Shown here: positions 1 to 64,000 of the stretch, in pieces
How positions within the stretch are numbered: the stretch's first letter is position 1
Layout of the letters: each line of letters begins with the position of its first letter
Assembly (NCBI GenBank): GCA_001794215.1
Contig: MGJK01000011.1
Location: forward strand, 3,170 to 67,169
Length of the DNA: 64,000 bases
DNA from: Candidatus Yanofskybacteria bacterium RIFCSPHIGHO2_01_FULL_44_24
GTDB taxonomy: Bacteria > Patescibacteriota > Minisyncoccia > 2-02-FULL-40-12 > GWA2-44-9
Direction of reading: 5' to 3'
Notes under the pieces: generated by a model
Told to the model about the DNA's origin: nothing
The model's input: the letters and a program-made list of their open reading frames with translations, nothing else
Databases searched by the model: none
Translations under genes and position numbers: made by a program

Positions 1-210
1 TTTCCTCTGGTTACTAAGATGTTTCACTTCACCAGGTATACTTCTCGCTTGCGCGAGATAATCATGGTTCACATGATTGGGTTTCCCCATTCGGTTATCT
101 CCGGATCAATGGTTGCTAGTCGCCTCCCCGAAGCTTATCGCAGACACGCCACGACCTTCATCGCCTTTTAGTGTCAAGGCATCCTCCGTACGCCCTTATG
201 AGTAATATCC
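1..210 (-). rRNA. rrl: 23S rRNA, 5' terminal part (gene continues beyond window start)
   Basis: Reverse complement of 1-200 matches conserved 23S 5' domain (GGATGCC...GGCGATGAAGG[A/T]CGTG...GATAAGC...GAAACATCTTAGTAACC). A GACCTCCCGCTGGAGGTC processing-stem-like hairpin lies at about 216-233. Confidence 0.8.
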
Positions 211-298
211 ACACAATTTCCTATTTTGACCTCCCGCTGGAGGTCGATTGTGTAGTTTTTCTTTATCTTACTGATGATTATATGCAATTTCTTACTTG

Positions 299-346
299 TC
301 CCGTTAGAAGTAGGTCGTTCTTAAACGACCGGTAGTTCTAATGGGA
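299..346. repeat. H-family hairpin element copy 1 (TIR TCCCGTTAGAAGTAG / degenerate TAGTTCTAATGGGA), about 80 nt upstream of the 23S 5' end
   Basis: Shares terminal inverted repeats with elements at 2906-3023 and 5944-6058. Inner GTCGTT-CTTAAA-CGAC hairpin. Confidence 0.55.
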
Positions 347-447
347 TTATTTACCCGCTATCTATTTACTATTGTTAAAATACTTTCCTCGGTAACCAGT
401 GTCTAAATCCTTAAAGATTCAATCATCGGTTACAGAAAATACCCACG

Positions 448-553
448 CCCCATCTGGGGTCAAGCTACATACTATATACTTTATTAATTTTTGCAAATCC
501 GCCTTCGGCTTTTTACCTGCTACTATCTGAATTATCGCCCAGATGAAGCGGGG
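448..553. ncRNA. X-family structured element copy 1 (CCCCATCTGG ... GCCTTCGGC ... GCCCAGATGAAGCGGGG)
   Basis: Three copies (448-553, 8758-8862, 16400-16499) with conserved outer stem CCAUCUGG/CCAGAUGG, central C(UUCG)G hairpin and 3' AGCGGG tail. Copy 2 carries a compensatory change (CUAUCUGG/CCAGAUAG). Confidence 0.5.
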
Positions 554-1147
554 TTCTATTGTTAGCAGCCACTCATTACATTCGTGGGCTAACAATGAAA
601 AAACCGCTCTCAAGCGGCATTAGTGAATACGCACAAAAAATGGACGTTATCAGCCGCTTTTAGTAAGTAATTGTAAGAATATATTCATCAGTTTTGTGCT
701 TATAAGTATATCAGATGGGCTATCCACAAGTCAACCCCTCACTTGAGGAGGATAGGTTCTGTCAGGCAAGGCTTCGGAACAGGACATAAGTAGTATTTCG
801 ATATATAAATTGCGGTTTGTTTATTTTGAGAACAGTTGCCTTGCTGATCCTCTTCAAGTGCAGGGGTCAATACCGTACCATAGGATAAGCGCTCACCCGG
901 GAAAAGACCTCGAAAACTACCCCTTCCTTTCAATTTCCCTGTCTCTTTTCTGAAGGTAAAAGACGATACTATATAATACCGCGATCAAGACATGAAGCGC
1001 CAAGTGTTTTAAGAATTTATGCTCTGATAATTTCTTATGAATCGCCGGCAGATTGTGAGATCCGCGAGCTATACGAGATTCGGTTGTTTTAGATTTATCC
1101 TCCATACTTTAATACATGATACCACATTTAGAAAAACTATTTATGCC

Positions 1148-1183
1148 CTTGACAAAAACCTGAGTGTTGGTTATCATATAAAA
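1148..1183 (+). promoter_or_regulatory. sigma70-like promoter (TTGACA-17-TATCAT) for the small membrane-protein gene
   Basis: CCCTTGACAaaaacctgagtgttggtTATCATataaaa, about 30 nt upstream of an AGGAG Shine-Dalgarno and the ATG at 1211. Confidence 0.5.
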
Positions 1184-1210
1184 ACTTGGGCCAATCAGAC
1201 AGGAGTCGTG

Positions 1211-1399
1211 ATGGATCAGGTCTTACTGGTACTGGATGTGATCTTTAATATTGTAGGCTACTTTCTTGGAGCGCTCGGTTTGATATTCGGGGTTGTTACA
1301 TCATGCCAGAGCGCATTCGTCAAAGAAGATAAGTTGGCCGATTTAGCGGAGTACACTTTTCTGATTCTTGCTGGATATGTTTTAATCCACTTACTGTAG
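1211..1399 (+). CDS. small hydrophobic membrane protein (62 aa)
   Basis: ATG at 1211 is preceded by AGGAG. Two predicted TM segments (LLVLDVIFNIVGYFLGALGLIFGVV; FLILAGYVLIHLL). Compact unit with promoter and terminator. Confidence 0.5.
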   Translation: MDQVLLVLDVIFNIVGYFLGALGLIFGVVTSCQSAFVKEDKLADLAEYTFLILAGYVLIHLL

Positions 1400-1425
1400 T
1401 CGATCTTCGGATCGACTTTTTAATT
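1400..1425 (+). terminator. rho-independent terminator hairpin GTCGATC-TTCG-GATCGAC + TTTTTA
   Basis: Perfect 7-bp stem with UUCG loop followed by a T-run, directly after the stop at 1399. Confidence 0.6.
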
Positions 1426-1437
1426 TACCGCTATGGT

Positions 1438-2211
1438 CTAACCGGTCAATACAGCCGGTTCCTTCTCCGTTATCGCCACAGTATGTTCAAAATGGGCGGC
1501 TAAACCGCCGTCTTTAGTTGTAAAAACAAATCCGTCATCGCCGTCTTTAATTTTCCAACTGCCCGTAACAACCATGGGTTCGATAGCAATGACCATGCCG
1601 GGAACAAGCTTTTCGCCCGCTCCCTCTTTTCCATAATTAGGCACCTGCGGAGATTCGTGAAGCTCCTTGCCTATGCCGTGACCTACAAGATCACGGACAA
1701 CGCCAAATCCCGCTTTCTCAACAAACTTCTGTATTGCCGCCCCTATATCCCCCAACCTGTTACCGACAACAGCCTTAGCTATTCCTATCTCCAAAGATTT
1801 TTTAGTTACGGAAATTAATTTTTTCTCAAGAGAGTACTTTCGGTTAAAAACCCTTGAGAGCTTACCGCCCTTCGTAACTAAAACCGTAACCGCAGAATCG
1901 GTATGAAATCCTTTATAGAGAACCCCGAAGTCCAACTTGCATAGATCGCCTTCTTTAAGCTTTCTTTCGGAAGGTACGCCGTGAACGATTTCATCATTTA
2001 CGGACACGCAAAGAACGGCAGGAAAATCACCGTACCCCAAAAACGACGGCTTAGCTCCGTATTTTAAAATAAGCTCGTTGGCGAGCTTATTTAAACTTCC
2101 GGTAGTAACCCCCGGCACAGTCTTCTTCTTTAATTCTTCGAGGATGGATTTCAGTATCCTACCGCCTTCTCTCATGGCCTCTATCTCTTTTTTCGTTTTA
2201 AGATTAATCAT
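1438..2211 (-). CDS. map: methionine aminopeptidase type I
   Basis: 257 aa with the pita-bread metal-ligand pattern (FHTD..., HGIGKELHE). Position after adk as in the spc/alpha cluster. Confidence 0.9.
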   Translation of the reverse strand: MINLKTKKEIEAMREGGRILKSILEELKKKTVPGVTTGSLNKLANELILKYGAKPSFLGYGDFPAVLCVSVNDEIVHGVPSERKLKEGDLCKLDFGVLYKGFHTDSAVTVLVTKGGKLSRVFNRKYSLEKKLISVTKKSLEIGIAKAVVGNRLGDIGAAIQKFVEKAGFGVVRDLVGHGIGKELHESPQVPNYGKEGAGEKLVPGMVIAIEPMVVTGSWKIKDGDDGFVFTTKDGGLAAHFEHTVAITEKEPAVLTG

Positions 2212-2905
2212 TCAAAGTATATTTGGACAATTCCTTCCAAACGTCATCGGCAACGCCCTGAATACTATTCTCTCCCGGAATATTTATCGACTCGATGCCT
2301 CTTTTTTCGACATATTCAATGGCAGGAACTGTTCTTTGCTCAAATTCACCAAGACGAACCTTAATAACGTCCGGGTTATCCAAGGTTCTTCTTATGACCT
2401 TGCCTCCGTCTTCGGGACAAATGGACGGATTGGTCTTGGCAACTTCCGGATCGATAGGATGGCTGTTTTTCTGACAAAAAAGTCTTAGACTGTTTCTCTT
2501 CATCGATTCGCCTCCCGATACATGAAGCTTGAAAAGCACTATAGCATCTTTACCGCCGAAGGATTCAAGCTTAGGAATCTCCTGTTCAGCTTCGGGAAGA
2601 GTTCTCGGAGATCCGCTGAATATTATTCCTTTGACTCCGGAGTCAACAAGCTTTTGAACCGCTTCATTTACGACTCCGGCTACCCAATGCGGAGTTAACA
2701 GGATGCCATTATCCCACATATTCTTTTCTTTGATCATATCTTCGTAATCAGGATCTTCCGGCTTAGTATTCCTGAACTTTTCTTCAAGCGCCTGAGTGCT
2801 TTTGAAAATAGTATATCCGATCTTCGGAGCAAGAATGGCAGCCTGGGTATCTTTCCCGGATCCGATCGGCCCCATAAAAATAATAAATTTCTTTCGTAAA
2901 TTCAT
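2204..2905 (-). CDS. adk: adenylate kinase (long form with Cys-containing LID insertion)
   Basis: P-loop GPIGSGKDTQA and the GIIFSGSPRTLPEAE motif (compare GFPRT). Position secY-adk-map. Confidence 0.85.
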   Translation of the reverse strand: MNLRKKFIIFMGPIGSGKDTQAAILAPKIGYTIFKSTQALEEKFRNTKPEDPDYEDMIKEKNMWDNGILLTPHWVAGVVNEAVQKLVDSGVKGIIFSGSPRTLPEAEQEIPKLESFGGKDAIVLFKLHVSGGESMKRNSLRLFCQKNSHPIDPEVAKTNPSICPEDGGKVIRRTLDNPDVIKVRLGEFEQRTVPAIEYVEKRGIESINIPGENSIQGVADDVWKELSKYTLND

Positions 2906-3023
2906 CCAGTTAGAAGTAGCCCCGCCGAGGTCCTTTCGCGGAGTGGTCTCCTGGCCGTGCTTTAGCCGGCCGAGGAACTCCGTCGGACTCGCGACTTCGT
3001 CGCGAGCGAGACTTCTAACGGGA
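2906..3023. repeat. H-family hairpin element copy 2, directly 5' of the adk start codon
   Basis: Terminal inverted repeats CCAGTTAGAAGT ... ACTTCTAACGGGA around a GC-rich inner structure (CTCGCGAC-TTC-GTCGCGAG, GGAG-TGGT-CTCC). The 3' arm ends at the base before ATG. Confidence 0.55.
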
Positions 3024-3091
3024 TCAATAAATTCATATTATCAGATCATCCATAAAAAGCCAGATACTAACCGAAAATAAAAGCCCCCAAA

Positions 3092-3448
3092 TTATAGGAG
3101 CTTTACGATAGCAGGAGAGGAGGGAAGGAAGTGCTTACCTTCTTGTTTATACAGCTCAAGAGACCATGCCTGAATTTGACCAGTAATAAAGCGTTCTAAT
3201 TCTTCAGGATTTTCAGCCCGAAAAGATGCGGACATCATCTGGCTGTGAGCTTGCAGGTTGTCCAGCGGTCCAGAGATTGAAGTAAAAATTACATAGATAA
3301 AGAACATGATCCCGCCCCTCGCCTCGATAACCCACGCTCGGATATTACTACAAACTATATTTGGGGTAAAGTACATAGGATTTTTGATCATCTCTTTTTG
3401 CCTAAAATAAAATGCCCTACGAAATGGGCACTTTAAATATACGGCCAA
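3092..3448 (-). CDS. hypothetical protein (doubtful ORF in the secY-adk spacer)
   Basis: 118-aa ORF only. Overlaps the predicted secY terminator hairpin (GCCC-TACGAAAT-GGGC at about 3400-3430). Composition partly typical of AT-rich non-coding DNA. Confidence 0.2.
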   Translation of the reverse strand: MAVYLKCPFRRAFYFRQKEMIKNPMYFTPNIVCSNIRAWVIEARGGIMFFIYVIFTSISGPLDNLQAHSQMMSASFRAENPEELERFITGQIQAWSLELYKQEGKHFLPSSPAIVKLL

Positions 3449-3454
3449 AAAGCA

Positions 3455-4717
3455 CTAGTACTCGTACATAGAGAGCTGGGCATCCACCTGCTTCATGGTT
3501 TCCAAAGCCACTGAAACAACGATTAATATCGAGGTGCCTCCAACCTGAAGAGCCGTAATACCGGTGAAGCCCTGAACAATATTCGGTAATACCGCTATCA
3601 CTCCCAAAAATATAGCTCCGACCAAGGTAACTCGATTCAATAAGTGATTAAGAAATTGAGCCGTCATCGGTCCGGGCCTGATACCGGGGATATATCCGCC
3701 TTGTTTCTGAATGTTTTCTGAAATAGATTTAGGATCAAAGGTAATCGCGGTGTAGAAATACGTAAATAGGACGACTAAGAGGAAGTAAAACATGGAATAC
3801 CAGACTTGGGATTGCAAAAAACCGTTAACTATCTGAGAAATTCTTGAAATTACGGCGATATTTGTTCCGGCCAAAAAATTAGCAATCATGCCCGGAAAAA
3901 GCAGAATGGATAAGGCGAATATGATCGGGATAACGCCGGCATTATTGACCCTCATCGGTAAATAAGTAGATACCCCGCCATAAACCTTGAATCCCCTGAC
4001 TCTTCGAGCATAGTTAACCGGAATGTTCCTTTGGGCCTCGGATATATAAACTACACCGACAACAACTATAAGGGCGACTATGATAAAGCCGGCGTAAGAG
4101 AACAGATCTTGGCCCGATGTGTAAGAAAAGAGAGCCTGTTGAACGCTTCCCGGGAAACCAGCCACTATGCCGGCTAAAATCAAAAGGGATGTTCCATTTC
4201 CAAGATTTTTTTCGGTGATCAATTCACCAAGCCACATAAAGAATATGCTACCAGCAGTAATCACGAGCAGTGTTGAAGCCCATTCTACCATGCTTAAGCT
4301 GTCGATAACTCCTTGCCGGGATAAAAGAACCAGAAAACCATATCCCTGAAGAATAGCCAAAGGAACGGTCAACACCCTTGAATACTGATTAAATCTCGCC
4401 CGACCGGCTTCTCCTTCGTATTTATACATCTGCTCCATGGCCGGGAATATCATCGTTAAGAGCTGCATGATAATTGAGCTGGTGATATAGGGACCCAAAC
4501 CGAGCATGCCTATCGAAAGGGCGGAAAATGACCCTCCTGTGAAGGCGCTGATCAGGCCGAAAAATTGATTCTGGCTCAAAAAATCCTGAAGCCTCGAAGC
4601 ATCTATCGCCGGAATAGGAATATTCGAGATAATCCTGAAAACAACCAAAAGTCCGAAGATAAATAAAACCTTATTTCTTAATTCCGGTCTTTTAAAAATT
4701 TGAAGAATACGCTGCAT
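3455..4717 (-). CDS. secY: preprotein translocase subunit SecY
   Basis: 420 aa with 10 TM segments and typical SecY motifs (GLGPYITSSIIMQLL). Position after rplO. Confidence 0.95.
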   Translation of the reverse strand: MQRILQIFKRPELRNKVLFIFGLLVVFRIISNIPIPAIDASRLQDFLSQNQFFGLISAFTGGSFSALSIGMLGLGPYITSSIIMQLLTMIFPAMEQMYKYEGEAGRARFNQYSRVLTVPLAILQGYGFLVLLSRQGVIDSLSMVEWASTLLVITAGSIFFMWLGELITEKNLGNGTSLLILAGIVAGFPGSVQQALFSYTSGQDLFSYAGFIIVALIVVVGVVYISEAQRNIPVNYARRVRGFKVYGGVSTYLPMRVNNAGVIPIIFALSILLFPGMIANFLAGTNIAVISRISQIVNGFLQSQVWYSMFYFLLVVLFTYFYTAITFDPKSISENIQKQGGYIPGIRPGPMTAQFLNHLLNRVTLVGAIFLGVIAVLPNIVQGFTGITALQVGGTSILIVVSVALETMKQVDAQLSMYEY

Positions 4718-4820
4718 TCGAGTTTATAAAGTTTGTAAAGTTATAATGTTTATAAAGTTTTAGTGAATCTGAGCCTTACTTATTAACTTTATTAACTTTA
4801 AGAACTTGATGAACTTTTAA

Positions 4821-5291
4821 CTATTTGATTGTCCCTCCGGCTTTCAGAACTTTGTTTTTGGCTGATTTGGAGAACTGAAAACCTTCGAACTGCATTTTTT
4901 TCTTAAGCTCTCCCCCGCCAAGTATCTTTACCCCGTTTGCAATCTTATCGATCAATCCTTTTTCTTTAAGCAGACCGGGCGTAACGACATCTACGTCAAA
5001 TTGATTGAAAAATCCTAAATTTAAAACTCCGGGCTTTGTATGCCTGAGCTGAAAATACCGGTGCTTTGGATGGGGATTGGAACCTCCGGGCTTTTTTGAG
5101 GCTCCTCTTTGCTTGGGAAACAGCTGCCAAAGCCTGCTATCGCCGCCCCTGAAACCTGGCTTGACTCCTGCGCCGGCCCGGGATTTTTGACCTTTCATAC
5201 CTTTGCCGGAGTATGTCCCGCGTTTACCGCCACGGCCGACTCTTTTTCGGTTTTTTCGAAGCGTTTTAGATTTTAATTGTGATAAATCCAT
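4821..5291 (-). CDS. rplO: 50S ribosomal protein L15
   Basis: N-terminus KNRKRVGRGGKRGTYSGKGMKGQKSRAG typical of L15. Confidence 0.9.
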   Translation of the reverse strand: MDLSQLKSKTLRKNRKRVGRGGKRGTYSGKGMKGQKSRAGAGVKPGFRGGDSRLWQLFPKQRGASKKPGGSNPHPKHRYFQLRHTKPGVLNLGFFNQFDVDVVTPGLLKEKGLIDKIANGVKILGGGELKKKMQFEGFQFSKSAKNKVLKAGGTIK

Positions 5292-5374
5292 AGTCGTTTA
5301 ACTAAAGTTAAAATTTAAAAATCAAAATGCAAAATTCCTGTAACTCATTAAAATCTTTGATTTTAATGAGCATC

Positions 5375-5944
5375 CTAAACTTTTAACTTTTCGCTTTTAA
5401 TTTTTAATTTCTTTAAGGCTTCTATCGTAGCCATGGCAATATTGATCTTATTATTTGTTCTTTCGATGAGCTTTCCGGTCAATGCAGTTATGCCTAAAAG
5501 CTTAGCGACAACTCGAACGGGTCCGCCGGCTTTTACTCCACCGATCGTCGGCTTTAATAAAACTACGGCACTATTGTATTTGGCTTCAACTTGATAAGGA
5601 ATGGTACCCTTAACAATCGGGATTGTTATAAGATTTTTCTTAGCCCTGTTGAAAGCTTTTTGGACTGACTGAGCGACGTCTCTTCCTTTATTAATACCTA
5701 TGCCAACCCTTCCTTTGCCGTCTCCGATGACAATAGTCGCTCGAAAACTAAATCTCTTGCCGCCCTTAGTAACCCTTGTTACCCTGGCAATATCAATGAC
5801 TTTCTGTTCAAACTCCGATTTAGCATCGCCGGAATGCCCTCCTCTGCGAGGTCCGCGTCCACCCCTGCCTCCTCTTCCGCCCATTCTGTTCCTATTGTCA
5901 CCCCTGGGGACATTGCCTATATTATTTTGTTTAATTGGTTCCAT
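5375..5944 (-). CDS. rpsE: 30S ribosomal protein S5 with N-terminal Gly/Arg-rich extension
   Basis: S5 dsRBD and C-terminal domain (VTRVTKGGKRFSF..GDGKGRVG..). Start moved to the internal Met (MEPIKQ) because the upstream 8 codons lie inside the H3 repeat. RGGRGGRGPRRGG extension. Confidence 0.85.
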   Translation of the reverse strand: MEPIKQNNIGNVPRGDNRNRMGGRGGRGGRGPRRGGHSGDAKSEFEQKVIDIARVTRVTKGGKRFSFRATIVIGDGKGRVGIGINKGRDVAQSVQKAFNRAKKNLITIPIVKGTIPYQVEAKYNSAVVLLKPTIGGVKAGGPVRVVAKLLGITALTGKLIERTNNKINIAMATIEALKKLKIKSEKLKV

Positions 5945-6058
5945 CCCGTTAGAAGTAGTGCAAAGCACCCACTACCACCGTGCGGTGCGATACATTTCTT
6001 ATTATTGTTTTACCGATATTCATGTTATTCAACCACGTTAGGGGTACTTCTAACGGGA
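5944..6058. repeat. H-family hairpin element copy 3, filling the entire rplR-rpsE spacer
   Basis: TCCCGTTAGAAGTAG ... TACTTCTAACGGGA terminal inverted repeats (14/15 complementary). About 85 nt variable interior. Confidence 0.55.
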
Positions 6059-6062
6059 TTAA

Positions 6063-6422
6063 TTAAATTTTAAGCCCTCCCGCTCTCAATCCTTCAACTA
6101 AAGCCTTTATCCGACCATGATATTTAGATCCTCCCCGGTCAAGCACGGCTTCTTTGATTCCCATTTCTTTGGCTTTTTCAGATAACGCCTTAGCAATCGA
6201 GGAGGCCTTCTCGGTCTTAGTACCCTTTGCTTTATTGCTTTTTGAAACTGAACCCTTGATACTCAAGATTGTCTTACCGGTCTGATCATCAATAAATTGA
6301 ACTAAAAGATTTCTGTTACTCTTAAAAACAGATATCCGGGGACGCGCCTTGGTGCCGGCTACCTTGGCTCTTACTCTCTTATGGCGCCTCATTCTATTTA
6401 ATTTTTTATTTTCCGGTTTCAA
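6063..6422 (-). CDS. rplR: 50S ribosomal protein L18
   Basis: 119 aa. Conserved L18 core (RLSVFKSNRNLLVQFIDD..). TTG start. Confidence 0.85.
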   Translation of the reverse strand: MKPENKKLNRMRRHKRVRAKVAGTKARPRISVFKSNRNLLVQFIDDQTGKTILSIKGSVSKSNKAKGTKTEKASSIAKALSEKAKEMGIKEAVLDRGGSKYHGRIKALVEGLRAGGLKI

Positions 6423-6458
6423 TTTATTTTTAATTGATGTCCCTAATCGAACTCTTTA

Positions 6459-7004
6459 TTATCCGGCAGCTACCGCTTTCTTGCCGGCCTTTTTCTTTAT
6501 AACCTCCCCCTGATATCTGATTCCGCTGCCCTTGTAAGGTTCCGGCTCTCTCTTGGACCTTATCCCGGCGGCCACGTGGCCTATAAGCTCATTATCGATG
6601 CCGGATATCTTTATAACGCTCTTTTCAACTTTAAAAGTAACCCCCTCCGGCGCTTTAACCATGATTGGATGTGAATACCCAAGGTTTAGTTCCAGATCAT
6701 TGCCCTTTACATTAGCCTTGTAACCGATGCCTTCGAATTCAAGAACTTTTTCAAAACCGTCGGTAACTCCCTTGATCATGTTCTGAATAAGGGCTCTAAA
6801 CAATCCCCAGGAAGCATTGTCAATTACGGCCTGACCGCTCACCGGTTTAATCATAACTGATCCGTTAGAAACGCTTGCAGATACCGAACCGGAAATCTTC
6901 TTCTTTAATTCACCCTTGGGGCCCTTAACCGAAATCAGACCATCGTTAATCTGGACATCTACTCCTTTTGGTACTGGTATTGGTTTTTTGCCGATTTTCG
7001 ACAT
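6459..7004 (-). CDS. rplF: 50S ribosomal protein L6
   Basis: 181 aa with two L6 repeats (PIPVPKGVDV...GPKGEL). Confidence 0.9.
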   Translation of the reverse strand: MSKIGKKPIPVPKGVDVQINDGLISVKGPKGELKKKISGSVSASVSNGSVMIKPVSGQAVIDNASWGLFRALIQNMIKGVTDGFEKVLEFEGIGYKANVKGNDLELNLGYSHPIMVKAPEGVTFKVEKSVIKISGIDNELIGHVAAGIRSKREPEPYKGSGIRYQGEVIKKKAGKKAVAAG

Positions 7005-7126
7005 AAGCTTCGCTAAATTAAAAACGTAAAACTAAAAATTTAAAACTCTGGAAATCCAAAATTTTCCTTGGAGAAATTTTGGATAACATTAATTTTGCAC
7101 TTTTCGCTTTGCATTTTGAATTTTTA
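7005..7126. repeat. A-type AT-rich intergenic repeat (rpsH-rplF spacer)
   Basis: GCTTCGCTAAATTAAAA...CAAAATTTTCCTTGGAGAAATTTTG...TTTGCATTTTGA module shared with 7529-7645, 10653-10768, 11408-11529, 13410-13527 and 14630-14745. Confidence 0.7.
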
Positions 7127-7528
7127 TTACCACACCTCAAACAGCATTTCTCCTCCTATTTTATTCTTCATGGCTTCCTTGGAACTCATCATACCTTTAG
7201 GAGTCGAGATAACCGCTATTCCATATCCTGATCTTACCGGTTTTATCTCACTTGATTTAACATATAAATGGCGGGATGGACGGCTTATCACCTTGAATCC
7301 GCTTATAGCACCTTGGCCATCTTCGTATTTTAAAGTGATTTCTATATATTCATGTTCGGCCTTAACGGCTTTTTCCTTTTTTCTTTCTACTCCGCTTATG
7401 AATCCGTTTTCCTGCAAAATCGAGGCAATCTTGAACTTAGGTCCGGAAAAAGGAACCGAAACCTGCTCATGCTTAACCGCTTGAGCGTTCTTAATTCTTA
7501 CTAACATGTCTCCTATTGGATATGACAT
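7127..7528 (-). CDS. rpsH: 30S ribosomal protein S8
   Basis: 133 aa. MSYPIGDMLVRIKNA... typical S8 N-terminus. Confidence 0.9.
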   Translation of the reverse strand: MSYPIGDMLVRIKNAQAVKHEQVSVPFSGPKFKIASILQENGFISGVERKKEKAVKAEHEYIEITLKYEDGQGAISGFKVISRPSRHLYVKSSEIKPVRSGYGIAVISTPKGMMSSKEAMKNKIGGEMLFEVW

Positions 7529-7645
7529 AGCTTTACTAAATTAAAAGTTAAAAATGAAAAGTTTAAAATTCTGGTTATTAACTTCTCCGAACCATTCGGA
7601 AAAGTTAATCTCATTAATTTTGATTTTTGATTTTTGCATTTTGAT
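7529..7645. repeat. A-type AT-rich intergenic repeat (rpsN-rpsH spacer)
   Basis: Same module family, with a TCTCCGAACCATTCGGAAAAG inner hairpin variant. Confidence 0.65.
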
Positions 7646-7831
7646 TTACCAAGATGACTTCTTAACTCCGGGTAAAAGGCCTTGGCTGGCTAATTCTCTA
7701 AAATGTATCCGGCACAAACCGAATTTCCTCATGTATCCGCCTTTTCTCCCGCATAGAAAACATCTCCGAACTATCCGTGTTGAAAATTTAGGTTTCTTAT
7801 CTGATCTTGCAATTGTTGATTTCTTTGCCAT
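7646..7831 (-). CDS. rpsN: 30S ribosomal protein S14, zinc-binding type (61 aa)
   Basis: [23 protein letters not shown] zinc-ribbon S14 (type Z) signature. Confidence 0.9.
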
Positions 7832-7913
7832 GTTTGTCTATGAAGCGTAGCTGAATAGCTACAAACATGAGCACCTCGCCGAAGTTCCAAGGGAACGAAG
7901 GCGGGTAGCCCAT

Positions 7914-8459
7914 TTATTTATCTTTTTTTATCGGAAATCCCATTAATTTTAACAATTCAATGCCCCTCTCCCTATTCTTTGCCGTAGTAACAACCGTTAC
8001 CTCTAATCCAAATATATCTTTCAAGCTTTCGTAGGTGATCTCCGGGAATATGCTGTGTTCTTTGATGCCTAAGTTTAAATTGCCCGAGCTGTCAAAATTT
8101 TTCGAATCAATCCCTCTGAAATCTTTGGATCGAGGAAGAGCGACATGGATCAATCGATCTATGAAATCATACATCCTCTTACCGCGCAAGGTAACCACCA
8201 GTCCTATCCTCATCCCCTGCCTAGTCTTAAAACCTGATATAGACTGCTTAGCTGTCCTGAAAACCGCTTTCTGGCCGGAAAGAAGAGCTAAATCTTTCTG
8301 AGCTTTCTCTAAAAACTTTTCATCCTTCGCAACCTTGCCTATACCTACATTTATGACCACCTTTTCAACCCGCGGGACGGCCATCACGTTTTCTATATCA
8401 AAAGCCTTCTGCATTGCAGGTACTATTTTCTTTCTGTATTGTTCTAATAAACTTGACAT
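7914..8459 (-). CDS. rplE: 50S ribosomal protein L5
   Basis: 181 aa with L5 motifs (PRVEKVVINVGIG, RGKRMYDFIDRL). Confidence 0.9.
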   Translation of the reverse strand: MSSLLEQYRKKIVPAMQKAFDIENVMAVPRVEKVVINVGIGKVAKDEKFLEKAQKDLALLSGQKAVFRTAKQSISGFKTRQGMRIGLVVTLRGKRMYDFIDRLIHVALPRSKDFRGIDSKNFDSSGNLNLGIKEHSIFPEITYESLKDIFGLEVTVVTTAKNRERGIELLKLMGFPIKKDK

Positions 8460-8679
8460 ATATTAACGGATTGTTATGCTATCACTAAATTTGCTTTTTG
8501 AAAAGGGATTATCCATATGGAACAGTTTCTTACTCGCGGAAGATTCTTTATCGTTAGCTGGCTTGGACTTACATTTTTGGTCACTTATTTACTCCCTCAA
8601 GCATCACTTGCCGTACTTCTGCTCGTTTCCGGAATACCAGCTTGGTTACTGTCTGGCTGGCTATCCAAGCCCCGTACCG

Positions 8680-8705
8680 CCAAATAAGGCGGTTTTTTAT
8701 TGGGG
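8680..8705 (+). terminator. plus-strand rho-independent terminator (ACCGCC-AAATAA-GGCGGT + TTTTTTA) inside the minus-strand r-protein cluster
   Basis: Perfect 6-bp GC stem followed by a T-run on the plus strand only. On the minus strand the same hairpin is preceded, not followed, by the U-run. Confidence 0.45.
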
Positions 8706-8757
8706 CTCCATCCCCCACCAATTTCGTCCGCCAATCGTATCGCAAGTCGCTCCGTCC

Positions 8758-8862
8758 CGCCCTATCTGGATCCAAATTAACTTTTGGCACACTATCATCT
8801 TACAAATCGCCTTCGGCTTTTCTTCCTGTTAATACCCTTCTTTGTGCCCAGATAGAGCGGGG
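8758..8862. ncRNA. X-family structured element copy 2, inside a 412-bp non-coding insertion between rplX and rplE
   Basis: CCCUAUCUGG ... CGCCUUCGGCU ... GCCCAGAUAGAGCGGGG. The stem carries a compensated C-to-U / G-to-A change relative to copies 1 and 3. Confidence 0.5.
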
Positions 8863-8872
8863 TTCCGCTTCG

Positions 8873-9178
8873 TCAAACCTCCGCTTCACATTTCTTGCAA
8901 ATTCTGGTCTTGTTTACACCTTCCACTTTGTAACCGACTCTCGTCGGCTTACCGCATGACTTACATATCAAAGCAACGCTAGATACGCTGATGGCCCTTT
9001 CTTTATTCACAATCTGTCCTTTCTGGCCTTGCTTGCGCGGTCGAAGATGTCTCTTTACCAAGTTTAATCCTTCGACAACCAAGGTGCCGCTCTCAGGAGA
9101 AACTAAAACAACCTTCCCCTTTTTCCCGCGGTCTTTACCGCCCAGCATTATTACATTGTCACCGCGTTTTAATTTCAT
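8873..9178 (-). CDS. rplX: 50S ribosomal protein L24 with C-terminal C4 zinc-ribbon extension
   Basis: KOW motif (GDNVIMLGGKDRGKKGKV) plus C-terminal CKSCGK...CKKCEAEV. Confidence 0.85.
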   Translation of the reverse strand: MKLKRGDNVIMLGGKDRGKKGKVVLVSPESGTLVVEGLNLVKRHLRPRKQGQKGQIVNKERAISVSSVALICKSCGKPTRVGYKVEGVNKTRICKKCEAEV

Positions 9179-9257
9179 TAAAACAGTTAAAAGTTCGTCA
9201 AGTTCTTAAAGTTTTTAAAGTACTTTATGAACTTTACAAACCTTATAAACTTTAAAC

Positions 9258-9623
9258 TCATACTACTTCTTCCGCTAATGATGCTATCGTAGCAAATCCC
9301 CTCTCTTTTATCTCTCTGGGTATGGGTCCGAATATTCTACCGCCCTTGGGCTCTTTGCCGTCTAATATGACCACCGCATTATCATCAAAACGGATATAAG
9401 TTCCGTCTTTTCTCCTGAAAGCCTTTCTCTGTCTTACTACAACCGCTCTTAGGACATCCTTCTTCTTAACCGCCTTTCTCGGCTCAGCCACTTTAACTGA
9501 AACGACTACAATGTCGCCAAGTTCGGCATACCTTCTCTTTGATCCTCCAAGCACCTTAAAGACCCCCACTTTCTTGGCTCCTGTATTATCTGCGACATTT
9601 ACTATTGAACGTAATTGCAGCAA
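9258..9623 (-). CDS. rplN: 50S ribosomal protein L14
   Basis: [18 protein letters not shown]... canonical L14. Confidence 0.95.
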
Positions 9624-9713
9624 TTCAACTTACAACTGACAACTTACAACTTACAACAATTCTAATTCTATATTCTTTGTCGTTAGTAGTTGGTCGTTAG
9701 TCGTTGGTTAATA

Positions 9714-9968
9714 TTATTCCGCCTTGCTGATTATCACCCATCTCTTATCCTTGGACATCGGCTTGGTCTCGCTCATAAAAACCTGATCGCCGGTATGATA
9801 AGTATTCTCGGGGTTATGAGCTTTGAATCTCCTTGAAACTTTAAAATACTTCTTGTACTTGGGGTGTTTTTTCAAACGCAAGACTTCCACAACGGCTGTC
9901 TTCTGCATCTTATCTGATACGACCGTCCCCTTAAGCACTCTCGGTTTTGAATTAGTATTTTGATCCAT
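9714..9968 (-). CDS. rpsQ: 30S ribosomal protein S17
   Basis: 84 aa. VLKGTVVSDKMQKTAVV... HNPENTYHTGDQV, an S17 OB-fold. Confidence 0.85.
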   Translation of the reverse strand: MDQNTNSKPRVLKGTVVSDKMQKTAVVEVLRLKKHPKYKKYFKVSRRFKAHNPENTYHTGDQVFMSETKPMSKDKRWVIISKAE

Positions 9969-9980
9969 TTAGATTTTTGA

Positions 9981-10187
9981 TTAAGATTTTAATTGCTTAA
10001 AAGCAGTTAAAATTCTGGCTATATCTTTTTTTGTCTTATTTACAACGCTGAAATCCTTAAGTTTTTTGTCGGCCAATTCGAACCTGAACTTCAAAAGCTT
10101 AGCTCTTAATTCATTCAACAACTTTGATAACTCTTCGCCTGTTTTTTGTTTTAATTCATCTGCTTTCATTATATGCTTAAAGCTCAA
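9981..10187 (-). CDS. rpmC: 50S ribosomal protein L29
   Basis: 68 aa helical protein (ELKQKTGEELSKLLNELRAKL) between rplP and rpsQ. Confidence 0.8.
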   Translation of the reverse strand: MSFKHIMKADELKQKTGEELSKLLNELRAKLLKFRFELADKKLKDFSVVNKTKKDIARILTAFKQLKS

Positions 10188-10247
10188 TGACTAATGTGAC
10201 TAAGGCTATAACCGATCTGGCTTTAGTCTTTAGACTTTTAGCCGTGG

Positions 10248-10652
10248 CTATCGTTTCACGATTCTTGTTTTTAGGGGCAATTTATGGGAACCCAACCGCA
10301 AAGCCTCTTTAGCGTCGGCCTCAGAAACGCCGTCGATCTCGAATATTATCTTACCAGCCTCAACCGGTACAATAAAGTGCGAAAGGCCTCCCTTGCCTCC
10401 ACCCATACCCACCTCGGCGCTCTTAGCGGTCCTGGGCTTATCCGGAAATACTCTGGTCCATATTTTACCGCCCCTTTGAACAAATCGAGCCATAACCTTT
10501 CTGGCGGATTCTAACTGATTGGCCTTAACCCAAGATGATTCCCCCGCTTTAAGACCAAACGTACCGAAGCTTAACTCAACGCCTCTTGTGGCGCGCGCTT
10601 TCAACTTGCCTCGATGCACCTTCGGATGTTGTATTCTGGCTGGCTGTAGCAT
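10248..10652 (-). CDS. rplP: 50S ribosomal protein L16
   Basis: 134 aa. MLQPARIQHPKVHRGKLKARATRGVELSFGTFGLKA. Confidence 0.95.
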   Translation of the reverse strand: MLQPARIQHPKVHRGKLKARATRGVELSFGTFGLKAGESSWVKANQLESARKVMARFVQRGGKIWTRVFPDKPRTAKSAEVGMGGGKGGLSHFIVPVEAGKIIFEIDGVSEADAKEALRLGSHKLPLKTRIVKR

Positions 10653-10768
10653 GGCTTCGCTAAATTAAAAGTTAAAAGTTAAAAATGAAAAATTCAGGAA
10701 ATTCAAAATTTTCCTTGGGGAAATTTTGAATAACATTAATTTTGATTTTTGATCTTTGCATTTTGATA
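10653..10768. repeat. A-type AT-rich intergenic repeat (rpsC-rplP spacer)
   Basis: Over 90% identical to the copies at 13410-13527 and 14630-14745. Contains the perfect palindrome CAAAATTTTCC-TTGG-GGAAATTTTG and ends with GCTTCGCTAAATT abutting the start codon. Confidence 0.75.
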
Positions 10769-11407
10769 TTACTTATCAAAGACTTCACCTTTATATATCC
10801 AAACCTTAACGCCTACCGTGCCATATGTAGTATGGGCGGTAGCTTTAGCAAAATCGATATTAGCCCTAAGCGTCTGCAGCGGTAAATTCCCCTCTTCAAG
10901 ATGCTCCGATCTTGCTATTTCTGAACCGTCAAGACGGCCGCCCATCTGAAGCTTGGCTCCCTTGGCTTGCTTATTAGACAATATCTTCGCAAGGGTCTGC
11001 TTAAGAATTCGCCGATAGGGAATCCTCTTCTCCACCTGGTCAACCATAGATTCGGCCATTATCTGAGCTGATAACTCTGGGCTTTTTATCTCTTGAATCT
11101 CTATCCTTACCGAAACTTTATCTTTAAGAAGTCGCTGAACGGCTTTTTTAATATCTTCCACTCCTCCACCGCCTCGTCCTATCAAAAGACCGGGCCTGGC
11201 AGTATGAATAATTATACTTAAGGCATCACTGCCCCTTTCAATCTCTATCTTATCAATACTCATGTTCCTGAGCTTTGATTCTAAAAAGGTTCGGACTTTC
11301 AAATCGTCTTTAAGATAAGGGACGTATTTTCGCCCACCAAACCATCGGGACAGCCAGTCCTTATTAATGCCGAGTCGTAATGATGTTGGTGATATTTTTT
11401 GTCCCAT
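10769..11407 (-). CDS. rpsC: 30S ribosomal protein S3
   Basis: 212 aa with KH domain and S3 C-terminal domain (MGQKISPTSLRLGINKDW). Confidence 0.95.
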   Translation of the reverse strand: MGQKISPTSLRLGINKDWLSRWFGGRKYVPYLKDDLKVRTFLESKLRNMSIDKIEIERGSDALSIIIHTARPGLLIGRGGGGVEDIKKAVQRLLKDKVSVRIEIQEIKSPELSAQIMAESMVDQVEKRIPYRRILKQTLAKILSNKQAKGAKLQMGGRLDGSEIARSEHLEEGNLPLQTLRANIDFAKATAHTTYGTVGVKVWIYKGEVFDK

Positions 11408-11529
11408 AATCGCTTCGCTAAATTTAAAATTTAAAAATCATAGTTAAAAATTATTGAAATTCAAAACTTTGTTAACAAAGTTTTGAGTAACCTGAATTTT
11501 ACATTTTGACATTTGCATTTTGATATTCT
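11408..11529. repeat. A-type AT-rich intergenic repeat, divergent copy (rplV-rpsC spacer)
   Basis: ATCGCTTCGCTAAATTTAAAA...CAAAACTTTGTTAACAAAGTTTTG...TTTGCATTTTGAT. Confidence 0.65.
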
Positions 11530-12036
11530 TTACACCGACTTTCTCTGAAATAATTTTCTACCCATATTAAATACTCCCTTCTTCGATCCTATTTCCCTTT
11601 TAATTTCGTGCTTTTTCTCTTCAGCGTGATGAGCCTCAGTACTCAATTCTTCTTTATGCTTAGCGTCCTGCTCCTTAGTTTTACTGCGCTTGAGACCGGG
11701 AACCCTCTCATCCAAAACTATCGTAACATGGCTTGTCTTTTTCTGGATCGGCTCAGCTCTTCCGAAGCCCTTGGCTCTGAATCGTTTCAACTTTATACCT
11801 TCATTAACAAAGAATTTCTTAACGTAAAGATTATCTCTTACCATCCCGAAACTGTTCTCGGCATTAGCAATAGCGGAGTTAAGAAGTTTTCTAAGATTAT
11901 CGGCCGGTTTCCTAATGAATACCTCGAGCTGATTCAGGGCGTCAACGGCACTCTTTCCTTTGACCAAATTAACCACCGCCCTGACTTTTCTGGGCGCTAT
12001 CCTTAATCTGTTTAATTTTGCGGTGACTTCGGTCAT
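11530..12036 (-). CDS. rplV: 50S ribosomal protein L22 with about 55-aa basic/acidic C-terminal extension
   Basis: L22 core (RIAPRKVRAVVNLVKGKSAVDALNQLE) followed by a Lys/Glu-rich tail. Confidence 0.85.
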   Translation of the reverse strand: MTEVTAKLNRLRIAPRKVRAVVNLVKGKSAVDALNQLEVFIRKPADNLRKLLNSAIANAENSFGMVRDNLYVKKFFVNEGIKLKRFRAKGFGRAEPIQKKTSHVTIVLDERVPGLKRSKTKEQDAKHKEELSTEAHHAEEKKHEIKREIGSKKGVFNMGRKLFQRKSV

Positions 12037-12125
12037 AAATAAACTATCACTTAATCAAGGAACAATGAACATACAGCCCCCCTAATCAATTGTTTTTATG
12101 TTCAAATGTTTCCTGTTTGTATGTT

Positions 12126-12482
12126 TTACTTTTTCGGCGCCGCTGCCTCCGCCGCCGGCGCCGCTTTAGCCGCCTGGGCCGTTTCTATCTCTTTTTGCTT
12201 CTGGGCGGCCTCAAGCTCTCTTTGCATTCTTCCTCCATGCCTTAAGAATTTACGGGTATGGGAAAACTCTCCAAGCTTATGTCCGACCATATCTTCGGTG
12301 ATTAATACCGGGATATGAAATCTCCCGTTGTGCACGCCGAACGTATAGCCTATCATTTCAGGAACGATTGTACAGGCTCTGGACCAGGTCTTAATAACCG
12401 TTTTATCTCCGGCTCTAAGCTTGCTTATCTTCTTAAGCAATTTCTCATCAACGTATGGCCCTTTTTTGAGTGATCGTGACAA
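12126..12482 (-). CDS. rpsS: 30S ribosomal protein S19 with Ala-rich C-terminal extension
   Basis: [19 protein letters not shown]...HNGRFHIPV, a canonical S19, plus [18 protein letters not shown] tail. Confidence 0.9.
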
Positions 12483-12584
12483 CTCGGTTTATAAAGTTTG
12501 TAAAGTTATAAAGTTTATAAAGTTTTGTAAATCTGAACTTTTACCTCTCACTTTATGAACGTTATGAACTTGATGAACTTTTAA
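12483..12584. repeat. B-type AT-rich repeat with 9-10 bp periodic AAGTTTATAA units (rplB-rpsS spacer)
   Basis: GTTTATAAAGTTTGTAAAGTTATAAAGTTTATAAAG... Related copies at 4718-4820, 9179-9257, 21970-22050 and 37886-37986. Confidence 0.65.
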
Positions 12585-13409
12585 CTATTTAATCCGTCTT
12601 CGTATAATGAACTTATTCGACTTATTCTTCCTGTTTCTGGTTTTTACTCCACCCGTTATTCTGCCCTGAGCGGTCTTCGGTCTTCTAGTTCCCCTACCCT
12701 GTCTTCCTTCACCGCCTCCATAAGGATGATCTACCGGATTCATCGCCGTACCCCTAACCTTCGGTCTTATACCGAGCCAGCGCGACCTCCCGGCTTTTCC
12801 TGAAACAACGGAACTGTGCTCCATATTTGAAACATTGCCTATCGATGCGTAGCATTCCTCCGAAATCATTCTTGTTTCTGAAGAAGGCATGACCAATTGA
12901 ACATATCCTCCTTCGCTTGCCAAAACCGTAGCGCCGTTCCCGGCCGATCTCACCATTTTCCCGCCGCTACCAGGAAATGGTTCTATATTATGAACTATAG
13001 AGCCTTGGGGAATATTTTTGAGCTTCATCCTATTCCCGGGCTTAAGCGGTGCTTTTTCAGATGTAATGATTTTATCTCCCGGTTTAAGATCCTGGGGTGC
13101 AATGATGTATCTCTTTTCGCCATCGGCGAAGTGAAGACGGGCAATTCGGGCATTTCTGTTTGGATCATATTCTAAGGAAAAAACGGTAGCCGGAATATTA
13201 AATTTATCCTGCTTGAAATCAACGAGACGATATTGTTTCTTGGCTCCTCCGCCACGATGACCGGCGGTAATTCTTCCCTGGTTATTCCTTCCCCCGGTTC
13301 TTTTAAGATGCTCCTTCAAAAACCTTAAAGGCTCAGTCTTGGTTAATTGAGAAAAGTCCGGTCCTATCATGTGTCGCCTTGAAGGCGTTGTCGGCTTGTA
13401 ATACTTCAT
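12585..13409 (-). CDS. rplB: 50S ribosomal protein L2
   Basis: 274 aa. GRNNQGRITAGHRGGG ... HPYGGGEGR motifs. Confidence 0.95.
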   Translation of the reverse strand: MKYYKPTTPSRRHMIGPDFSQLTKTEPLRFLKEHLKRTGGRNNQGRITAGHRGGGAKKQYRLVDFKQDKFNIPATVFSLEYDPNRNARIARLHFADGEKRYIIAPQDLKPGDKIITSEKAPLKPGNRMKLKNIPQGSIVHNIEPFPGSGGKMVRSAGNGATVLASEGGYVQLVMPSSETRMISEECYASIGNVSNMEHSSVVSGKAGRSRWLGIRPKVRGTAMNPVDHPYGGGEGRQGRGTRRPKTAQGRITGGVKTRNRKNKSNKFIIRRRIK

Positions 13410-13527
13410 CGCTTCGCTGAATTAAAAATTAAAAGTTAAAAATGAAAAATTCAGGAAATTCAAAATTTTCTTTGGGGAAATTTTGAATAACATTAATTTT
13501 GATTTTTGATATTTGCATTTTGATCTT
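13410..13527. repeat. A-type AT-rich intergenic repeat (rplW-rplB spacer)
   Basis: Near-identical to 10653-10768 and 14630-14745. Confidence 0.75.
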
Positions 13528-13926
13528 TTAGGCCTTTGCCTGTTCTATTGTATAACCCTTTTTTAAAACTACGATTGCTTTCTTAAATCCTGATCTGAAT
13601 CCCGGATGCCTGCCCAAATCTTTTCGTTTCTGGGGCATATTTAAAATCTTAACGTCCTTCACCTTAACATTGAATAATTTTTCAACCTTTTCTCTGATCT
13701 GGGTTTTATTCGCATCAGGAAAAACTTTGAAAATATACTGATTATACGGAGCAATCAATGCCGATTTCTCGCTTATATAAATACTCTTGATAACACGGTA
13801 AGCATCGGAGTTGTCGGCTGAAATATGATCCGATAAGCTTCCCCCGGATGCAGATTCTTCCTGATTTTTTAATTCAGTTTCCTCGGATTGATCCTTTTTG
13901 GGTTTTTTGCTGAATAAGGCGGACAT
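13528..13926 (-). CDS. rplW: 50S ribosomal protein L23 with N-terminal extension
   Basis: L23 core (VIKSIYISEKS...FKV) preceded by a roughly 40-aa acidic/Ser-rich extension. Confidence 0.8.
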   Translation of the reverse strand: MSALFSKKPKKDQSEETELKNQEESASGGSLSDHISADNSDAYRVIKSIYISEKSALIAPYNQYIFKVFPDANKTQIREKVEKLFNVKVKDVKILNMPQKRKDLGRHPGFRSGFKKAIVVLKKGYTIEQAKA

Positions 13927-13993
13927 TTGTCTATGGCTTCAGGTCTAAGGCTTAAAGCAATGGGGCTTTAGTCTTTAGACTTTTAGCTATTAG

Positions 13994-14629
13994 CTATTTA
14001 CTAAAGTATGTCAATGAATCTTTCGTCATTAAAAGATATCTGCTGCCAAGAACGGCGGCTGCATTCAAATTCCTTGCCTCATAAACATCGGTTCGGGGAA
14101 TATTCCTTGAGGCTATCTTAATATCATTTTTGCTGTCGCTTGGAACAACTATCATCATGGATTGGTTCTTTTTTTCGACAAACAAATTTAAAACTGCCCT
14201 GGTAACCGCCGCCATTTCTCTTGTCTTCCTGTTCTCAAGCTTAATATCATCCAAAACTATAATCTGGCCGTCTCGAGCTTTAGCTGACAACGCAGTAAAC
14301 AAAGCTTTTTTGGCCATTTTCTTATTTATTTTTTTCTTAAAAATCCTCTCTTTAGTCGGACCGCCGGTAACTCCTCCGCCCTTCCAGATCGGAGATCGTA
14401 TAGAACCGTGACGGGCCCTACCGGTTCCTTTCTGTCTCCAGGGCTTCTTTCCACCGCCACGCACCTCTCCCCTTCCTTTGGTATGGGCGATCGTCTGTCT
14501 TTGGTTGGCTATCTGAGAAGTTACAACCTGATGCAGTAAATCTTTATTCATCTCCAAATTAAAAACCTGATCTACGAGATCAATCTGTCCGACTTTCTCT
14601 GCTTTTTGATTATACAGCGGCAATTTCAT
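13994..14629 (-). CDS. rplD: 50S ribosomal protein L4
   Basis: 211 aa. KGRGEVRGGGKKPWRQKGTGRARHGS, a canonical L4. Confidence 0.95.
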   Translation of the reverse strand: MKLPLYNQKAEKVGQIDLVDQVFNLEMNKDLLHQVVTSQIANQRQTIAHTKGRGEVRGGGKKPWRQKGTGRARHGSIRSPIWKGGGVTGGPTKERIFKKKINKKMAKKALFTALSAKARDGQIIVLDDIKLENRKTREMAAVTRAVLNLFVEKKNQSMMIVVPSDSKNDIKIASRNIPRTDVYEARNLNAAAVLGSRYLLMTKDSLTYFSK

Positions 14630-14745
14630 CGCTTCGCTAAATTAAAAATTAAAAGTTAAAAATGAAAAATTCAGGAAATTCAAAATTTTCCTTGGGAAAA
14701 TTTTGAATTTCATTAATTTTGATTTTTGATCTTTGCATTTTGATC
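14630..14745. repeat. A-type AT-rich intergenic repeat (rplC-rplD spacer)
   Basis: Near-identical to 10653-10768 and 13410-13527. Confidence 0.75.
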
Positions 14746-15354
14746 TTATTGTGTTTGGACCATAACTACTCCCCCATTATTACCGGGAACCGCTCCCTTT
14801 ACCGCTAAAAGTCCTTTTTCCTCATCTATCGCCACAACTCGAAGACCTCTGACGGTAAATTTATCATTTCCCATCCTACCGGGCATCCTCATACCTTTTA
14901 AAGTATGCTGAGGAAATCTTTGTCCGATTGAACCGGCATGACGCATTACAGAATGATGGCCGTGACTGGCAGGCATACCGGAGAATCCATGTCTTTTTAC
15001 CACGCCCTGAAAACCTTTTCCTTTAGTCATCCCCGTAACCTTCACCAAATCGCCGACGGCGAAGAGAGAAACATTGAGCTTATCTCCGCGCTTTAGCTCT
15101 CCGGGAGTAGTTCTGAATTCTTTTAAGACTTTGAAAGTTCCCAAGTCCTTGGTATGTCCTTTCTGAGCCTTGGTCACGTTTTTTTCCTTTCTTTTTCCGA
15201 ATCCAACCTGAACACCTTCGTATTTATCTTTTTCCTTCGTTCTAATCTGAACCACAGTATTCGTTTCCGCCTCAATAACCGTCACCGGAGTGACGTCACC
15301 TTTATCATCATATATCTGGGACATGCCCATTTTTTTACCTAATATGAACTTCAT
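14746..15354 (-). CDS. rplC: 50S ribosomal protein L3
   Basis: 202 aa. GMTKGKGFQGVVKRHGF... canonical L3. Confidence 0.95.
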   Translation of the reverse strand: MKFILGKKMGMSQIYDDKGDVTPVTVIEAETNTVVQIRTKEKDKYEGVQVGFGKRKEKNVTKAQKGHTKDLGTFKVLKEFRTTPGELKRGDKLNVSLFAVGDLVKVTGMTKGKGFQGVVKRHGFSGMPASHGHHSVMRHAGSIGQRFPQHTLKGMRMPGRMGNDKFTVRGLRVVAIDEEKGLLAVKGAVPGNNGGVVMVQTQ

Positions 15355-15363
15355 AGCTAAAAC

Positions 15364-15627
15364 TTATAATCCTCTTTCTAAAATACTATTGTAAATCTTT
15401 AATAACTCTTCTTTATCATCCGATCTTTCTATTAATTCATGAACTACTTGAATAGTCCTGCTTGGAACCATAAAAACTCCTCTTCCAAAACTCCGTATAG
15501 CGCTCCTTTCTTCATCATTAACGGCTAAATCCGACAGCCTTTTAGTCAGCTTGTCTCTTTCGGACTTTGTTTTATCTACTAGTTCTCTTTCCATTTTCCA
15601 CAAAAAACACCGGACTAGCCGGTGCAA
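15364..15627 (-). CDS. hypothetical small protein inserted between rpsJ and rplC (probably 76 aa from MERELV)
   Basis: ORF ends 10 nt before the rplC start. No recognisable family. Charged helical N-terminus, GRGVFMVPSRTIQVVHELIE core. Confidence 0.4.
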   Translation of the reverse strand: MHRLVRCFLWKMERELVDKTKSERDKLTKRLSDLAVNDEERSAIRSFGRGVFMVPSRTIQVVHELIERSDDKEELLKIYNSILERGL

Positions 15628-15840
15628 CCTAAGCTAATCTTAACAACTTATCTATTAAATGGTTCTATATTGATTTAAAACCAATCTTGATTATTTAAGG
15701 CATCATACCAATAATGAATTTTTAGTAAACCACTGGGCGCGGGAGGATTCCTCCTCCGGCCTTTCGTGGATAAATTCTACTATCGATTACTACCTTATTC
15801 TCTCGTCCCGTTCTTTGAGGCGAGAAGTAAGGGAATAATT

Positions 15841-16185
15841 TTAAAGTCTTTCTTTCAATTTTCCCAGCTTGTACTCAATGGTGTCCAAGGCGTCACGTTG
15901 TTCCAAGAATCTGTCCTGCAAATCGGTTCCCAGAACTTCCTCAGCCTTTAAATCGTTTAAGATCCTACTAATGCTATCCAAGGTCTCTGTCATTTGGCCT
16001 ATAACTTTTTCCGTATCAGTTTGTCCTTCAATTTTTGGTTCTTGGGGTTCTGAGGTTTTATCCGGAATATCTTCCCCTAAATTTCTCACTCTCAATTCTT
16101 CTTCATGCTGTTCAACTGATTCTTCGGGAGTATTTGGTTTTTTAAATTCTTTTGACATATCATTACTTATTGATTTTATACTCAT
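15841..16185 (-). CDS. hypothetical acidic coiled-coil protein (114 aa) inserted in the S10 operon
   Basis: Glu/Asp-rich, predicted helical (LNDLKAEEVLGTDLQDRFLEQRDALDTIEYKLGKLKERL). No family recognised. Confidence 0.4.
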   Translation of the reverse strand: MSIKSISNDMSKEFKKPNTPEESVEQHEEELRVRNLGEDIPDKTSEPQEPKIEGQTDTEKVIGQMTETLDSISRILNDLKAEEVLGTDLQDRFLEQRDALDTIEYKLGKLKERL

Positions 16186-16209
16186 GCCGCCCCAGCACCA
16201 ATCTTTTCT

Positions 16210-16377
16210 TTACTTGTTTTCTTTCAGTTTTTCTGTGTCGCCAAACAATTCATGTCTTGACGTTTTGTGAGGACCTCCGCATGTATCACACACAGGATTT
16301 GTTTTCATTTCTTCTCTTAATTCTTCCTCGGTCTCTGTTTCGGTGGGGTGCTTTTGTTTTGGTTCTTGGAGTTCCAT
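16210..16377 (-). CDS. hypothetical 55-aa ORF with CxxC motif (below the ORF-track length cut-off)
   Basis: Hand-translated as MELQEPKQKHPTETETEEELREEMKTNPVCDTCGGPHKTSRHELFGDTEKLKENK. Its stop lies 25 nt upstream of the start of the 114-aa ORF. Not in the ORF track. Confidence 0.25.
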   Translation of the reverse strand: MELQEPKQKHPTETETEEELREEMKTNPVCDTCGGPHKTSRHELFGDTEKLKENK

Positions 16378-16399
16378 GTTATTTATCCACGAATCCCGG

Positions 16400-16499
16400 C
16401 CCCATCTGGAGCGACACTCGTAATATTACTTGGTTTATTTTGCAAAACGCCTTCGGCTCTATCTGGTCTTTACTGTCATTCTTGCCCAGATGGAGCGGG
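16400..16499. ncRNA. X-family structured element copy 3, in the insertion between rpsJ and rplC
   Basis: CCCCAUCUGGAG ... ACGCCUUCGGCUCU ... GCCCAGAUGGAGCGGGA. Confidence 0.5.
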
Positions 16500-16554
16500 A
16501 TAAATTCCGGCAACCAATCGTCCTTCGCTACTGCTCGGACTCTTGGGCCGTCAT

Positions 16555-16908
16555 TTACATCTTTACCTCTATATCAACTCCGGCCGGTAAGTTTAAATTC
16601 ATTAAAGAATCGATTATTTTGGGTGTCGGCGCAGGAACATCAATTATTCTCTTATGGGTTCGCATTTCAAACTGCTCTCGTGAATTCTTATCAATGAAGG
16701 ACGAGCGATTTACGGTGTATTTATTTATTTCCGTAGGCAAGGGAACTGGTCCGGTCGGCTTACCGCCGTTTCTCTCTATCGTCTCGACAATCTGCTGAGC
16801 TGACTTATCGATAATTTTATTATCATAAGCCCGCAGTTTGATGCGTATTCTTTGACTAACCTCTTTTTCTTTTTCTTTTTTCGCCATACCCAGTATATCA
16901 ACTTCCAA
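16555..16908 (-). CDS. rpsJ: 30S ribosomal protein S10 (with short N-terminal extension)
   Basis: [39 protein letters not shown], a canonical S10. Confidence 0.9.
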
Positions 16909-17073
16909 TTGCCCTTAGGTTTCTTTTGGAAACCAAGTAATTGAAAACTAAATTAGTTAACATTTTATATACGTTATATTGCTTGCTATCGGCTGGAAAC
17001 CATTTGGAAGTTGTATGACTGGGCATATTCCTAAAGAACTACTCGAGCCCCGCTATAGCGGGGCTCGGTTTAT

Positions 17074-18276
17074 TTATACGTGAATCTTCGTTACAACTCC
17101 TGCTCCTACTGTTTTACCGCCTTCTCGAATGGCAAATCTCTGTTTCTCTTCCATGGCAATGGGGGCGATAAGTTTAACTTTCAAATTAGCCGTATCTCCG
17201 GGCATGACCATCTCAGTTCCCTCGGGAAGGATAACCTCTCCGGTAACATCCGTGGTTCTGAAATAAAACTGAGGTTTGTATCCCTTAAAGAATGGGGTGT
17301 GCCGTCCTCCCTCTTCCTTAGTCAATACATATATTTCCGCATCAAATTCAGTATGAGGAGTGATGGTTCCCGGCTTTGCCAATACCTGGCCTCTTTCGAT
17401 TTCTTCTTTCTTCGTACCTCGCAAAAGTATACCGGCATTATCGCCAGCCATACCTTCGTCTAACTGCTTATTGAACATTTCGATACCGGTAACAACGGTT
17501 TTAGCGGTCGGCTTCAAACCTACAATCTCGATTTCTTCGTTAAGTTTAACCATGCCTCGCTCAATTCTGCCGGTAACAACGGTTCCTCGGCCTTCGATAG
17601 AGAAAATGTCCTCTACCGGCATCAGGAACGGCTTGTCGGTTTCTCGGACAGGATTAGGAACATACGAATCAAGGCTATCGATCAATTCCTTAACTTTTTT
17701 GACCCACTCATCGTCTTTTGTTTTGCCTTCGAGAGCTTTCAAGCCGGAACCTCTTATAATCGGGGTTTTGTCTCCGGGGAACTGGTATTTATTCAAGAGC
17801 TCTCTGATTTCGGTTTCGACTAAGTCGATCATCTCGGGATCATCAACCTGGTCAACCTTGTTCAAAAATACCAAAAGATAAGGCACGCCAACCTGTCGAG
17901 CAAGAAGAATGTGTTCTCGGGTCTGAGGCATTGGACCGTCAGAAGCAGCAACAACCAAGACAGCCGCATCCATCTGAGCAGCTCCGGTAATCATGTTTTT
18001 AATGTAGTCCTGGTGGCCCGGGGCATCAACATGGGCATAATGCCTCTTCGGAGTTTCATACTCTGAGTGGTGTAAAGCGATTGTAATACCTCGGGCTTTT
18101 TCTTCCGGAGCATTATCAATCTGATCGACTGCTTCGACGCGGGCTCCATAACCTTCGTCTTTGTAAAGATTAAGTGTATGCAAAATAGCCGCGGTAAGAG
18201 TAGTTTTACCGTGGTCAACATGACCGATAGTGCCGACATTCAAGTGCGGCTTAGATCTTTCAAATTTTCCTGCCAT
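17074..18276 (-). CDS. tuf: elongation factor Tu
   Basis: 400 aa. [27 protein letters not shown]-motifs. Confidence 0.97.
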
Positions 18277-18397
18277 CTGTGTCCCTTACAACTTACAACT
18301 AATGACTTATCCTACTGTATGGCGGATCAGCCGTCGGTTGTTGGTTATTGGTTAAATAGTTAAAACAGCAATATTTATTGTAATCTAAGTATCAAAA

Positions 18398-18712
18398 CTA
18401 GTCAATCCCCGCCGTTCCGGATAATCCCCTCTCTTCGGTTTCTATCTGATTTTTCAACGCTGATATCTCCCGGTTCAATTTCTCCAGCAATTCAGTCTCC
18501 TTAGCGTGAATTCCGTTGCCCAGATGATGCATCTGTTCATTCGTAGCACCATTAGATGTCGAGCTGTTAATTTTAATATCCCTTTCTTCCTTTTCGGAAA
18601 CTAAGTCTCTATAGGTCTTATAATCTATAATAACCATCGAAGGATCGCCATTGTCCAAAACCAAAACAGAGGCGGATTTTTTTATTAGATTCTTAAGTTC
18701 GCTGATGTCCAA
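18398..18712 (-). CDS. hypothetical protein with YefM/Phd-like antitoxin-type N-terminal region and coiled-coil C-terminus
   Basis: N-terminus SASVLVLDNGDPSMVIIDYKTYRDLV resembles Phd/YefM beta-strand plus helix. No toxin partner nearby. Sits between fusA and tuf. Confidence 0.35.
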   Translation of the reverse strand: MDISELKNLIKKSASVLVLDNGDPSMVIIDYKTYRDLVSEKEERDIKINSSTSNGATNEQMHHLGNGIHAKETELLEKLNREISALKNQIETEERGLSGTAGID

Positions 18713-18790
18713 CGAATGTCTAAAGTCTAAAGACTAAAGTCTAAAGCCAGAAATTTAAGCCTTAATCCTTGGTCTTTTTGCCTTAAGCTA

Positions 18791-20926
18791 TCATTTCTTC
18801 CCCTCAACTATCAACTGGGCGATATTGTTCGGAACGGGCTCATAATGATCGAACTCCATATTAAACGTCCCCCGGCCCTCTGTCAACGACCTCAGGGCCG
18901 TAGCATATCCGAACATTTCAGATAGCGGAACACGCGATTCGATAACCTTAAGATTAAGGGGGCTTCGGTCATTAATGCTCAATATCTGTCCCCTTCTTGA
19001 AGCTAAATCTCCGGTTGATTCGCCCAAGCATTTTTCAGGAGTTATTATCTCAACTTTCATAATAGGTTCAAGTAAAATAGGCTTAGCTCTTTTGGCGGCC
19101 TCCTGCAGGGCGGTCGAGGCGGCAATCTTGAAGGCCACCTCTGAAGAATCGACTTCGTGGTATGAACCGTCATAAAGAGTCACCATCATATCAACCAAAG
19201 GAAAACCGGCAACAACTCCCTTATCCATAGCTTCACGAACTCCTTTTTCGGAAGGCGTGACAAACTCCTGAGGAATAGATCCTCCTTTTATGGCATTAAC
19301 GAATTCGTAGCCCTGTCCCCTTTCCTTGGGTTCGACTCTCAACCAAACATGGCCATACTGACCGCGACCGCCGGACTGTCTGATGTATTTACCCTCCGCT
19401 TCGGCCGTGCCGGAAATTGTTTCTTTATAAGCAACCTGAGGACGTCCGACGTTCAATCCAACGCCGAATTCCCTTTTCATCCGATCAACGATTATTTCTA
19501 AATGAAGCTCTCCCATACCCGATATGATAGTTTCTGCAGTTTCTTCATCGCTTCTTATCCTGAAAGTAGGATCCTCATCGGAAAGTTTTCTGAGCGCAAG
19601 ACTCATTTTTTCCTGATCAGCCTTGGTCTTGGGTTCCGCCCTCAAAGATATGACGGGTTCAGGAACATCTATACCCTCTAAAACTACGGGAACAGAGGGA
19701 TCGCAGAGAGTATCGCCTGTCTTAGTGGCTTTCAGACCAACCGTCGCCGCTATATTACCGGCGTATATCTCCTTTATTTCTTCTCTTTCATTGGCGTGCA
19801 ATCTGACAATACGGCTTATGCGCTCCTGCTGGCCGGTTCGGGTATTTAAAACATAAGAGCCGGAAGCAAGCTTTCCGGAATAAACACGAAAGAAAGTAAG
19901 AGATCCGACGAAAGGATCGGTAGCCGTTTTGAAAGCTAATGCGGCAAACGGAGCATTGTCATCAGGCGAAATAGTCATATCCTTTCCGGTCTTCTGATCA
20001 ACGGCATTGGTCGCTGAAATATCAACTGGGGAGGGCAAATAATACGCTACTGCATCTAAAACAAGCTGGACGCCCTTATTCTTTAGCGCTGATCCGCAAA
20101 GAACGGGGAAAATTTTATTTTCGATAGTCGCCCTACGAATAATTTTCCTCAATCTTTCGACAGAGATCTCCTTTCCATCGAGGTATTCAGCCATAGCTTC
20201 ATCGTCCTGCTCGACAATCCTTTCAATAGCAGCAGCTCTTTCTTGCTTAGCCTTATCAGCTAAATCGGCCGGAATAGCACCTTTGACTATCTTCTCACCC
20301 TTATCGCCCTCAAATGTGTAATATTCCATTGTCAAGAGATCGACGATTCCCTTGAACTGATCCTCGTGACCGTCGGGAATCTGAAGCTTCACCGCATGAG
20401 GTGATAACCTTTCTAAAATTGATTGAAATGAACGGTCGAAAGATGCACCAAGACGATCAAGCTTATTGATAAAACAAACCCGGGGAACCTTATAATCATC
20501 CGCGTACCTCCAGTTAGTTTCAGATTGGGGTTCAACTCCGGCGACACCGTCAAAAACGACAACCGCACCGTCGAGGACCCGCAAAGAACGCTTAACTTCA
20601 ATTGTAAAATCGATATGCCCGGGAGTATCTATAATGTTCAGCTTGACCTTCTCGTCTTCCCGCCCTTGGCGAGGCTCGCCTTCAGCGGCCTTGTTCTTGG
20701 CATCCGTTGGAGACCAATAGGCAGTCGTGGCAGCAGCAGTAATAGTAATTCCCCTCTCCCGCTCCTGTTCCATCCAATCCATTACCGTATCACCCTCGTG
20801 AACTTCTCCTATCTTATGCGAAATTCCTGTATAAAAAAGAATCCTCTCCGAGGTTGTGGTTTTGCCCGCATCAATATGGGCAATGACGCCGAAGTTTCTA
20901 ATTTTATTTATTGGATAATCCGCCAT
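18791..20926 (-). CDS. fusA: elongation factor G
   Basis: 711 aa. AHIDAGKTTTSERIL, DTPGHIDF, five-domain EF-G architecture. Confidence 0.97.
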   Translation of the reverse strand: MADYPINKIRNFGVIAHIDAGKTTTSERILFYTGISHKIGEVHEGDTVMDWMEQERERGITITAAATTAYWSPTDAKNKAAEGEPRQGREDEKVKLNIIDTPGHIDFTIEVKRSLRVLDGAVVVFDGVAGVEPQSETNWRYADDYKVPRVCFINKLDRLGASFDRSFQSILERLSPHAVKLQIPDGHEDQFKGIVDLLTMEYYTFEGDKGEKIVKGAIPADLADKAKQERAAAIERIVEQDDEAMAEYLDGKEISVERLRKIIRRATIENKIFPVLCGSALKNKGVQLVLDAVAYYLPSPVDISATNAVDQKTGKDMTISPDDNAPFAALAFKTATDPFVGSLTFFRVYSGKLASGSYVLNTRTGQQERISRIVRLHANEREEIKEIYAGNIAATVGLKATKTGDTLCDPSVPVVLEGIDVPEPVISLRAEPKTKADQEKMSLALRKLSDEDPTFRIRSDEETAETIISGMGELHLEIIVDRMKREFGVGLNVGRPQVAYKETISGTAEAEGKYIRQSGGRGQYGHVWLRVEPKERGQGYEFVNAIKGGSIPQEFVTPSEKGVREAMDKGVVAGFPLVDMMVTLYDGSYHEVDSSEVAFKIAASTALQEAAKRAKPILLEPIMKVEIITPEKCLGESTGDLASRRGQILSINDRSPLNLKVIESRVPLSEMFGYATALRSLTEGRGTFNMEFDHYEPVPNNIAQLIVEGKK

Positions 20927-21092
20927 AATTATAACTTGCTGACCGCTCTGCTGAGCTTCGCCCTAAAGCAGTGCGCTCTTGGTCAACTTCTTCGTTAAAA
21001 GCTCCGATCCTCCCTCGTCATACTATGGGTATGCCTCGTTTCGGTCCTCGCTTTTGCCTTGAATTTGGCCAAGCCAGCTACGTTCTAAAAAA

Positions 21093-21296
21093 CTAATACT
21101 TTTTTAACAAATGATTCAGAATTTTTAAAAGTGGCTTCCTCCAATCCTTTTCAAGCTGTGTTCGAATAAGATTAACAGTTTTTTTATCCTCTGATGACAG
21201 TTTATATTTTTCCAACTTATAAATCTTCGCTGATATTTGGTAATCTCGTTTTTCTCCTAAAACATATCTTTTTTGATCTTTTAAACTAACCTTCAT
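21093..21296 (-). CDS. hypothetical small basic protein in the rpsG-fusA spacer (doubtful)
   Basis: 67-aa ORF. AAGGAG present but 19 nt from the ATG. The 575-bp spacer also holds GC-rich hairpins. Confidence 0.2.
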   Translation of the reverse strand: MKVSLKDQKRYVLGEKRDYQISAKIYKLEKYKLSSEDKKTVNLIRTQLEKDWRKPLLKILNHLLKKY

Positions 21297-21501
21297 TTAT
21301 TTAAATCTTTAATGACTCCTTACGCTTACTTAAAAAATTAATCTGTTTATGCCAAGTTCGAGGCAAAATCGAGTATTGATTCGAGGCGTAGTTAGCCTAC
21401 GGCGAGAATCAAACGGAGATTTTAACGAAGGAATTGGCTAAACCCAAAGGGCATGTCGTCGGCCTAAAGATTCTTATCAGGCCAGACATGCAGATAATTT
21501 T

Positions 21502-21969
21502 TTACCAAGCAAAGTGAGCGAAAGCCTTGTTGGCTTCTGCCATTCTATGCACATCCATCTTCTTCTTGATTGCATTTCCGGTATTATTGAAGGCATTGAT
21601 CAATTCCTCGGCGAGTTTTTCCTCCATCGGTTTGCCTTTCTGAGACTGAGCAGATTCTATGATCCAGCGCATCGCAAGAGCGACTCTTCTCTCGGGCCTT
21701 ACTTCTACAGGAACCTGATAGTTGGCTCCGCCTATTCTTCGCGATCTTAATTCCATATTGGGCCCGGTATTTTCAAGAGCTTTATCGAAAACCTCTAAGG
21801 GCGGTTTTTGTGTCTTCTGCTCTATAATATCTAAAGCGCCGTAGACTATTTTAGTAGCTATCGCCTTTTTACCGGACTTCATGATTTTATTGATGAGCTT
21901 GGAAATCAAAACATTCGAATACTTTATATCCGGTTTTGCTATATTTCTTTTTTTAACTGGTCTGCGCAT
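21502..21969 (-). CDS. rpsG: 30S ribosomal protein S7
   Basis: 155 aa. Canonical S7 C-terminus ([13 protein letters not shown]...). Confidence 0.9.
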
Positions 21970-22162
21970 TCGCGGGTTAAAAGTCCATCAAGTTCTTAAA
22001 GTTAATAAAGTACTTTACAAACTTTATAACTTTACAAACTTTATAAACTATTTCTTAGGTCTCTTCGCTCCGTATTTGCTCCTCTGTTGTCCCGATTTTG
22101 TTCATCGGAACGATGACTACAAAATCGTGGATCCACGATTTGCCCTGCAAATCGGGACATTC

Positions 22163-22588
22163 TTACTTCGGACGCTTTGCACCATATTTCGATCTCTGTT
22201 GTTTACGGCCTTCAACTCCTGAAGCATCGAGCATGCCTCTCACTATATGATACCTGATTCCGGGCAAATCCTTTACCCTTCCTCCCCGGATTACAACCAC
22301 CGAGTGTTCCTGCAGGTTATGCCCTATGCCAGGAATATATGCCGTAACCTCCATACCATTGGTCAACCGGACTCGGGCTATTTTTCTTAAGGCCGAGTTA
22401 GGCTTCTTCGGAGTGGTGGTCTTTACCTGAAGGCATACCCCCCTTTTAAACGAGGCTGGGTAGTAGATGGGTTTGTTTTGCAGGGTATTAAAGCCAAACG
22501 TCAAAGCCGGCGACTTGGTTTTCGCTCGCGTAATATTTCGAGGTTTTTTCAATAGTTGTCGAAAGGTTGGCAATGGCTTAAGGCTCAA
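22163..22588 (-). CDS. rpsL: 30S ribosomal protein S12
   Basis: [11 protein letters not shown] ... [10 protein letters not shown] ... canonical S12. Confidence 0.95.
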
Positions 22589-22722
22589 CGACTAATAGCT
22601 AAGGCCGAATAAAATAATCTTCTCTTCTGGCTTTAAGCTTTAGACATTGGCTTTTTGGTTCATCAATCAAAAAGACCGATCAGGTCCTTGAGATTATAGC
22701 AAAAGATATTATCCCATGTCAA

Positions 22723-23361
22723 TCAAAAGCCTACTCCCGTTATAAACTTAAAGGCGAGGAAAACCAGCGGGAATATGAGCGGGAATATAAAGAACAGAAA
22801 AAATATAAATATAAACATGCTATAGCGATACATGAAATTCCTTAAACCGACCATCCTGCTCGGAAGAAAAGTCATCAGCAACCAGTGGCCGTCTAACGGC
22901 GGAATAGGAAAAAGATTAAATAAAGCCAAGACAAGGTTCAGGCTTACTATGAAAGAAAGCAGTTGAGGAATAAGAGAAGAAGAAAAAACGTCCGGAAGAA
23001 ACCTGAGAGTCAGGCCGAATAAAACAGCAAGGATAAGGTTGGTAATCGGCCCGGCAATGGCTACTTTGGCCGGTCCGTACTTTCGATCAGAGAGATTGTC
23101 GGGATTGTATGGCACCGGTTTGGCATATCCGAATATAAACGGGGCATTTACTAAAAACAAAAACAGCGGGAGAACGATGGATCCGAAAATATCCAAATGC
23201 TTAATGGGGTTAAGGGTTAGTCTCCCTAAATTTTTAGCCGTGGGGTCGCCTAATGCATTGGCAATCGCGCCATGGGCTACTTCGTGGATCACTACCGAGT
23301 AAAGAAGCACTAAAACCTGAAAGATGGCTAACAAAATATCCATACCTTGAAATGTTAGCAA
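22723..23361 (-). CDS. site-2 protease family (peptidase M50) zinc metalloprotease, membrane
   Basis: HEVAHG (HExxH) in a TM helix and the LFNLFPIPPLDGH motif. Six predicted TM segments. Confidence 0.75.
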   Translation of the reverse strand: MLTFQGMDILLAIFQVLVLLYSVVIHEVAHGAIANALGDPTAKNLGRLTLNPIKHLDIFGSIVLPLFLFLVNAPFIFGYAKPVPYNPDNLSDRKYGPAKVAIAGPITNLILAVLFGLTLRFLPDVFSSSLIPQLLSFIVSLNLVLALFNLFPIPPLDGHWLLMTFLPSRMVGLRNFMYRYSMFIFIFFLFFIFPLIFPLVFLAFKFITGVGF

Positions 23362-23362
23362 G

Positions 23363-23391
23363 TTTGGGGTATACTGACAAGCAAAATCCTA
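23363..23391 (+). promoter_or_regulatory. candidate promoter TTGAAA-17-TATACT upstream of rpmB
   Basis: CCTTGAAatgttagcaagtttggggTATACT on the plus strand in the divergent spacer. Confidence 0.3.
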
Positions 23392-23514
23392 AGCACGAAA
23401 TCCTAAATCCTAAACAAGGCTTGGAAATCTTAAATTCAAAATAATAAAAACTTTGAATTTTGGAAATTTGAGCTTAGATATTGTTTCGAATTTAGATATT
23501 CGAATTTCGAATTT

Positions 23515-23724
23515 ATGGCAACCAGATGTCCAAATTGCGGCAAAAAACCGATCATGGTCACTACTCGAAAGCTCCTTCGAGGTCATTATAATCCGACCAA
23601 CCGATCCAAGAGCTACCCAAACCTCCAATGGGCCAAGATCCAGGACAAAACAGCTCCTACTGGCTGGCGACGGGTAAAAATCTGTACTGACTGCATCAAG
23701 ACCCTCAATAAAGCCACCAAGTAA
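23515..23724 (+). CDS. rpmB: 50S ribosomal protein L28 (zinc-ribbon type)
   Basis: CPNCGKK...YNPTNRSKSYPNLQ...CTDC. L28 fold with C4 motif. Confidence 0.8.
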   Translation: MATRCPNCGKKPIMVTTRKLLRGHYNPTNRSKSYPNLQWAKIQDKTAPTGWRRVKICTDCIKTLNKATK

Positions 23725-23725
23725 A

Positions 23726-24673
23726 TTGATCAGGGAATCTATTAAGACGCAACGCGATCCTTCCATTATCTCTGAAGCCGAAGAGAGGACCTTTGGGTTA
23801 CTCGTCGAACGGCACAGAACGAACGCCATAAGGATGGAGGATTTTATAGGTAGAGAGGGTTACAGCCGAGAAGGCATAGAGCGCGACCACCTAAGCGTAG
23901 AGTCGAAAAAAGCCCGCATTAAAGAACAGGGGACAGAACCTACGAAAAGAGCCCAGATACTTGAGGCTCTGCTTGCTGAACAGATTGAACTTAGCGACTG
24001 GTTCGGGCCAAGCGCATTAACAATCCTCCCCTCCGAATATGACGACTTGTACAACGGGGTTGATACGGCTATCGAATTTGAAGACAAAGACGGTTTTCAA
24101 TATTTAGCGGCGGGAGTAGATATTACATCCTCGGCTCAAGCTGTTCAGGAAAAAATAGCTAAAATCAAAAAACGAATCGCCGAGGGGAAGTTAACAAGAA
24201 TTAAATATTTTGAGTCCGAAAGAAATAAAGATCGTAAGCCTGGCCCCTTAGAACAGGTCCCCTTGCTGATAATAGGAACTGAGGGCCGAACAATCAGAGA
24301 ACTGTCCGAACTGTGGCTTACTATCCATAGGACTAAATTGGCCAAAAAAGACGGCGGTACTGTCTTATCGGAAGAATCTCAAGCGAACCAAAGACAGATA
24401 ACTAAAGAAGCTCAGAAAAAAATAGCCGAACACCGAATTCAGATCATGCTCTTAGAGCAGATAGAAAAGCAACTGACGGTTTTCATGGAATACGCTAAAA
24501 AGATCAAGAAAAACGAAATAGCCAAGAAATATGAAGACCTGCTTGAATTAATAAGGGAGATACTCAAAGAAAAAGAGATAACTGACGAGGATCAGGAAAA
24601 AAACGAAGAAGACGCAGTAAACGCAGCGATAGAAGAGACCTTGATGCAATTTGATTCATTGCCCATAGATTAA
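23726..24673 (+). CDS. hypothetical protein (315 aa, TTG start), charged/coiled-coil C-terminal half
   Basis: Long ORF immediately after rpmB. No recognisable catalytic motif. Confidence 0.45.
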   Translation: MIRESIKTQRDPSIISEAEERTFGLLVERHRTNAIRMEDFIGREGYSREGIERDHLSVESKKARIKEQGTEPTKRAQILEALLAEQIELSDWFGPSALTILPSEYDDLYNGVDTAIEFEDKDGFQYLAAGVDITSSAQAVQEKIAKIKKRIAEGKLTRIKYFESERNKDRKPGPLEQVPLLIIGTEGRTIRELSELWLTIHRTKLAKKDGGTVLSEESQANQRQITKEAQKKIAEHRIQIMLLEQIEKQLTVFMEYAKKIKKNEIAKKYEDLLELIREILKEKEITDEDQEKNEEDAVNAAIEETLMQFDSLPID

Positions 24674-24816
24674 CCAATTCGGGCCCTCACACCCACTAAC
24701 CACCTGCTGCTTTTATTTCCACGTAAAGATAAATTGGTCCCTGATATATTTTACTTCTGAATGGGATCATGTTGCATGGCAGCTACTAAGAAACATGTGG
24801 TTAGTAGGTGTCAGGG

Positions 24817-24887
24817 CGGGCTGTCGGATAATGGTAGTCCGTACCCTTGGGGTGGGTATAGCCCGAGTTCGATTCTCGGCAGCCCGA
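24817..24887 (+). tRNA. tRNA-Pro (anticodon GGG)
   Basis: Hand-folded cloverleaf. Acceptor CGGGCTG/CAGCCCG, D-arm GGAT-AATGGTA-GTCC, anticodon arm TACCC-TTGGGGT-GGGTA, T-arm CCGAG-TTCGATT-CTCGG, discriminator A. No encoded CCA. Confidence 0.8.
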
Positions 24888-24978
24888 CTGAACGAAGTGA
24901 AGGAGGTCTCGAGCCGATTATTAAGGCGAGAGACAAGACATATTCAAAAACAGGTTCGATGCCTGTTTTTGAATTGGG
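24883..24978 (+). repeat. direct repeat copy 1: tRNA-Pro 3' end plus about 80 nt with terminator-like hairpin
   Basis: CCGACTGAACGAAGTGAAGGAGGTCTCGAGCCGATTATTAAGGCGAGAGACAAGACATATTCAAAAACAGGTTCGATGCCTGTTTTTGAAT. About 90% identical to 25723-25808. Confidence 0.7.
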
Positions 24979-25022
24979 CGGCATGGTTTACTTTGGAACT
25001 TTTTGGTGATTAAATTAAGATT

Positions 25023-25697
25023 ATGCCAGACGAATGGTCAGATCAACAATTTGCAGAAGATTGGGATAGTGGAGGTGCGACAAAACATCCTGTAAGAAAA
25101 GAGCACTTAGACATTCTCCTATCTATTATTTCGAGTAATTATTCTTCGGGTAAATATATCCTTGATTTAGGTTATGGTTCTGGCCAGGTAGAAGAAATGA
25201 TCTATCAACGGATACCAGATGCCCGAATAGTCGGAACCGACAATTCAGATGTTATGATAAGACTGTCAAAAAAGAGATTGGGCGATAAATTTTCTAAACT
25301 AACTGTTATAAATCATGGCCTAGAAAATGTAGAATCTCTCAAATTACCAAAAGTAAATTATCAATATGTAATCAGCGTCCAAGCCCTGCATCACCTGAAG
25401 CACGATCAACAGAAAGATATTTTTAAATTTGCTTATAATACCTTAGAAATAGGCGGAAGCTTTATATTTATAGATAGGATTGCCCTTGATATTAAAACAT
25501 TTGAAAAACCATATAAGGCTATCTATGAGAATATGTTCGGCAAAGCTTTTGAAGAATATGTTAAGGACATCGCGCAGAAAGAAGATTATCCAGCGAGCCC
25601 AGAAGAGCATATCGCTTGGCTAGAAAGAATCGGTTTTAAGGCTACCTGTCTAAATAAGAAATTCGACAGGGCATTCATAGTTGGCATCAAGGCTTAG
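25023..25697 (+). CDS. class I SAM-dependent methyltransferase
   Basis: Motif I ILDLGYGSGQ and post-I D (IVGTDNSD). Rossmann MTase fold spacing. Confidence 0.75.
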   Translation: MPDEWSDQQFAEDWDSGGATKHPVRKEHLDILLSIISSNYSSGKYILDLGYGSGQVEEMIYQRIPDARIVGTDNSDVMIRLSKKRLGDKFSKLTVINHGLENVESLKLPKVNYQYVISVQALHHLKHDQQKDIFKFAYNTLEIGGSFIFIDRIALDIKTFEKPYKAIYENMFGKAFEEYVKDIAQKEDYPASPEEHIAWLERIGFKATCLNKKFDRAFIVGIKA

Positions 25698-25722
25698 TTC
25701 CGTTCCAACTTCCTCCCACAAA

Positions 25723-25808
25723 GCCGACTGAAGTGAAGGAGGTCTCGAGCCGATTAAGGCGAGAGACAAGACATATTCATAAATAGGCTCGATGCCTATT
25801 TATGAATC
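25723..25808 (+). repeat. direct repeat copy 2 (att-like), without a tRNA
   Basis: CCGACTGAAGTGAAGGAGGTCTCGAGCCGATTAAGGCGAGAGACAAGACATATTCATAAATAGGCTCGATGCCTATTTATGAAT. Confidence 0.7.
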
Positions 25809-25810
25809 TA

Positions 25811-25900
25811 TATCCACCTAAAAACCGCCTTCCAGGCGAAGTTTCTTATAAGCGTGCTTTAGCCGCTTATAGAATCGCCTCCGGCGGTTTTTAGGTGGAC
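25811..25900. repeat. long imperfect hairpin (16-bp outer stem CCACCTAAAAACCGCC/GGCGGTTTTTAGGTGG)
   Basis: About 90-nt palindromic structure immediately after direct repeat copy 2. Confidence 0.5.
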
Positions 25901-26291
25901 CCATCCTTTGTCTCAAGTCTTCAGCTTTGTTTTTGAACCCGTTCTAAAGCTCTCCATTCTACTGCAATTTTAATATTTGGATTACGACTTCAAGAAAATT
26001 TTTCGACGTAGTTACCACTATGCCTTAAAATTTTCTTTTCGTCTCTTCTCAAATCTTAAAATTTCGTAACGAATAAGAACTTCAGAACGGGTTCACAGTG
26101 GGTGTCCGCAGAATAATCCCTCGGAATCCCCAAACATGAGGCTTCACCGGAATTATAGAATATAAGACTCCCCGATAAGACAATTTGTTCTAAAGCTTGG
26201 AAACAAAAGAAGAGCCTAACTTAATTATAGCAGTCCAACCGAAACTAAAAAGTGGATATCTCTACCCACTTTTTAGTAAATTAGGAGAATC

Positions 26292-26768
26292 CTACTCTCC
26301 CCTTTCAACGTCATAGTAGAAGTGAGCGTCTGGCTTATCGTAACCAAAGATCTCAGTTGTTTTAAAATAAAGTTTTATCTCCCTATAGGCGGCTTTTTCA
26401 TCTTCAGATGCATGAATTATATTCCTCGATATGGCACCACTATAGTCGCCCCTTATTGTTCCGGGAGGAGCATTCCTTCCATCAGTCGGGCCACACATAG
26501 TACGCACAACCCTTACCACCTCCAAGCCCTCCAATACAACCAGGACTACCGGCAACATTTGCATGTATTTCTTGGTCGGTTCAAAGAAATGTTTTCCCTT
26601 GTGTTGGGCATAATGCTTATCAAGCAGTAAATCAGACAGCTTAGCCATCTTCATTCCCACTATCTTTATCCCTTTCTGTTCAAACCTATCTATTATTTCA
26701 CCTACAATGCCTCGATGAATCGCATCGGGTTTTAATATAATCAACGTCCGCTGTAACTTATCTGACAT
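26292..26768 (-). CDS. ndk: nucleoside diphosphate kinase
   Basis: TLIILKPDAIHRGIVGEII... NDK fold. Confidence 0.9.
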   Translation of the reverse strand: MSDKLQRTLIILKPDAIHRGIVGEIIDRFEQKGIKIVGMKMAKLSDLLLDKHYAQHKGKHFFEPTKKYMQMLPVVLVVLEGLEVVRVVRTMCGPTDGRNAPPGTIRGDYSGAISRNIIHASEDEKAAYREIKLYFKTTEIFGYDKPDAHFYYDVERGE

Positions 26769-26770
26769 AA

Positions 26771-27637
26771 TTATTTTTCGGATGATATTAAATAATCAGT
26801 ACCATCGCTAATTAATTTAATATCGCCATTTAAATCATTCCTATAGACTTTTATATCATAATTTCCCAGCCTTTCCAATACTTCAGCTGAAGGATGGCCG
26901 TATTTGTTTTCGGCTCCAACCTGAATAATTCCGACCTGAGGTGTAACTTTATTCAAAAAATCTTCCGTAGTAGAAGTTTTTGATCCATGGTGAGCGACTT
27001 TCAAAACATCTGCATCCAAATCTACTCCGGCCAAAATAAGCTTATTCTCAACCCTTGCTTCCATATCCCCAGTCAATAAAACCCGCAGAGAACCGTACCA
27101 TAGCATCATGACGACCACATCGTTATGAGGATTGGATTCTTCTGTGCCGGCGACGGATTGAAATGGGTGAAGAAGATAAAGAACCACCCCATCGTCAAAA
27201 TTGATTTGCTTACCTATCACCGGTTCGGTTTCTTTTGCACTCTCCCCGGCTACGGCCTCTTGCCAGGCTAAGAATTGGGGCGAGTCATAAGATTCTTTGG
27301 CCTCAACAATGTTTTCCACCCGATAACGATCTAAAACGCCCATGAGTCCGGTAATATGGTCGGAATGGGGATGAGATGCCACCACCATATCAATATCCCG
27401 GTCATAAAACGGCATAACGCTTCCTATGGCCGAAAGAACCTTATTATCCGGCCCGCCATCAATCAAAATCTGATACCCGCTCGGAGTTTCGATAAATATA
27501 GAATCCCCTTGGCCGATGTCGAAGAAGTGGATTTTAAGAAGACCATCTTTTTGGGAGGCGACAGAATAGGTTGAGGATGCGAAGACGAAGAGACAGAGAA
27601 GGATGACGAAATGTATCAATTTAAGCTGTTTCGGCAT
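26771..27637 (-). CDS. secreted metallo-beta-lactamase-fold hydrolase (ComEC C-terminal-domain-like)
   Basis: Signal peptide. ASHPHSDHITGL (HxHxDH) motif. Confidence 0.7.
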   Translation of the reverse strand: MPKQLKLIHFVILLCLFVFASSTYSVASQKDGLLKIHFFDIGQGDSIFIETPSGYQILIDGGPDNKVLSAIGSVMPFYDRDIDMVVASHPHSDHITGLMGVLDRYRVENIVEAKESYDSPQFLAWQEAVAGESAKETEPVIGKQINFDDGVVLYLLHPFQSVAGTEESNPHNDVVVMMLWYGSLRVLLTGDMEARVENKLILAGVDLDADVLKVAHHGSKTSTTEDFLNKVTPQVGIIQVGAENKYGHPSAEVLERLGNYDIKVYRNDLNGDIKLISDGTDYLISSEK

Positions 27638-27696
27638 GAAAATTTAATACCATGAATTTAAATAAAAATAAAAGGACTCTTTCAAGTCCCAAGGAA

Positions 27697-28014
27697 TTAA
27701 TGTCCAGAATAGCGACTTGCTATCTTCTGGGCAGTCTTTTTGATTAGTTCTTTTTCTTCGGGAGTAGCATTCAAATCTTCCGAATTTGCAATAGCGACAA
27801 CGAGCTCAGCGGCATTTGGAGTATCCATCATAAGTCCAGTATACCCGGCACCTACAGTACCAACAACATAAATACCGTTTGGCAAGGTAACCTTTACATA
27901 CGTCACTTCTTTCTCCAAGGAACTGCATAACAACCGATTGGATATTACTACAAGTACTCCCAATTTGTCAATCATTTCACGAAGATATAAGGGTAGGTCG
28001 TCTTCTTTCCCCAC
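27697..28014 (-). CDS. hypothetical protein (105 aa)
   Basis: ORF only. Weak resemblance to roadblock/LC7-type folds, not reliable. Confidence 0.3.
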   Translation of the reverse strand: MGKEDDLPLYLREMIDKLGVLVVISNRLLCSSLEKEVTYVKVTLPNGIYVVGTVGAGYTGLMMDTPNAAELVVAIANSEDLNATPEEKELIKKTAQKIASRYSGH

Positions 28015-28098
28015 CCCGTCAGGTTGTCTGGAATTTCAAATACAAATACATGTTTAACTGCGGCTGATTGAGAAACTCAGACAAAATAAAATCCGACA

Positions 28099-28317
28099 CT
28101 ATCTGTCGGAATATAGCCACAGGATAAAGCGTCTTGGCATAAAATAGCCCAGAATAATTGAACCAACAATAACAGAACTAAAGGTCAACCAACTTATTAA
28201 CTCTGAAGGTCCGAATATTCGATTAACCTTGAAAGATAATACTAAGGCTATCATCACGCCCCATACTCCGAAGAGTGTCGTGGCACAAAGTATTCGATTC
28301 TGCCTTTCCCTGGTCAT
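28099..28317 (-). CDS. small membrane protein (72 aa, 2 TM)
   Basis: Hydrophobicity only. Confidence 0.3.
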   Translation of the reverse strand: MTRERQNRILCATTLFGVWGVMIALVLSFKVNRIFGPSELISWLTFSSVIVGSIILGYFMPRRFILWLYSDR

Positions 28318-28425
28318 AGCTACCTTCTTTCTAAAGTACCCGGGATATTTTTATCATAACCCTAAATGAAGTCAAGGGCTTTTTCCTATGCCTGCGCCAT
28401 AAATTCGGGCAAAAAGAAAACCACC

Positions 28426-28863
28426 TCAATTGGTGGCGCGAAATGACTTGAGAATTTTTTCTAATAATTTTTTCTTATTTTTATCTAAGTCAAACTCCCA
28501 GATACTCAGAGTAATCCGATAACCATCGAAACAGGCTCGCTTACGAAGAAAAGACGGTCCTTTTCCATCCTCTACTAAGTAAACTCTCAAGAAATCCTCT
28601 GACGGCTCCATACAAGCACCTTTTACAACTGATATCTCCATCGTTCCCGCTGGAGGGAGTCCCCCGTTGGCATATTTTTCTAAAGAAATACTGGAGACAT
28701 TGAGAACTCCCCTGTCCTTATCCTCATAGACGATAGACCATTCGGAAGGATACTCCATCCGAAAACCAGTAACACGATTTTTGTATAAAGACCAATTACT
28801 CGATGCGCAACCGATTGTTAAAACGGCACAAAGAACTAATACGATAGAGCCAGTCCGCCTCAT
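28426..28863 (-). CDS. putative lipoprotein (signal peptide with LTIGC lipobox)
   Basis: N-terminal signal peptide and Cys lipobox. No family. Confidence 0.45.
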   Translation of the reverse strand: MRRTGSIVLVLCAVLTIGCASSNWSLYKNRVTGFRMEYPSEWSIVYEDKDRGVLNVSSISLEKYANGGLPPAGTMEISVVKGACMEPSEDFLRVYLVEDGKGPSFLRKRACFDGYRITLSIWEFDLDKNKKKLLEKILKSFRATN

Positions 28864-29009
28864 TGAGCCACTCCCCGAAAGTATATAAGTACGCGCTACA
28901 ATGATACTGCTCTTATAGCGCCTGTCAATTCTTCTAAGCGTTGGGTTGACAGATCTGATATTTTCTATTAAAATCTCGAACGAAGCCTACCGGACTCACG
29001 AGGAAAAAT

Positions 29010-29882
29010 ATGGCAGGAAACTTCGTTACCGGTTCACCTATAAAATACCGAAAGAAGGGCAATTGGGAAGAATTTCCGATGAAATTCAGGTGGCAGACCG
29101 GCCTATGGTTCGAGCTCTTTGAAAAACACCTTGATTTGATAGTTGAAGACATCAAAAGGGCCCAAGCCGAGGATAGATTGATAACTTACTTAAGCTGTCC
29201 GATCAGCGGCCGAGAAGGAAGTCATAGTCTAACCAATATCGAGATAACCCGGCATGTCGCCCGACAGCTTGAAACAAAATGGGGCAGCCGATTCTGGGTG
29301 CTTAACCCGGCTCTTTACCAAATGGAGTCGAGTTCCGGAACAGGATTAATTAAGCGGCATGCTCACCTGCTAAGCGCCGAAAAGGGATTGATGCCGGAAA
29401 TCGACATAGAACAACTGCATAAGGAATCCCCTCTCACCGGCGGAGATTATCTGCGTATGTGGACCAAGGTGCTCGTAGGGGACGACGCCGACAATCTTGG
29501 GAATCGATTTGACGCTTTTTACTTTATCGGCCCAGTTGATGTCTGGAATTTTTTCACCAACTCAGGAAACACAGACCTGACCCGGGGAGTCGAAGATTAC
29601 TTCGCAAGAAAAATTGCAACAAACGCTGAATTCCGATCCTGCTTCGGAGAAGCAAGAAAGATTGATGATGCGGAAAGAGAATTCTTTAAATTCTATACCC
29701 TGAAAGCAGGAGCTCACTTCAGTCTTGGCTCTCACGACGAATATAATATTTGGCAAATTCTCAACGTCCTCCGCAGACGAGAGATACGGCCATTAGCCTC
29801 CATTCCCGGCTACTTCGACGGCAGACAGATCGGCCTCGGAGCGGCCGAAACAGAACTTTCTCCTGGCTATGCTATAAACTAA
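29010..29882 (+). CDS. hypothetical protein (290 aa), orphan on the opposite strand
   Basis: Long clean ORF flanked by terminators. N-terminal strand-loop ITYLSCPISGREGS faintly resembles nucleoside 2-deoxyribosyltransferase/SLOG-type P-loop-less nucleotide-binding folds. Confidence 0.45.
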   Translation: MAGNFVTGSPIKYRKKGNWEEFPMKFRWQTGLWFELFEKHLDLIVEDIKRAQAEDRLITYLSCPISGREGSHSLTNIEITRHVARQLETKWGSRFWVLNPALYQMESSSGTGLIKRHAHLLSAEKGLMPEIDIEQLHKESPLTGGDYLRMWTKVLVGDDADNLGNRFDAFYFIGPVDVWNFFTNSGNTDLTRGVEDYFARKIATNAEFRSCFGEARKIDDAEREFFKFYTLKAGAHFSLGSHDEYNIWQILNVLRRREIRPLASIPGYFDGRQIGLGAAETELSPGYAIN

Positions 29883-29953
29883 GAGGCGACGCATTGTCGT
29901 CTTTTTAATTTTAGGAAGTAAAAAACCGAGCTTAGCTCGGCTTTACTCTACTA

Positions 29954-30256
29954 TTACGACTTTTTATCAAAAATCTTATCGTAAATCTGTCCTAACGAAT
30001 TGCGTAAAAGACAAAAAATAGAAATTGCCGCAATCAACCCGACAGATAGATACGCCAGGACGCAAACGAACCAATCGACCATGGGCTCGCCGGACCAATA
30101 ATTCACTGCCAGCATAGCAGAAGATATAAGCATCCAAAACACCGCCCCTACCACCGTAAAGGAAAAAAGTTCAAAACCGAATATAAACGGCCAGGCAAAA
30201 ATTATAGAGAAGAAGAATCCGATGAAGAAAAGGACCTTCGAACCTCGAATAGCCAC
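29954..30256 (-). CDS. small membrane protein (100 aa, 3 TM)
   Basis: Hydrophobicity. Immediately downstream of comEC. Confidence 0.4.
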   Translation of the reverse strand: MAIRGSKVLFFIGFFFSIIFAWPFIFGFELFSFTVVGAVFWMLISSAMLAVNYWSGEPMVDWFVCVLAYLSVGLIAAISIFCLLRNSLGQIYDKIFDKKS

Positions 30257-30269
30257 CGCCTGTCTCCTT

Positions 30270-31886
30270 TCAAAGATCTGTAGTGCTGATTCTATATTTG
30301 TTTTCGGTTTTATGCAATAGGAAAAATATGGCCGAATAAACTACCGCCAATACGGGCAGATTGATAGACACGGGAATAGAGGCAAAGTTTAGCGAGGCAA
30401 AAAATTCTACGGCCCTTATTTGATATATGCCGATTGCCCAAACAATAAAACCGAAAGTCTGACCCAAGAAAGGAGCAATCATGCCCCCTACCCCGGCAAT
30501 AAAACCCGCTAACATGGCATAGGGAACAAAGGGCAGGATCAAAATGTTAGTCGGCAAAGAAACTAAAGAGATGGTTTTAAAATAATAAATTAAAAGAGGC
30601 AAAACCATCATTTGCGCCGATACGGTCATAAGGGCAATCTCCTTCAAGCCTCCTAATTTAGGGAGCCTCTTCAACTTATAGTTCAGCAACGGGTAAAGAT
30701 AGACTAATCCTAAAACGGCTAAAAAGGACAGCTGAAAACCTATATCAAAACTCAGAACAAACGGATTGATGTATATCATAATTGCCCCGGCCAGAATGAT
30801 CGAATTCTTAACGTCGTAGAGCTTGCCATAGCCATGAGCAAATAAAATTAAAAGGCCCATAACCGCTGCCCGGACTACCGAAGACGAGGCCCCCGTTAAA
30901 ATAGTAAATAGCACGATCACCGCCACCGAAATCCAAAAAGCCGCCCTTCTCCTTACAAAAAAAGTTAGGATAATCAGAATAGCTTCCGAAATAATCATTA
31001 TGTTAAATCCTGAAATGGCAAGAATGTGGGTAGTGCTTGTTTTATTGAAAGCTTCCTTAAGCTCTGCGGGTATATTCTGGCGGCTGCCTAACAATATACC
31101 GCTTGCGTAAGACGCAACCGGCTCCGAGACGGATTTATTTATCGCATCTTGGAAGATCTTTTTAACATTGAAAATGCCGCGATAAAGATTAATTTTTACT
31201 TTTTCGAACCGGCCGTAATCTATCTTCCCCGTATCATCCGCAATCAGCGGAAAAGACATGGTTGTCCTGACTCCTTCCTTCTTAAGATAGGTGACGTAAT
31301 CAAATTCATCGAAATTTTGAGGCTCTTTCAGCACTCCTATCAAGAGCAGTTGATCGCCGAATTTATAAACCGGAAAAGAATCGGTTGTTACCAGAGTTCT
31401 CTCTTTTAAATCAAAGGTTCGATTACCGATAATGACCCTCCTTGCGTTAAAAACAAACTTGGTTCTACTGCCCGCCGTTTCCGGCTCTCCGCCAACATAA
31501 CCCTGCAAATGTATCTGGGTTCCCGTTTCCCGACCCTTTGAGTCTTTCAAAAAACTCTTGCTTATACCGCTTAAAATACTATTTTCATAGTTAAAACCAT
31601 TGAAATGCACGATACCGAAAGTAAAAGATACGATTATAAATCCGATTAAAATGCCTATTTTTCTATTTAAAGCTGCATTTTTAGATTTAGATAAAGTCTT
31701 GCGGTAAGAAAAAACTGCCATAATCGAAATACCGCCGATCAGTAATGCCAGGATTTGAGAATAAGATATAATCCAAAAAGACCCGGTAAAAACTCCTACT
31801 ATAAAGGCGAGGAGCAGATAAAACAGCATCTGGGATTTGTGCATATCAGAAAATTTCATAAACAGTCGATAGGGAAATCGTAACAA
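30270..31886 (-). CDS. comEC: DNA internalization competence protein ComEC/Rec2 (membrane core, no fused MBL domain)
   Basis: DUF4131-like N-terminal TM region, and competence domain with THILAISGFNIMII motif. Confidence 0.8.
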   Translation of the reverse strand: MLRFPYRLFMKFSDMHKSQMLFYLLLAFIVGVFTGSFWIISYSQILALLIGGISIMAVFSYRKTLSKSKNAALNRKIGILIGFIIVSFTFGIVHFNGFNYENSILSGISKSFLKDSKGRETGTQIHLQGYVGGEPETAGSRTKFVFNARRVIIGNRTFDLKERTLVTTDSFPVYKFGDQLLLIGVLKEPQNFDEFDYVTYLKKEGVRTTMSFPLIADDTGKIDYGRFEKVKINLYRGIFNVKKIFQDAINKSVSEPVASYASGILLGSRQNIPAELKEAFNKTSTTHILAISGFNIMIISEAILIILTFFVRRRAAFWISVAVIVLFTILTGASSSVVRAAVMGLLILFAHGYGKLYDVKNSIILAGAIMIYINPFVLSFDIGFQLSFLAVLGLVYLYPLLNYKLKRLPKLGGLKEIALMTVSAQMMVLPLLIYYFKTISLVSLPTNILILPFVPYAMLAGFIAGVGGMIAPFLGQTFGFIVWAIGIYQIRAVEFFASLNFASIPVSINLPVLAVVYSAIFFLLHKTENKYRISTTDL

Positions 31887-32045
31887 AATTTACATAAACA
31901 AAAAAGATTAACGTTCTCCGCCAATTGGCGGATCGCTGCCTCCCATTCGGTTTAGTGTGACCAAGCAAAAAGGAGGATCACCTCCTTTTTGCTTGATCTT
32001 TTTCATATTTGTTCTGTTAATTTTAACCGAACAAATTAAAATAGC

Positions 32046-34961
32046 TTAGTTGCAGACCCCCGTTGTGGCAAAACAGTTCGGACAAGAATAGCATGATCCC
32101 GCTTTTATCATCATGGTTCCGCAGCTGACGCATGGCGGAGCGGTACTCTCGTGGAATGCACCGACAGAATAATCATTCTGAGACTGGGTTTCTGCGGCAG
32201 CTAACGTGGCTTCTGCTTCCGTTTCGCTCGAAGAATTTATCTTGGACTCTCCAATAACCATTTCTGAGTCTCCGTAGGCCTGTGCCGATCCGAATATTTC
32301 CTCCCTATCCTTCGGATTTAAGTACTTCATGCCTAAATACCTGAATATATAATCGATAACGGATTTAGCCGTAGGAACTTGCGGATTATTGGTGAATCCG
32401 GACGGATCAAAGCGCATATCTTTGAATTTCTTAACAAGGGTTTTAAGAGGTACGCCGGACTGCAGGCACATGGAAATAAGAGTGGCGATAGTATCGAACA
32501 GGCCCGAAATAGTACTCCCCTCCTTGGCGGTGGTGATAAACGTTTCTCCGGGCTTTCCCGTGTCAGGATATAATCCGACAGTGAGATAACTCTCATATCC
32601 TCCTATGGAAAACTTATGAGTGACCGAAGGCCTTTCATCAGGCAGTTTGACCCGGGTATAACCGTTAACCTTTTCCACCAACTGCGGCTTAGCAACCGGA
32701 TCATTAATATCGGAAGCTAAGTTAACTTTGGCTTGAGGCTTAGCCGCGTCATTTGTAAAATCATCCTTTTTGTCTTTGGATGTATTGAGAGGCTGAATTG
32801 ATTTTGATCCGTCCCGATATATGGCTATGGCCTTCAGCCCTAATTTCCAGCCCTGTATAAAAACGTCCTTGACGTCTTCAACTGTGGCATCATTCGGCAA
32901 ATTAACCGTCTTTGATATTGCTCCGGAGATAAAAGGCTGAGCCGCGGACATCATTCTTATATGACCCATGTGGCCGATGCTCCTCTTGCCGTTCATGGCC
33001 TTGAAAGAACAGTCGAATACCGGAAGATCGTCCTGAAGAAGATGGGGGGCGCCTTCAATTGTTTCTTTCACGAGCAGATAGTCGGAAATTTCTTTGACCT
33101 GATCATCTGAATATCCCAACCTCCTGAGAGCAGTCGGAACTTGATTATTAACTAACTTCAAAACTCCTCCGCCGACTAATTTTTTATACTTAACCAAAGC
33201 AAGCTCCGGTTCAATGCCGGTAGTATCGCAATCCATCAGAAAAGCGATGGTTCCGGTTGGAGCCAAGACTGTAACTTGCGAATTTCTGATTCCATGTTTT
33301 TTACCGAGAGCAAGGGCGTCATTCCACACAAGTCTTGAATGGCTTAAAAGATAATCGTCGTAAACTCCATGTTCGACTGATTGGCGATAAAGCTTTTCTG
33401 ATTCATCAAGATGTTTTGATAAAACTCCCAGCATCGGCGACCGATTGGTTTCAAAACCGTTGAACGGCCCTTTTATATCAGAAATCAGAGCGGACATTCT
33501 ATAAGCTTCCCCGCACATAAGGGAAGTGATCTGACCGGCCATCAAACGTCCGCCATCTGAGTCGTAGGGCAAGCCCAAAAACATCAAAAGCGATCCGAGA
33601 TTGGCATAACCCAATCCAAGCTCCCGGTAATCTTTCGCATTTTGATCTATTTTCTCGGTAGGGTAGGAAGAATTATCAACTAAAATATCCTGAGCCAGAA
33701 TCATCGTATCTACAATTTTCCTGAATAAATCCGTATCGAAAGTGCCGTTATCCCGGGCTAACTTAAGCAAGTTGATGGAGGCAAGATTACAGGCGCTATT
33801 GTCCAAATGCATATACTCGGAGCATGGGTTAGAAGCATTAATTCTGCCCGTATTGGGACAAGTATGCCATTCGTTAATGGTTGTGTCGTACTGCATCCCG
33901 GGATCAGCACTATGCCAAGCCGCATCAGCAATCCAGTTCAAGACTTCGCGCGCCGGCAGTTCTTCGATTATCTTGCCGTTTACAACTCCTTTTAGTTGCC
34001 AAAGGCCGTCGCTTTCTACGGCTCTCATAAACTCGTCGGTAACTCTGACCGAATTATTGGCGTTTTGATAAGGAAGAAGCGTGTAGGGGTTAAACAGATC
34101 CGCTTCAATTGAATCCTTAATTCCGCTCAGTTCAAGAGCCTTGGTCATATCCTCAATAATCTTTTTGCAGTAAATAAAATTCTTAACATCAGGATGATCA
34201 ACATTTAGAATAACCATCTTGGCCGCCCTGCGGGTTGTACCGCCGGAACGGATTGCATTAGCAACGCCATCGGCACCCTTCATGAACGAAACCGGACCGG
34301 AGGAAAACCCGCCCTTAGAAAGAGGCTCCCTGGATGACCGAAGTTTTGAAAGATTAGTTCCTGAACCGGAACCGTATTTAAAAATCCATCCTTCATCTCT
34401 GTACCAATCCAGGATGGACTGCATGGTATCTTCAACTGAAAGTATGAAACAAGCTGAACACTGAGGCTTTTCATAAACACCGACATTAAACCAAACCGGA
34501 CTATTGAATGCGGCAAATTGGTTGACTAAAATCCACCTTAAATCGTTTGTAAAATTAAGTGAATCCTCTTCTGAAGCAAAGTAACCGTCTTTAAGTCCCC
34601 ATTTTCCTATAGCAAGGGCGACCCGATCAATCATTTGGCGAGCGCTGTATTCTCTTTCCGGAGTATCGAACTGTCCCCTGAAATATTTTGAAGCTACGAT
34701 ATCAGTCGCTGTCTGAGTCCAAAAACTCGGCACTTCAACATTATTTTGTTCAAAAACAACCGTTCCGTCGCTCTTGGTGATCCGAGCGGTTCTTCTCTCC
34801 CATTCAATTTGATCGTACGGATTGGTTTCCGAAAACAAAGAGTTCCAAATAAATCCGCTTTTTAATATCCTGCTCCCTAAAGAATGGTCTTTCCCATTGC
34901 CGTGAGCATGCGAGTTATTTATCAGATCAGAGTATTCAACTGTGTTTAGTTTTCTATACAT
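32046..34961 (-). CDS. nrdJ: ribonucleoside-triphosphate/diphosphate reductase, class II (adenosylcobalamin-dependent), with C-terminal zinc ribbon
   Basis: 971 aa. Active-site NPCSEYMHLDNSACNLASINL. C-terminal CVSCG...CYSCPNC. Confidence 0.9.
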   Translation of the reverse strand: MYRKLNTVEYSDLINNSHAHGNGKDHSLGSRILKSGFIWNSLFSETNPYDQIEWERRTARITKSDGTVVFEQNNVEVPSFWTQTATDIVASKYFRGQFDTPEREYSARQMIDRVALAIGKWGLKDGYFASEEDSLNFTNDLRWILVNQFAAFNSPVWFNVGVYEKPQCSACFILSVEDTMQSILDWYRDEGWIFKYGSGSGTNLSKLRSSREPLSKGGFSSGPVSFMKGADGVANAIRSGGTTRRAAKMVILNVDHPDVKNFIYCKKIIEDMTKALELSGIKDSIEADLFNPYTLLPYQNANNSVRVTDEFMRAVESDGLWQLKGVVNGKIIEELPAREVLNWIADAAWHSADPGMQYDTTINEWHTCPNTGRINASNPCSEYMHLDNSACNLASINLLKLARDNGTFDTDLFRKIVDTMILAQDILVDNSSYPTEKIDQNAKDYRELGLGYANLGSLLMFLGLPYDSDGGRLMAGQITSLMCGEAYRMSALISDIKGPFNGFETNRSPMLGVLSKHLDESEKLYRQSVEHGVYDDYLLSHSRLVWNDALALGKKHGIRNSQVTVLAPTGTIAFLMDCDTTGIEPELALVKYKKLVGGGVLKLVNNQVPTALRRLGYSDDQVKEISDYLLVKETIEGAPHLLQDDLPVFDCSFKAMNGKRSIGHMGHIRMMSAAQPFISGAISKTVNLPNDATVEDVKDVFIQGWKLGLKAIAIYRDGSKSIQPLNTSKDKKDDFTNDAAKPQAKVNLASDINDPVAKPQLVEKVNGYTRVKLPDERPSVTHKFSIGGYESYLTVGLYPDTGKPGETFITTAKEGSTISGLFDTIATLISMCLQSGVPLKTLVKKFKDMRFDPSGFTNNPQVPTAKSVIDYIFRYLGMKYLNPKDREEIFGSAQAYGDSEMVIGESKINSSSETEAEATLAAAETQSQNDYSVGAFHESTAPPCVSCGTMMIKAGSCYSCPNCFATTGVCN

Positions 34962-35268
34962 TGAGATATTTTTTTAAAAAATTACCGCACAAGGCGGTCG
35001 TTATTGCCTTATCAAGAAGTTTTAAGCCCGCTCTTTTTGGGCGAGGCTCGCTTCCAGAGAAGAAGCGGCCCGCTTTAAGGCGGGGTTAATTCAATAGCAT
35101 CTACTTTTTAAAACTAAACTCATCAATTTAATTTTAGCCCTTTCAAAAAAATATTTCAAGAATAAAATTGTTGATAACCCCGATATTTTAACAACCAAAA
35201 ACGGACCGAAGTCCGCTTTTGGTTGTTAAAATCAAAAAATGAACTTATTTTTAAAATAAGCTGTCCCG

Positions 35269-36453
35269 TTACTTCATCTTCCTTCGAATAAAGGCGGGGA
35301 TATCGAACTCCTCCTCGCTGACAGACGAATCAACAAACTCTCTTACTTCTCTTGAAGACGCCGATCCGTTTCCGACACCACCTCCGTTGCCGTTAGTGTG
35401 GCCATTGGCCATTTTTCTGGAATCAAAATTAGCATCAAATAAGTTGGGTCTCTGCGGAACCGCCGCGGCCAAACCCGGTCTTGCCGAAGATTGGTGTCCA
35501 TTCGTAAATCCGGTCGCCACTACTGTTATCTTGATCTCTCCCTTCTTAAGCTTATCATCGAGCACCGCTCCAAAAATTACTTTGGCATCCTGATCAATAT
35601 GTTCGGTGATTATGCGGGCCGCTTCGCTGATTTCAGCCATTGCAAGATCAGTTCCTCCGGAAACATTGAATAGTACTCCCTTGGCACCATCAATTGAAAC
35701 CTCCAACAAAGGAGAGTTGATAGCCGTCTTAGCGGCCTCTATCGCCCTATCTTCTCCGCTGGCTCTGCCTATACCCATCAAAGCTGATCCTGAATTAGCC
35801 ATAACCGCTTTGACATCGGCAAAGTCAACGTTAATTATTCCCGGAACTGTTATTAAATCAGAGATACCCTGAACGCCCTGCCTCAAAACATCATCCACGA
35901 TCGCGAAAGACTCTAAGAGGGGTGTCTTCCGGTCTATTATGGACAGCAAACGGTCATTAGGAATAGTGATCAGGGCGTCTACTTTTTCTCTTAAAATATG
36001 CCAGGCATCTTCAGAGATTCTCATACGCTGAGCGCCTTCAAAACTGAATGGCTTGGTAACTACGGCAACAGTCAGCGCGCCTAAGTCGCGGGATATGTCA
36101 GCAACAATCGGGGCAGCTCCGCTTCCCGTACCTCCGCCCAAGCCGCAAGTAATAAAAACCATATCAGCGCCCTTTAAGGCATTTTGAATTTCTTCTTTGG
36201 TATCTTCGGCGGCTTGCCGGCCGATTTCCGGATTCATGCCCGCACCCAAGCCCTTGGTCAGGCTCTTGCCGATATGGACTTTGGTCGGAGCATTTGTATT
36301 ATGCAAAGCCTGAGCGTCGGTATTGACGGCTATAAACTCGACGCCATGAATCCTGGCCTCGATCATCCGAGCTAAAGCATTATTGCCGGAACCTCCGCAC
36401 CCAATGACCTTTATCCTGGCAAAAGTTTCAAATGCCGGTTTTATTTGAGCCAT
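35269..36453 (-). CDS. ftsZ: cell division protein FtsZ
   Basis: GGGTGSG tubulin signature (CGLGGGTGSGAAP). Confidence 0.97.
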   Translation of the reverse strand: MAQIKPAFETFARIKVIGCGGSGNNALARMIEARIHGVEFIAVNTDAQALHNTNAPTKVHIGKSLTKGLGAGMNPEIGRQAAEDTKEEIQNALKGADMVFITCGLGGGTGSGAAPIVADISRDLGALTVAVVTKPFSFEGAQRMRISEDAWHILREKVDALITIPNDRLLSIIDRKTPLLESFAIVDDVLRQGVQGISDLITVPGIINVDFADVKAVMANSGSALMGIGRASGEDRAIEAAKTAINSPLLEVSIDGAKGVLFNVSGGTDLAMAEISEAARIITEHIDQDAKVIFGAVLDDKLKKGEIKITVVATGFTNGHQSSARPGLAAAVPQRPNLFDANFDSRKMANGHTNGNGGGVGNGSASSREVREFVDSSVSEEEFDIPAFIRRKMK

Positions 36454-36640
36454 AGTCGATTCTCTAAATTAAAAACTTAAAACGAAAAATTAAAAATTGG
36501 ATCTATCCAAGGCCAAACCGCCTTAATTTTGCGCTTTTCGCTTTAAATTTTAAACTATCTTCTAACTTGTATTATCACAAAAGGAAATAGAGCACAAGGA
36601 ACACCCCCTGTGGATAAAATGTGTACAAGAATCCCCTACG

Positions 36641-37885
36641 CTATGGGAGAAAATTCTTAAACCATTCCTTCAGTTTTTTAAACGATTCGCCGTTATCGGA
36701 GGAAAATCCTCCTTTTGACTTGGGTCCCTCCGACTCGCTTTGAATCCCCCACATTACCAGGCCGATGGCTACAGCAAAAGACGGATCATCCACTATATCC
36801 GCAATACCGTCGACATGCAAAGCTCGAGCTATTCTTACAGGAAGCTTAAACCTTTCTTTAGCTAAGAGAGCGATGCCCGGAAGATTGGCCCCTCCCCCGC
36901 TGAGCACTATTCCAGCCGGCAACAATCCTCCGCGCGGTATCTTTTTCAACTCATTACCGACTACATCAAATAGTTCATGAACACGTGCGTCTATAGCCCT
37001 GACTAACTGCTTCTTGGGCAGTCTGAAATTATCTTCTCCTAACAATTTAGAAAGATCAACCTCGCTTTTCTTTCTTAAGTCTTCCGCATCGGATGTTGCA
37101 CCATGCTCAAGCTTCACGCGTTCCGCCACATCAATAGAGGTTCTCAATAAAACAGCCAAGTCGTTGGTGATATGCCTCGATCCGATCGGCAAAACGGAAC
37201 TGTACAGCATGTCCGACTCTTCAAAAACCGCCAGGCTGGAAGTTCCGCCTCCAAAATCAAGATTAATTACTCCATATTCTTTTTGATTCTTATCTAAAAC
37301 AGCAAGGGATGAGGCTAAGGGGGCATAAACTAAGCCGGACACCTCAATGCCGACAGCGTTGACGCACTTTGCCATATTTCTCAAATAAGGCGACAGGCCA
37401 TCGATGATAAGCACTTCGGCTTCAAGCCTTACACCCTTCATGCCGATCGGATTTTTTACATATTCAACGCCGTCAACGATATAGTTACGAGGGACTACGT
37501 GAATAATTTCCCTATTGGCAGGCATACTGATCACAGAAGCCGCTTGAATAACCCGATCAATATCGCTTTGGGAAATTTCATTATCGGCTCTTGATACGGC
37601 TATTACGCCCCGAGAAATTTGAGTCCTTATGTGCAAACCGTTTACGGCAAGATAGGCTCTCTTGATCTGATTGCCGGACATAGCTTCGGCTCTTTGGACC
37701 GCGGTACGTATGTTCTCTACGGTCTCTTCCATATCCACCACCGCTCCCTTTCTCAAACCGTTAGAGGGCGCACTTCCGGCTCCTAATATTTCGGGGGTTA
37801 AATTGTCAGTATTAAAACGGGCAATAATTGCCTTTACTTGAGAATTGCCTATATCGATTCCGCTGATGATGTGCTGCTTTGCCAT
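36641..37885 (-). CDS. ftsA: cell division protein FtsA
   Basis: Actin-like ATPase fold (DIGNSQVKAI..., GGGTS). Confidence 0.9.
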   Translation of the reverse strand: MAKQHIISGIDIGNSQVKAIIARFNTDNLTPEILGAGSAPSNGLRKGAVVDMEETVENIRTAVQRAEAMSGNQIKRAYLAVNGLHIRTQISRGVIAVSRADNEISQSDIDRVIQAASVISMPANREIIHVVPRNYIVDGVEYVKNPIGMKGVRLEAEVLIIDGLSPYLRNMAKCVNAVGIEVSGLVYAPLASSLAVLDKNQKEYGVINLDFGGGTSSLAVFEESDMLYSSVLPIGSRHITNDLAVLLRTSIDVAERVKLEHGATSDAEDLRKKSEVDLSKLLGEDNFRLPKKQLVRAIDARVHELFDVVGNELKKIPRGGLLPAGIVLSGGGANLPGIALLAKERFKLPVRIARALHVDGIADIVDDPSFAVAIGLVMWGIQSESEGPKSKGGFSSDNGESFKKLKEWFKNFLP

Positions 37886-37986
37886 TCAGTTCATCAAGTT
37901 TCTAAAGTTATAAAGTTCTTAAAGTTAAAACTTTATAAACCTTATAAACTTTCGACTTTTTACTGAAAATTATGCCACAAAAAAAT

Positions 37987-38454
37987 CTATAAACTTAATC
38001 TATCTAAAATAACTTGCTCTAATCTCTCCATTTCTCTTGCTTCCGCGGCATGATTTTCATGATCATATCCGGCTAAATGCAAAAACCCATGGACGACCAG
38101 CCGGGCAAGTTCGGTTTCTACAGCTATATTCTCTCTTTTTGCGGCCTTTTTGGCAAATGAAGGGTAAATAAAGATATCCCCAAGGTCGGTAGCATGCAGT
38201 AAGTAGTTAGTAGTGAGTAGTTTCTGGAGAGCGCCGATAGACATCGGAAAGGACAATACGTCGGTGACTTTATTCTTATGACGATACTTATTATTAAGCT
38301 CCTTTATTTTAGACTCCCCTACTAAATTAACACTTATCCCCACGTGCTTACCCTCCATATTTAATTCCCGCATACCGGCTTTGATAATATTTTCGAAAAA
38401 ATCCTTCTTCAAGGTTTTATCGGCGGTTAAATTTCGGAAAGTAAGGTCCAACAT
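37987..38454 (-). CDS. ybeY: rRNA maturation endoribonuclease YbeY
   Basis: HGFLHLAGYDHE zinc-binding motif. Confidence 0.9.
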   Translation of the reverse strand: MLDLTFRNLTADKTLKKDFFENIIKAGMRELNMEGKHVGISVNLVGESKIKELNNKYRHKNKVTDVLSFPMSIGALQKLLTTNYLLHATDLGDIFIYPSFAKKAAKRENIAVETELARLVVHGFLHLAGYDHENHAAEAREMERLEQVILDRLSL

Positions 38455-38527
38455 TAGAAAGATCTTATCACGGATTTAATTTTTTTGGTATTACCAATCA
38501 AAAATCGGCTCTTGGGCCGATTTTTGA

Positions 38528-39019
38528 TTACTTTGAGAGCTCTTCTTTGACTACCTTACTTACGAAAGTGCCGTCAGCTTTACCTTTGACCCTGGCCATA
38601 ACGGCGCCGATGACTTTGCCCATATCTTTGATTCCACCCGCCCCAACCGTTGCAATTACCCTTTTAACTTCTTCTCTGACGGCTTCTTCCGACATCTGCT
38701 CCGGCATATAAACCATGAGTATTTCCATTTCTTTCTTCTCTTTTTCGGCTAAATCTGAGCGATTGCCCTTCTCGTATTGCTCGATTGAATCTTTTCTCTT
38801 TTTTATCTCAGACGAAAGAACCTCAATAATCTCCTCCTCGCTCAGCTGACTTGCCTCTTCGAGTCTTGCACCATCAGATTCTGACTTGCTAAGCTTGGCT
38901 CTTTTTTCCAGCTCTCTCGATTTAACGGAACTCAAAACCAGTCCCAAAACCATCCGCTTATTGGCATTGCCAGATTTAAGAGCTTCTTTAATATCCTGAT
39001 GAAGCTTCGCTTTCAACAT
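38528..39019 (-). CDS. GatB/YqeY domain protein
   Basis: YqeY-like N-terminus (KEALKSGNANKRMVLGLVLSSVK). Confidence 0.7.
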   Translation of the reverse strand: MLKAKLHQDIKEALKSGNANKRMVLGLVLSSVKSRELEKRAKLSKSESDGARLEEASQLSEEEIIEVLSSEIKKRKDSIEQYEKGNRSDLAEKEKKEMEILMVYMPEQMSEEAVREEVKRVIATVGAGGIKDMGKVIGAVMARVKGKADGTFVSKVVKEELSK

Positions 39020-39112
39020 GGTGAATTAACCCAATTACCCTCATTGACCTAATTTCTAAAAAATTCCCAAGTCCCAAATTTAGATCAATTAGAAATTAGG
39101 ATAATGAGAAAT

Positions 39113-39379
39113 TTAAAGATCCAACTCCTGCTTAAGTTTTCTCTTCTGTTCCTCAAATGTATCTTCGTCGTATTTGCCAAGTTTTTCTAATTTTCTCCTT
39201 AATGCGCTTAGATGAAGCCCCATGATAGCGGCGTTCTTCTCCTTTCTCTCGGTTAATTTCTTCTGGCGGTATCGAGAGCTTTTTGCCTTAAGCAAAACTC
39301 CGCTTCTTTGCACGAAACGGTTAAAGCGCCTCATCAGGCTTCCGATGCTTTCGTTTTGTTTTCTTTTGACTTCAACCAT
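39113..39379 (-). CDS. rpsU: 30S ribosomal protein S21
   Basis: MVEVKRKQNESIGSLMRRFNRFVQRSGVL... S21 pattern. Confidence 0.75.
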   Translation of the reverse strand: MVEVKRKQNESIGSLMRRFNRFVQRSGVLLKAKSSRYRQKKLTERKEKNAAIMGLHLSALRRKLEKLGKYDEDTFEEQKRKLKQELDL

Positions 39380-39526
39380 AATGAACCTCCTCTCTCAAAT
39401 AAGAATATCGAATATCGAAATTCTAAACAAATTTCAAATCCGAATTCTCAAAACTTCAAACATTGATATATTTAGAATTTTGAATTTTCGGGCTTTATTT
39501 AGAATTTGGGGTTTAGTATTTCAGAT

Positions 39527-39874
39527 TTACTTTACTATCTTCGGTCCCAGCTTTTTCCCGCCCAATAAATGAATGTGAAAATGGGGCACTAATTTGCCGC
39601 CATCTTCTCCTTCATTAATTATCAGCCTATATCCCTTATCGCCTAAATCAAGATCATGAGCAACCTTGTCGGCAACCATCAAGCCGCGCCCCAACAAACT
39701 TGCATCCTTGTCGGTAACCTCATGAATACTTTCAAAATGCTTTACCGGAATAATAAGCAAATGAACCGGGGCTTGCGGATTAATATCTTTAATAACCCAA
39801 AATTCGGCATCTTTATATACGGCCTCGGCTTTCAGTTCGCCTTTTATAATTTTGCAGAAAATATCGTCAATCAC
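39527..39874 (-). CDS. HIT family (histidine triad) nucleotide hydrolase
   Basis: HFHIHLLGG histidine triad. Confidence 0.85.
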   Translation of the reverse strand: MIDDIFCKIIKGELKAEAVYKDAEFWVIKDINPQAPVHLLIIPVKHFESIHEVTDKDASLLGRGLMVADKVAHDLDLGDKGYRLIINEGEDGGKLVPHFHIHLLGGKKLGPKIVK

Positions 39875-39966
39875 AGAAATTAACCTAAGTACCCTAATTG
39901 ACCTAATGTCTAAAAAAACTCCAAGCCTCGAATTCAGATCAATTAGAAATTAGAATAATTAGAAAT

Positions 39967-41250
39967 TTACTTTTTAAGCCTCTTCTTCATCTCATCCACC
40001 ACCTTAGTCAGCAACAAGGTTTCCTGAATGCCGGTATCCATTTCTCTGAGAATAATGGTTCCCTCCAGCGCTTCTTTTTGTCCAAATATAAGGGTGTATT
40101 TTACTCCGAGCCTATGGGCAATTCGCAATTGGGATTTTATGCTGTCCCGGCCGAAAGAAGATTTGACTTCAATACCGGCTTTTCTTAAATTCTCAAACAA
40201 AGCTAAGCTTTTTTTCTTGGCCGCTTCCCCAAGCTGAGCCAAAAAAACCCTGGGCTTAATGCCGATCTCGGGAACCGAAATACCCTTGGCTTTTACTTCC
40301 GAAACAACCCGGTCGATACCCATAGCCCAGCCGGCAGCCGGCGTCTTTGATCCTCCCAGCATATCAATCAATCTATCATAGCGACCGCCGGAAATAACGG
40401 CAGATTGAGCGGTAATGTTTTCTTCAGGCAAAAATTCAAAAACAGTTCTTGTATAGTAGTCGAGCCCTCTGACCAAAGAGGAATCTAATATATACGGCAC
40501 CTTGGTTTCGTCCAAGAACTCAAGAACTCTTTTGAAATGCGTCTTGCAGGTATCGTCCAGAAAATCAATTATCGGCGGGGCTTCCTTATTTACCTCTCTG
40601 CATCCTTCTTCTTTGCAGTCAAGCATTCTAAGAACGTTCTTCTTGAATCTGATCCGGCATTGAGGGCACACTTTTTTTATCTTGTTTTTATAAAAGTCCT
40701 TCAACGCCCTGAGATAAGCGGGGCGACAGCTTTGATCGCCGATACTGTTGATATGCACATTGTATCCGTGAAGACCGACGCTATCCAAAATCTTATAGCC
40801 TAAAAATATCAATTCTGCGTCAACAACTTCCGAAGCGTCTCCTATAGTTTCCAGGCCCAGCTGATAAAACTGGCGGTATCTCCCCTGTTGCGGCTGATCA
40901 TGTCTGAACATCGGACCGATGTAATAAAGCTTGACCGGATGAGGCCTGACATTCATCCCGTTTTCCAGATAAGCCCTTACCGTTGAGGCCGTCCCTTCGG
41001 GACGCAAAGAGATATCATCGCCGCCTTTGGTTTTAAAATTATATATCTCCTTTTCGGCAATATCCGAAGAACTTCCGACGGAACGCAAAAATAATTCCGT
41101 CGGTTCCACTATCGGAGTATCAATTCTTTCAAAACTGTAATCCTCAATCAGAGATTGAGATTTTTTCATCACATGGCGCCAGTATTTTTGATCCTCGGGC
41201 AGAATATCATGCATACCCTTGGGCGCCTGAATTGTTTTCTGTTTTGCCAT
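39967..41250 (-). CDS. hisS: histidine--tRNA ligase
   Basis: 427 aa class II aaRS with HisRS motifs and anticodon-binding domain. Confidence 0.9.
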   Translation of the reverse strand: MAKQKTIQAPKGMHDILPEDQKYWRHVMKKSQSLIEDYSFERIDTPIVEPTELFLRSVGSSSDIAEKEIYNFKTKGGDDISLRPEGTASTVRAYLENGMNVRPHPVKLYYIGPMFRHDQPQQGRYRQFYQLGLETIGDASEVVDAELIFLGYKILDSVGLHGYNVHINSIGDQSCRPAYLRALKDFYKNKIKKVCPQCRIRFKKNVLRMLDCKEEGCREVNKEAPPIIDFLDDTCKTHFKRVLEFLDETKVPYILDSSLVRGLDYYTRTVFEFLPEENITAQSAVISGGRYDRLIDMLGGSKTPAAGWAMGIDRVVSEVKAKGISVPEIGIKPRVFLAQLGEAAKKKSLALFENLRKAGIEVKSSFGRDSIKSQLRIAHRLGVKYTLIFGQKEALEGTIILREMDTGIQETLLLTKVVDEMKKRLKK

Positions 41251-41367
41251 AAATTAACTAAATACTAATATCCCTACCTGCTCGCCTCGCTGAAGCTCCG
41301 GCGAAGCGAGCCGGCAGGCAAGTAAACTCTAAACTTTTAAAACCGCAGATTGTTTTTGATTTTAAAT

Positions 41368-41976
41368 TTAGTAGGAATATTCGACCTCAGAAATCGCTGT
41401 AAACCTCGAGAACGGCCAAGCTCTTAAAAACGCCCGTCCGGTTATAAAATGTTCAGCTAACGGACCCCACCTTCTTGAATCGGAGCTTTGCAGGCGATTA
41501 TCCCCTAAAACATAAAATTCCTTATCCCCTAATTTAACCTTGGAACTGCCCAGGGTTCTTTGATGGCCGTCCAAATAATCCTCTTTCAGATAAAAACCGT
41601 CGGGATACCGCTCGTTATAAATTTTAACTTTGTCGTTAAGAATCTCCACGCTTTCTCCGGGCAAGCCTATGATTCTCTTTATGAAAAATTGAGAGGGATC
41701 CTCGGGGTATCTGAATATTATCACGTCGCCCCTCGCCGGATCTTTGAACCGATAGCTTATCTCGTCAATCAGCAGGTAATCTCCGTCATCAAAACTCGAC
41801 TCCATTGATGCTCCTTTTACAAAAAAAGGCTGTACCAGATAATACCTGATTGGCAGAATTATAGCAAGCGAAATGATCACGACTTTCAGGGCCTCCCAAA
41901 CAACCAAAAAAATGTTATTTTTCGGTTTCATCGGCGTATCTTCTGAATGGTTATCATGGAAATCCTGCTCAGCCAT
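41368..41976 (-). CDS. lepB: signal peptidase I
   Basis: Catalytic Ser (GASMESS) and Lys box. GDNRLQSSDSR motif. Confidence 0.85.
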   Translation of the reverse strand: MAEQDFHDNHSEDTPMKPKNNIFLVVWEALKVVIISLAIILPIRYYLVQPFFVKGASMESSFDDGDYLLIDEISYRFKDPARGDVIIFRYPEDPSQFFIKRIIGLPGESVEILNDKVKIYNERYPDGFYLKEDYLDGHQRTLGSSKVKLGDKEFYVLGDNRLQSSDSRRWGPLAEHFITGRAFLRAWPFSRFTAISEVEYSY

Positions 41977-41989
41977 CTATGCATGATAA

Positions 41990-42265
41990 CACGATTTTTA
42001 GCTCATTTCAACCAAAAATGATTCTCCCCGGCTACCCGCCTCGCTCGCCTTGGCGTAGCCACGCTACAGCGAAGCCAGGCCGAAGACGTCGAGTCGAGGT
42101 AAGCAGCCGGGGTATCCTATCGGATACCATGAGTCGCATAGCCATTCGGCTATATTTGATTGCGACTCGGAGATACTGTTAGCCCCTCCGTCCCGTTAAG
42201 GCGGGACTACGGGCTTAGCTTCATCCGCGGGCTTACGCCCGCGGTATTCGCCTAAGGGCTAATAA
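41990..42265. ncRNA. GC-rich multi-hairpin region, candidate structured ncRNA (possibly SRP RNA-like). Strand undetermined
   Basis: About 58% GC in a roughly 40% GC genome. At least five perfect hairpins (GGTATCC-TATC-GGATACC, GAGTCGCA...TGCGACTC, CCGCGGGC-TTAC-GCCCGCGG, GGCTAC...GTAGCC). GTCGAGTCGAGGTAAGCAGCC resembles the SRP domain IV GUCAGGUCCGGAAGGAAGCAGCC. Confidence 0.3.
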
Positions 42266-42291
42266 AAAGCCTCCTACGAAGGAGACTGCTA

Positions 42292-42567
42292 TTACAATAG
42301 ATACTCTTCCAAAAATACTTTCCAGACAGACACCATCCATACAAAAAAATAGATCATTAATACGGCCTGTAACCCTCCCAAAAACAAGACCCCTAATTTA
42401 AGCGCAATTATATTTATACCCTGCCAGAAGCCTTCGTGCTTGGCTATCGCCTTGGCGACAAGGAATAACCATATCGGAGTCATAGCTAAAACCAAGCAAG
42501 TTAAACTTATCAATAAAAGAATTAAAGATGCCCAAAGCTTATTAATCCAAACCACGAGCTTATCCAT
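42292..42567 (-). CDS. small membrane protein (91 aa)
   Basis: Three hydrophobic segments. A terminator hairpin (CTCCT-TCGT-AGGAG plus U-run) lies downstream. Confidence 0.4.
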   Translation of the reverse strand: MDKLVVWINKLWASLILLLISLTCLVLAMTPIWLFLVAKAIAKHEGFWQGINIIALKLGVLFLGGLQAVLMIYFFVWMVSVWKVFLEEYLL

Positions 42568-42669
42568 TTACCACCCCTTTTTTTAATTGTAAAAAAGCTT
42601 AGTAGCGGTTAATTTACTAAAAACCTTTCAATTAGTCAATTAATCCTGTAGTATATCCTTACGCCTACG

Positions 42670-43233
42670 ATGAAATTGATAATCGGAATCGGAAACCCGG
42701 ATAAAGAATACCAGAACACCCGCCACAATGTCGGGTTTATGCTGTTGGATTACATGACCAAGAAAAGCGACCTTGGAGATTTCAAGCTCGATAAAAAATC
42801 AGATTCTCTTATCGTGAAGGGTAGGCTCGGCAAGTCTTCGGTCGTACTTGCAAAACCGCAGAATTACGTGAATAAATCGGGCGAGGCTGTCTCAAAATTA
42901 ATTAAAAATTTAAAATTGAAAATTGAAAATTTAGCCGTTATCCATGATGATCTCGATATTCCTTTCGGCAATACGAAACTTTCATTGGGGAAAAATTCTG
43001 GAGGACACAAGGGAGTGGAATCAATTATGAGAGCGGTCAAAACGAAAGACTTCTACCGTCTCAGAATCGGTACGGCCAAAAGAGCTCTCGATAACGCCCG
43101 CGACCAATCAGACAAGAAACGCGATGAATTTGTCAGAAACTTCGTCCTCTCAAAGTTCTCCCCTTCCGAACAGGATGAGCTTAAGAAAATCTTCAAAGAA
43201 GGGTACGAGAAACTATTGGGAATTATAAATTAG
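42670..43233 (+). CDS. pth: peptidyl-tRNA hydrolase
   Basis: MKLIIGIGNPDKEYQNTRHNVGF, a canonical Pth N-terminus. Confidence 0.9.
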   Translation: MKLIIGIGNPDKEYQNTRHNVGFMLLDYMTKKSDLGDFKLDKKSDSLIVKGRLGKSSVVLAKPQNYVNKSGEAVSKLIKNLKLKIENLAVIHDDLDIPFGNTKLSLGKNSGGHKGVESIMRAVKTKDFYRLRIGTAKRALDNARDQSDKKRDEFVRNFVLSKFSPSEQDELKKIFKEGYEKLLGIIN

Positions 43234-43289
43234 GCTTGCCCTAAACAAAAATCGCCCTATCGGGGGCGATTTTTGTTTGGGACAATTAC

Positions 43290-43979
43290 TTACTCCCCTA
43301 TTTTCTTTCGAAGATTGGCTACCAATTCTTCCGCATGCTTGACTCCGCCGAGGCCAAAGGCCAAACCAAAGGCCAAAGCGCTTCCGGCCACACCTCCGAT
43401 AATCACTATTCTGATTACGTCGTCGGCAACCTTAAGCTGAGACAGGGCGATCAGTAAAGCAAAGACGAAGATAGACCATTTGGTAATAGCACCAAGCAAG
43501 TTAGCCGAAACTAAACCTGCCGCCTTTACCGAACCTTTAACTAATCCTTCCAAGAACTTGGCGACTAAAATACCGATCAGTAGGATAACTGCGGCAATTA
43601 TCACATTCGGTATATATAGAACGACAGTCCTCAGAAACTCGCTCACCTGGTTAAGCCCTAAAATATTACTGGCGGCCATCAGAAAGACCACGATAAAAAA
43701 CCATTTGATCAGTTCGTTGAAAAATTTAGCGCTATCTAATCTTAAGCCGCTCCTTTCCCAGGCTCGCCTGAAGCCTACTCGAGCAAGTGCATTGTCAATA
43801 TGGAGGACTCTCACTACATGGCCGGCAACCTGTCCAAGAACGATGGCTATAAGCCAGCCAACGAGAAAAACAACTAAAGCCGCGATAAGGCGCGGGGCAA
43901 AACCTGCCACATTTGACCACATGGTCAAAAGCGAAGAGCCCACGATATCCGAAGCGGCTGTTACCTCAAAAAACATCAT
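43290..43979 (-). CDS. membrane protein with repeated conserved-TM-helix motifs (MscS-associated TM_helix-like)
   Basis: Three similar helices (LIAALVVFLVGWLIAIVLGQVAG / IIAAVILLIGILVAKFLEGLVKG / IVIIGGVAGSALAFGLAFGLGG). Confidence 0.4.
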   Translation of the reverse strand: MMFFEVTAASDIVGSSLLTMWSNVAGFAPRLIAALVVFLVGWLIAIVLGQVAGHVVRVLHIDNALARVGFRRAWERSGLRLDSAKFFNELIKWFFIVVFLMAASNILGLNQVSEFLRTVVLYIPNVIIAAVILLIGILVAKFLEGLVKGSVKAAGLVSANLLGAITKWSIFVFALLIALSQLKVADDVIRIVIIGGVAGSALAFGLAFGLGGVKHAEELVANLRKKIGE

Positions 43980-44055
43980 AAAAGCACCTCCGTTCCATGA
44001 ATATATCTTAACATCTATCGGTAGGGTATGCAGAAGGCGTGTGGATAATTAAAAA

Positions 44056-46080
44056 CTAAACGAGAAATTGAGCTATGAGCAAAGCAACAATATTAGCTAC
44101 TTTAATCATCGGATTAATTGCCGGACCGGCGGTATCTTTGTACGGATCCCCTACCGTATCTCCTGTAACAGCCGCTTTATGGGCATCTGATCCTTTTCCG
44201 CCATAATTCCCTTCTTCAATGTATTTCTTCGCATTATCCCAAGCCGCACCGCCGGATGTCATGGAAATCGCGACAAACAATCCGGTGATAATCACTCCGA
44301 CAAGAAGACCGCCAAGCGCTTCAGGACCCAAGATAAATCCAACCGCTACGGGAAAGGCTATCGGAATCAAGGCCGGAAGTATCATCTCTTTTATAGCCGC
44401 CTTGGTGACTATATCAACTGCTCTTCCGTAATCGGGCTTTCCGGTACCTGCCATAATTCCGGGAATTTCCCGAAACTGCCTTCGAACTTCGTCAACGATG
44501 GCCGATCCGGCTCGGCTTACCGCCTGCATCGCCATTGATCCGAAGAGGTAAGGCATCATTCCTCCGACAAACAGACCGAGTAAAACTCTCACGTCCTGCA
44601 GTTCAAAGAATACATTTCTTCCAAGATCAGCTAATTCTTGAGTATAAGCGGCAAAAAGAACCATGGCCGCCAATCCGGCAGACGCAATCGCGTATCCCTT
44701 GGTTACGGCTTTGGTCGTGTTGCCGACGGCATCTAAGGCATCCGTAGATTCCCTGACCGAGTCAGAAAGTCCGGCCATTTCAGCGATTCCTCCGGCATTA
44801 TCGGTGATCGGACCAAAGGCATCGATGGCAACGATAATCCCCGTCAAAGAAAGCATGCTCATCGTCGCTAATGCAATACCGTATAAGCCCATGAACCAGT
44901 AGGCTCCGAACATTGCCGCTCCGATCACCACGACAGGCAAGGCGGTCGACTGCATGGATACGGCCAGTCCCATAATTATATTCGTGCCATGACCGGTCGT
45001 TGAGGATTTAGCGATTGATTTTACGGGACCGAATTTTTTGGAAGTATAGTAATCAGTAATCAATACCATCAAACCGGTGACCCCTAACCCGATCAATAAA
45101 GCCCACAAAACATTCCACGAAGAGACAAGTCCTCCGGACAGTTCGGCTAAATTTTTTACATAATCAACTTTTTGGGTAATAAGCAGGAATAATCCGGCCG
45201 ATATTGCGCCGGTAATTCCCAAGCCCTTATAAAGAGCGCCCATGATTCCGCCCTTGCCCAATCTTACAAAAAACGATCCAGCTATTGATGCGAGTATCGA
45301 TACGGCTCCGATCAAAAGTGGAAGCTCAACGAATCCGGGAACGGACGGAATTAGAAGATGGCCCAAAAGCATTACCGAAATCGCCGAAACGACATAAGTT
45401 TCAAACAAATCCGCGGCCATACCGGCATCATCTCCGACATTGTCCCCGACAAGATCCGCTATCACTGCCGGATTTCGAGGATCATCTTCGGGAATACCGG
45501 CCTCAACCTTTCCGACTAAATCTGCACCAACATCCGCTCCCTTAGTAAATATGCCTCCGCCCAAACGGGCAAACACAGATATTAAAGAAGCTCCGAATCC
45601 AAGACCGATGAGGGCTTTTATGTCGTTAGTAAGCCAATAAAATACAGTAACAGATAAAAGGGCAAGTCCTACTACAAAAAATCCGGTAACCGCTCCGCCC
45701 TTATAGCCGAGACTGAAAGCCGGCGCCAAGCCGTTCTTGGCCTCTTCGGCAACCCGCGCATTAGCTCTGACGGATACGATCATACCGGCATATCCGGCTA
45801 AGGCCGAAGCAACCGCTCCCACCACAAATCCCATAGAAACGAACCTTCCCAACCAAAGAGACAAAATAACCGCCACCACCAAGCCCACCCCGAAAACAGT
45901 TTTATTCTGTCTCTTAAGATAGGCCTCTGCACCCTCTTGGATTGCCTTCTGGATGGACTGCATCTTGTCATCGCCGGCGCTCTTTTTTAAAATTTCCCAA
46001 ATCAAAAACGCTCCATATCCCAATGAGGCCAATGAGGCCGCTAAGGCAAGCCATAGAGTATTCATTGCGAGAGTAACCAA
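44056..46080 (-). CDS. hppA: membrane-bound proton-translocating pyrophosphatase
   Basis: 674 aa. Signature [22 protein letters not shown], multiple TM helices, GDNVGD motif. Confidence 0.95.
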
Positions 46081-46249
46081 TTTTCATTTTTCAATTTTCA
46101 AAATTTTTTTGAAAATCAATAACTGAAAATCGGGTAAAAATTAACTTAGAAATTATATCGGATTTATGAAATAAGTTCAAGGAAAGCTCTAACTCTTATA
46201 TGGGCCCGGTCTAAGACAAATTAAAAGCCCCGCATAGGGGCCGATTAAC

Positions 46250-47233
46250 TTACTTCTTCACCACCGGAGCGCCGGGCTTGGTCACATCCATCGTACCGAC
46301 GATGGGAACGCCCATCGGGCCTACGGGAATGTAGACGACCGTGTTGTTGGGTGAATTCACCATCAGCTTCTGGGCCTCGATGGCTTCATGCTGGAGATAC
46401 TGACCGGTCAGCTGCTGCTGGATGATAGCCATAGCCTGAGCAATGCCCTGAGCCTGAATTACACGCTTTTCTTTGTCTTTTTTCTCGATCTCGATTTCCG
46501 TAGTTTTCCTCTCAAGAAGCTGGGTGGTAGCTAACTTATTGGCCACGGCATCAGAGACCTCCTGGGGATATTGGATATTCCCCACAACAACGCTCGAAAG
46601 CTCAAATGGAGTCTTGTCGGTAATCGCCCTGATTCGCTTCTCAATCGCCTGGCCGATGGAGGTAATGTTATCCTTTACCTCGAGACCATTATGCTTCTGA
46701 ACTTCATCTCGCGAGAAAGTCCTAAGAGGTTCCTTGATAAAGTTGCCGTAGGCAACCCTTACGATTTCATCGGGATGTTCCGGATCTCCCTGGCCGTTTC
46801 CGAGATAAGAAAAGTTATCCATAAAATCCTGAACCCGATCGGGTCTCATTTTGAAAACGGTATGCACCCGGAAGGAAAGTTTCAGATTGTCTTTGGAAAG
46901 AACCGAATCTTCCTTCATGAAGTCTTCCGTGTAGGTATAGGGGGTTACGCTGACGTTGGTAACATCAAGGAGCCATCCCCGGCCGGTTGAAGTCGGTCCG
47001 GTCTGAAGTTTGACAAATTGAGCCTTGCCGAAAACAGCTCCTCGAGTAACATATCCAACATAGCCTGCCGGGGTATGAGGATTTGAAGAACCGACCAGCC
47101 AGACAACGACTGAAAGAACTACCAGTCCGCCCAAAACACCTGCAACAATTCTTGCTGTCCAGTTGCGTTCCATTTCCACTCTCCTTTTTTCAAAGAAAGG
47201 CTGATTGTCCAGCCTGGATATGATTATACACAA
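46250..47233 (-). CDS. SPFH/band-7 (prohibitin/stomatin-like) membrane protein
   Basis: N-terminal TM plus SPFH domain and C-terminal coiled coil (AQGIAQAMAIIQQQL). Confidence 0.8.
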   Translation of the reverse strand: MCIIISRLDNQPFFEKRRVEMERNWTARIVAGVLGGLVVLSVVVWLVGSSNPHTPAGYVGYVTRGAVFGKAQFVKLQTGPTSTGRGWLLDVTNVSVTPYTYTEDFMKEDSVLSKDNLKLSFRVHTVFKMRPDRVQDFMDNFSYLGNGQGDPEHPDEIVRVAYGNFIKEPLRTFSRDEVQKHNGLEVKDNITSIGQAIEKRIRAITDKTPFELSSVVVGNIQYPQEVSDAVANKLATTQLLERKTTEIEIEKKDKEKRVIQAQGIAQAMAIIQQQLTGQYLQHEAIEAQKLMVNSPNNTVVYIPVGPMGVPIVGTMDVTKPGAPVVKK

Positions 47234-47294
47234 AAAATCCTAATTGTCAAAACAAAAACCCCTTGCGGGGCGTCTGAAAGAGGTGGGGGGTCGG

Positions 47295-47879
47295 TTACTT
47301 TTTATCGTCGTTTTTTTTGTATTCTTCTCCCCGCACCACAATCAATCGCTCCAGATACAGTAACCCCTTTACTTTTTTATCGCCTTCTAATTTTTCGACG
47401 GCCGTTCTGAGTTTATCTATGTCAAAAGTAAATGAATCGGGCGTATCTACGTATACTAAATTGCCGCTCTGATCATACATAAAGTTATTAAAAAAACCGT
47501 CTAAGTTGGCGCCTGTTTCTGCATATATTTTATACCGTAGACCGTGGATCTCGGCATCCTTCTCTTTACCATCCTTAAAATATTCATTTTTTCTTCCCCG
47601 AACACCCGCCCTAACTCTTTTATTGATAGTGGCATTCGGATCTGAAAATGATCCGTGAATATCCCTTATATTATCCGGATATAAAAGATGCAGGATTTTA
47701 GACAGGTAGAACCGGCCTCGAGCTTGATTTGCTAAATATCTTTTGTCGTCATCTGTCTCTCCCTGGTATTCAAAAGCTCCGATGACTCTTTCGGGATTAT
47801 CTTTATCTTCGTATACTTTGCGCTCTCCCCCTTCTCCTAATTTCCTTCCTGTCTTGATTTTGAGCTTATCAATGCCCAT
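47295..47879 (-). CDS. hypothetical protein with kinase-like motifs (Gly-rich loop LGEGGERKVY; HGSFSDPN catalytic-loop-like)
   Basis: Resembles the APH/Kdo-kinase HGDxxxxN loop, but with Ser in place of Asp. Only 194 aa. Confidence 0.35.
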   Translation of the reverse strand: MGIDKLKIKTGRKLGEGGERKVYEDKDNPERVIGAFEYQGETDDDKRYLANQARGRFYLSKILHLLYPDNIRDIHGSFSDPNATINKRVRAGVRGRKNEYFKDGKEKDAEIHGLRYKIYAETGANLDGFFNNFMYDQSGNLVYVDTPDSFTFDIDKLRTAVEKLEGDKKVKGLLYLERLIVVRGEEYKKNDDKK

Positions 47880-47883
47880 TAGA

Positions 47884-48909
47884 TTAAATCTTAGGCGATT
47901 CTATTTTCCCGGCATCGGCGCTGTCGCCTATCTCAACGACATTCTTCACCCTATCCACCATAAGAGAAAGGCGTTTTTCTGAGTCATCATAAGCTGATTT
48001 GGAATCTGAGATATGCTTGCCGAGTTTTCTAAAGTTTTCCGATAATTTCTCTCCGTCAGTAGAAATCTGGGCTAAGCGCTTGATAATATCCTTGGTCTGC
48101 TTGCTGAACTGAACGTCTTTGAACCAATGCATAATGGCTGATATAGAAAGAGCAAAAGTATTGGGTGAAACCATGAAAACCTTCTTACTGCGGGCATAGT
48201 TGGGTATGTCGGCGTCCTTCACATTATTAATCAGCTCGTAATACACTGTCTCGGCCGGTATATACATAAGGGCCAGATCAGCCGTTCCTTCTGACGGCAG
48301 GATATACTTGGATGATATTTCATCGACTTTCTTTTTGACATCCGAGAAGAAGGCCTTACGAAAAACCTCTTTGTTTATTTCATTATCCGCGTTAACCATT
48401 TTCTCAAAATTTTCCCAGTTAAACTTGGCATCTATCGGTAAAATAATTCCATTCGGCAGTTTCAAAATTGCATCTACCGCCTCGCCCGATTTGAAATAAT
48501 ATTGTATTTCATATAAATCCTTCGCAAAGTACTGAGACAGCGCCGCCTCAAGAGACATTTCACCCCATATACCCCGAAGCTTGGGCGATTTAAAAATATT
48601 CTGAAAAGAGGAAACATCTCTGACGGATTCGTGAACACGCTTTAAATTTTCCTGAAGCATGGTGATCCCCTGAGTAAAACCGTGCACTTGCTGATGTACG
48701 CTCAGGGTGGCCCTTTCGGCCGCCTGGCGGTTTCTCTCAAGCTGTTCGTTGATAAGATTGGAGAATGAGTCGAGTCTTTGATGCAGGACGGCGTATTCAT
48801 TCACGTTTTCCTTTTTTCTCGATTTTAAAAGATAGTAGAGATTGATTACGAGAGTAACCAAAACCGCTCCGGAAACGATAATGGATAGGATTACGATGGG
48901 GTTAGTCAT
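47884..48909 (-). CDS. rmuC: DNA recombination protein RmuC
   Basis: N-terminal TM, coiled coil, and C-terminal PKLRGIWGE...LPNG..ILPIDAKF motifs of the RmuC family. Confidence 0.8.
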   Translation of the reverse strand: MTNPIVILSIIVSGAVLVTLVINLYYLLKSRKKENVNEYAVLHQRLDSFSNLINEQLERNRQAAERATLSVHQQVHGFTQGITMLQENLKRVHESVRDVSSFQNIFKSPKLRGIWGEMSLEAALSQYFAKDLYEIQYYFKSGEAVDAILKLPNGIILPIDAKFNWENFEKMVNADNEINKEVFRKAFFSDVKKKVDEISSKYILPSEGTADLALMYIPAETVYYELINNVKDADIPNYARSKKVFMVSPNTFALSISAIMHWFKDVQFSKQTKDIIKRLAQISTDGEKLSENFRKLGKHISDSKSAYDDSEKRLSLMVDRVKNVVEIGDSADAGKIESPKI

Positions 48910-49093
48910 GATTAGAGTATATAATATTATGTTGTTGCGGTTAAGGCAACCTGTCCGTTCGTTCGAAATTTGGGAACGGAGAGCTCATATCGCTACGATC
49001 GACAGGACCGCCCATTCCAAGCCTGTGGATTATATAAATAGACAGATCCCAATTAATATAGTAGAATTTAATCAAATAAACTAATTAACTAAC

Positions 49094-49465
49094 ATGTATA
49101 AATATATACGCGATCGTTTCGGTGTTGTACCCCTAATGGCCATCGGCTTAGTCATCGCCGTAGGTGGAGTCTTGATCCTCCAGAACAGTGTATCGGTTAG
49201 AGTTAATCTGGGCTCGGCCGAGTATGAATACTACGAAGGCGATGGCGCTCCTTGCGCAAAATTTTCCGATAATCCGTATTACTGTGGAGGTCAAAACATA
49301 GGCGATAAATGTACGTATGAGAGCGGGTGGCTTTGGTGGAAAAAGACTAACAGTGGTACCTGTCAGCAAGAGGACGGTAAACAAAATACTGACAGACAGC
49401 CAATTTGTTATTGCAAAACCGGTACGGAAGAAGATTCAGATTCAGGATACGATCTGTACGAATAG
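49094..49465 (+). CDS. membrane-anchored Cys-rich small protein (123 aa)
   Basis: N-terminal TM anchor followed by a domain with 8 Cys (CAKF..YYCGG..CTYE..CQQE..CYCK). Confidence 0.45.
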   Translation: MYKYIRDRFGVVPLMAIGLVIAVGGVLILQNSVSVRVNLGSAEYEYYEGDGAPCAKFSDNPYYCGGQNIGDKCTYESGWLWWKKTNSGTCQQEDGKQNTDRQPICYCKTGTEEDSDSGYDLYE

Positions 49466-49574
49466 CAGTCTCCTCTTATCAATTTAAAACACCCCTCGCG
49501 GGGTGTTTTAAATTGATTTTCCATCATCAATGTTTTAAAATATCGCAAGCACATTTATAACTGCGGGGTAATGA

Positions 49575-50192
49575 GTGAGGAGCGGTCGGACAGACAAAGA
49601 CCGCTTCTGGGCGGTCTTTGTAATCAATCTGATTATCTTCATAGCTGAACTGCTCGTCGGTCTTTATTCGGGAAGCCTGACGATGCTATCGGACAGCTTC
49701 CATCTTTCCATTCACGTCATAGCGTCGATAGTCGCCCTGATATCGGAGTATGGCTTTCTTGGCCTTCCGCAGGAGAAAACTAAGAAATGGTCAGCGGCAG
49801 TTAATATTTTTCTATTCTTCATTCTTGCCCTTGTTATCGGCAATGAGGCATGGGAAAGACTTCTCAACCCTAAGGCAGTCAACATAACAATAGTTTTCTT
49901 TTTGGTCGGTATCGCCGGATTATTGGCTAACTGGTATACAGTTAAGGTCTTAGAGAGCAGTCCCGATGAAGAATTCTCAGAAAATAGAGATATCCTATTT
50001 TGGGAAATGATTTATGACTACGTAAGCTCGATCATACTGATAGCCTGCGCCGTGATCATATATTTCACCGGCTGGTACATACTCGACCCGATCTTATCGA
50101 TCGTCCTCGCTCTGACGATGGTCTTTAAAGCAGTGCAGATGTCTTTGAGATTCCGCAGTATCCATCATGGACACGGTCCTCACCGCCACTGA
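49575..50192 (+). CDS. cation diffusion facilitator family transporter, short form (TM domain only)
   Basis: SLTMLSDSFHLSIHVIASI (HxxxD-type motif in TM2/TM5 pattern). Lacks the usual cytoplasmic C-terminal domain. Confidence 0.6.
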   Translation: MRSGRTDKDRFWAVFVINLIIFIAELLVGLYSGSLTMLSDSFHLSIHVIASIVALISEYGFLGLPQEKTKKWSAAVNIFLFFILALVIGNEAWERLLNPKAVNITIVFFLVGIAGLLANWYTVKVLESSPDEEFSENRDILFWEMIYDYVSSIILIACAVIIYFTGWYILDPILSIVLALTMVFKAVQMSLRFRSIHHGHGPHRH

Positions 50193-50218
50193 CAAAAACC
50201 TCGCAATCGCGAGGTTTT

Positions 50219-51562
50219 TTATCGGAGGCCGTTCACTATTTTTACAAATTGATCGTTCCGGTCGTACTCGTTACGGAAAAGCCTGCCGAAAGAAGCAAAG
50301 GCCGGACTGAAAAGAATGATATCCCCTCTTTCAGCCATGCCTATCGCCGATTTTATGCAATCTTTCAAATCCCGGCTCCGATGAACGGCTATATTTTTTA
50401 TTTTTAATACTTGGGGTTTTATTTTTTCCGTACCGCTGCCTTCAATCAATACTACGGCCCGGCATCTCTTTTTAACCTCGCTCAAAAGACCGGCCATGTT
50501 CAGCCCTTTATCGGATCCGCCCATGATTAAAACTATGTTCCTCGACCCTGTCAGGTCGAGAGCTTTGAGACCGGCGATAGTCGCCTCTGGAGTAGTGGAA
50601 TTATTATCATTGTATATCTTTATTCCGCGAACTGTATTCAGATATTCAAGCCGACCCGGGACACCCCGGAAATTTTCAACGGCTTTCCTGATTACTGCTT
50701 CTTTTATCCTTAAGGCTCTTCCGACTCCTATGGCTAAGGCGGCATTATCCCTGTTGTGCTCGCCCGGAATTTTTAACTTATAACTTTTCGGGGGATCTTG
50801 AGATGAAACGGCGATAATCCGGCTTTTAATCTTTCGCTTATAGAATTTTCTGATGACCGGTAGGAATTTTCTTTGGGTTACCAAAAAATCCTCCTTATCC
50901 TGATACTTAAAAACATTTGCCTTATCATTAAAGTACTTTTGCATACTGCCCCCGTAGTAATTGAGGTGATCCGGGAAAAAAGTGGTAAAAACTCCGACAT
51001 GGGGGCTGAGCTTCGAATCTCCGAATCCTTGAAGCTGCCAAGAATCCAATTCCAGGACGGCATAATCGCCGGGCTTAGCCTTCTTCAGCAACGGCAAGCT
51101 TGATCCACCTCGTATATTTCCGCCCACAAGCACCGGCCGGCCGGCCTGTTTTAATATACGGGATACGAGAAAGGTTACCGTGGACTTGCCTCTTGTTCCG
51201 GTAATGCCTATTACTTTGGCTCCCGACAGCTTAGCGAACAATGAGGCGTCCATTTCCACGGGAATCTTGTTTTTATGCGCTTCTTTTATATACGGTGAAT
51301 CAAGGGGCACTCCTGCCGCCTTTATAACCATGTCGCAATCTTTGAAATCCTTGAGATCGTGCCGGCCGAGAACATAACGGATGTTTTTGTATCTCTTTAG
51401 CTCCTGAAGACTTTGTTTTAATTCTCTATGGCTTTTAAGATCCGTAACCGTAAGTACGGCTCCGCAATCAGCCAAAAACTTAGCCACGCCGACTCCCCTG
51501 CCAAGAACTCCAAGACCCATCAGGGTTATTTTTTTATTTTTGAAATAAGACTTGTAACTCAT
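50219..51562 (-). CDS. murD: UDP-N-acetylmuramoylalanine--D-glutamate ligase
   Basis: N-terminal Rossmann (ITLMGLGVLGRGVG), Mur ligase P-loop GITGTRGKSTVT, C-terminal domain. Confidence 0.8.
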   Translation of the reverse strand: MSYKSYFKNKKITLMGLGVLGRGVGVAKFLADCGAVLTVTDLKSHRELKQSLQELKRYKNIRYVLGRHDLKDFKDCDMVIKAAGVPLDSPYIKEAHKNKIPVEMDASLFAKLSGAKVIGITGTRGKSTVTFLVSRILKQAGRPVLVGGNIRGGSSLPLLKKAKPGDYAVLELDSWQLQGFGDSKLSPHVGVFTTFFPDHLNYYGGSMQKYFNDKANVFKYQDKEDFLVTQRKFLPVIRKFYKRKIKSRIIAVSSQDPPKSYKLKIPGEHNRDNAALAIGVGRALRIKEAVIRKAVENFRGVPGRLEYLNTVRGIKIYNDNNSTTPEATIAGLKALDLTGSRNIVLIMGGSDKGLNMAGLLSEVKKRCRAVVLIEGSGTEKIKPQVLKIKNIAVHRSRDLKDCIKSAIGMAERGDIILFSPAFASFGRLFRNEYDRNDQFVKIVNGLR

Positions 51563-51590
51563 AGCTATTGGCGGAAATTAAAAGGCCGGA

Positions 51591-52199
51591 TTATTCCGGC
51601 ATAGCAAAAAATATATCCATATTTTGAGAGCGCATCTCTTTACCCATTAGAAATTGATGAATACGCATTTTAGTCAACTGACCCCTGTCATCAGTAAAGA
51701 AATCGCAAACTACTTTAATGTAATCGGGTAAATCCAATACTGTTATTGCATTACATTCTCCGGATCCTTCTGCCGGCAATGGCTGAATACTTTCTGCCCA
51801 CATAAGAGCAAGTCGAGGATCGTTGAATAGATATTTAGTGAATATCCCCAATCCATCATCATTATCTCCCTCGTATGGCTTATCACCTGTCAGTGTTTTA
51901 TAGTGTCTATTATCAAGATAGAAATCGATGGTTTTAAAATCTAAAAAGTCTTCTGCGTACTGAACTACTATCCTTTCTTCCCCTGGACTCCAAGGACTTT
52001 TATGTCGTAGTTCCATCTTAGCCGGAAAATAAGACATCCGATAGTACGCCGTACCAGAGCCTCTCGGATAATATTTTCCTGCTCCTTCACCGGTGAATTT
52101 TTTAATCATTAGATCTCTCAAAACATCGCCAAGCCTTACCCCCATCATACTCCTCCGCTTTTTAAGTTTGCTGAGATCAGTTAAACATAGCTGGCCCAA
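51591..52199 (-). CDS. hypothetical protein (202 aa)
   Basis: ORF only. No family recognised. Confidence 0.4.
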   Translation of the reverse strand: MGQLCLTDLSKLKKRRSMMGVRLGDVLRDLMIKKFTGEGAGKYYPRGSGTAYYRMSYFPAKMELRHKSPWSPGEERIVVQYAEDFLDFKTIDFYLDNRHYKTLTGDKPYEGDNDDGLGIFTKYLFNDPRLALMWAESIQPLPAEGSGECNAITVLDLPDYIKVVCDFFTDDRGQLTKMRIHQFLMGKEMRSQNMDIFFAMPE

Positions 52200-52212
52200 T
52201 TCCGCAAGACTA

Positions 52213-52494
52213 TTATCTTAACCTCAACGATCGTAGCCACCGAATAAAATAAGTAATACCAGAAACCACGATAAATGCTCCGAATAGATCTACGGCAAAG
52301 TTAGCTATGGAAAAAGACCGGCAAACTCCCCCATCAGGACAAAGTCCTCCATAAAAATAGAAGCCGAGAGGAAATCCCATGACCTGCGATCCATCATAAG
52401 CCGGGGCATCCGCAGTCATAAAATATGAGACAAATGAAGCGGTTAGAAAAAGTAAAACCGATAAAACAATATCTATTAAAACTTTTTTACTCAT
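52213..52494 (-). CDS. small membrane protein (93 aa)
   Basis: Two TM segments. Confidence 0.35.
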   Translation of the reverse strand: MSKKVLIDIVLSVLLFLTASFVSYFMTADAPAYDGSQVMGFPLGFYFYGGLCPDGGVCRSFSIANFAVDLFGAFIVVSGITYFIRWLRSLRLR

Positions 52495-52570
52495 TAGCTA
52501 TTCAAATAAATCTTAGTGGGTTCCGTCGATGCTAATTAGAACCAAGTTGTGCAGAAATTACTGAATTGGG

Positions 52571-52888
52571 CTATTCATTCTCTGAGCCAGCCCCACCTTT
52601 TTCCAACCGTTTTTCGTATTTAGCTAAAACTTTGTCAATTACTTCTTCCAAATCAACATTCAATGAATTTGCAATAGTAACCACAGAATATAGCAAATCA
52701 CCAAGTTCCGATTTCATCTCATCTTTAAATTCTGCCCTCTTTTTCCCATAATCCGTCATTTTAAGCATTTCTTTTGCAACTTCTCCAAGTTCTGATATGG
52801 CATCGAGAATTTTATACTCTGGAGCCGAATCAAGATTATGCTCTTTTGAAAATTCTTTTATTCTTTTTTGCAATTCTTGGATTGTCAT
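52571..52888 (-). CDS. MazG-like nucleotide pyrophosphohydrolase (small all-alpha NTP-PPase)
   Basis: EExxE/D-type motifs (ELGEVAKEM...ELGDLLYSVV). Confidence 0.75.
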   Translation of the reverse strand: MTIQELQKRIKEFSKEHNLDSAPEYKILDAISELGEVAKEMLKMTDYGKKRAEFKDEMKSELGDLLYSVVTIANSLNVDLEEVIDKVLAKYEKRLEKGGAGSENE

Positions 52889-52905
52889 AAATTATATATT
52901 TTATG

Positions 52906-52923
52906 GTAGATTTGGTGGACCCA
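52906..52923. repeat. 18-bp direct repeat of the tRNA-Ala 3' end (att-like left boundary)
   Basis: GTGGACCCAAGCGGACTC, identical to 55782-55799 inside tRNA-Ala. Confidence 0.7.
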
Positions 52924-53177
52924 AGCGGACTCCCTCCAAAGACGGACAAGCGAACCGCTCTGTCAATAAATAATGACGGGCCGCTTGTGGACCGTACCAG
53001 ATTCGAACCGCTGTCACAACTCTCGCAATCTTCCGATTGCTCGGTCGCGACCCCGTCTCATGGTATCACTCACCAAAAGCTCGTGATACATCATTACGAC
53101 TCTCAATTCTCTCAGAAAGCAAAGCAGTTTGCTTTCTTTCGTGGAATTGAGCCTCCTCATTGTCCCGATAGCAAGGG

Positions 53178-53273
53178 TGGTCTATTCTTGAAATAGTTCG
53201 GACGGTTTTCGCCGCCGCAGGCGGCGAAGAAAGCCCCCCGCGAAATTCCGAAATTGCGGCTCTGCCGCGCCGA
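53178..53273. repeat. IR-A left arm (96 bp, perfect inverted repeat of 54086-54180)
   Basis: Verified by hand reverse-complementation: GGTCTATTCTTGAAATAGTTCGGACGG...GCTCTGCCGCGCCGAT. Confidence 0.85.
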
Positions 53274-53372
53274 TGACAATTTCAAGTTTTTCTTTGGCGG
53301 CACAAATTCAATATGAATTTTAATCTAAAAACGCAAAAAATACAAAAAGAAAAAACTCCAGCAACAAGCAGG

Positions 53373-54008
53373 CTACTGGAGTGGGTGTCGGCGAATTTTT
53401 TCCGCCGCGGAAAGAACGTCGTTGGGAATTTCTACTTTTACAATATCGCCTTTCTTGGCGTACTCATTGAGTCTTTCAAGTTCACCGAGAAGTCGACTGA
53501 TTCGACGAGAAGTGAACCACTCTTTGGGCATTGGAAACGCACTACCGTAGACAGTAATTTCAGGAAATTGCTTTCGGAAAGTGGCGCACGACCTTCTCAA
53601 CAGAGGGGGCATGGCGCACAGGATTACCGATTTTGGATTTACTCCGGCATTGCGGCACGCAGACATTCCCAAAAGAACATTTTCGAGAGAGTTTGTAGAT
53701 TCTTTCTCAAGTATCAGGGCTTTTTTAGGAACACCATCGGATTCAATCAACGAAGCGTAAAATTCTGCTTCCGTTGCAAATCCATCTGGAATGGCATCTC
53801 TGCCTCTACCAGAGATGACAATGCGCGGTGCCTTACCTTTTTTCCAAAGTTCTGCGGCATGGTGTGCTACCTGCGGTTCGTAATGACCAAAAACAAAAAT
53901 GGTGTCAGATTGCGGCAAGTCTTTGGTTGGGACGCTTTCGGTCAGAAACTCGGTTACTGTGTCAACGAACGGCTGAATAGTTTTCAAGTCGGCCTCCTTT
54001 GTTTCCAT
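53373..54008 (-). CDS. DUF218 (YdcF/SanA-like) domain protein
   Basis: LILEKESTNSLENV matches the DUF218 LEdrSrnTyENa core. Flanked by the IR-A arms. Confidence 0.6.
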   Translation of the reverse strand: METKEADLKTIQPFVDTVTEFLTESVPTKDLPQSDTIFVFGHYEPQVAHHAAELWKKGKAPRIVISGRGRDAIPDGFATEAEFYASLIESDGVPKKALILEKESTNSLENVLLGMSACRNAGVNPKSVILCAMPPLLRRSCATFRKQFPEITVYGSAFPMPKEWFTSRRISRLLGELERLNEYAKKGDIVKVEIPNDVLSAAEKIRRHPLQ

Positions 54009-54085
54009 AGGATTAAAAATTTTCTTTTCCCAAAATTAAAATACAGTTCGAGCCGATATTTTTACAGGTTCTTTGGCAATTTTTA

Positions 54086-54180
54086 TCGGCGCGGCAGAGC
54101 CGCAATTTCGGAATTTCGCGGGGGGCTTTCTTCGCCGCCTGCGGCGGCGAAAACCGTCCGAACTATTTCAAGAATAGACC
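54086..54180. repeat. IR-A right arm
   Basis: Reverse complement is identical to 53178-53273. Confidence 0.85.
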
Positions 54181-54275
54181 ACATTTTAGAAAACCGCAAG
54201 TCATTGGAAGCCGCCTCGCTTTGCTCGGCGGCCAATTCGTATTGAATTTTGGGCGAAAAAATCAGTTGGCGATTA
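54179..54275. repeat. IR-B left arm (97 bp, perfect inverted repeat of 55689-55785), abutting IR-A
   Basis: CCACATTTTAGAAAACCGCAAGTCATTGGAAGCCGCCTCGCTTTGCTCGGCGGCCAATTCGTATTGAATTTTGGGCGAAAAAATCAGTTGGCGATT. Confidence 0.85.
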
Positions 54276-54312
54276 TGTATTTTTGGGAAAGAAAATTTTT
54301 AATCAAAACCAC

Positions 54313-55809
54313 ATGAAATACATACTTTACGCTCGCAAGAGCACCGAGGATGAAGACAGACAAATTTTAAGCATTGAGGCCCAAGTCTTTGAGTTAAAAG
54401 AATTTGCCGCCAAAGAAAAACTTGAAATTGTCGCCTCTTTTCAAGAGGCAAAAACTGCCAAAGAACCTGGGCGAATTAAATTCGCAGAAATGTTGTCATT
54501 GATTGAAAAGGGTAAGGCCGAGGGCATACTTTCATGGAATCCAGACAGATTGGCAAGAAACAGCGTTGACGGCGGAAGGATAATTCACATGATTGATCGC
54601 GGCTTGATTAAGTCATTGAAATTTCCAACGTTTTGGTTTGAACCGACACCACAGGGTCTATTTATGCTCCAAATTGCTTTTGGCCAAAGTAAATATTACG
54701 TGGATGCTTTACGCGAGAATGTAACGCGTGGAATGAGGCAAAAAGTGAGAAACGGCGTATGGCCAAGCAAAGCTCCGCTCGGCTATCTCAATAATCCGAA
54801 AACCAGAGGAATTGATATTGACAGAGAAAAAGCCCAGAAAGTTAAAAAGATTTTTGAACTTTACGCCACCGGAAGCTACAACTTGCGAGAATTGGCCGAG
54901 TGGTGCAAGCGAATAAATCTTAAAAGCAATTTGGAGTGGAACATCGCCATCTCTCAAGTCCATAAAATACTCCAAAATGTTTTCTACATTGGCTTAATGA
55001 AATACAAAGGTGAAATCTACGAAGCAACCCACGAGCCGTTAATTTTAAAGAAACTTTTTGATAAAGTGCAGGAAATTATGCGAGAGAAAGGAAAACCGCA
55101 AAAAGTGAAGAAACATAATTTTGCTTTTCTTGGCTTAATGAAATGTCCGTGTTCTGCTACGATAACCGCTGAAAAGAAAATCAAGCCAAGTGGCAAAGAA
55201 TATATTTACTATCGTTGCACAAAAAAGAAAGGACCTTGCCAAGAAAAGCACTTTTTGCGGCAGGAAGAACTATACACCCAAATCAAATCTTTTCTTCAAA
55301 AAGTTTCTTTGTCGAGCCACGACACCAAGAAGGTTTTATCTGAATTAGACAAAGAGGAATCACAAGCAAAAGAACAATCAAAAATCACTGTTCAAAATCT
55401 CAAGGCCAGTTTTTCTGAAATTGAAAAGAAGCTTGAAAAACTTCTCGATGTCTATTTGGCCGAAACTATTACCGCCGAAGAATACGTTTCGCGCAAAGAA
55501 AAATTGGTCAAACAAAAGGTCGGTCTGCAAGAGCAAATCCGAGATTTTGAACAGAAAGGCCTGTCGTGGCTCGAACCGGCTCGTGAGTTCGTTTTATCCT
55601 TAAATCAAGCCTCAAAACTGCTTGAATCAGAAAACAAAACAGAAATGACAACATTTCTCAAAAATATCGGCTCGAACTGCATTTTACAGAATCGCCAACT
55701 GATTTTTTCGCCCAAAATTCAATACGAATTGGCCGCCGAGCAAAGCGAGGCGGCTTCCAATGACTTGCGGTTTTCTAAAATGTGGACCCAAGCGGACTCG
55801 AACCGCTGA
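54313..55809 (+). CDS. large serine recombinase (resolvase/invertase catalytic domain, recombinase domain, zinc ribbon and coiled coil)
   Basis: N-terminal YARKSTEDEDRQ...SIEAQ catalytic region. CPCS...C..C zinc ribbon at about aa 290-320. Start set at MKYILY. The last 36 codons lie within the IR-B right arm. Confidence 0.8.
   Translation: MKYILYARKSTEDEDRQILSIEAQVFELKEFAAKEKLEIVASFQEAKTAKEPGRIKFAEMLSLIEKGKAEGILSWNPDRLARNSVDGGRIIHMIDRGLIKSLKFPTFWFEPTPQGLFMLQIAFGQSKYYVDALRENVTRGMRQKVRNGVWPSKAPLGYLNNPKTRGIDIDREKAQKVKKIFELYATGSYNLRELAEWCKRINLKSNLEWNIAISQVHKILQNVFYIGLMKYKGEIYEATHEPLILKKLFDKVQEIMREKGKPQKVKKHNFAFLGLMKCPCSATITAEKKIKPSGKEYIYYRCTKKKGPCQEKHFLRQEELYTQIKSFLQKVSLSSHDTKKVLSELDKEESQAKEQSKITVQNLKASFSEIEKKLEKLLDVYLAETITAEEYVSRKEKLVKQKVGLQEQIRDFEQKGLSWLEPAREFVLSLNQASKLLESENKTEMTTFLKNIGSNCILQNRQLIFSPKIQYELAAEQSEAASNDLRFSKMWTQADSNR
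55689..55785. repeat. IR-B right arm (overlaps the recombinase C-terminus and 3 nt of tRNA-Ala)
   Basis: Reverse complement is identical to 54179-54275. Confidence 0.85.
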
Positions 55810-55855
55810 CCCCCTCATTGCAAATGAGGTGCTCTACCAGCTGAGCTATGGGCCC
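55783..55855 (-). tRNA. tRNA-Ala (anticodon TGC)
   Basis: Minus strand GGGCCCATAGCTCAGCTGGTAGAGCACCTCATTTGCAATGAGGGGGTCAGCGGTTCGAGTCCGCTTGGGTCCA. Cloverleaf folds by hand. Confidence 0.9.
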
Positions 55856-55884
55856 ACCCTTGCTATCGAGGATCCTCGATTTCA
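55856..55884. repeat. direct repeat 1 containing the perfect 16-bp palindrome ATCGAGGATCCTCGAT
   Basis: GGCCCACCCTTGCTATCGAGGATCCTCGAT (including the tRNA 5' end). Repeated at 56243-56278. Confidence 0.7.
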
Positions 55885-55920
55885 CTATTATATTAAAATT
55901 GTAAATCGGGACAAACAAGG

Positions 55921-55948
55921 CGCTCTACCAGCTAAGCTAACGGCCCCT
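55921..55948 (-). pseudogene. tRNA 5'-half fragment (tRNA-Ala-like acceptor and D-arm only)
   Basis: Minus strand GGGGCCGTTAGCTTAGCTGGTAGAGCGC matches the tRNA-Ala 5' half, then diverges. Confidence 0.5.
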
Positions 55949-55960
55949 GCACCCAGAAAG

Positions 55961-56215
55961 CTATGCCAAAGAGTTTTTAATTCTTCGCTTTAGCTGGGTA
56001 TGTGCCTGCGAAAACCTTTTTAAGTTTTCTTCCCGATATTTGGCATCTTTCTCGGATTTATAATACTCGCAATATATCAACTCGTATGGACCCTTATTCT
56101 TGGTGGCTGTACTTTGGTTTTTATTATGTTCTGCTAATCTTCTCTCCAGGTTGGCAGTATAGCCTATATACAACGAGTTATCTTTGAGGCTTTTGATTAA
56201 ATATATACAGAACAT
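55961..56215 (-). CDS. GIY-YIG nuclease domain protein (84 aa)
   Basis: IYLIKSLKDNSLYIGYTANLERRLAEHN: GIY...YIG, R, E/H/N spacing. Confidence 0.75.
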   Translation of the reverse strand: MFCIYLIKSLKDNSLYIGYTANLERRLAEHNKNQSTATKNKGPYELIYCEYYKSEKDAKYREENLKRFSQAHTQLKRRIKNSLA

Positions 56216-56242
56216 AATATTAGCTTCCTGGGTGAGGGGCTA

Positions 56243-56278
56243 ACGGCCCATCATTATTTATCGAGGATCCTCGATCTG
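56243..56278. repeat. direct repeat 2 with the same 16-bp palindrome
   Basis: GGCCCATCATTATTTATCGAGGATCCTCGAT. Confidence 0.7.
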
Positions 56279-56362
56279 ACTACTGCAGTCGGTGTGTTTT
56301 ACAAAAAATGTAAAATCGTTTATATTTTATCACAGATTTTTAACATTTAAAAGCGGGGCTCC

Positions 56363-56719
56363 GTGAGCGAAAATCAGAAAGATTCACCCATTACAATCAC
56401 TGAAAAAGCGGCTGAAAAACTTCTCAAGCTGATAAAGGATAAGGATTTAACTCCCGATAAAGCATTCCTCAGAGTTTTCATACACGGAGGCGGATGCTCC
56501 GGATTCCAGTATGGCCTGATGCTCGAAGGCAGTCCTTCGGAAAACGATAAAATTTTTGAATCGAACGGAGCAAAAATCGTAATTGATCCTATCAGCCTCA
56601 GATATCTCAAGGGTGCGGAAGTAGATTTATCAAATGACCTGATGGAAAGTTTCACGATAAAGAATCCTAATGCCAAGTCAACTTGCGGCTGCGGACAGTC
56701 ATTCCAGCCCGAAAATTAA
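56363..56719 (+). CDS. erpA: iron-sulfur cluster insertion protein (HesB/IscA/ErpA family)
   Basis: GGGCSGFQY ... CGCGQSF conserved Cys triad. Confidence 0.85.
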   Translation: MSENQKDSPITITEKAAEKLLKLIKDKDLTPDKAFLRVFIHGGGCSGFQYGLMLEGSPSENDKIFESNGAKIVIDPISLRYLKGAEVDLSNDLMESFTIKNPNAKSTCGCGQSFQPEN

Positions 56720-56727
56720 GCAACTCA

Positions 56728-57705
56728 TTAAGAGTTGCTTTTTAAATACCCGAGAACCAATGCCTTTGCTTCGTCGATACTTTTGCTGTCCATCAATTGA
56801 GCCCGCAAATCCTTAGCTCCCGGCCAATCATTGATGTATATTTTGAAAAACCTCTTGAGCGTATCGAAGTTTTTGACGGTGGTCTTATCCTCTCCCTTCC
56901 ATAGTTTTGAAAAATTGTCGCAATGCTGAAGCATCAACTTAATCTTATCTTTCGGCCTGATTGAGTCCGGTTTGATATTTTCGTTGAAAAACCACGGATT
57001 GTTAAATATACCGCGCCCGATCATAATCCCGTCCAATTTATACTCGGATGCTTTTTGTCTTGCTTCCGCCATATCCTTTATATCGCCATTACCGACAACT
57101 AAAGTACCAACGGGCTTGGCCATTTCGGCTATCTTTCCCATCTCATCCCAATGAGCAGGGACAGAGGACATCTCTTTACGGGTCCGCCCATGAACTACAA
57201 GCGCGGCGATCCCCTCTTCGACAAGATGGGGTATCCACGATTCAGTTTCAATTTTATTGTAACCGAGCCGAGTCTTCACCGATATCGGCAAAGAGCCGGC
57301 AACTTGTTTTGCCGCCTTAATTAACGCGCGAGCCAATTTAGGATTTTTTATAAGCGCAGCCCCCGCTCCTTGTTTCTCGATAGACCTGTCCGGGCATCCC
57401 ATATTTATATCAACCCCGTCAAAACCCATTTTTACAGCCATCTCAACGCATCTTTTAAGTTTCTCCGGATCAGCAGTGAAGAACTGAGCAACGATAGGCC
57501 TTTCATTTTTTTCAAAATAAAGCTCGCCCCTGAATTTTTCCGGACCTAAAGCACAGATACCGTCGCATGAAACAAATTCAGTATAGAATACGTCCGGTCT
57601 TCCGGTCTGAATAATTATCTGCCTGAAAGCCCAATCGGTAACATTAGCCATCGGTGCCAGAACCGTAAAAGGCTTATTCAATTTTCCCCAGAAACCATAG
57701 TTCAT
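56728..57705 (-). CDS. dus: tRNA-dihydrouridine synthase
   Basis: TIM-barrel Dus motifs (LAPMANVTD, catalytic Cys in GCP). Confidence 0.85.
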   Translation of the reverse strand: MNYGFWGKLNKPFTVLAPMANVTDWAFRQIIIQTGRPDVFYTEFVSCDGICALGPEKFRGELYFEKNERPIVAQFFTADPEKLKRCVEMAVKMGFDGVDINMGCPDRSIEKQGAGAALIKNPKLARALIKAAKQVAGSLPISVKTRLGYNKIETESWIPHLVEEGIAALVVHGRTRKEMSSVPAHWDEMGKIAEMAKPVGTLVVGNGDIKDMAEARQKASEYKLDGIMIGRGIFNNPWFFNENIKPDSIRPKDKIKLMLQHCDNFSKLWKGEDKTTVKNFDTLKRFFKIYINDWPGAKDLRAQLMDSKSIDEAKALVLGYLKSNS

Positions 57706-57761
57706 AAAAGCACATTAGTATAGAAAAACCCTCCGCCGAGGATTTTTCTATACTACTAATG

Positions 57762-57835
57762 TGCGCATGCCTGGATTTGAACCAGGGACCTCGTCATTAT
57801 CAGTGACGCGCTCTAACCAGCTGAGCTACATGCGC
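57762..57835 (-). tRNA. tRNA-Ile (anticodon GAT)
   Basis: Minus strand GCGCATGTAGCTCAGCTGGTTAGAGCGCGTCACTGATAATGACGAGGTCCCTGGTTCAAATCCAGGCATGCGCA. Confidence 0.9.
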
Positions 57836-58506
57836 ATTATTGAATCAAGATAGGCCTTTATACCCATCATAATTTCCCTCTTAACTGAACTGCTCGAAAC
57901 CTTTATCGAACAAGTGCCATGCCTAAACGATTCTTTGTATAAAAAACTAGATTTTTTTAGTTTTGAAACATAGGTCTTATAAAACTGCCCTCTTTTAAGG
58001 CATAGCTCATTTTTCCAGAATTCTTTCTCTTTTTCAAGCTCCATGTTCTCGTAGAGATGAAGCTGAGCCCTGAGCTTTGATCTCGGTAGTTTAAAAAAAT
58101 AAATTAACCATTTTATAAAAAATCTAAGGATTCTCGGGTCGGTATTGGCCAAAGACACATTATAATAATCTGTCTTAGATCCTTCAGCTAAGTACAAAGT
58201 CAGCCCGGAAATTAAAAACGATATTTTTGAAAATTTTCCAAGTCTTTTTAAATACCGCCCATATATCTTCTCATCTTTCTTCTGTCTTATTGCTCTCATG
58301 GTATTACGGAACTTTTCACGACTCGCCTCTCCTTTTGACCAAGCCGATCTTCTTAACTCCAAGATTCGCTCCTCGCTCAAAGGAAATTGCCTTAACCAAG
58401 CACTTAAAGTGCTCTTGGCAACAGGAATTTGAGCTTTAATTGACCCATAGCCCAACTGCTGTCCTATTCTCATCTGGATAGCTTTTTCTTTTAGTTCTTG
58501 ATGCAT
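57826..58506 (-). CDS. hypothetical HTH protein with a LAGLIDADG-like motif. 3' end overlaps tRNA-Ile by about 10 nt
   Basis: N-terminal HTH (SIKAQIPVAKSTLSAWLRQ). GLTLYLAEGSKTD resembles a single LAGLIDADG motif. Confidence 0.35.
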   Translation of the reverse strand: MHQELKEKAIQMRIGQQLGYGSIKAQIPVAKSTLSAWLRQFPLSEERILELRRSAWSKGEASREKFRNTMRAIRQKKDEKIYGRYLKRLGKFSKISFLISGLTLYLAEGSKTDYYNVSLANTDPRILRFFIKWLIYFFKLPRSKLRAQLHLYENMELEKEKEFWKNELCLKRGQFYKTYVSKLKKSSFLYKESFRHGTCSIKVSSSSVKREIMMGIKAYLDSIMRM

Positions 58507-58631
58507 TTAATTCGAACCTTTGTTATTAGATTGCTCAGTAATATATCTTAACAAAGAAAAATATAGCAATCAACTATTTGCTATATCACGAGCAGTTCTT
58601 CGCACAAGAAATTAAAACTAAAAGAGGGCTA

Positions 58632-60353
58632 TTAAGCCCCCAGCAACAAAGCGGTAACTTTGTCGCTTAAATTCTCTTTATTGCCCGGACTGAACTTTAA
58701 CAGCCGGCGCAGAATAGACATCTGGGTTCTCTGGGTGTCGCCCTCCGAACACATGACCACGATTTCCCGCGTCAGCCTTTCTAATTCAAAAAGGTTGTCG
58801 TTAAAAATCAACCCCGTCAAAAGACTTTCTTTCTCCGTTCTATTTTTGGCGAATGCAGCCAAAACGCTTTCCAGAACATATATTTTAATCAGGCAATCCG
58901 CTAAACTGCTCAAAACAACCTGATGTTTTTCGAGTTCGAGTCCGAATTTTTCGTAAGCCGATCCGGCTGCCATCAAAACGGCTTTTTTGGCATTATTCAG
59001 GTAGATCTTAAGGCGTTCGACGTAATCTTCCGGCTCCGTCTGAATCGAAGGGGTCATTGATTCGTTGATTACTTTTTGAATCGCATCCTTGACCGGAAGA
59101 CTTCCGGTCATTGCTTTCTTAAACAGCATGCCCGCCAAGAGCAATCTGTTTATTTCATTGGTACCTTCGAAGATTCGGTTGATTCGAGAATCACGATAAT
59201 GCCTTTCGGGATGGCCCTCGCAGAATCCGGAACCGCCATGAACCTGAACATTCTCATCGACAACAAAATCAAGGGCTTCACTGCAGAATACTTTGACAAT
59301 AGAGCATTCTATGGCGCATTCTTCGATGGCCTTCAAAATAGCCTTGGAATCTTTCGCGTCGACACCATGGATGACTTCATCGAGCATTCCGGCAGTTCTG
59401 TAAACAACGGACTCCATCGCATAGTTCAAGGCCGCCATTTGGGCAAGCTTGTGACGGATAACTCCGAAATTGCCGATTTGCCGGCCGAACTGTTTCCGCT
59501 CTTTCGAATACTGCAAGGCCTCATCCACGCATACCCTGCCCGCTCCCAAACAAGCCGCACCCAATTTAAATCTGCCAAGGTTCAAAATATTGACCGCAAT
59601 CTTGAAGCCATTGCCCTGCTCGCCAAGCATATTCTCAACCGGTACTTTTACCGAATCGAGAATCAACGTCGCCGTAGAAGAGCCCTGAATACCCATCTTA
59701 TGCTCTTCTTCTCCAACTCTTAAGCCTTCAAAAGTTTTTTCAACGATAAAGGCCGTCGGGTCCTTGCCGTTTACTTTGGCAAAAATAATGAACAGGTCGG
59801 CAAAACCTCCGTTTGTAACGAATATTTTCTCGCCGTTCAATATAAGGCACTTTCCATCTTCGGATTTTACCGCAGTCGCCCGAATACTGTTGGCATCGGA
59901 TCCGGCCACCCCTTCCGTCAAAGAATAAGCCGCCACCCACTCCCCTGAAACAAGCTTGGGCAGATACTTTTTCTTCTGTTCTTCGGTTCCGAAAAACCTG
60001 ATCGGAAGAGTGCCAATCCCCGTATGCGCCAAAAACGTACAGGCAAAGGAACCCTGCTTGGAAACATGCTCGGCTACGATAGCGGCGACTACCGCTCCAA
60101 GATCAGTCCCCCCATACTCTTCGGGAACTTCAACTCCCAAGAAACCAACCTCGGCCAGCTCACGGATAAGCTCTCTCGAAAATCCGAAGTCCTTGGATTC
60201 AATTCTCCTAATAGCTTCATCGGTAATCAGTTTTTGATCAACCACCTCCGCTATCGTTTCCTTGATTAGCCGCTGTTCGTCGGTCAGATTATTGACCGTG
60301 AGTATATCGGGAATTTTATCGCTCGGAAGAATGAATTCTCCGCCCTTCGGCAC
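58632..60353 (-). CDS. acyl-CoA dehydrogenase family protein (long form)
   Basis: 573 aa. ACAD N-terminal, middle beta-barrel and C-terminal helical domains. Confidence 0.75.
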   Translation of the reverse strand: MPKGGEFILPSDKIPDILTVNNLTDEQRLIKETIAEVVDQKLITDEAIRRIESKDFGFSRELIRELAEVGFLGVEVPEEYGGTDLGAVVAAIVAEHVSKQGSFACTFLAHTGIGTLPIRFFGTEEQKKKYLPKLVSGEWVAAYSLTEGVAGSDANSIRATAVKSEDGKCLILNGEKIFVTNGGFADLFIIFAKVNGKDPTAFIVEKTFEGLRVGEEEHKMGIQGSSTATLILDSVKVPVENMLGEQGNGFKIAVNILNLGRFKLGAACLGAGRVCVDEALQYSKERKQFGRQIGNFGVIRHKLAQMAALNYAMESVVYRTAGMLDEVIHGVDAKDSKAILKAIEECAIECSIVKVFCSEALDFVVDENVQVHGGSGFCEGHPERHYRDSRINRIFEGTNEINRLLLAGMLFKKAMTGSLPVKDAIQKVINESMTPSIQTEPEDYVERLKIYLNNAKKAVLMAAGSAYEKFGLELEKHQVVLSSLADCLIKIYVLESVLAAFAKNRTEKESLLTGLIFNDNLFELERLTREIVVMCSEGDTQRTQMSILRRLLKFSPGNKENLSDKVTALLLGA

Positions 60354-60446
60354 TCGCCGCCTCGCCTGTTTTTAAAAGTTCAGGTACGCAGACTATCTAT
60401 GCCATAATCGATTTAAAGAGTAAATACTTGTCAAATTTGGCCTCTT

Positions 60447-61019
60447 GTGGTAGGATCTTATATGCCTTTAATGACCCCTGACCCAAAAATGAAGGGTGTC
60501 CATGACGCCCTGAAAAGGAAATTTAAAGGCCGGCAACTATTATTCGGCCAGGGTTTTATTGACGCAAAAGTCGTATTTGTGGCCGAAAACCCCATATCCG
60601 AAAACGGGTCCAAGGACCTGACAAGATGGACTCCTCAATCAGAAAAGCTCCTTAATCAGCTTATCCGATCAGCCGGAATCAATAAAAACAAAACTTACTT
60701 CACTACCGTATTAAAGCACTGCCCTCAGCCGAACAAAGTACCTACATCCAAAGAGATAAAATCTTACGTTCCCTTCTTAAGGGAGGAGCTTAAAACCATA
60801 GGACCGGCCATCGTGGTCACTCTGGGCAACTTAGCCCTTAATGGAATCGGCTTGCGCCAGCCATTGGCTAATATACACGGAAGGAGCTTCAATTTCGGAA
60901 GCTATGAACTGTTCCCTACCTTCCACCCGGAAACCGCATTAAAAAGCACAGAAATAAAAACGCTCTTAGAGGGCGACTTTATAAAGCTCAAGCAAATGAT
61001 AGACAGCAAGAAGACCTAA
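60447..61019 (+). CDS. uracil-DNA glycosylase superfamily protein (family 4/5-like)
   Basis: GQGFIDAKVVFVAENP (compare GEGPxxAxxMxVGEAPG) and the ...GNLALN...H-P-E C-terminal motif. Confidence 0.6.
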   Translation: MVGSYMPLMTPDPKMKGVHDALKRKFKGRQLLFGQGFIDAKVVFVAENPISENGSKDLTRWTPQSEKLLNQLIRSAGINKNKTYFTTVLKHCPQPNKVPTSKEIKSYVPFLREELKTIGPAIVVTLGNLALNGIGLRQPLANIHGRSFNFGSYELFPTFHPETALKSTEIKTLLEGDFIKLKQMIDSKKT

Positions 61020-61043
61020 AAAATCCACCAGACGGTGGATTTT

Positions 61044-62042
61044 TTAGGGGGTTAAAGCTTTTCTTCTAAGAACTCGCTTAGCGGCTTCTTTTATAGATCC
61101 AATCCCCATTCCGAAAGATTCTATCAGCTCTAAGTGCTCGCCCGATTCTCCGAATCTATTGGCAACTCCGATATACTCCTGCGGAACAGGGTAATTTCTT
61201 GACAGAACTTCGGCCACAGCTGAACCTAATCCCCCGTTGATTTGATGCTCCTCGACCGAGACAATAGCACCTGTTTTTTTAGCTGCCTCGATTATTGTTT
61301 TTTCATCGATAGGATCCACCGTATGAGAATTGATAACCATACACTCGATTCCTTCTTTTGATAATTCTTCTGCCGCTACCAGCACATTGTGTAAAAGAAT
61401 TCCGCAACCGACAATCGCAACATCTTTGCCCTCACGAAATACCTCTGCTTTTCCAATCTCAAAAGGGGTGTCCTTAGTTGTGAAAACAGGAGACTTTTCC
61501 CTTCCCAGCCTGATATATGTCGGCTTCCCGTTGAAAGCCGCCGCCACGGTCGCCTTTTGAGCTTCCAGGGCATCGCAAGGAACGAGCACGACCATGTTGG
61601 GCTGAACTCGCATCAGGGCGATATCCTCCAACTGCTGATGAGTTGCTCCATCCGGCCCTACCGAAATACCGGCATGAGCTCCGGCTATTTTAACCGGCAC
61701 ATTATTTAAAGCAATGGTCGTTCTGATCTGTTCATTATTTCTTCCCGGACTGAAAGCCGCATAAGAAGAAATAAAAGGGATCTTGCCGTAGTTGGCCATG
61801 CCCGAAGCGACCGTTGCCATATTCTGTTCGGCAACTCCTATTTCAACGAATCTATCCGGAAATTTTTCCTTAAACCAGTGGCTCATGGTTGATTCCGTTA
61901 AATCAGCGCAAAGCACAACAACTCTTTTGTCTTTTTCTCCGGCCTCAACCAAACCTTTTCCATAACCTTGCCGAGTAGGGGCCATCTCAACCTTGGCTTT
62001 ATCAAATAAGTTTTCGACTAAGTGAGCGTTTTTATTAAGCAT
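61044..62042 (-). CDS. transketolase, C-terminal section (pyrimidine-binding and C-terminal domains)
   Basis: Split transketolase subunit B pattern (GYGKGLVEAGEKDKRVVVLCADL...). Confidence 0.85.
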   Translation of the reverse strand: MLNKNAHLVENLFDKAKVEMAPTRQGYGKGLVEAGEKDKRVVVLCADLTESTMSHWFKEKFPDRFVEIGVAEQNMATVASGMANYGKIPFISSYAAFSPGRNNEQIRTTIALNNVPVKIAGAHAGISVGPDGATHQQLEDIALMRVQPNMVVLVPCDALEAQKATVAAAFNGKPTYIRLGREKSPVFTTKDTPFEIGKAEVFREGKDVAIVGCGILLHNVLVAAEELSKEGIECMVINSHTVDPIDEKTIIEAAKKTGAIVSVEEHQINGGLGSAVAEVLSRNYPVPQEYIGVANRFGESGEHLELIESFGMGIGSIKEAAKRVLRRKALTP

Positions 62043-62191
62043 AATAAGGTTAAATTTGACTCAAAATCCGAATTTCGAAATCCGAAATAAAATCCGAAAA
62101 TCTTAAATATCAAATCCTAAATAGTTTGGAATTTGAAATTTATAATTTTGATATTATTTCGAATTTCGTATTTCGTGCTTCGAATTTTCTG

Positions 62192-62485
62192 CTATTTGCA
62201 TCTTCCGCAATCTCCGCATCTGCAGGTCATTCCGTGACTGCACGTATCCGCATTGCCCGTACCAGCAGCCATGCCCTTCCAATGTCTACCGCAACAGCCG
62301 CAGGCTTTAGCGCCAAAAGCTAAGAGCGTTAAGACGACAACGGACCAGGCATACTGACTTTCTTCAAATCCGAATACCAAAAACCCTTCCCACGTACTCC
62401 AGAAAAACAAAACGCCGGCTAAGCAAGCCAAAAGATGAAGAACTTTAACCACCCAATGATGAAAACATCTACAATCTCCTGACAT
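62192..62485 (-). CDS. Cys-rich small membrane protein (97 aa)
   Basis: Two TM segments plus C-terminal CGCCGRHW...CSHGMTCRCGDCGRC. Confidence 0.35.
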   Translation of the reverse strand: MSGDCRCFHHWVVKVLHLLACLAGVLFFWSTWEGFLVFGFEESQYAWSVVVLTLLAFGAKACGCCGRHWKGMAAGTGNADTCSHGMTCRCGDCGRCK

Positions 62486-62585
62486 AAAGCACCTCCCTTC
62501 CTGATTAGCTTAGGGTCAAGAGATCAAAGCTGAAAGCAAGAAAATATTCCGCTTTAGACTTTAAGCCTCATGCCGAAAGCCGGAT

Positions 62586-63272
62586 TTAATACCTGTTTAA
62601 AAACGAGAAGAGGATCCAAAATACGATACCGATGATTCCGGCTATTATCGTTGCCCTAAACCAGAGGTCAAGACTTGCCCTATCTTGGTTCGTCCCCTCT
62701 TTATTGACGACTCCGTCAACCCCTACTCTTTCTAATCTCTGCAGAATACCGCTATGATCCGTATCTCCTATAATTTTCCGGAAATACTGTTCGTTGAAAA
62801 ACTTGATAAGGTCATAACGGCTGACTATCCCCAAGAGCCTCTTTTGATCGTCGACCACCGGAATAGGATTAACTCTGTGATGCTGAGCAAACTCTTTGGC
62901 TAAATCTTCGACTTTCACGTCGGGACCGACCACTAAAGGATCGACATTCATTACCTCCCTAATCTTTATTTCTCTTAACTTCTTGAAATGGTCATCGAGG
63001 GTTTTATTATCTACCTTGCTTTGAGAAGCCTGCTTCATAATATTCAGTATCGTAGGCAGATGCATTCCCGAACCCTGAAGAATCATATCGTAACCGGTGA
63101 CGATACCGACTAATTTTCGGCTATGGTCAATCACCGGAAACCCGTCATAATTATACTTTTCAAAAAGCTCTGCGGCGTATTCTAAGCTGTCCTCGGGTTT
63201 AACCGAGATAACTCCGACCCGCATTATATCGCTAACGCGCGCGATCGCTTCCTGCTCTTGTTTGTTTTCCAT
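62586..63272 (-). CDS. CBS domain pair protein with C-terminal TM anchor
   Basis: Two CBS motifs (GFPVIDHSRKLVGIVTGYD; PIPVVDDQKRLLGIVSRYDL). Confidence 0.75.
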   Translation of the reverse strand: MENKQEQEAIARVSDIMRVGVISVKPEDSLEYAAELFEKYNYDGFPVIDHSRKLVGIVTGYDMILQGSGMHLPTILNIMKQASQSKVDNKTLDDHFKKLREIKIREVMNVDPLVVGPDVKVEDLAKEFAQHHRVNPIPVVDDQKRLLGIVSRYDLIKFFNEQYFRKIIGDTDHSGILQRLERVGVDGVVNKEGTNQDRASLDLWFRATIIAGIIGIVFWILFSFLNRY

Positions 63273-63327
63273 GGTTGTTTAGTAAGGTTTATATTATTTA
63301 TAATTATACAATAACTGCTTAATTTGA

Positions 63328-63969
63328 CTATTGATGCTCAGATCTGATTTTACCCCCCAAGGTTCTTAGTTCATCTAACATCTTCTTGGCCTGCTCCCCT
63401 TTCGGCCAAACATCATCCGGACCTTTTCCCGGAGGATTACCGTGCCAGCGATAATCAAATTCTATTTCTTTTATTCCTTTGCCCGGAATAGTGTGGGCGA
63501 TGATGACGGTTGGTTTCTCATATATAGTTTTGGCTTCTTCGGTAGCATCGACGAACTGTTCTAAATTGTGGCCATCCACCTCAAGGACGTGCCAGTTAAA
63601 AGATTCGTATTTCGCCCTCAATGACTCAAGGGGCATTATGTCTTCGGTCATCCCGTCAATCTGAATATTATTGCGGTCAATTATACCGACTAAATTATTC
63701 AGCCTATATTTCCCGGCGAACATAATTGATTCCCAGGTATTACCCGCATCGTGCTCGCCATCAGACATGATGCAATACACACGATTTTTCTTTTTATCCA
63801 TGCGCATGGCATAGGCAATTCCGGCCGCCTGGCCAAGCCCCGAACCTAAAGGCCCGGACGTGGTCTCAACGCCGGGTAATCTCTCCCTCTCCGGATGACC
63901 CTGCAAACGAGATCCGAATTTTCGTAAAGTTTTTAATTCTTCAACAGGAAAATACCCCGCCTGAGCCAT
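63328..63969 (-). CDS. transketolase, N-terminal (thiamine-diphosphate-binding) section, probably 5'-truncated by the window edge
   Basis: GHPERERLPGVETTSGPLGSGLGQAAGIA TPP-binding region. Confidence 0.8.
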   Translation of the reverse strand: MAQAGYFPVEELKTLRKFGSRLQGHPERERLPGVETTSGPLGSGLGQAAGIAYAMRMDKKKNRVYCIMSDGEHDAGNTWESIMFAGKYRLNNLVGIIDRNNIQIDGMTEDIMPLESLRAKYESFNWHVLEVDGHNLEQFVDATEEAKTIYEKPTVIIAHTIPGKGIKEIEFDYRWHGNPPGKGPDDVWPKGEQAKKMLDELRTLGGKIRSEHQ

Positions 63970-64000
63970 TGATACATATCTGATCGGAGTAATATGTCCG

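Follow-up and report, generated by a model that had tools for sequence, protein, structure and literature searches.

The three hairpins found in the window (the whole 64-kb stretch of DNA that was analysed) are very probably copies of a family of non-autonomous DNA transposons, that is, MITEs (miniature inverted-repeat transposable elements); we put the probability of this reading, together with the insertion mechanism and start-codon geometry described below, at about 0.85. We refer to them as H-elements.

Three inverted-repeat elements in the window

Six arms matching TCCCGTTAGAAGTA with at most two mismatches occur in the window as three inverted pairs, where 0.35 such arms are expected by chance and 0 of 100 shuffles reached six, so that the three inverted-repeat pairs reported by the first-pass annotation are real. 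The inverted pairs of (T)CCCGTTAGAAGT have 14-nt arms at 299-312/333-346, 2905-2918/3010-3023 and 5944-5957/6045-6058, with 20, 91 and 87 nt between the arms of elements 1, 2 and 3, respectively. A long hairpin is predicted for all three on either strand (z-scores −4 to −6), and none is assigned to a strand. The first-pass annotation had described the inner sequences as variable cargo. They are indeed mutually unrelated and differ in length, but they do not amount to free cargo: a 69-nt subfamily with 24 members includes element 2, whose second internal hairpin has a 48-nt G+C-rich insertion in its loop, and the interior of element 3 is related to that of another copy (L146_2640_2756). Over 38 nt, element 3 is 87% identical to a copy in another genome.

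Element 3 (5944..6058) is 115 bp long when the outermost T/A pair is counted; its 13-bp terminal inverted repeats (TCCCGTTAGAAGT/ACTTCTAACGGGA) are perfect, and it fills the intergenic gap between the L18 and S5 genes. The TAA stop codon of rplR (L18; 6063..6065, minus strand) lies 4 nt upstream of its first base, and its final base supplies the A of the ATG at which rpsE starts (5942..5944, minus strand); the start at 5944, giving a 189-aa S5, is that of the called gene in public assemblies. Element 2 (2905..3023; 119 bp; arms TCCAGTTAGAAGT/ACTTCTAACGGGA) ends in the same way on the first base of adk, the A of its ATG (2903..2905, minus strand), a start call backed by the N-terminal length of the Adk of a relative. 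The exact abutment noticed earlier is therefore confirmed, the terminal A of each 3′ arm being the A of the ATG. Element 1 (299..346; 48 bp) is short and degenerate, with two arm mismatches, and lies in the leader upstream of 23S rRNA, 89 nt from the 23S 5′ end at 209 (about 80 nt in the earlier estimate).

Promoter-like sites are present on the minus strand at 463-436 and 405-377, upstream of element 1. An extended −10-like sequence, TGATAATAT (3035..3043, minus strand), can be read 11 nt upstream of element 2; it is a candidate adk promoter, in which case the adk mRNA would carry the hairpin at its 5′ end. Its counterpart in the relative, TGGTATTAT, lies 9 nt from the adk ATG. A terminator-like site (3104-3080) is located just upstream of TGATAATAT. 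These genes have no Shine-Dalgarno sequence, as had been pointed out, yet this is a genome-wide trait, with a weak-or-better match at only 6 of 40 window genes.

A family of small hairpin elements across phyla

A two-arm pattern demanding near-perfect arms was searched for in metagenomes, species-representative genomes and 2.9 million viral contigs. At least 119 metagenome loci and at least 120 genome loci match it, amounting to hundreds of further copies, and the viral contigs yielded only 0 and 1 matches. Among the matches listed, most hosts named in record titles belong to Patescibacteria or Planctomycetota, and six or more further groups are represented, including Omnitrophota, Elusimicrobia, Nitrospirae and Proteobacteria. 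Binning errors may underlie some of the host assignments of metagenome-assembled genomes.

Family statistics were obtained for 272 non-redundant copies among the matches listed. The copies are 27–164 bp long (mode 60–79 bp) with a non-coding, hairpin-rich interior of 15–140 nt, and no ORF confined to the element was found in them. They end in 13-bp terminal inverted repeats (YCCCGTTAGAAGT ends, Y-CCCGTTAGA-AGT), in which the core CCCGTTAGA is invariant across sister subfamilies, while arm positions 10–12 vary between sister subfamilies and are always matched between both arms; complementarity extends to the outermost pair in 252 of 269 copies. Compensatory changes are seen in internal hairpins, and the 7 copies of the 69-nt subfamily that adjoin a start codon all face the same way with respect to their gene; a selfish element that is simply decaying would not be expected to show either. 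Some copies lie upstream of rRNA genes. A 12–13-bp end identical across many phyla is unusual for MITEs, but near-perfect arms were required by the search pattern.

The elements matched no family in Rfam, and neither the end sequence nor a description of the family was found in the literature searched. Apparently, this is an undescribed MITE family present in many bacterial phyla.

Target-site duplications and empty sites

A perfect 4-bp target-site duplication, scored as the same 4-mer in positions left[-5..-2] and right[+2..+5], flanks 165 of 272 copies. Mean flank identity is 3.13 of 4 positions, compared with 1.99 for shuffled flanks and 1.89 for an inverted control. Many different 4-mers are duplicated, also among copies of one subfamily; the targets are mostly TGAA/TGGA, TTGA and TTTA, and enrichment over the 4-mer background is 26-fold for TGAA, 17-fold for TTGA, 11-fold for TTTA, 10-fold for TGGA, 2.7-fold for TTAA and 0 for TATA.

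Three orthologous pairs of filled and empty sites were found. Different elements occupy the same site in L251 and L305, each with a duplicated CGAG that is present once in L239, and L248 has a duplicated TTCA at a filled site that is empty in L362. Both gene-start sites of the window are empty in the closest relative found (L123-L128): only 9 nt separate the L18 stop from the S5 ATG at the rpsE site, adk is near-leaderless, and a search for arms in L123-L128 found none. Nested copies and tandem arrays sharing one copy of the duplication are further signs of mobility.

None of the three window copies has an intact duplication. At element 3, the downstream-duplication position (5940..5943, minus strand) reads TGGA on the mRNA strand and its upstream partner (6059-6062) reads TTAA; at element 2, the corresponding positions (2901..2904, minus strand, and 3024-3027) read TGAA and TTGA, and both pairs are degenerate. 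Element 1 is flanked by ATAA and CAAG, with no recognisable duplication at its flanks. The mobility of these three copies is consequently deduced from the wider family and from one relative's empty sites. Given their decayed duplications and the loss of upstream duplicate ATGs, the window copies are probably old. The hundreds of copies elsewhere, their 4-bp duplications and the presence/absence polymorphism nonetheless bear out the first of the two identities proposed in the first-pass annotation, a MITE, rather than a conserved RNA-processing or regulatory stem.

Insertion rebuilds start codons and −35 boxes

Since the last base of the element is A or G, its right junction rebuilds ATG or GTG. 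Accordingly, 86 of 272 copies are directly followed by an ATG or GTG that opens an ORF of at least 60 codons, and the duplicated ATG is still present 6 nt upstream in 42 of the 58 start-codon cases tested; as a control, only 5% of RTGNAY sites are first start codons. Among copies with a TTGA target, 19 of 35 have a −10 motif (TAnnnT) 16–18 nt past the rebuilt TTGAC of the −35 box, versus 7% of control sites. In all, 29 of the 272 copies lie inside long open reading frames, where they are read as PVRS…TSNG, and there is an excess of copy lengths divisible by 3 (74/36/32). Two of the three reading frames are free of stops through both arms (PVRS…TSNG and PLEV…LLTG), which explains why in-frame coding insertions are tolerated.

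Based on these data, we propose a mechanism in which a transposase supplied in trans binds both ends and would make a cut staggered by 4 nt in the target, at R|T-K-D-A|Y; the element would then be inserted, and gap repair would duplicate the four bases. The right junction thus reads …CGGG-A/G-TGAA, a restored ATG or GTG that runs on into the second codon the gene had before, so that a gene whose start codon is hit continues unharmed just past the element. This would account for the two copies whose ends coincide with the ATG of adk and rpsE. Similarly, a −35 box is rebuilt with its −10 correctly spaced when TTGAC is the target, and target preference combined with purifying selection in small, gene-dense genomes would concentrate copies at such safe sites. 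In the window, two insertions into the rpsE and adk start codons and one into the 23S leader would have become fixed in this population. The transcribed hairpins may be tolerated because the organism appears to initiate without Shine-Dalgarno pairing. With the L18 stop 4 nt from the base of the stem, terminating ribosomes would open it beside the S5 AUG, and adk would be transcribed from a promoter just upstream of element 2.

It had been suggested that the stem occludes translation initiation of both genes. The abutment is exact and the predicted mRNA hairpin pairs the A and U of the AUG, which may affect expression, but the arrangement is better read as a product of insertion geometry than as a dedicated translational operator. 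Hairpins ending on the ATG of two essential genes can be explained in this way with no need for a new regulatory device.

Alternative explanations

A search for the mobilising enzyme covered 1.7 Mb of flanks and loci plus the window. No arm pair 0.6–4 kb apart with a matching duplication encloses a transposase there. IS1380-like ORFs did not turn up either: in a phmmer search of 3418 ORFs (loci and window), the ISEcp1 transposase had no match at E ≤ 10. None of 10 window ORFs tested is a DDE transposase. The lack of an autonomous partner around about 270 copies would be expected if the elements moved without a classical DDE transposase, either as folded single-stranded DNA or through a single-copy host enzyme as in the REPIN/RAYT system, and the same idea would account for the conserved structure: arm positions 10–12 matched in every subfamily, covarying internal hairpins with no strand bias, and identical ends across many phyla. 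Matched arms are, however, equally expected if one protein binds both ends, and the missing partner is weak evidence, as the flanks examined are a small fraction of each host genome. HUH/Y1 single-strand transposition (IS200/IS605, RAYT) makes no target-site duplication and inserts beside a fixed short sequence, whereas the 4-mers of H-elements differ within one subfamily and are duplicated at each site; a GTAG-type REP head is also absent. We therefore consider this route highly unlikely.

Also highly unlikely, in our judgement, is that the elements are functional RNA hairpins in the first place. They would then act as a translational operator or an RNase processing site, hiding the AUG of rpsE and adk and tagging the 23S leader, and a binding protein or nuclease would account for their conservation. 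The stable fold with its paired AUG, the shared orientation of the 69-nt subfamily members at gene starts, the pairing kept by compensatory changes and the copies ahead of rRNA genes would all fit such a role. Nevertheless, both orthologous sites are empty in the syntenic closest relative, and site-specific 4-bp duplications and empty sites exist. Copies occur in either orientation; those upstream of −35 boxes lie outside the transcript of that gene, and others are inside coding sequences. Nor was any RNA-strand asymmetry seen in pair counts or folding energies: on the gene-sense strand, G-U versus A-C numbered 4 versus 8 in interiors and 4 versus 9 in stems, and folding energies are equal on both strands. 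Element 1 even has an A·C mismatch on the rRNA-sense strand and G·U on the opposite strand, and the lack of an Rfam match likewise speaks against this reading.

The MITE reading can be extended, speculatively and with rather low confidence, to a signal-regenerating transposon that actively selects A|TGAA starts and G|TTGA|C −35 boxes, its last base and the duplication together restoring the signal. The folded structure, with its matched arms and covarying internal hairpins, might then be required for movement or host tolerance, and spread across phyla might depend on an enzyme that is possibly neither encoded between the ends nor of the classical DDE type. In genomes lacking Shine-Dalgarno sequences, such as that of the window, copies could be co-opted to couple translation across operon junctions, as from L18 to S5.

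Implications

The analysis brings to light a large MITE family common to Patescibacteria (CPR), Planctomycetota and several other phyla, and suggests how a transposon may survive in very compact genomes, either because it lands on start codons and −35 boxes and restores them or because copies within genes keep the reading frame open. In annotation, copies give rise to spurious N-terminal extensions (PVRS…/…TSNG M) and doubled start codons, inflate the number of intergenic "structured RNA" candidates, and add inserts of 20–40 residues to proteins. The mobilising enzyme could prove to be a transposase whose end sequence is short and sharply defined and which is active in many phyla.

Comparison with known elements

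Integron attC sites share with H-elements an imperfect hairpin (57–141 bp), conserved outer boxes with GTT…AAC and a variable centre. Identity with attC was rejected, as the boxes come in the opposite order (GTTAGAA…TTCTAAC, whichever strand is read, against RYYYAAC…GTTRRRY, with R″ RYYYAAC 5′ and R′ GTTRRRY 3′ on the folded strand) and each box misses one consensus position; the ribosomal protein operon context and the site-specific 4-bp duplications also differ. REP/REPIN sequences are, similarly, short intergenic hairpins with conserved arms, a variable middle and no transposase between the arms, the mobilising gene (RAYT) lying elsewhere in the genome. REPINs do not duplicate their target, begin with GTAG and are each tied to one species and the RAYT it encodes. 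A REP/REPIN–RAYT identity was likewise discarded: H-elements have 4-bp duplications, their arms begin with YCCCG and lack the GTAG head, and their ends are the same across phyla.

Rickettsia palindromic elements (RPEs) are palindromic repeats of ~100 bp that are tolerated in-frame in protein genes and in non-coding DNA, and the H-element copies in open frames resemble them in this respect. In contrast to RPEs, H-elements have clear 4-bp duplications and sharp 13-bp ends, and lie mostly at gene starts and promoters rather than inside genes; the two share neither sequence similarity nor hosts.

The transposon piggyBac duplicates TTAA and has 13–14-bp repeats with CCC/GGG as first bases, and IS1380 is a distant prokaryotic relative (PMC10140906). 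The 4-bp duplication, the inverted repeats of ~13 bp and the CCC at the end of H-elements are reminiscent of these systems. In addition, the H-element sequence CCCGTTAGAAGTA resembles the T. ni piggyBac end, CCCTAGAAAGATA. A TTAA-specific duplication was not borne out, TTAA being the target in only 3 of 165 copies and TGAA, TTGA, TTTA and TGGA being favoured. An extra Y/R pair precedes CCC in H-elements, and the ISEcp1 end, CCTAGATTCTACG, is not similar to theirs. Kinship with piggyBac/IS1380 is therefore a lead only, and we know of no parent insertion sequence for H-elements.

The closest counterparts are the bacterial MITEs, such as Correia/CREE of Neisseria, RUP of S. pneumoniae, Nezha, Chunjie and MITEAba12, which are likewise small, non-coding and multi-copy, have inverted repeats with a target-site duplication, and are co-transcribed with neighbouring genes as hairpins; Chunjie reportedly lies within an operon that it leaves unbroken. 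The duplication is TA in Correia and RUP, whereas H-elements duplicate 4 bp at T-K-D-A. H-elements further differ from known bacterial MITEs in their end sequence and in being spread over many phyla instead of one genus, and about a third of their copies abut a rebuilt start codon, with many others at a rebuilt −35 box.

H-elements at gene starts in the window

Six occurrences of TCCCGTTAGAAGTA, with no more than two mismatches, are present in the window against a chance expectation of 0.35, and they form three inverted pairs at 299–346 (copy 1), 2905–3023 (copy 2) and 5944–6058 (copy 3). These are the hairpin elements with shared inverted termini that the first-pass annotation had described, and its placement of them also holds: two end at the AUG of adk and rpsE, and the third lies upstream of 23S rRNA. 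All genes around the three H-elements are encoded on the minus strand, namely 23S (5' end at 209), map (1438–2211), adk (2204–2905), an ORF of 118 aa without a Pfam match between secY and adk (3092–3448), secY (3455–4717), rplO (4821–5291), rpsE (5375–5944) and rplR, encoding L18 (6063–6392). The 3' arm on the mRNA strand reads …CUACUUCUAAC(G/U)GG-AUG; the start-codon A of adk (2905) and of rpsE (5944) is the final base of the arm. A long hairpin is predicted from each copy on both strands, with folding z-scores of −4 to −6.

Copy 3 is located within an operon, copy 2 lies directly downstream of an inferred promoter, and promoter-like sites at 463–436 and 405–377 precede copy 1; we infer from these positions that the hairpins must be transcribed. 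The AUGs of S5 and Adk would then be half-buried in a stem of 13–15 bp. The L18 stop codon (6065–6063) is separated from the first base of copy 3 by 4 nt, a spacing that suggests termination-coupled opening of the predicted stem at the L18–S5 junction. The H-element genes do lack a Shine-Dalgarno sequence, as had been pointed out, but this is nothing special to them, since the genome hardly uses one: a Shine-Dalgarno-like motif, weak at best, was recognised at no more than 6 of 40 gene starts (window positions 1438–63969). In several genes (e.g., 18791–20926, 41368–41976 and 47884–48909), a −10-like box precedes the ATG at a distance of a few bases, which suggests leaderless or very short-leader mRNAs.

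A second family of hairpins, long and A+T-rich with arms of 41–54 nt that are 70–78% complementary, fills most intergenic gaps of the ribosomal protein operon (4718–4820, 5292–5374, 7015–7123, 9185–9258, 10661–10771, 11426–11521, 13425–13521 and 14638–14748). Their 3' ends (…TTTAATTTAGCGAAGCG) reach the ATG of the next gene, much like the H-elements. The 23S gene (window 1–209, minus) is preceded by map and ~1.2 kb of non-coding DNA, and neither a 16S gene nor spacer tRNAs occur upstream of it; the genes for tRNA-Ile and tRNA-Ala are found at a distance of 55 kb (55782–57835, minus). In longer assemblies (L121 16000–16230; L129 12686–13225), the 23S 5' domain carries an A+T-rich insertion, and a LAGLIDADG ORF is found ~2.5 kb downstream of the 23S 5' end.

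Gene-start sites are empty in the closest relative recovered

Homologues of S5 assign the organism to the Parcubacteria/Paceibacterota. The closest relative recovered (loci L123–L128), whose S5 is 82% identical to that of the window, is syntenic with the window from rplC to map. No H-element arm occurs anywhere in its fetched loci (up to 17 kb). Its L18–S5 junction reads TAA-ATAATTCAT-ATGGAACCAATTAAACAAAATAAT, compared with TAA-TTAA-T[CCCG…CGGG]A-TGGAACCAATTAAACAAAATAAT in the window. Upstream of adk, the relative has a terminator, an extended −10 (TGGTATTAT) and 9 nt, and the window has TGATAATAT, 11 nt, the H-element and ATG. As both junctions are element-free in the one close relative compared, the two gene-start copies would be insertions relative to L123–L128, or deletions in L123–L128. 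Between secY and adk, the relative carries a 114-aa ORF unrelated to the 118-aa ORF at the same place in the window; thus, this operon slot is variable.

The flanking 4-mers of the window copies are degenerate (TTAA/TGGA, TTGA/TGAA and ATAA/CAAG), the upstream duplicate ATGs are gone, and, of the Rifle aquifer assemblies in which the window sequence recurs (JGI 3300002502 and others), four have identical H-elements (L121, L122, L129 and L130). For these reasons the window copies are probably old, fixed insertions.

H-elements form a large family in Patescibacteria and beyond

A single 14-nt arm proved too short a query for viral contigs, giving at least 120 single matches, at chance level, and the two-arm pattern CCGTTAGAAGT…ASTTCTAAYNGG was used instead. 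The terminal repeat recurs well outside the window: at least 119 metagenome loci (interior 36–96 nt) and at least 120 loci in species-representative genomes (interior 5–65 nt) match. The non-redundant set from the matches listed comprises 272 copies of 27–164 bp (mode 60–79 bp); the large scans demanded near-perfect arms, which biases these copy numbers, the size range and the conservation of the ends. Two of the loci, L270 and L285, are near-identical. Across 2.9 million viral contigs (IMG/VR), the two interior ranges gave 0 and 1 matches, a result that serves as a control for chance and shows that phages do not carry the elements. A plasmid collection gave no match to the consensus of the largest subfamily. 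Assigned from MAG record titles, the hosts among the matches listed are ~65 Patescibacteria (Saccharibacteria, Yanofsky-, Nomura-, Doudna-, Berkel- and Levybacteria, Paceibacterota and others) and ~26 Planctomycetota, with fewer records for Omnitrophota, Ratteibacteria, Elusimicrobia, Nitrospirae, and Delta- and Gammaproteobacteria, and one Nanoarchaeota contig (1.1 kb) that is possibly misbinned. The literature searched contained nothing relevant on the end sequence or on MITEs in CPR.

The sole invariant core of the arms is CCCGTTAGA. Arm positions 10–12 differ among sister subfamilies (AGT, GGT, GAT, GGC, GAC and AGC) and are always matched between the two arms. Sister-subfamily arms CCCGTTAGAGGT, …GAGAT, …GAGGC, …GAGAC and …GAAGC each have a matching partner arm (L144, L179, L209, L216, L225, L227, L238, L263 and L340), so the family is wider than the search pattern. 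Many subfamilies can be distinguished by their interiors. With 24 members of 69–74 nt among the matches listed, the 69-nt subfamily is the largest; it folds as a three-way junction whose hairpin pairing is kept through compensatory changes. The first-pass annotation had called the interiors of the three window elements unrelated and variable cargo. They are unrelated to one another, but two of them have relatives elsewhere: copy 2 belongs to the 69-nt subfamily and has 48 nt inserted in one loop, and copy 3 is related to a copy preceding another gene in another genome. Copy 1 has no relatives by interior.

Target-site duplications and empty sites indicate transposition

The flanks have a fixed geometry, with a 4-mer (D) and a base x on the left and a base x' and the same D on the right. 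The x/x' pair, either C/G or T/A, shows complementarity in 252 of 269 copies among the matches listed and thus forms the outermost base pair of a 13-bp inverted repeat. D is the same on both sides in 165 of the 272 copies among the matches listed and varies from site to site, even inside one subfamily. Its mean identity is 3.13 of 4, versus 1.99 for shuffled flanks and 1.89 for an inverted control; the equality of the inverted control with the shuffled value rules out an extended palindrome in place of a duplication. A 6-bp duplication (RTNNAY) was likewise excluded, because at the outer positions the two sides complement each other (94%) instead of repeating directly; among 85 copies with perfect 4-bp duplications, the outer bases are direct repeats in only 49 (58%) and 42 (49%).

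Filled and empty sites agree with these duplications. The site in L251 (3152–3196) reads CGAG|C-element-G|CGAG, and the same conserved non-coding site (…GTGAGCGACGAG…) holds a different H-element with T/A ends in L305 (3371–3415) and is empty, with a single CGAG, in L239 (about 1988–2103), which points to a hot spot for insertion or, alternatively, to replacement. Similarly, TTCA is duplicated around the element in L248, and the same site is empty in L362. Nested H-elements occur in L135, L170 and L331, and L243 (395–1078) holds a tandem array of at least four, spaced by GTGAAC, in which [el]GTGAAC[el]GTGAAC[el] shares one duplication copy. Nested copies and arrays fit repeated insertion into a target regenerated by each insertion. 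The array immediately precedes a 16S rRNA gene (5' end at 1–54, minus), paralleling copy 1 before 23S.

The hairpins had been read either as a MITE or as a conserved RNA regulatory or processing stem. The duplications and the filled and empty sites uphold the former: the H-element family is a transposable element. The RNA reading would predict selection on the transcribed strand, of which there was no signal in the numbers of G-U and A-C appositions in the interior of the 69-nt subfamily (4 vs 8) or in the 13-bp stems of start-adjacent copies on the gene-sense strand (4 vs 9). Folding energy is equal on both strands, and Rfam, at gathering and permissive E-values, matched neither the window copies nor eight small family loci. 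RNA-level selection thus has no support. A purely selfish element does not explain the orientation biases: all seven start-adjacent members of the 69-nt subfamily have the same orientation relative to the gene, and orientation relative to the asymmetric target is biased overall (41 vs 17).

Insertion rebuilds start codons and promoters

Relative to the 4-mer background, D is enriched for TGAA (26x), TTGA (17x), TTTA (11x) and TGGA (10x), for TTAA only 2.7x, and for TATA not at all. A purine is favoured immediately before the target and a pyrimidine immediately after it. When D is TGAA or TGGA, the right junction, CGGG-(A/G)-TGAA, rebuilds ATG or GTG. Such a codon, called on ORF length alone, opens an ORF of at least 60 codons directly after the element in 86 of 272 copies among the matches listed, and of 58 cases tested, 42 retain the original ATG 6 nt before the element; within the same set of loci, first start codons account for just 5% of RTGNAY sites. 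When D is TTGA, the right junction is G-TTGAC, and a −10-like TAnnnT follows at 16–18 nt in 19 of 35 copies versus 7% of control sites. Examples include gTTGACA-17-TATAAT, and one case precedes a tRNA gene.

The frame from the duplicated upstream ATG is open (ATG-AAY-CCC-GTT-AGA-AGT). Judged from the sequence, it has three possible fates at the right arm: it runs on into the gene if the element length is a multiple of 3, stops at the TAA of CTTCTAAC, 4 nt short of the ATG, or reads GGA-TGA, which overlaps the ATG. Multiples of 3 are overrepresented among the lengths (74/36/32). Among the matches listed, 29 copies lie within reading frames that stay open for 50 codons or more on both sides, read as PVRS…TSNG or PLEV…LLTG, as in the XerC/D-like recombinase of L143. 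Proteins with PVRS…TSNG inserts or N-terminal extensions are predicted from L143 (ORF from +2872), L334 (4882–7266, −) and L148 (9864–11108, +). In protein databases, such element-encoded segments will show up as spurious or variable stretches.

Candidate mobilizing enzymes and comparison with known systems

No transposase lies between arms at insertion-sequence distance in the pairs examined. Long arm pairs considered as autonomous elements (L334, L270, L142 and L148) enclose ordinary genes, and a relaxed search for core plus duplication returned only pairs of separate small copies. Clustering of 1263 flanking ORFs gave recurrent families of housekeeping genes only, with no recurrent transposase. 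A DDE transposase was absent from the ten window ORFs tested, one of which encodes a large serine recombinase (54283–55809, +) with Resolvase, Recombinase and zinc ribbon domains, on the strand opposite to its neighbours. Inverted repeats accompany it (54011–54036/54279–54304), and its ORF, stop codon included, shares 28 nt with tRNA-Ala (55782–55855, −). The recombinase may serve as integrase of an integrated element.

Among known systems, an attC identity was ruled out by box order and consensus. A search of the flanks seeded with ISEcp1 (IS1380 family) returned no homologue, and the ends of ISEcp1 are dissimilar in sequence. The piggyBac elements and their prokaryotic relatives of the IS1380 family have a 4-bp duplication, a repeat of ~13 bp and CCC at the end (PMC10140906). 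H-elements share all three features but differ in that TTAA is not their preferred target, and kinship with piggyBac/IS1380 is therefore a lead rather than an assignment.

Follow-up and report, generated by a model that had tools for sequence, protein, structure and literature searches.

The window, by which we mean the whole 64-kb stretch of DNA analysed here from a groundwater CPR bacterium, holds a cluster of ribosomal-protein (r-protein) and 23S genes in which a hairpin-forming element of ~105–115 nt, here called X, occurs in three copies (Table 1). Copy 1 stands past a terminator, 230 nt before the 5′ end of the 23S gene, and copy 3 is reached from the rpsJ stop codon across a 55-nt hairpin. 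The three copies are real and far above chance. The covariance model (CM) search proposed in the initial annotation was carried out with a model built without copy 1, which recovered that copy with a score of 61.3 bits (E=1e-12) and the other two with E ~4e-24; beyond these three, it returned nothing at E<0.3 on the sense strand of the 64-kb window and no X copy in the other 47 kb. The 3′-arm motif GCCCAGATGGAGCGGG, allowing up to three mismatches, has five matches in the window against 0.24 expected, three of the five being the X copies, and CAAAWCGCCTTCGGC occurs without mismatch in copies 2 and 3 only, copy 1 having one extra C. Both searches confirm a three-copy element located at breaks in the r-protein cluster, as originally described; the bounds first given (448–553, 8758–8862 and 16400–16499) are replaced by the paired extents of the MFE folds.

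Table 1. Element X, its companion hairpins and neighbouring signals in the window
Feature	Coordinates	Strand	Context	Basis or remark
X copy 1 (module B)	441..554	-	23S leader	MFE helix extents, CM match
X copy 2 (module B only)	8756..8861	-	~10 nt past rplX stop codon	MFE fold, CM
X copy 3 (module B)	16393..16501	-	downstream of rpsJ	MFE fold, CM
Mini-hairpin GCC-GAA-GGC of copy 1	501..509	-		plus-strand letters GCCTTCGGC
Central mini-hairpin of copy 2	8809..8817	-		sequence and MFE fold
Central mini-hairpin of copy 3	16449..16457	-		sequence and MFE fold
Module A	16502..16556	-	begins in rpsJ stop codon, directly 5′ of copy 3	
Module-A-like hairpin	557..598	-	directly 5′ of copy 1	read from sequence
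Intrinsic terminator, 23S leader	603..618	-	just upstream of module A and copy 1	
Promoter-like site TTGACT-18-TATACT	705..734	-		10/12 matches, TG present

Ten further distinct copies were found in Yanofskybacteria-like genomes (L numbers below designate loci of these relatives), bringing the total to 13. On the sense strand, the outer helix of X pairs CCCGCUCYAUCUGGG with UCCAGAURGGGCGGG over 15–17 bp, is GC-clamped and surrounds ~75–80 nt. The outer stem of the initial annotation is real but longer than stated, because the upstream CCCGC pairs with the GCGGG that had been taken for a tail. Inside the helix, two AU-rich unconstrained strands enclose a mini-hairpin, A-GCC-GAA-GGC-G, whose core is identical in 12 of the 13 copies and has a GUAA loop in the thirteenth (L138); it shows no covariation, its GCC/GGC being constant throughout. 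RNAalifold, unaided, recovers the same structure. Among single-stranded positions X conserves G(A/U)UUUGCA, and even this stretch is lacking in L141 and L137. A model in which X is purely a helix leaves unexplained both the GCC-GAA-GGC core, with its lack of covariation, and the conservation of arm sequence between paralogs.

Several observations point to the minus strand, which has the sense of both the r-protein genes and the 23S gene, as the strand on which X would be structured. Read on this gene-sense strand, the core helix of the 13 copies contains 22 G·U cells but not a single A·C cell, and the C·A mismatches of the plus strand become G·U pairs on the minus strand, so that the sense-strand helix is continuous. 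The sense RNA has the lower free energy in 15 of 16 copies, the mean difference being 5.7 kcal/mol, and folding z-scores lie between −3.2 and −3.5 for the sense strand, compared with −1.8 to −2.9 for the antisense strand. All 13 copies are co-oriented with the genes, and the variant loop of L138 is GUAA, a GNRA loop, when read as sense RNA, whereas the plus-equivalent strand has UUAC. In an AT-rich hairpin family nearby the strand asymmetry runs the other way, and a general strand bias therefore does not account for X. Single-stranded DNA hairpins that tolerate G·T pairs would yield an identical asymmetry. These observations reverse the initial reading of X as a plus-strand RNA, antisense to the ribosomal genes and capped by a canonical C(UUCG)G tetraloop, which we now hold to be extremely improbable. 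UUCG does occur in the plus-strand sequence and the helix can form there with mismatches, yet in the register of GCCUUCGGC the C-G closing pair would stack on a C·C mismatch, and, whichever strand is folded, the ViennaRNA MFE structure of GCCTTCGGC has a 3-bp stem and a loop of 3 nt. The plus-strand T-run that follows GCCTTCGGC in copies 1 and 2 is not conserved, being absent from copy 3, L128 and L130.

Covariation inside the X helix proper is modest. Twelve core pairs are formed in all 13 copies, and of 18 helix pairs one shows a two-sided change, five show wobble changes (G·U only) and ten never vary. The two-sided change is the one first noticed in copy 2; it is genuine and recurs, pair 14 being C-G in six copies, U-A in six and U-G in one, with a stepwise compensation among rpsJ orthologs from CG (window, L128 and L137) through UG (L129) to UA (L134). 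Two-sided change is confined to this pair, and a shuffle control equalled the observed covariation in 4 of 500 runs, a figure that is not a strict probability. Over the 13 copies, the pattern of substitutions agrees with base pairing on the sense strand. The arms and core are unchanged between orthologs even where the host L5 proteins are 79–84% identical to that of the window, whereas the spacers separating arms from core cannot be aligned. Intact arms and core beside randomised spacers show purifying selection since insertion, not neutral decay. The arm sequences of old X paralogs are also conserved beyond pairing needs. Elsewhere, elements of the same architecture in the rplV-rpsC gap of L134, L140 and L136 have wholly different yet complementary arms, and L136 also holds an X variant with entirely different, still complementary arms.

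The 13 copies occupy five kinds of site: after rpsJ, after rplX, between rpsH and rplF, upstream of rplC and in the 23S leader. Copies in relatives thus use the three sites of the window and two new ones, all within the r-protein cluster or the 23S leader, in a sample of relatives drawn around r-protein genes only, so that restriction to ribosomal loci is demonstrated for the 64-kb window alone. Copy 1 has an ortholog in L134 (18296–18413); those of copy 2 are in L134 (9488–9603), L143 (1967–2081), L130 and L131–133, and those of copy 3 in L128, L129, L134, L137 and L141. X is absent from L139 and L142 despite the same gene order, and L140 and L136 have variants only. Gains at new sites are seen at rplX-rplE in one subclade, at rpsH-rplF in L138 and in the 23S leader of the window and L134: the leader terminator directly abuts the conserved leader in L142, whereas in the window and L134 the two are separated by module A and X. 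The presence and absence of X among relatives shows that it was inserted or duplicated into parts of the r-protein/23S supercluster that were already transcribed, both between cistrons and in the leader. The initial argument against an origin as a mobile element with terminal inverted repeats is accordingly weaker than claimed. The ends of the 13 copies show no consistent direct repeat; weak TTTTC sequences flank both sides of the 23S-leader insertion. There is no integrase among the called genes of the loci examined.

A second hairpin, module A, stands before X at the majority of sites; it begins either at a terminator or at the preceding gene's stop codon. Its order is P1, P2 (CCAA/UUGG), a tandem G·A loop and P3, and the same fold is found in 13 instances, with GA/GA constant in all of them; P1 and P2 covary strongly, 105 of 117 P1 cells being paired. 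The hairpin preceding copy 1 has P1 UUGUUAG/CUAACAA, P2 CCAC/GUGG and a GA...GA loop, and its counterpart in L134 shares this architecture although its stems differ in sequence. The leader terminator is conserved in L134 and L142, and its MFE fold shows an alternative antiterminator pairing. The promoter-like site has the same hexamers in L134 and would transcribe the leader, copy 1 and 23S. As copy 1 and the L138 copy at 3213–3328 follow strong terminators, both would be present in RNA only if these terminators are read through.

Comparison with known classes supports the original view of X as an RNA-like, helix-constrained element outside Rfam. At the gathering threshold, cmscan with Rfam 15 reports only the 23S 5′ end and three tRNAs in the window. 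At E≤10, copy 1 with its flanks gives one chance match, to CRISPR-DR32 (19 bits against a gathering threshold of 48), and the loci with the other two copy types give none at the element. The Rfam families of r-protein leaders are likewise not matched, and no rRNA mimicry by X was found in the available 23S parts. X is not an integron attC site, since its ends are CCCGC.../...GCGGG and lack the AAC/GTT cores (R″/R′ = RYYYAAC ... GTTRRRY), nor an intrinsic terminator, since the outer helix has no U-tract and a terminator scan reports none at the elements. No rrn-type boxA antiterminator (GCUCUUUAACAA-like consensus) lies within X. REP/BIME sequences, which are RAYT-linked, have a GC-rich palindromic unit of ~20–40 nt, whereas X is ~105–115 nt long with an AU-rich interior, and no RAYT was seen in the window or in the r-protein loci of relatives. 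As in MITEs, all copies have inverted ends of ~15 nt; MITEs are dispersed in many copies and either orientation, whereas X has three copies in the 64-kb window, none of them beyond the ribosomal cluster, and a single orientation in all 13 copies. An RNase III substrate is expected to offer some one and a half to two turns of uninterrupted double-stranded RNA, and the 15–17 continuous sense-strand pairs of X, including G·U, lie at the lower end of known substrates.

Among characterized repeats, X would resemble Correia and ERIC elements in its mode of action. Correia elements (CREE/nemis) of Neisseria have a similar length (~105–155 nt), inverted-repeat ends and a directional core, are often co-transcribed with their neighbours and change adjacent gene expression, and once co-transcribed form mRNA hairpins that are bound or cleaved by RNase III (PMC2649163). 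However, Correia elements exist in more than 100 dispersed copies in both orientations, carry 26-bp ends and an IHF site and are flanked by a TA target duplication, whereas X has three copies per 64 kb, sense only and in the ribosomal cluster, with no duplication, no sequence similarity to Correia and orthologs kept across genera-level divergence. The ERIC and REP/BIME elements of enterobacteria are, like X, imperfect palindromes in transcribed operon intergenic regions; they fold in RNA and alter the stability of flanking mRNA segments (PMC3184786). They differ from X in sequence, in being genome-wide and, for REP, in their much shorter units and link to RAYT transposases, while X contains a mini-hairpin that is invariant and is accompanied by module A. 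RNase III sites, too, are typically long helices that separate cistrons or flank rRNA, such as those of phage T7 early mRNA, rRNA precursor stems and the rplL-rpoB spacer, where intercistronic cleavage splits segments and the upstream product keeps a protective hairpin. These sites are single-copy and not repeat families, and the X helix, whose cleavage is putative, is shorter. The autoregulatory r-protein leaders of E. coli, exemplified by the sites of S8 at rplX-rplE and of L4 in the S10 leader, are likewise structured RNAs in r-protein operons, and copy 2 sits at exactly the junction where S8 acts. Unlike X, in which a single motif recurs at several places, the 23S leader among them, each of these leaders mimics an rRNA site, is single-copy and serves one operon.

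Our preferred interpretation, to which we give a probability of roughly 0.45, is tentatively that X is a duplicatively spread, selection-maintained intercistronic or leader RNA stem-loop that would act as a nuclease processing or stability element. An alternative is a cis-regulatory RNA through which one specific protein (perhaps an r-protein, a factor of Nus type or a dedicated RNA-binding protein) would co-regulate several parts of the r-protein cluster together with the 23S leader, by translational control or processive antitermination, the helix being only a scaffold on which the invariant hairpin is displayed. The near-invariant core with its GUAA exception, the arm conservation among paralogs, the tandem G·A of module A (a typical protein-binding feature), the sharing of copies between r-protein mRNA and rRNA leader and the position of two copies just downstream of terminators are all compatible with it. 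Such a role is nevertheless unlikely, given that X is absent from close relatives and therefore dispensable, and that its sites differ by lineage; in addition, the available 23S parts show no rRNA mimicry, a boxA-like sequence, AUCUUUAAGGA, lies outside X, ~40 nt downstream of copy 1, and no candidate binding protein was found.

A selfish or neutral DNA repeat of MITE, REP or PATE type, possibly mobilised as a strand-specific single-stranded DNA hairpin and devoid of host function, would explain the inverted ends, small size (~105 nt), non-coding nature and lineage-specific gains of X; other hairpin repeat families share its intergenic gaps, arm-variant elements exist, and single-stranded DNA hairpins tolerate G·T pairs. 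We consider it unlikely too: sequence inspection reveals no target-site duplication at any copy, the window has no transposase or partner IS with these ends, phage and plasmid collections gave no match, and the copies are few (three in 64 kb), in one orientation and in one cluster; neither the purifying selection on arms and core nor the opposite asymmetry of the AT-rich neighbours agrees with it. The position of copy 1 and L138 3213–3328 directly after strong terminators, where a promoter would be useful, instead recalls a DNA-level promoter or operator whose AT-rich 3′ spacer would drive 23S, rplC and a small ORF, with the arms as flanking protein sites. Reading from sequence, copy 1 has TTGCAA-16-TAGTAT and its L134 ortholog TTGCAA-16-TAAGAT, and TATAAT-like boxes align in several rpsJ-site copies. 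However, sigma-70 hexamers at a conserved 16–18 nt are not found, as the distance from TTGCAA to the TA-rich box falls from 16 nt in 23S-leader copies to 11 nt at rpsJ sites and rplX-site copies lack a −10 box; promoter-like matches in the region (31, against 34 expected) are not above chance, the L142 leader is transcribed through its terminator without X, and the correlated CG/UA change and G·U-only pattern favour arm-arm pairing over independent protein sites. This possibility is therefore highly improbable.

Under the processing or stability interpretation, X would be a clade-specific RNA stem-loop module read on the strand of the ribosomal genes. Its long helix in polycistronic mRNA and the pre-23S leader may offer entry to an RNase III-type double-strand nuclease or bar exonucleases, so that transcript segments on either side would be processed and decay independently; module A might cap the 3′ end of the upstream cistron, and the invariant mini-hairpin probably contributes a sequence-specific determinant for a putative partner. 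As such, X seems to be a new element for intercistronic processing or stability, not a new class of biology. A bolder and distinctly unlikely proposal is a post-transcriptional regulon specific to this CPR lineage, with X and module A as its cis-elements and one sequence-specific RNA-binding factor serving it. If so, this factor would recognise the GCC-GAA-GGC hairpin and/or the tandem G·A motif and would tie the way several r-protein mRNA segments are expressed or processed to 23S precursor maturation, and ribosome synthesis in this lineage would be coordinated in a mode not described in model bacteria.

The three stretches that the initial annotation had singled out as copies of one structured element, here called X (a hairpin element of about 105-115 nt), are present as it described them, with conserved blocks that align at both ends and in the middle. 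The 3′-arm motif of X has five matches in the window against 0.24 expected by chance, and the central 15-mer is matched exactly in copies 2 and 3 only, copy 1 carrying one extra C. A covariance model built without copy 1 recovers that copy at E=1e-12; no further sense-strand match to the X model was found below E=0.3 in the 64 kb searched with filters off, and the arm motif was not found in the rest of the window. The minus strand, which is the sense strand for X, encodes the S10-spc r-protein cluster as well as secY, adk and map. Copy 2 begins about 10 nt past the rplX stop codon, copy 3 follows the rpsJ stop codon after a 55-nt hairpin and is itself followed, after 15 nt, by the start of a 55-aa acidic ORF, and copy 1 is separated from the 23S 5′ end by 230 nt. 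The rplX locus is identical on MGKL01000022.1 (GCA_001795655.1, Rifle groundwater), and the nearest named L5 proteins come from Candidatus Yanofskybacteria.

Features of the window and related loci (L128-L143, r-protein/23S loci of Yanofskybacteria-like relatives) in which they recur
Feature	Position (nt)	Strand	Site	Related loci
23S gene, 5′ end	209 to 1	minus	opens the window	
X in 23S leader (copy 1)	441-554	minus	23S leader	L134
X after rplX (copy 2)	8756-8861	minus	rplX-rplE gap	L134, L130/L143 (one sequence), L131-133 (identical to L134 copy)
X after rpsJ (copy 3)	16393-16501	minus	rpsJ-rplC gap	L128, L129, L134, L137, L141
X just upstream of rplC				L138
X between rpsH and rplF				L138
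Module A	16502-16556	minus	directly 5′ of copy 3	L128, L129, L134, L136, L138, L140, L141, L142
Module A variant	598-557	minus	directly 5′ of copy 1	
Promoter-like site	734-705	minus	23S leader	
Intrinsic terminator	618-603	minus	23S leader	
Small membrane-protein ORF, 56 aa, two-helix	8517-8687	plus	between copy 2 and rplE, antisense between rplX and rplE	
Terminator of the 56-aa ORF	8676-8693	plus		
Small acidic ORF	16210-16377	minus	directly after rpsJ-site element	L129, L134, L136, L142
AT-rich hairpin repeat family, ~110 nt	14638-14748, 13425-13521, 11426-11521, 10661-10771, 7015-7123		five r-protein intergenic gaps	

Relatives were sampled around r-protein genes only: DNA was fetched around L5 homologs at 76-84% identity and searched with covariance models, filters off, and a strict-pattern scan of metagenomes gave seven loci, six of them real. 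Together with the window they provide 13 distinct copies of X, every one oriented with the genes. L140 and L136 hold only variants of the element, and none was found in the r-protein loci of L142, L139 and one further contig, the last two having compact clusters. Scanning genome collections with CGCCTTCGGC-N(15-40)-CCCAGNNNNAGCGGG, a pattern that proved too GC-rich, returned only chance matches from high-GC genomes, and phage and plasmid collections contained no match to X.

The initial annotation had placed the structured RNA on the plus strand, antisense to the genes, because of a C(UUCG)G tetraloop. This choice is not borne out. Folded as RNA, the minus strand of the three copies gives a continuous helix of 15-17 bp with energies of −38.5, −38.3 and −35.9 kcal/mol (z −3.2 to −3.5), against −27.2, −29.6 and −32.9 kcal/mol (z −1.8 to −2.9) for the plus strand, because positions that are C·A mismatches in the plus strand become G·U pairs in the minus strand. 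The sense fold is the better one in 15 of 16 copies, arm variants included, by a mean of 5.7 kcal/mol. Nor does the tetraloop form: on both strands GCCUUCGGC folds into a 3-bp stem capped by a 3-nt loop, and the C(UUCG)G register would sit on a C·C mismatch. An antisense RNA is accordingly an extremely improbable account of X. A strand call based on one loop motif can mislead, and the pattern of G·U versus A·C is a better guide. Strand-specific hairpins of single-stranded DNA are a formal alternative source of the G·U pattern. The AT-rich hairpin family, three of whose five members have the exact 24-mer AAAAATTCAGGAAATTCAAAATTT in common, folds better on the plus (antisense) strand, the reverse of X, so that one mutational strand bias cannot account for both families. 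Relatives have their own lineage-specific AT-rich hairpin repeats in those same gaps. Over the full 64 kb, long-range stems (12 bp or more counting G·U pairs, a loop of 30-120 nt and at least five G-C pairs) number 18 on the minus strand compared with 3.7 ± 2.1 in shuffles, and 8 on the plus strand; examples outside the cluster lie at 24689-24811, 25812-25900, 25934-26095 and 46965-47045.

Structure was scored on a model-guided alignment of the 13 copies, with the structure string corrected for a one-column shift on the 3′ arm. In the X helix 95.7% of cells are paired, 12 core pairs being paired in all 13 copies, and pairing falls to 24-56% when partner columns are shifted. RNAalifold recovered the outer helix and the central hairpin and no further conserved helix inside X; a CAAA/UUUG pairing that we considered is not kept in all copies. 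The compensatory pair flagged in copy 2 recurs (CG in six copies, UA in six, UG in one). Among the rpsJ-site orthologs it is CG in the window, L128 and L137, UG in L129 and UA in L134, a stepwise compensatory path from CG through UG to UA. Five further pairs vary through G·U only; the totals are 22 G·U cells and none with A·C. The proposed covariation of the helix stands in part: the two-sided change is real, but it concerns one of 18 pairs and is modest, with a covariation score of 0.147 versus 0.111 in shuffles, a value reached by 4 of 500 shuffles. Selection for pairing itself is also supported by elements whose arms differ and yet stay complementary: the rplV-rpsC gap of L134, L140 and L136 holds one with the same architecture and flanks as X and quite different, perfectly complementary arms, and the rpsJ-site element of L136 has had its inner arm replaced with complementarity retained. 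Twelve of the 13 copies have an identical core, A-GCC-GAA-GGC-G; the remaining one has GUAA as its loop, which on the sense strand is of the GNRA type. The spacers on either side of the core cannot be aligned between orthologs while arms and core are kept, so purifying selection acts on arms and core. For the core it is the sequence that is conserved, and a function of the helix alone leaves this conservation unexplained.

Copy 3 and most copies in relatives are preceded by a second hairpin, module A. A variant of this hairpin precedes copy 1, and copy 2 is without one. Its thirteen instances fold alike, with a P1 of 7-10 bp and variable sequence, a P2 of CCAA/UUGG or CGAA/UUCG with a 2-nt bulge on its 3′ side, a 2×2 tandem G·A loop between P2 and P3 that is invariant (13/13), and a variable P3 hairpin closed by GAA, GGA, GUA or GUAA. 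The second pair of P2 is CG in ten instances and GC in three, and several P1 pairs show two-sided changes, with 105 of 117 P1 cells paired. Module A, a covarying hairpin, gives independent support for the sense transcript as the structured molecule. It begins at the rpsJ, rplV, rpsH or tuf stop codon or only a few bases from it, or directly after a terminator. No Rfam family matches module A, which may be an RNA motif distinct from X.

Eight lineages share a conserved 23S leader. In the window, a promoter-like site (TTGACT-18-TATACT) is followed by about 95 nt of leader, the intrinsic terminator, the module A variant and copy 1. The 5′ half of the terminator has a possible pairing partner in the leader, AAGCGGC, and this antiterminator pairing is used in the MFE fold. 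The region 596-734 (minus), which has no Rfam match, looks like an attenuator in this predicted fold; its promoter, terminator and antiterminator layout is conserved in L134 and L142. In L142 the conserved UUUCUUUAACGG leader directly follows the terminator, with module A and X lying in between in the window and L134, so X was inserted into a region already transcribed. A boxA-like AUCUUUAAGGA occurs at ~395-405 (minus), ~40 nt downstream of copy 1, in leader sequence conserved in L134. A CCCC...GGGG-type long-range stem, CACUUGAAGAGGAU/AUCCUCCUCAAGUG (738-866, 93-nt loop), lies just upstream of the promoter. The rplR-rpsE gap is bridged from end to end by a perfect 15-bp long-range stem, AUCCCGUUAGAAGUA/UACUUCUAACGGGAU (5943-6059, minus), whose 3′ arm extends into the probable rpsE AUG. 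Almost identical arms make up a hairpin at 299-346 (minus) in the 23S leader, and this hairpin is conserved in six lineages. The 23S gene directly follows map within the r-protein supercluster (window 1-209), as in eight related lineages, and tRNA-Ile and tRNA-Ala (55782-55855 and 57761-57835) lie 1.9 kb apart with no adjacent rRNA gene, so the rRNA genes are unlinked.

Other insertions share these gaps. One hot spot of insertion is the rpsJ-rplC gap, which in L136 holds a RelB/YafQ toxin-antitoxin pair; the 114-aa and 87-aa ORFs of this gap in the window have no Pfam match. The small acidic ORF has a conserved N-terminus, M..EPK(I/Q)E, in the window and four relatives. An antisense small ORF with terminator, comparable to that of the window, occupies the rplX-rplE gap of L136 and L137, with or without X. 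The motif AGAUUGGUG-NN-GGG is found repeatedly (window ~16188-16205 and ~8712-8725, minus; L134, L140), lying ~5-10 nt ahead of the start codons of inserted small ORFs and also following stop codons; it could be a ribosome-binding or coupling motif specific to the clade. Since AGAUUGGUG..GGG generally precedes start codons in the clade, its presence does not prove copy 2 a segmental duplicate of the rpsJ-site unit. The 3′ arm of copy 2 could pair with the downstream terminator, which is not kept in L134 and is treated as chance.

The initial annotation recognised no Rfam family in X, and a search agreed, giving no match at either gathering thresholds or lenient ones; no description of X turned up in the literature searched. 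It does not qualify as a REP or attC element, a boxA, a terminator or a promoter: no boxA consensus lies inside it, and sequences or genes defining attC, retron or 5S-like elements are missing. Mimicry of rRNA was also discarded, core and arms having no match in ~2-3 kb of relatives' 23S.

Our results show X to be a repeat that is sense-oriented and constrained by its helix, and that has been inserted at intercistronic and leader sites of the ribosomal supercluster and kept by selection. By analogy, it would act like known co-transcribed intergenic repeats. The long helix in RNA could be a processing site for a double-strand-specific nuclease or a barrier to exonucleases; segments on either side of X would then be uncoupled, and module A would cap the cistron upstream. 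Processing or stability elements of this sort are known from co-transcribed Correia repeats (PMC2649163) and ERIC/REP repeats (PMC3184786), and we give this reading of X a probability of about 0.45. The invariant mini-hairpin suggests an additional specific partner. That X is primarily a specific protein-binding regulator seems unlikely to us, with core conservation in its favour. We would doubt to the same degree that X is a functionless mobile DNA repeat. Gains at new sites speak for such a repeat, the rplX-site copy being limited to one subclade and the rpsH-rplF copy to L138; no target-site duplication was seen at the copies and no transposase in the window. A MITE was rejected, given no duplication, few copies (three in the 64 kb) and one orientation. 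A promoter or operator module is improbable, since the consensus scan is not above chance, the hexamer spacing is not conserved and the L142 leader does without X.

To our knowledge, control of ribosome synthesis is almost undescribed in CPR/Patescibacteria, which cannot be grown alone. X, module A and the other hairpin families in the same gaps suggest that, in one CPR clade, the ribosomal supercluster is extensively punctuated at the RNA level. If X is a processing or stability signal, it would offer a handle on operon structure in metatranscriptomes, through its defined coordinates, its covariance model and compensatory mutants that can be tested. Should X have a specific binding partner, it would be part of a new regulatory circuit, the more interesting if one factor reads the motif that r-protein mRNA and the 23S leader have in common.

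Follow-up and report, generated by a model that had tools for sequence, protein, structure and literature searches.

An AT-rich fold-back repeat of ~116 bases is present at eight gene junctions in a 64-kb stretch of DNA from an uncultured groundwater bacterium (the whole analyzed stretch, hereafter the window). This module is organized as an A-rich heptad arm, a central palindrome, a T-rich heptad arm, and a box TTTAGCGAAGCG of 12-14 bases that is located 0-4 nt 5' of ATG in the window copies. It is a repeat, inserted relative to close relatives and constrained in position and orientation. Ribosomal and housekeeping genes of other Parcubacteria are preceded by this box as well, so that a portable gene leader working without a Shine-Dalgarno (SD) sequence is the most likely interpretation of the module, rather than a set of promoters. 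We tentatively propose that the module is a copy-and-paste intergenic cassette that is co-transcribed and may act as a SD-independent leader. In the full form of this explanation, which we hold with a little less than even confidence, the module is one member of a family of intergenic repeat cassettes that extends across Parcubacteria, and its recent amplification in this genome reached at least eight junctions.

Modules in the window

All eight copies are on the minus strand, which is the coding strand, in one orientation (Table 1). The seven copies listed in the original prediction were all present at their coordinates on this strand, while the eighth, a partial copy between rpsE and rplO, was absent from that list. 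A profile search of the window with the T-rich arm and box returned the seven listed copies and nothing further. The cluster genes (L3, L4, L23, L2, S19, L22, S3, L16 ... SecY) were confirmed by Pfam, which also supports the identities of FtsZ and FtsA. The copies at 10648-10770, 13405-13527, and 14625-14747 share 93-95% identity over 123 nt (93% for the rpsC→rplP copy compared to that at 13405-13527), and the copy at 7001-7123 shows 76% identity.

Table 1. Coordinates and parts of the type-A modules in the window.
Junction	Type	Position	Strand	A-rich arm	Central palindrome	T-rich arm and box	Box and start codon
rplC→rplD	type A	14630..14745	-	14745-14714	14713-14673, 18 pairs	14672-14630	AATTTAGCGAAGCG 14630-14643, abuts ATG
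rplW→rplB	type A, reference copy of repeat family D2	13410..13527	-	13527-13489	13488-13458	13457-13410	AATTCAGCGAAGCG 13410-13423, abuts ATG
rplV→rpsC	type A	11408..11529	-	11529-11489	11488-11459, distinct (ACTCAAAACTTTGTTAACAAAGTTTTGA)	11458-11408	11411-11424, then ATT, then ATG
rpsC→rplP	type A	10653..10768	-	10768-10732	10731-10701	10700-10653	AATTTAGCGAAGCC 10653-10666, 5' of ATG
rpsN→rpsH	type A, variant box	7529..7645	-	7645-7610	7609-7577 (ATTAACTTTTCCGAATGGTTCGGAGAAGTTAAT), unrelated to other copies	T-rich arm, then box	AATTTAGTAAAGCT 7529-7542, then ATG
rpsH→rplF	type A	7005..7126	-	7126-7085	7084-7054	7053-7005	AATTTAGCGAAGCT 7006-7019, then T, then ATG
rpsE→rplO	partial type A, no A-rich arm	5292..5374	-		5370-5344	T-rich heptads, then box	degenerate, ...AACTTTAGTTAAACGACT, 5' of ATG
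upstream of ftsZ (35269-36453)	type-A relative, arms AAAGCGAAAAGCGCAAAATT / AATTTTTCGTTTTAAG	36454..36560	-				variant AATTTAGAGAATCG 36457-36470, then ACT, then ATG

The predicted recurrence of a 14-nt motif against start codons was borne out. Allowing up to two mismatches, the 14-mer has seven matches versus 1.07 expected, a number reached in none of 100 shuffles, and six of the seven end 0-4 nt from a start codon. The length of this linker is variable (0-4 nt) among the window copies, which counts against the leader reading. The palindrome described for the module is common to four copies (CAAAATTTYCC...GGAAAATTTTG), whereas the other copies have unrelated central palindromes. The claim that one module fills almost every spacer of the cluster did not hold, since the remaining long spacers carry other repeat families. 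The window copies also contain a mini-ORF that begins at the ATG of AAAATGCAAA and stops at a TAA of the T-rich arm. It overlaps neither the flanking stop codon nor the flanking start codon, and metagenomic copies show no conservation of it.

Absence of the modules from the nearest relatives

The modules are lineage-specific insertions relative to close relatives. At the orthologous junctions of the nearest relatives (L089, L087, and L091) the spacers are 0-17 nt long, and the L2 protein of L089 is 86% identical to that of the window. Related genomes have type-A modules at other junctions, namely S19→L22 (L206) and L15→secY (L088). The box was not found in the S10/spc clusters of eight Yanofskybacteria relatives or in ~12 other Parcubacteria loci, and it was present in 0/3 rpmF orthologues whose sampling was independent of the box. 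Judged by its absence from these clusters and orthologues, the box is dispensable, which counts against the leader reading, as do the other spacer families of the same operon, which lack the box and precede genes presumably expressed equally well. Going beyond the original prediction, the module proves to be a repeat that is dispensable, was amplified recently, and is missing from the nearest relatives, its box is common to Parcubacteria, and hairpin-filled junctions recur across the sampled CPR loci.

Spacer length and folding

The long spacers of the cluster, regarded as unusual in the earlier reading, are so in comparison to the non-CPR bacteria sampled (median S10/spc spacer 5-24 nt), but many other CPR S10/spc clusters are similarly expanded. 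Expanded hairpin-filled junctions were recurrent in the CPR loci sampled and not in the other bacteria sampled. In the window, 14 of 22 spacers have a MFE z ≤ -2.5, and the median fold z of 147 expanded spacers from 14 CPR loci is -3.5. Hairpins cover 83% of these 147 spacers versus 64% in shuffles (p = 1e-9), beginning 4 nt past the stop codon versus 9 nt in shuffles (p = 9e-7) and ending 9 nt 5' of the start codon. The rplC→rplD module RNA folds with -24 kcal/mol (z -3.2), and the rpsH→rplF hairpin covers the whole spacer (-26.7 kcal/mol, z -3.4). Two near-identical window copies folded no better than shuffles (z -0.4, and z -0.2 for the rplW→rplB module), which counts against the leader reading with its fold-back.

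Distribution of the box among Parcubacteria

A metagenome scan with the exact 17-mer of the box gave ~55 distinct Parcubacteria contexts, the named matches being on contigs of Nealsonbacteria and other Parcubacteria. The usual gap between box and ATG is 2-4 nt, with a linker consensus of G-C/A-T-T; among 60 distinct AT-rich contexts, an ATG is ≤8 nt away in 43 and at precisely +4 in 36 (p = 2e-49). Sense and inverted orientations relate as 55:7 (p = 2e-10). Ribosomal protein genes account for ~20 of 48 downstream genes (~40%, p = 2e-10), among them L32 (six times), L27 and S14 (twice each), S7, S8, S18-S21, L2, L16, L22, and L34, and the other downstream genes include those for RpoC, EF-G, DnaA, AtpD, and aminoacyl-tRNA synthetases. 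In L094 the box constitutes the entire spacer (stop-TTTTTAATTTAGCGAAGCGCTT-ATG). One copy in L097 is located 4 nt 5' of the mature 5' end of tRNA-Glu and is unexplained by a translation signal, and ~7 inverted copies adjoin the 3' ends of genes or tRNAs, counting against the leader reading. With its fixed ATG spacing, orientation bias, and enrichment of translation genes downstream, the box appears to fit a non-SD initiation element best among the three options of the original prediction (promoter, initiation element, or protein-binding site).

It is rather unlikely that the module is a selfish or neutral MITE/REPIN/ERIC-like intergenic repeat without a role, in which the box would be a conserved terminus for mobilization and the position and orientation biases would reflect the survivors of non-lethal insertion in very short spacers. 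Consistent with such a repeat are the patchiness among close relatives, the non-orthologous positions and near-identity of copies within the genome, the lack of the box in the unbiased rpmF orthologues, the inverted and tRNA-adjacent copies, nested inserts flanked by duplicated GCGAAGC (L122, L180), the many unrelated palindromic families that fill CPR junctions, and another family that is likewise flush with ATG. However, the orientation bias and the +4 spacing hold in long 5' UTRs (rpmF, dnaA), where space is not limiting, and the exact 17-mer is common to different candidate phyla despite diverged flanking heptads. Furthermore, the module ends have no terminal inverted repeats or clear target-site duplication, and the 64-kb window contains no transposase or RAYT gene and only a serine recombinase (54283-55809).

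Shine-Dalgarno use and promoters

SD use in this genome is at the background level, a SD 4-mer at -16..-5 occurring in 10/74 genes versus 7/74 in a control window. The module genes do lack a GGAGG-type SD, as had been noted, but this absence is the general rule in the genome and thus not special to them. The box pairs with ≤3 nt of the canonical anti-SD, which counts against the leader reading. Flushness with ATG is also seen in a second repeat of unrelated sequence (CCCGTTAGA...TCTAACGGG) and by itself is therefore no proof of ribosome positioning.

The native promoters of the lineage are canonical, unlike the box. A TTGTCA-17-TAGAAT promoter is found 5' of rplE in the window and four relatives, and at rpmF a TTGNNA-17-TANNNT promoter lies upstream of the box, which follows 13-38 nt downstream. 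Sigma-70-like sites were not enriched (18 found versus 22.5 expected, and 6/51 versus 4.9 in shuffles). The TTGAAT/TTTAAT promoter suggested earlier for each gene was not supported, as TTGAAT lies inside the central palindrome and is not conserved between copies. Since the box can fill a whole spacer (L094) and sits downstream of the rpmF promoter, it probably belongs to the leader and not to a promoter.

A weak promoter in each cassette is improbable; in this reading TAATTT would be the -10, GCGAAGCG would supply a GC-rich discriminator, and the T-rich heptads would play the part of an UP-like element. Transcription would then start 0-6 nt 5' of ATG, giving near-leaderless mRNAs, with the upstream hairpin insulating or terminating. 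The -10-like TAATTT inside the box has A at position 2 and T at position 6 of the hexamer, and its distance to ATG, 9 nt in the window and 12 nt in general, resembles the 6-16 nt of native promoters (rplE, rpmF in L238/L240, and window genes 37987-38454 and 41368-41976). The identical 4-nt gap at the tRNA-Glu gene, the classic growth-rate-controlled genes downstream, and one copy scoring as a bidirectional terminator-like hairpin point the same way. Against it, there is no conserved -35 or TG extension, the position frequencies at -26..-21 being those of TTTAAT-like heptad sequence, and every examined rpmF context has an intact canonical promoter upstream of the box, in addition to the lack of site enrichment and of TTGAAT conservation.

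We also consider it improbable that mRNA 5' ends are defined by an RNA-binding protein or endonuclease that recognizes the box sequence-specifically. Polycistronic RNA would be cut or capped just 5' of each AUG and a tRNA, or the r-protein mRNAs would be co-regulated, and RNase III may additionally cleave the long hairpin. This possibility is favored by a box of at least 17 identical nucleotides, which exceeds a typical rRNA-pairing element, by the equal 4-nt gap to ATG and to the tRNA-Glu 5' end, by a downstream gene set resembling a regulon, and by hairpins of 35-45 bp; the conserved rpmF-nusB-rnc operon of Parcubacteria includes the RNase III gene, and the window encodes YbeY (37987-38454). 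However, no candidate protein was identified, the linker varies in the window copies, most orthologous genes are without the box, and the other module families share no box. A role of the modules as intrinsic terminators or attenuators between r-protein genes (A-tract, hairpin, U-tract), by which transcription would be graded over the operon, is highly improbable: the succession of A-rich arm, hairpin, and T-rich arm has a bidirectional-terminator layout, the copy at 14675-14711 was flagged on both strands, and modules also occur at convergent junctions (L181), but the stems are AT-rich with no U-run directly after, only 1/8 copies passed a lenient terminator scan, and stopping after each essential r-protein gene needs one promoter per gene, none of which is evident.

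Comparison with known systems

Direct repeats of the heptamer TAACTGA occur upstream of start codons in Beggiatoaceae, Cyanobacteria, and Bacteroidetes, and a post-transcriptional role was proposed for them, with S1, Csp, or CsrA as candidate binders (MacGregor, 2015; PMC4679880). The modules share with them tandem 7-nt units ending a few nt from start codons, a location inside r-protein operons, over-represented translation genes downstream, a usual lack of SD, and a patchy, possibly horizontal distribution. In contrast, the repeated unit of the modules is TTTTNAN, an invariant non-repeat box closes the tract, the tract often comes with a central palindrome and an A-rich arm in inverted orientation, and the host group is CPR. 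REP/REPIN elements are mobilized by RAYT transposases (Bertels and Rainey, 2011; PMC3116915) and carry GTAG/CGTC tags (PMC3733652). The modules resemble REPINs as extragenic units of ~100 nt with two inverted arms, forming a hairpin in ssDNA or mRNA, with many copies, lineage persistence, and non-orthologous positions. They differ in lacking a GTAG or CGTC tag and a RAYT gene in the window, in having arms that are heptad arrays instead of REP palindromes, and in their strongly biased orientation to the downstream gene, REPINs being randomly distributed in extragenic space.

ERIC/IRU elements are ~127-bp imperfect palindromes in transcribed intergenic regions of enterobacteria, and MIRUs are 46-101-bp units inside mycobacterial operons, co-oriented with the genes. 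The small ORFs of MIRUs overlap the flanking stop and start codons, and translational coupling is the proposed reason for their tolerance. The modules are similar to both in size and place inside operons, and to MIRUs in co-orientation with transcription, whereas the sequences are unrelated and the mini-ORF here is without such overlap. Like the SD element, the box is found at -15..-4 with a tightly constrained distance to AUG; unlike it, complementarity to CCUCC is limited to AAG, the box is much longer, and it precedes a minority of genes. Early mRNA of phage T7 has RNase III processing hairpins between cistrons. The long hairpins here are likewise between cistrons of what is presumably one transcript, and cleavage would free a downstream leader, but their stems are A-U rich with many mismatches, and cleavage here is hypothetical.

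A proposed portable leader for translationally coupled operons

If the module is a SD-independent leader, as we favor, the cassette would have spread by copy-and-paste, through transposition, gene conversion, or template switching, and would be transcribed within the operon mRNA. The 3' half of the cassette comprises three or four U-rich heptads (UUUUNAN) and then the box UUUAGCGAAGCG, at about -15 to -4. For the cistron downstream, this half would act as a leader at which a host that hardly uses SD could initiate translation without one, the box being recognized by a putative partner (rRNA, a ribosomal protein, or some other factor). Together, the A-rich arm and the central palindrome would fold the spacer into a hairpin that starts a few nt past the stop codon and leaves ~10 unpaired nt, the box, 5' of AUG, so that the stop codon and the next start codon would be held near each other. 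A hairpin-shaped insertion of this kind may be tolerable within translationally coupled r-protein operons.

Spacer modules of the S10/spc cluster

The S10/spc cluster, whose genes are named after the Pfam annotation of an identical public contig, is transcribed from the minus strand. The original prediction that copies of one module fill several of its spacers and that a relative precedes ftsZ was confirmed by repeat finding and alignment, which also delineated a partial copy before rplO (Table). Each module starts 0-8 nt after a stop codon with an A-rich arm of about 7-nt units (ATCAAAA, TGCAAAG), continues through a palindrome of 11-18 pairs into a T-rich arm made of the heptads TTTTTCA, TTTTAAC and TTTTAAT, and terminates in TTTAGCGAAGCG, which is followed after 0-4 nt by ATG. 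We refer to this conserved 3' end as the box. The outer ends read (G)ATCAAAATGCAAAG... and ...TTTAGCGAAGCG, and the two arms are inverted heptad arrays. The central palindrome, described earlier as part of a common module, has the same sequence in four copies and an unrelated sequence in the remaining copies. Three copies share 93-95% identity over 123 nt. The 14-mer, with up to two mismatches, occurs seven times versus 1.07 expected, and a profile of the T-rich arm and box retrieves exactly the known module copies. RNA folding was clearly better than in shuffled sequences for 5/8 copies (z -2.2 to -3.4), marginal for one (z -1.7) and no better for two near-identical copies (z -0.4 and -0.2); many metagenomic copies also fold strongly. 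All contigs encoding the same L2 protein, which is that of a Candidatus Yanofskybacteria (Parcubacteria, CPR), including GCA_001795655.1 and Rifle groundwater metagenome contigs, were 100% identical to the window and thus carry no population signal on microdiversity.

Six S10/spc copies contain a mini-ORF of 24-33 codons (ATG in AAAATGCAAA, TAA in the T-arm). A relay function for it was rejected, as it is not conserved in metagenomic copies, and such an ORF is expected because the A-arm is stop-poor. The rpsE-rplO interval lacks an rpmD (L30) gene, as is typical of CPR genomes.

Repeats, genes and other features of the window and of loci fetched for comparison (L-numbers)
Feature	Position	Strand	Remarks
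S10/spc cluster	rplC 14746-15354 to secY 3455-4717	-	rplC, rplD, rplW, rplB, rpsS, rplV, rpsC, rplP, rpmC, rpsQ, rplN, rplX, rplE, rpsN, rpsH, rplF, rplR, rpsE, rplO, secY
Module spacers	7005-7126, 7529-7645, 10653-10768, 11408-11529, 13410-13527, 14630-14745	coding	repeat finding and alignment
Module relative before ftsZ	36454-36560	coding	repeat finding and alignment
Partial module before rplO	5292-5374	coding	repeat finding and alignment
rpsE-rplO interval lacking rpmD	5292-5374 / 4821-5968		
AACTTTATA 9-mer family	4718-4820, 9179-9257, 12483-12584, 21970-22052, 37886-37986		
TTTAGAC 7-mer family	10188-10247, 13927-13993, 18713-18790		
TTGTAAG 7-mer family	9624-9713, 18277-18397		
ATCCCGTTAGA...TCTAACGGGAT family, window	2906-3022 (-), 5945-6057, 300-345		
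ATCCCGTTAGA...TCTAACGGGAT family, other loci	L085 6123-6227; L086 13878-13995, 5249-5317; L091 8196-8283; L136 10363-10444, 11271-11380; L206 5228-5335		
CCTAATTTCTAATT-type repeat	39024-39115, 39878-39969		outside r-protein cluster
CGAAATTCGAAAT-type repeat	62043-62191, 23396-23514		outside r-protein cluster
rplX-rplE gap	8460-8872		413 nt
Hydrophobic ORF in rplX-rplE gap	8517-8690	+	57 aa
Terminator-like hairpin in rplX-rplE gap	8676-8693		
rpsJ	16555-16887		
rpsJ-rplC gap	15355-16554		1.2 kb
Terminator-like hairpin and T-run in rpsJ-rplC gap	15607-15625	-	
Small ORF between fusA and tuf	18398-18712	-	
23S rRNA gene, 5' end	1-209	-	
Large serine recombinase gene	54283-55809	+	
tRNAs adjoining recombinase gene	55783-55855, 57762-57835		
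Pair of tRNA-like repeats	55821-55946		
Box near tRNA-Glu	L097 1990-2010		4 nt 5' of mature tRNA 5' end
Box at tRNA-Arg	L139 668-690, L179 1363-1385		abuts 3' end of opposite-strand tRNA

Turnover of modules among relatives

Eight related S10/spc clusters were reached via L2 homologues, the closest (L089) with 86% L2 identity; a search of genome contigs with S3 gave no close relative, the best match having 49% identity. At junctions that carry 102-122-nt modules in the window, the spacers of three relatives (L087, L089 and L091) are only 0-17 nt long, so that the module shows the presence/absence at orthologous sites expected of a mobile repeat. In L088 and L092, almost every junction is expanded, either by other families or by type-A-like modules ending ...ATTTAATTTTTGAT-ATG, and the latter occupy other junctions than those of the window (for example L15-secY in L088). 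A GC-rich 115-nt palindromic element takes the place of modules in L085, and a further relative, L206, has a box-bearing type-A module at the S19-L22 junction, where the window has a different spacer. Because the spacers differ in this way among relatives, the modules are insertions that turn over rather than ancestral architecture. These results show that the module is a repeat family, inserted relative to close relatives and recently amplified in this genome. The box was absent from the S10/spc clusters of eight Yanofskybacteria relatives and from those of about 12 other Parcubacteria taken as an unbiased sample, in which a single degenerate relative was found (L009); an nhmmer profile search of the relatives for diverged boxes returned essentially none.

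The remaining long S10/spc spacers are also imperfect palindromes of short tandem units, belonging to families different from the module. Three such families, AACTTTATA, TTTAGAC and TTGTAAG, are spread over the S10/spc, str and ftsAZ regions, and the first and last of them also occur in L088. A window spacer and a type-B spacer of L088 share 91% identity, even though the coding DNA of the two has diverged beyond what blastn can align. A minimum free energy z of -2.5 or lower was obtained for 14 of 22 window spacers. The CCTAATTTCTAATT family, found outside the r-protein cluster, recurs in three distant CPR loci (L006, L092 and L206).

Another family unrelated to the module, CCCGTTAGA, is 46-118 nt long with perfect 11-nt terminal inverted repeats (ATCCCGTTAGA...TCTAACGGGAT). 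It is joined to start codons both in the window and in relatives, its right-hand AT often being the AT of the next start codon (adk, rpsE, rplX, rplC), and it looks like a MITE inserted into overlapping TAATG-type junctions. Since this unrelated family is also flush with start codons, flushness with ATG can result when an element inserts where stop and start codons lie very close together or, as is often the case, overlap. The longest ORF of rpsE begins within this repeat, at GTG 5968; the start is probably miscalled, the likely one being ATG 5944 (MEPI...), flush with the repeat end.

Among 80 S3-anchored loci, expansion of the junctions to a median of 50 nt or more was found only in CPR genomes, the medians in Firmicutes and Proteobacteria being 5-24 nt. 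The 147 expanded spacers of 14 CPR loci have a median folding z of -3.5. Their dominant hairpin covers 83% of the spacer versus 64% in shuffles (p 1e-9), begins 4 nt past the stop codon versus 9 nt in shuffles (p 9e-7), and stops about 9 nt short of the start codon.

Several other features of the region were observed. The spc operon seems split at the rplX-rplE gap, since this gap contains an opposite-strand hydrophobic ORF, a terminator-like hairpin and a promoter-like site; no homologue of the ORF was detectable in the corresponding gaps of relatives. The rpsJ-rplC gap of the window holds small unannotated ORFs; in all relatives the gap measures 230-1100 nt and includes conserved blocks (...AATAAGGTAGTAAT...). 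Possibly this gap is a structured leader or an attenuator. The small ORF between fusA and tuf is conserved, with 91-133 aa in relatives; its only match, Phd/YefM antitoxin-like, fell below the threshold (E 3e-4). The region of the serine recombinase gene, with its adjoining tRNAs and nearby tRNA-like repeats, may be an integrated element.

The box in metagenomes

A metagenome scan with the exact 17-mer TTTTAATTTAGCGAAGC returned 116 stretches, representing 84 distinct contexts. Chance matches comprised one human-gut sequence with many duplicates and scattered contexts of normal GC content; the remaining contexts are AT-rich groundwater and sediment contigs. In 43/60 distinct AT-rich contexts an ATG lies at most 8 nt away, and in 36 of them it lies exactly 4 nt after GCGAAGC (p 2e-49), with the linker consensus G-C/A-T-T. 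Four heptads (T4-5 N A A) with clean 7-nt periodicity precede the searched 17-mer across these 60 contexts. Sense copies outnumber inverted ones 55:7 (p 2e-10). The genes 3' of the box encode L32 (six), L27, S14, S7, S8, S18, S19, S20, S21, L2, L16, L22 and L34, together with RpoC, EF-G, DnaA, NusB, RnpA, AtpD, FtsE/X, LysS and SerS; about 20 of the 48 downstream proteins are ribosomal (p 2e-10). Exact-sequence look-ups assigned some contexts to Candidatus Nealsonbacteria or the Parcubacteria group, and the box is thus not confined to one candidate phylum. When viral contigs were scanned with AGCGAAGCGCTTATG as a negative control, the 28 matches were all due to chance and none was CPR-like. 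These data show that the box is shared across Parcubacteria, strongly biased in orientation and in distance to ATG, and enriched before translation genes.

About half of the contexts are full palindromic modules lying between genes of the same orientation (rpoB-rpoC in L136 is one such case); others consist of heptads and box only, or of the box alone as the whole spacer (L094). The box also lies next to tRNA genes (Table), and about five copies abut the 3' ends of opposite-strand ORFs, whose stop codon is supplied by the reverse complement. GCGAAGC is tandemly duplicated in L151, and in two other loci, L122 (on the minus strand, upstream of an MreB-like gene) and L180, it is duplicated on either side of nested inserts, one insert being 78 nt long with terminal inverted repeats CCAGTAAGAC...CTCTACTGG and the other a GC hairpin of 28 nt. 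The box may be an insertion hotspot. The proposed GCGAAGC mini-hairpin was not borne out, as the extension to AGCG-AAG-CGCU is confined to variants with a GCTT linker and thus lacks conservation. The palindrome AAGCGCTT was considered as a protein operator and rejected, being present in only about one quarter of copies.

Shine-Dalgarno sequences

We scored a Shine-Dalgarno (SD) sequence wherever an uninterrupted run of four or more bases complementary to the 16S 3' tail (AGGAGGT) ended 4-13 nt before the start codon. The reported lack of SD sequences held for all module-preceded genes (0/8), but it does not set them apart: SD 4-mers at -16 to -5 were found in 10/74 genes versus 7/74 in a control window, and since this is background level, absence is the norm in this genome. 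Neither the window nor any of about 240 fetched loci includes a 16S 3' end, so the test assumes a canonical 16S tail; the GGAGGTG found ahead of two genes supports this assumption. Pairing of the box (AGCGAAGCG) with the 16S tail was rejected on a comparison with the canonical tail, to which at most 3 bp can form. No 16S gene lies upstream of the 23S gene in the window, and the rRNA genes therefore appear unlinked.

Promoters, terminators and alternative readings

Sigma-70 sites were defined as a TTGACA-like -35 and a TATAAT-like -10 spaced 16-18 nt apart, or an extended TGn -10. Between 4600 and 15800, 18 sites were found versus 22.5 expected, and a minus-strand match occurred in only one of eight module copies. 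Likewise, sites were present in 6/51 box contexts versus 4.9 in shuffles, and position frequencies revealed neither a -35 nor a TG element. These results speak against a separate promoter for each gene, as had been proposed. As a positive control, the rplE promoter was canonical in four relatives (TTGTCA-17-TAGAAT) and weaker in the window (TTTTCA-17-TAGCAT); real promoters of this lineage are canonical. In some window genes an extended -10 element lies 6-7 nt from the ATG, which suggests leaderless mRNAs for these genes.

The rpmF gene provided a further comparison. Every box-bearing rpmF context has retained, 13-38 nt upstream of the box, a canonical TTGNNA-17-TANNNT promoter, which places the box in the 5' UTR. 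The box was absent from all three rpmF orthologues sampled irrespective of it (L238-L240), in which the promoters lie only 8-14 nt from the ATG, implying near-leaderless mRNAs. Deep gene-specific conservation of the box at rpmF was accordingly rejected (0/3 unbiased orthologues), and the six or seven rpmF matches reflect repeated or patchy acquisition. The three orthologues lie, around position 10001, in the conserved Parcubacteria synteny rnhB - rpmF - nusB - rnc (RNase III) - rpsP - khpA - trmD - rpmG, in which rpmF-nusB-rnc form a conserved operon.

A purely selfish repeat would leave the orientation and spacing bias within roomy 5' UTRs unexplained, and we consider this reading unlikely. 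It is improbable that the module carries a near-leaderless promoter: the TAATTT geometry and the tRNA case would fit, but there is no -35 or TG element, and canonical promoters sit upstream of the box. We are similarly doubtful that the box is a protein-binding or processing site, for which the analysis yielded no partner. A scan for intrinsic terminators (a G+C-rich stem directly followed by a U-run) gave no enrichment; only 14675-14711 passed, with 4/17 pairs being G-C. That the modules are attenuators is very improbable, as each gene would then require its own promoter.

Relation to known repeats and possible function

The module partly matches several known systems. With REPINs (PMC3116915) it shares population behavior and possibly the two-armed hairpin of about 100 nt, for which the folding z scores of the window copies range from -3.4 to -0.2; it differs in that its ends lack the GTAG or CGTC tag found at one end of each REP, and in that placement is not random, all eight window copies being co-oriented. 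No Y1_Tnp or DDE transposase was found among 40 non-ribosomal window ORFs scanned, and no RAYT in the 64-kb window. Unlike those of a MITE, the outer ends are not mutual inverted repeats, and no consistent target-site duplication was seen at module ends beyond a possible AT. Among published systems, the TAACTGA heptamer repeats of Beggiatoaceae and others come closest: they end beside start codons, including in r-protein operons, and a translational role was proposed for them (PMC4679880). The module likewise has tandem direct 7-nt units that end near the start codon of genes lacking an SD; its units have another sequence, and here a non-repeat box intervenes between heptads and ATG. None of the Rfam 15 covariance models matched the modules, whether gathering thresholds or E <= 1 were applied, and literature searches on Parcubacteria or Patescibacteria yielded no such motif. 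We therefore class the module as a combination of two known kinds, start-proximal heptad repeats and intergenic hairpin repeats.

We tentatively prefer, over the four alternatives, a reading that we hold at somewhat below even chances: the module would be co-transcribed with the operon, its U-rich heptads and box would serve as an SD-independent leader, and its fold-back would hold stop and start codons next to each other, whereby operon coupling would survive the insertion. The functional part of this reading is tempered by the patchy occurrence of the box, by its copies beside tRNA genes and at 3' ends of opposite-strand ORFs, by the nested inserts, and by the unrelated family that is likewise flush with ATG. 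A bolder extension of this SD-independent leader, which we regard as unlikely, is that Parcubacteria possess a sequence-specific start selector in which the UUUAGCGAAGCG box and U-rich heptads would be read, independently of SD, by a ribosome-associated factor or rRNA. The box would then mark ribosomal-protein, tRNA and other growth genes as a single post-transcriptional regulon, much as the 5'TOP system does in eukaryotes; spacer-spanning hairpins would pass ribosomes from a stop to the next start over at least 100 nt by hairpin-bridged coupling or shunting; and the cassette would be a portable expression module that was recruited repeatedly.

CPR genomes are streamlined, yet in many of the sampled loci nearly all junctions of the most conserved operon hold 60-200 nt of hairpin-forming repeat. 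Such an arrangement runs counter to the standard view of r-protein genes as tightly coupled, and one may ask how these bacteria maintain stoichiometric expression. Annotation is affected as well, with starts miscalled around modules and repeats, as is probably the case for rpsE, extended into a repeat, and spurious ORFs called inside them. The box offers a concrete cis-element for studying translation initiation where, at least in this genome, SD sequences are barely used. Should the cassette turn out to be self-sufficient as a leader, it would lend itself naturally to use as a portable expression part in these organisms, which are not yet amenable to genetic manipulation.
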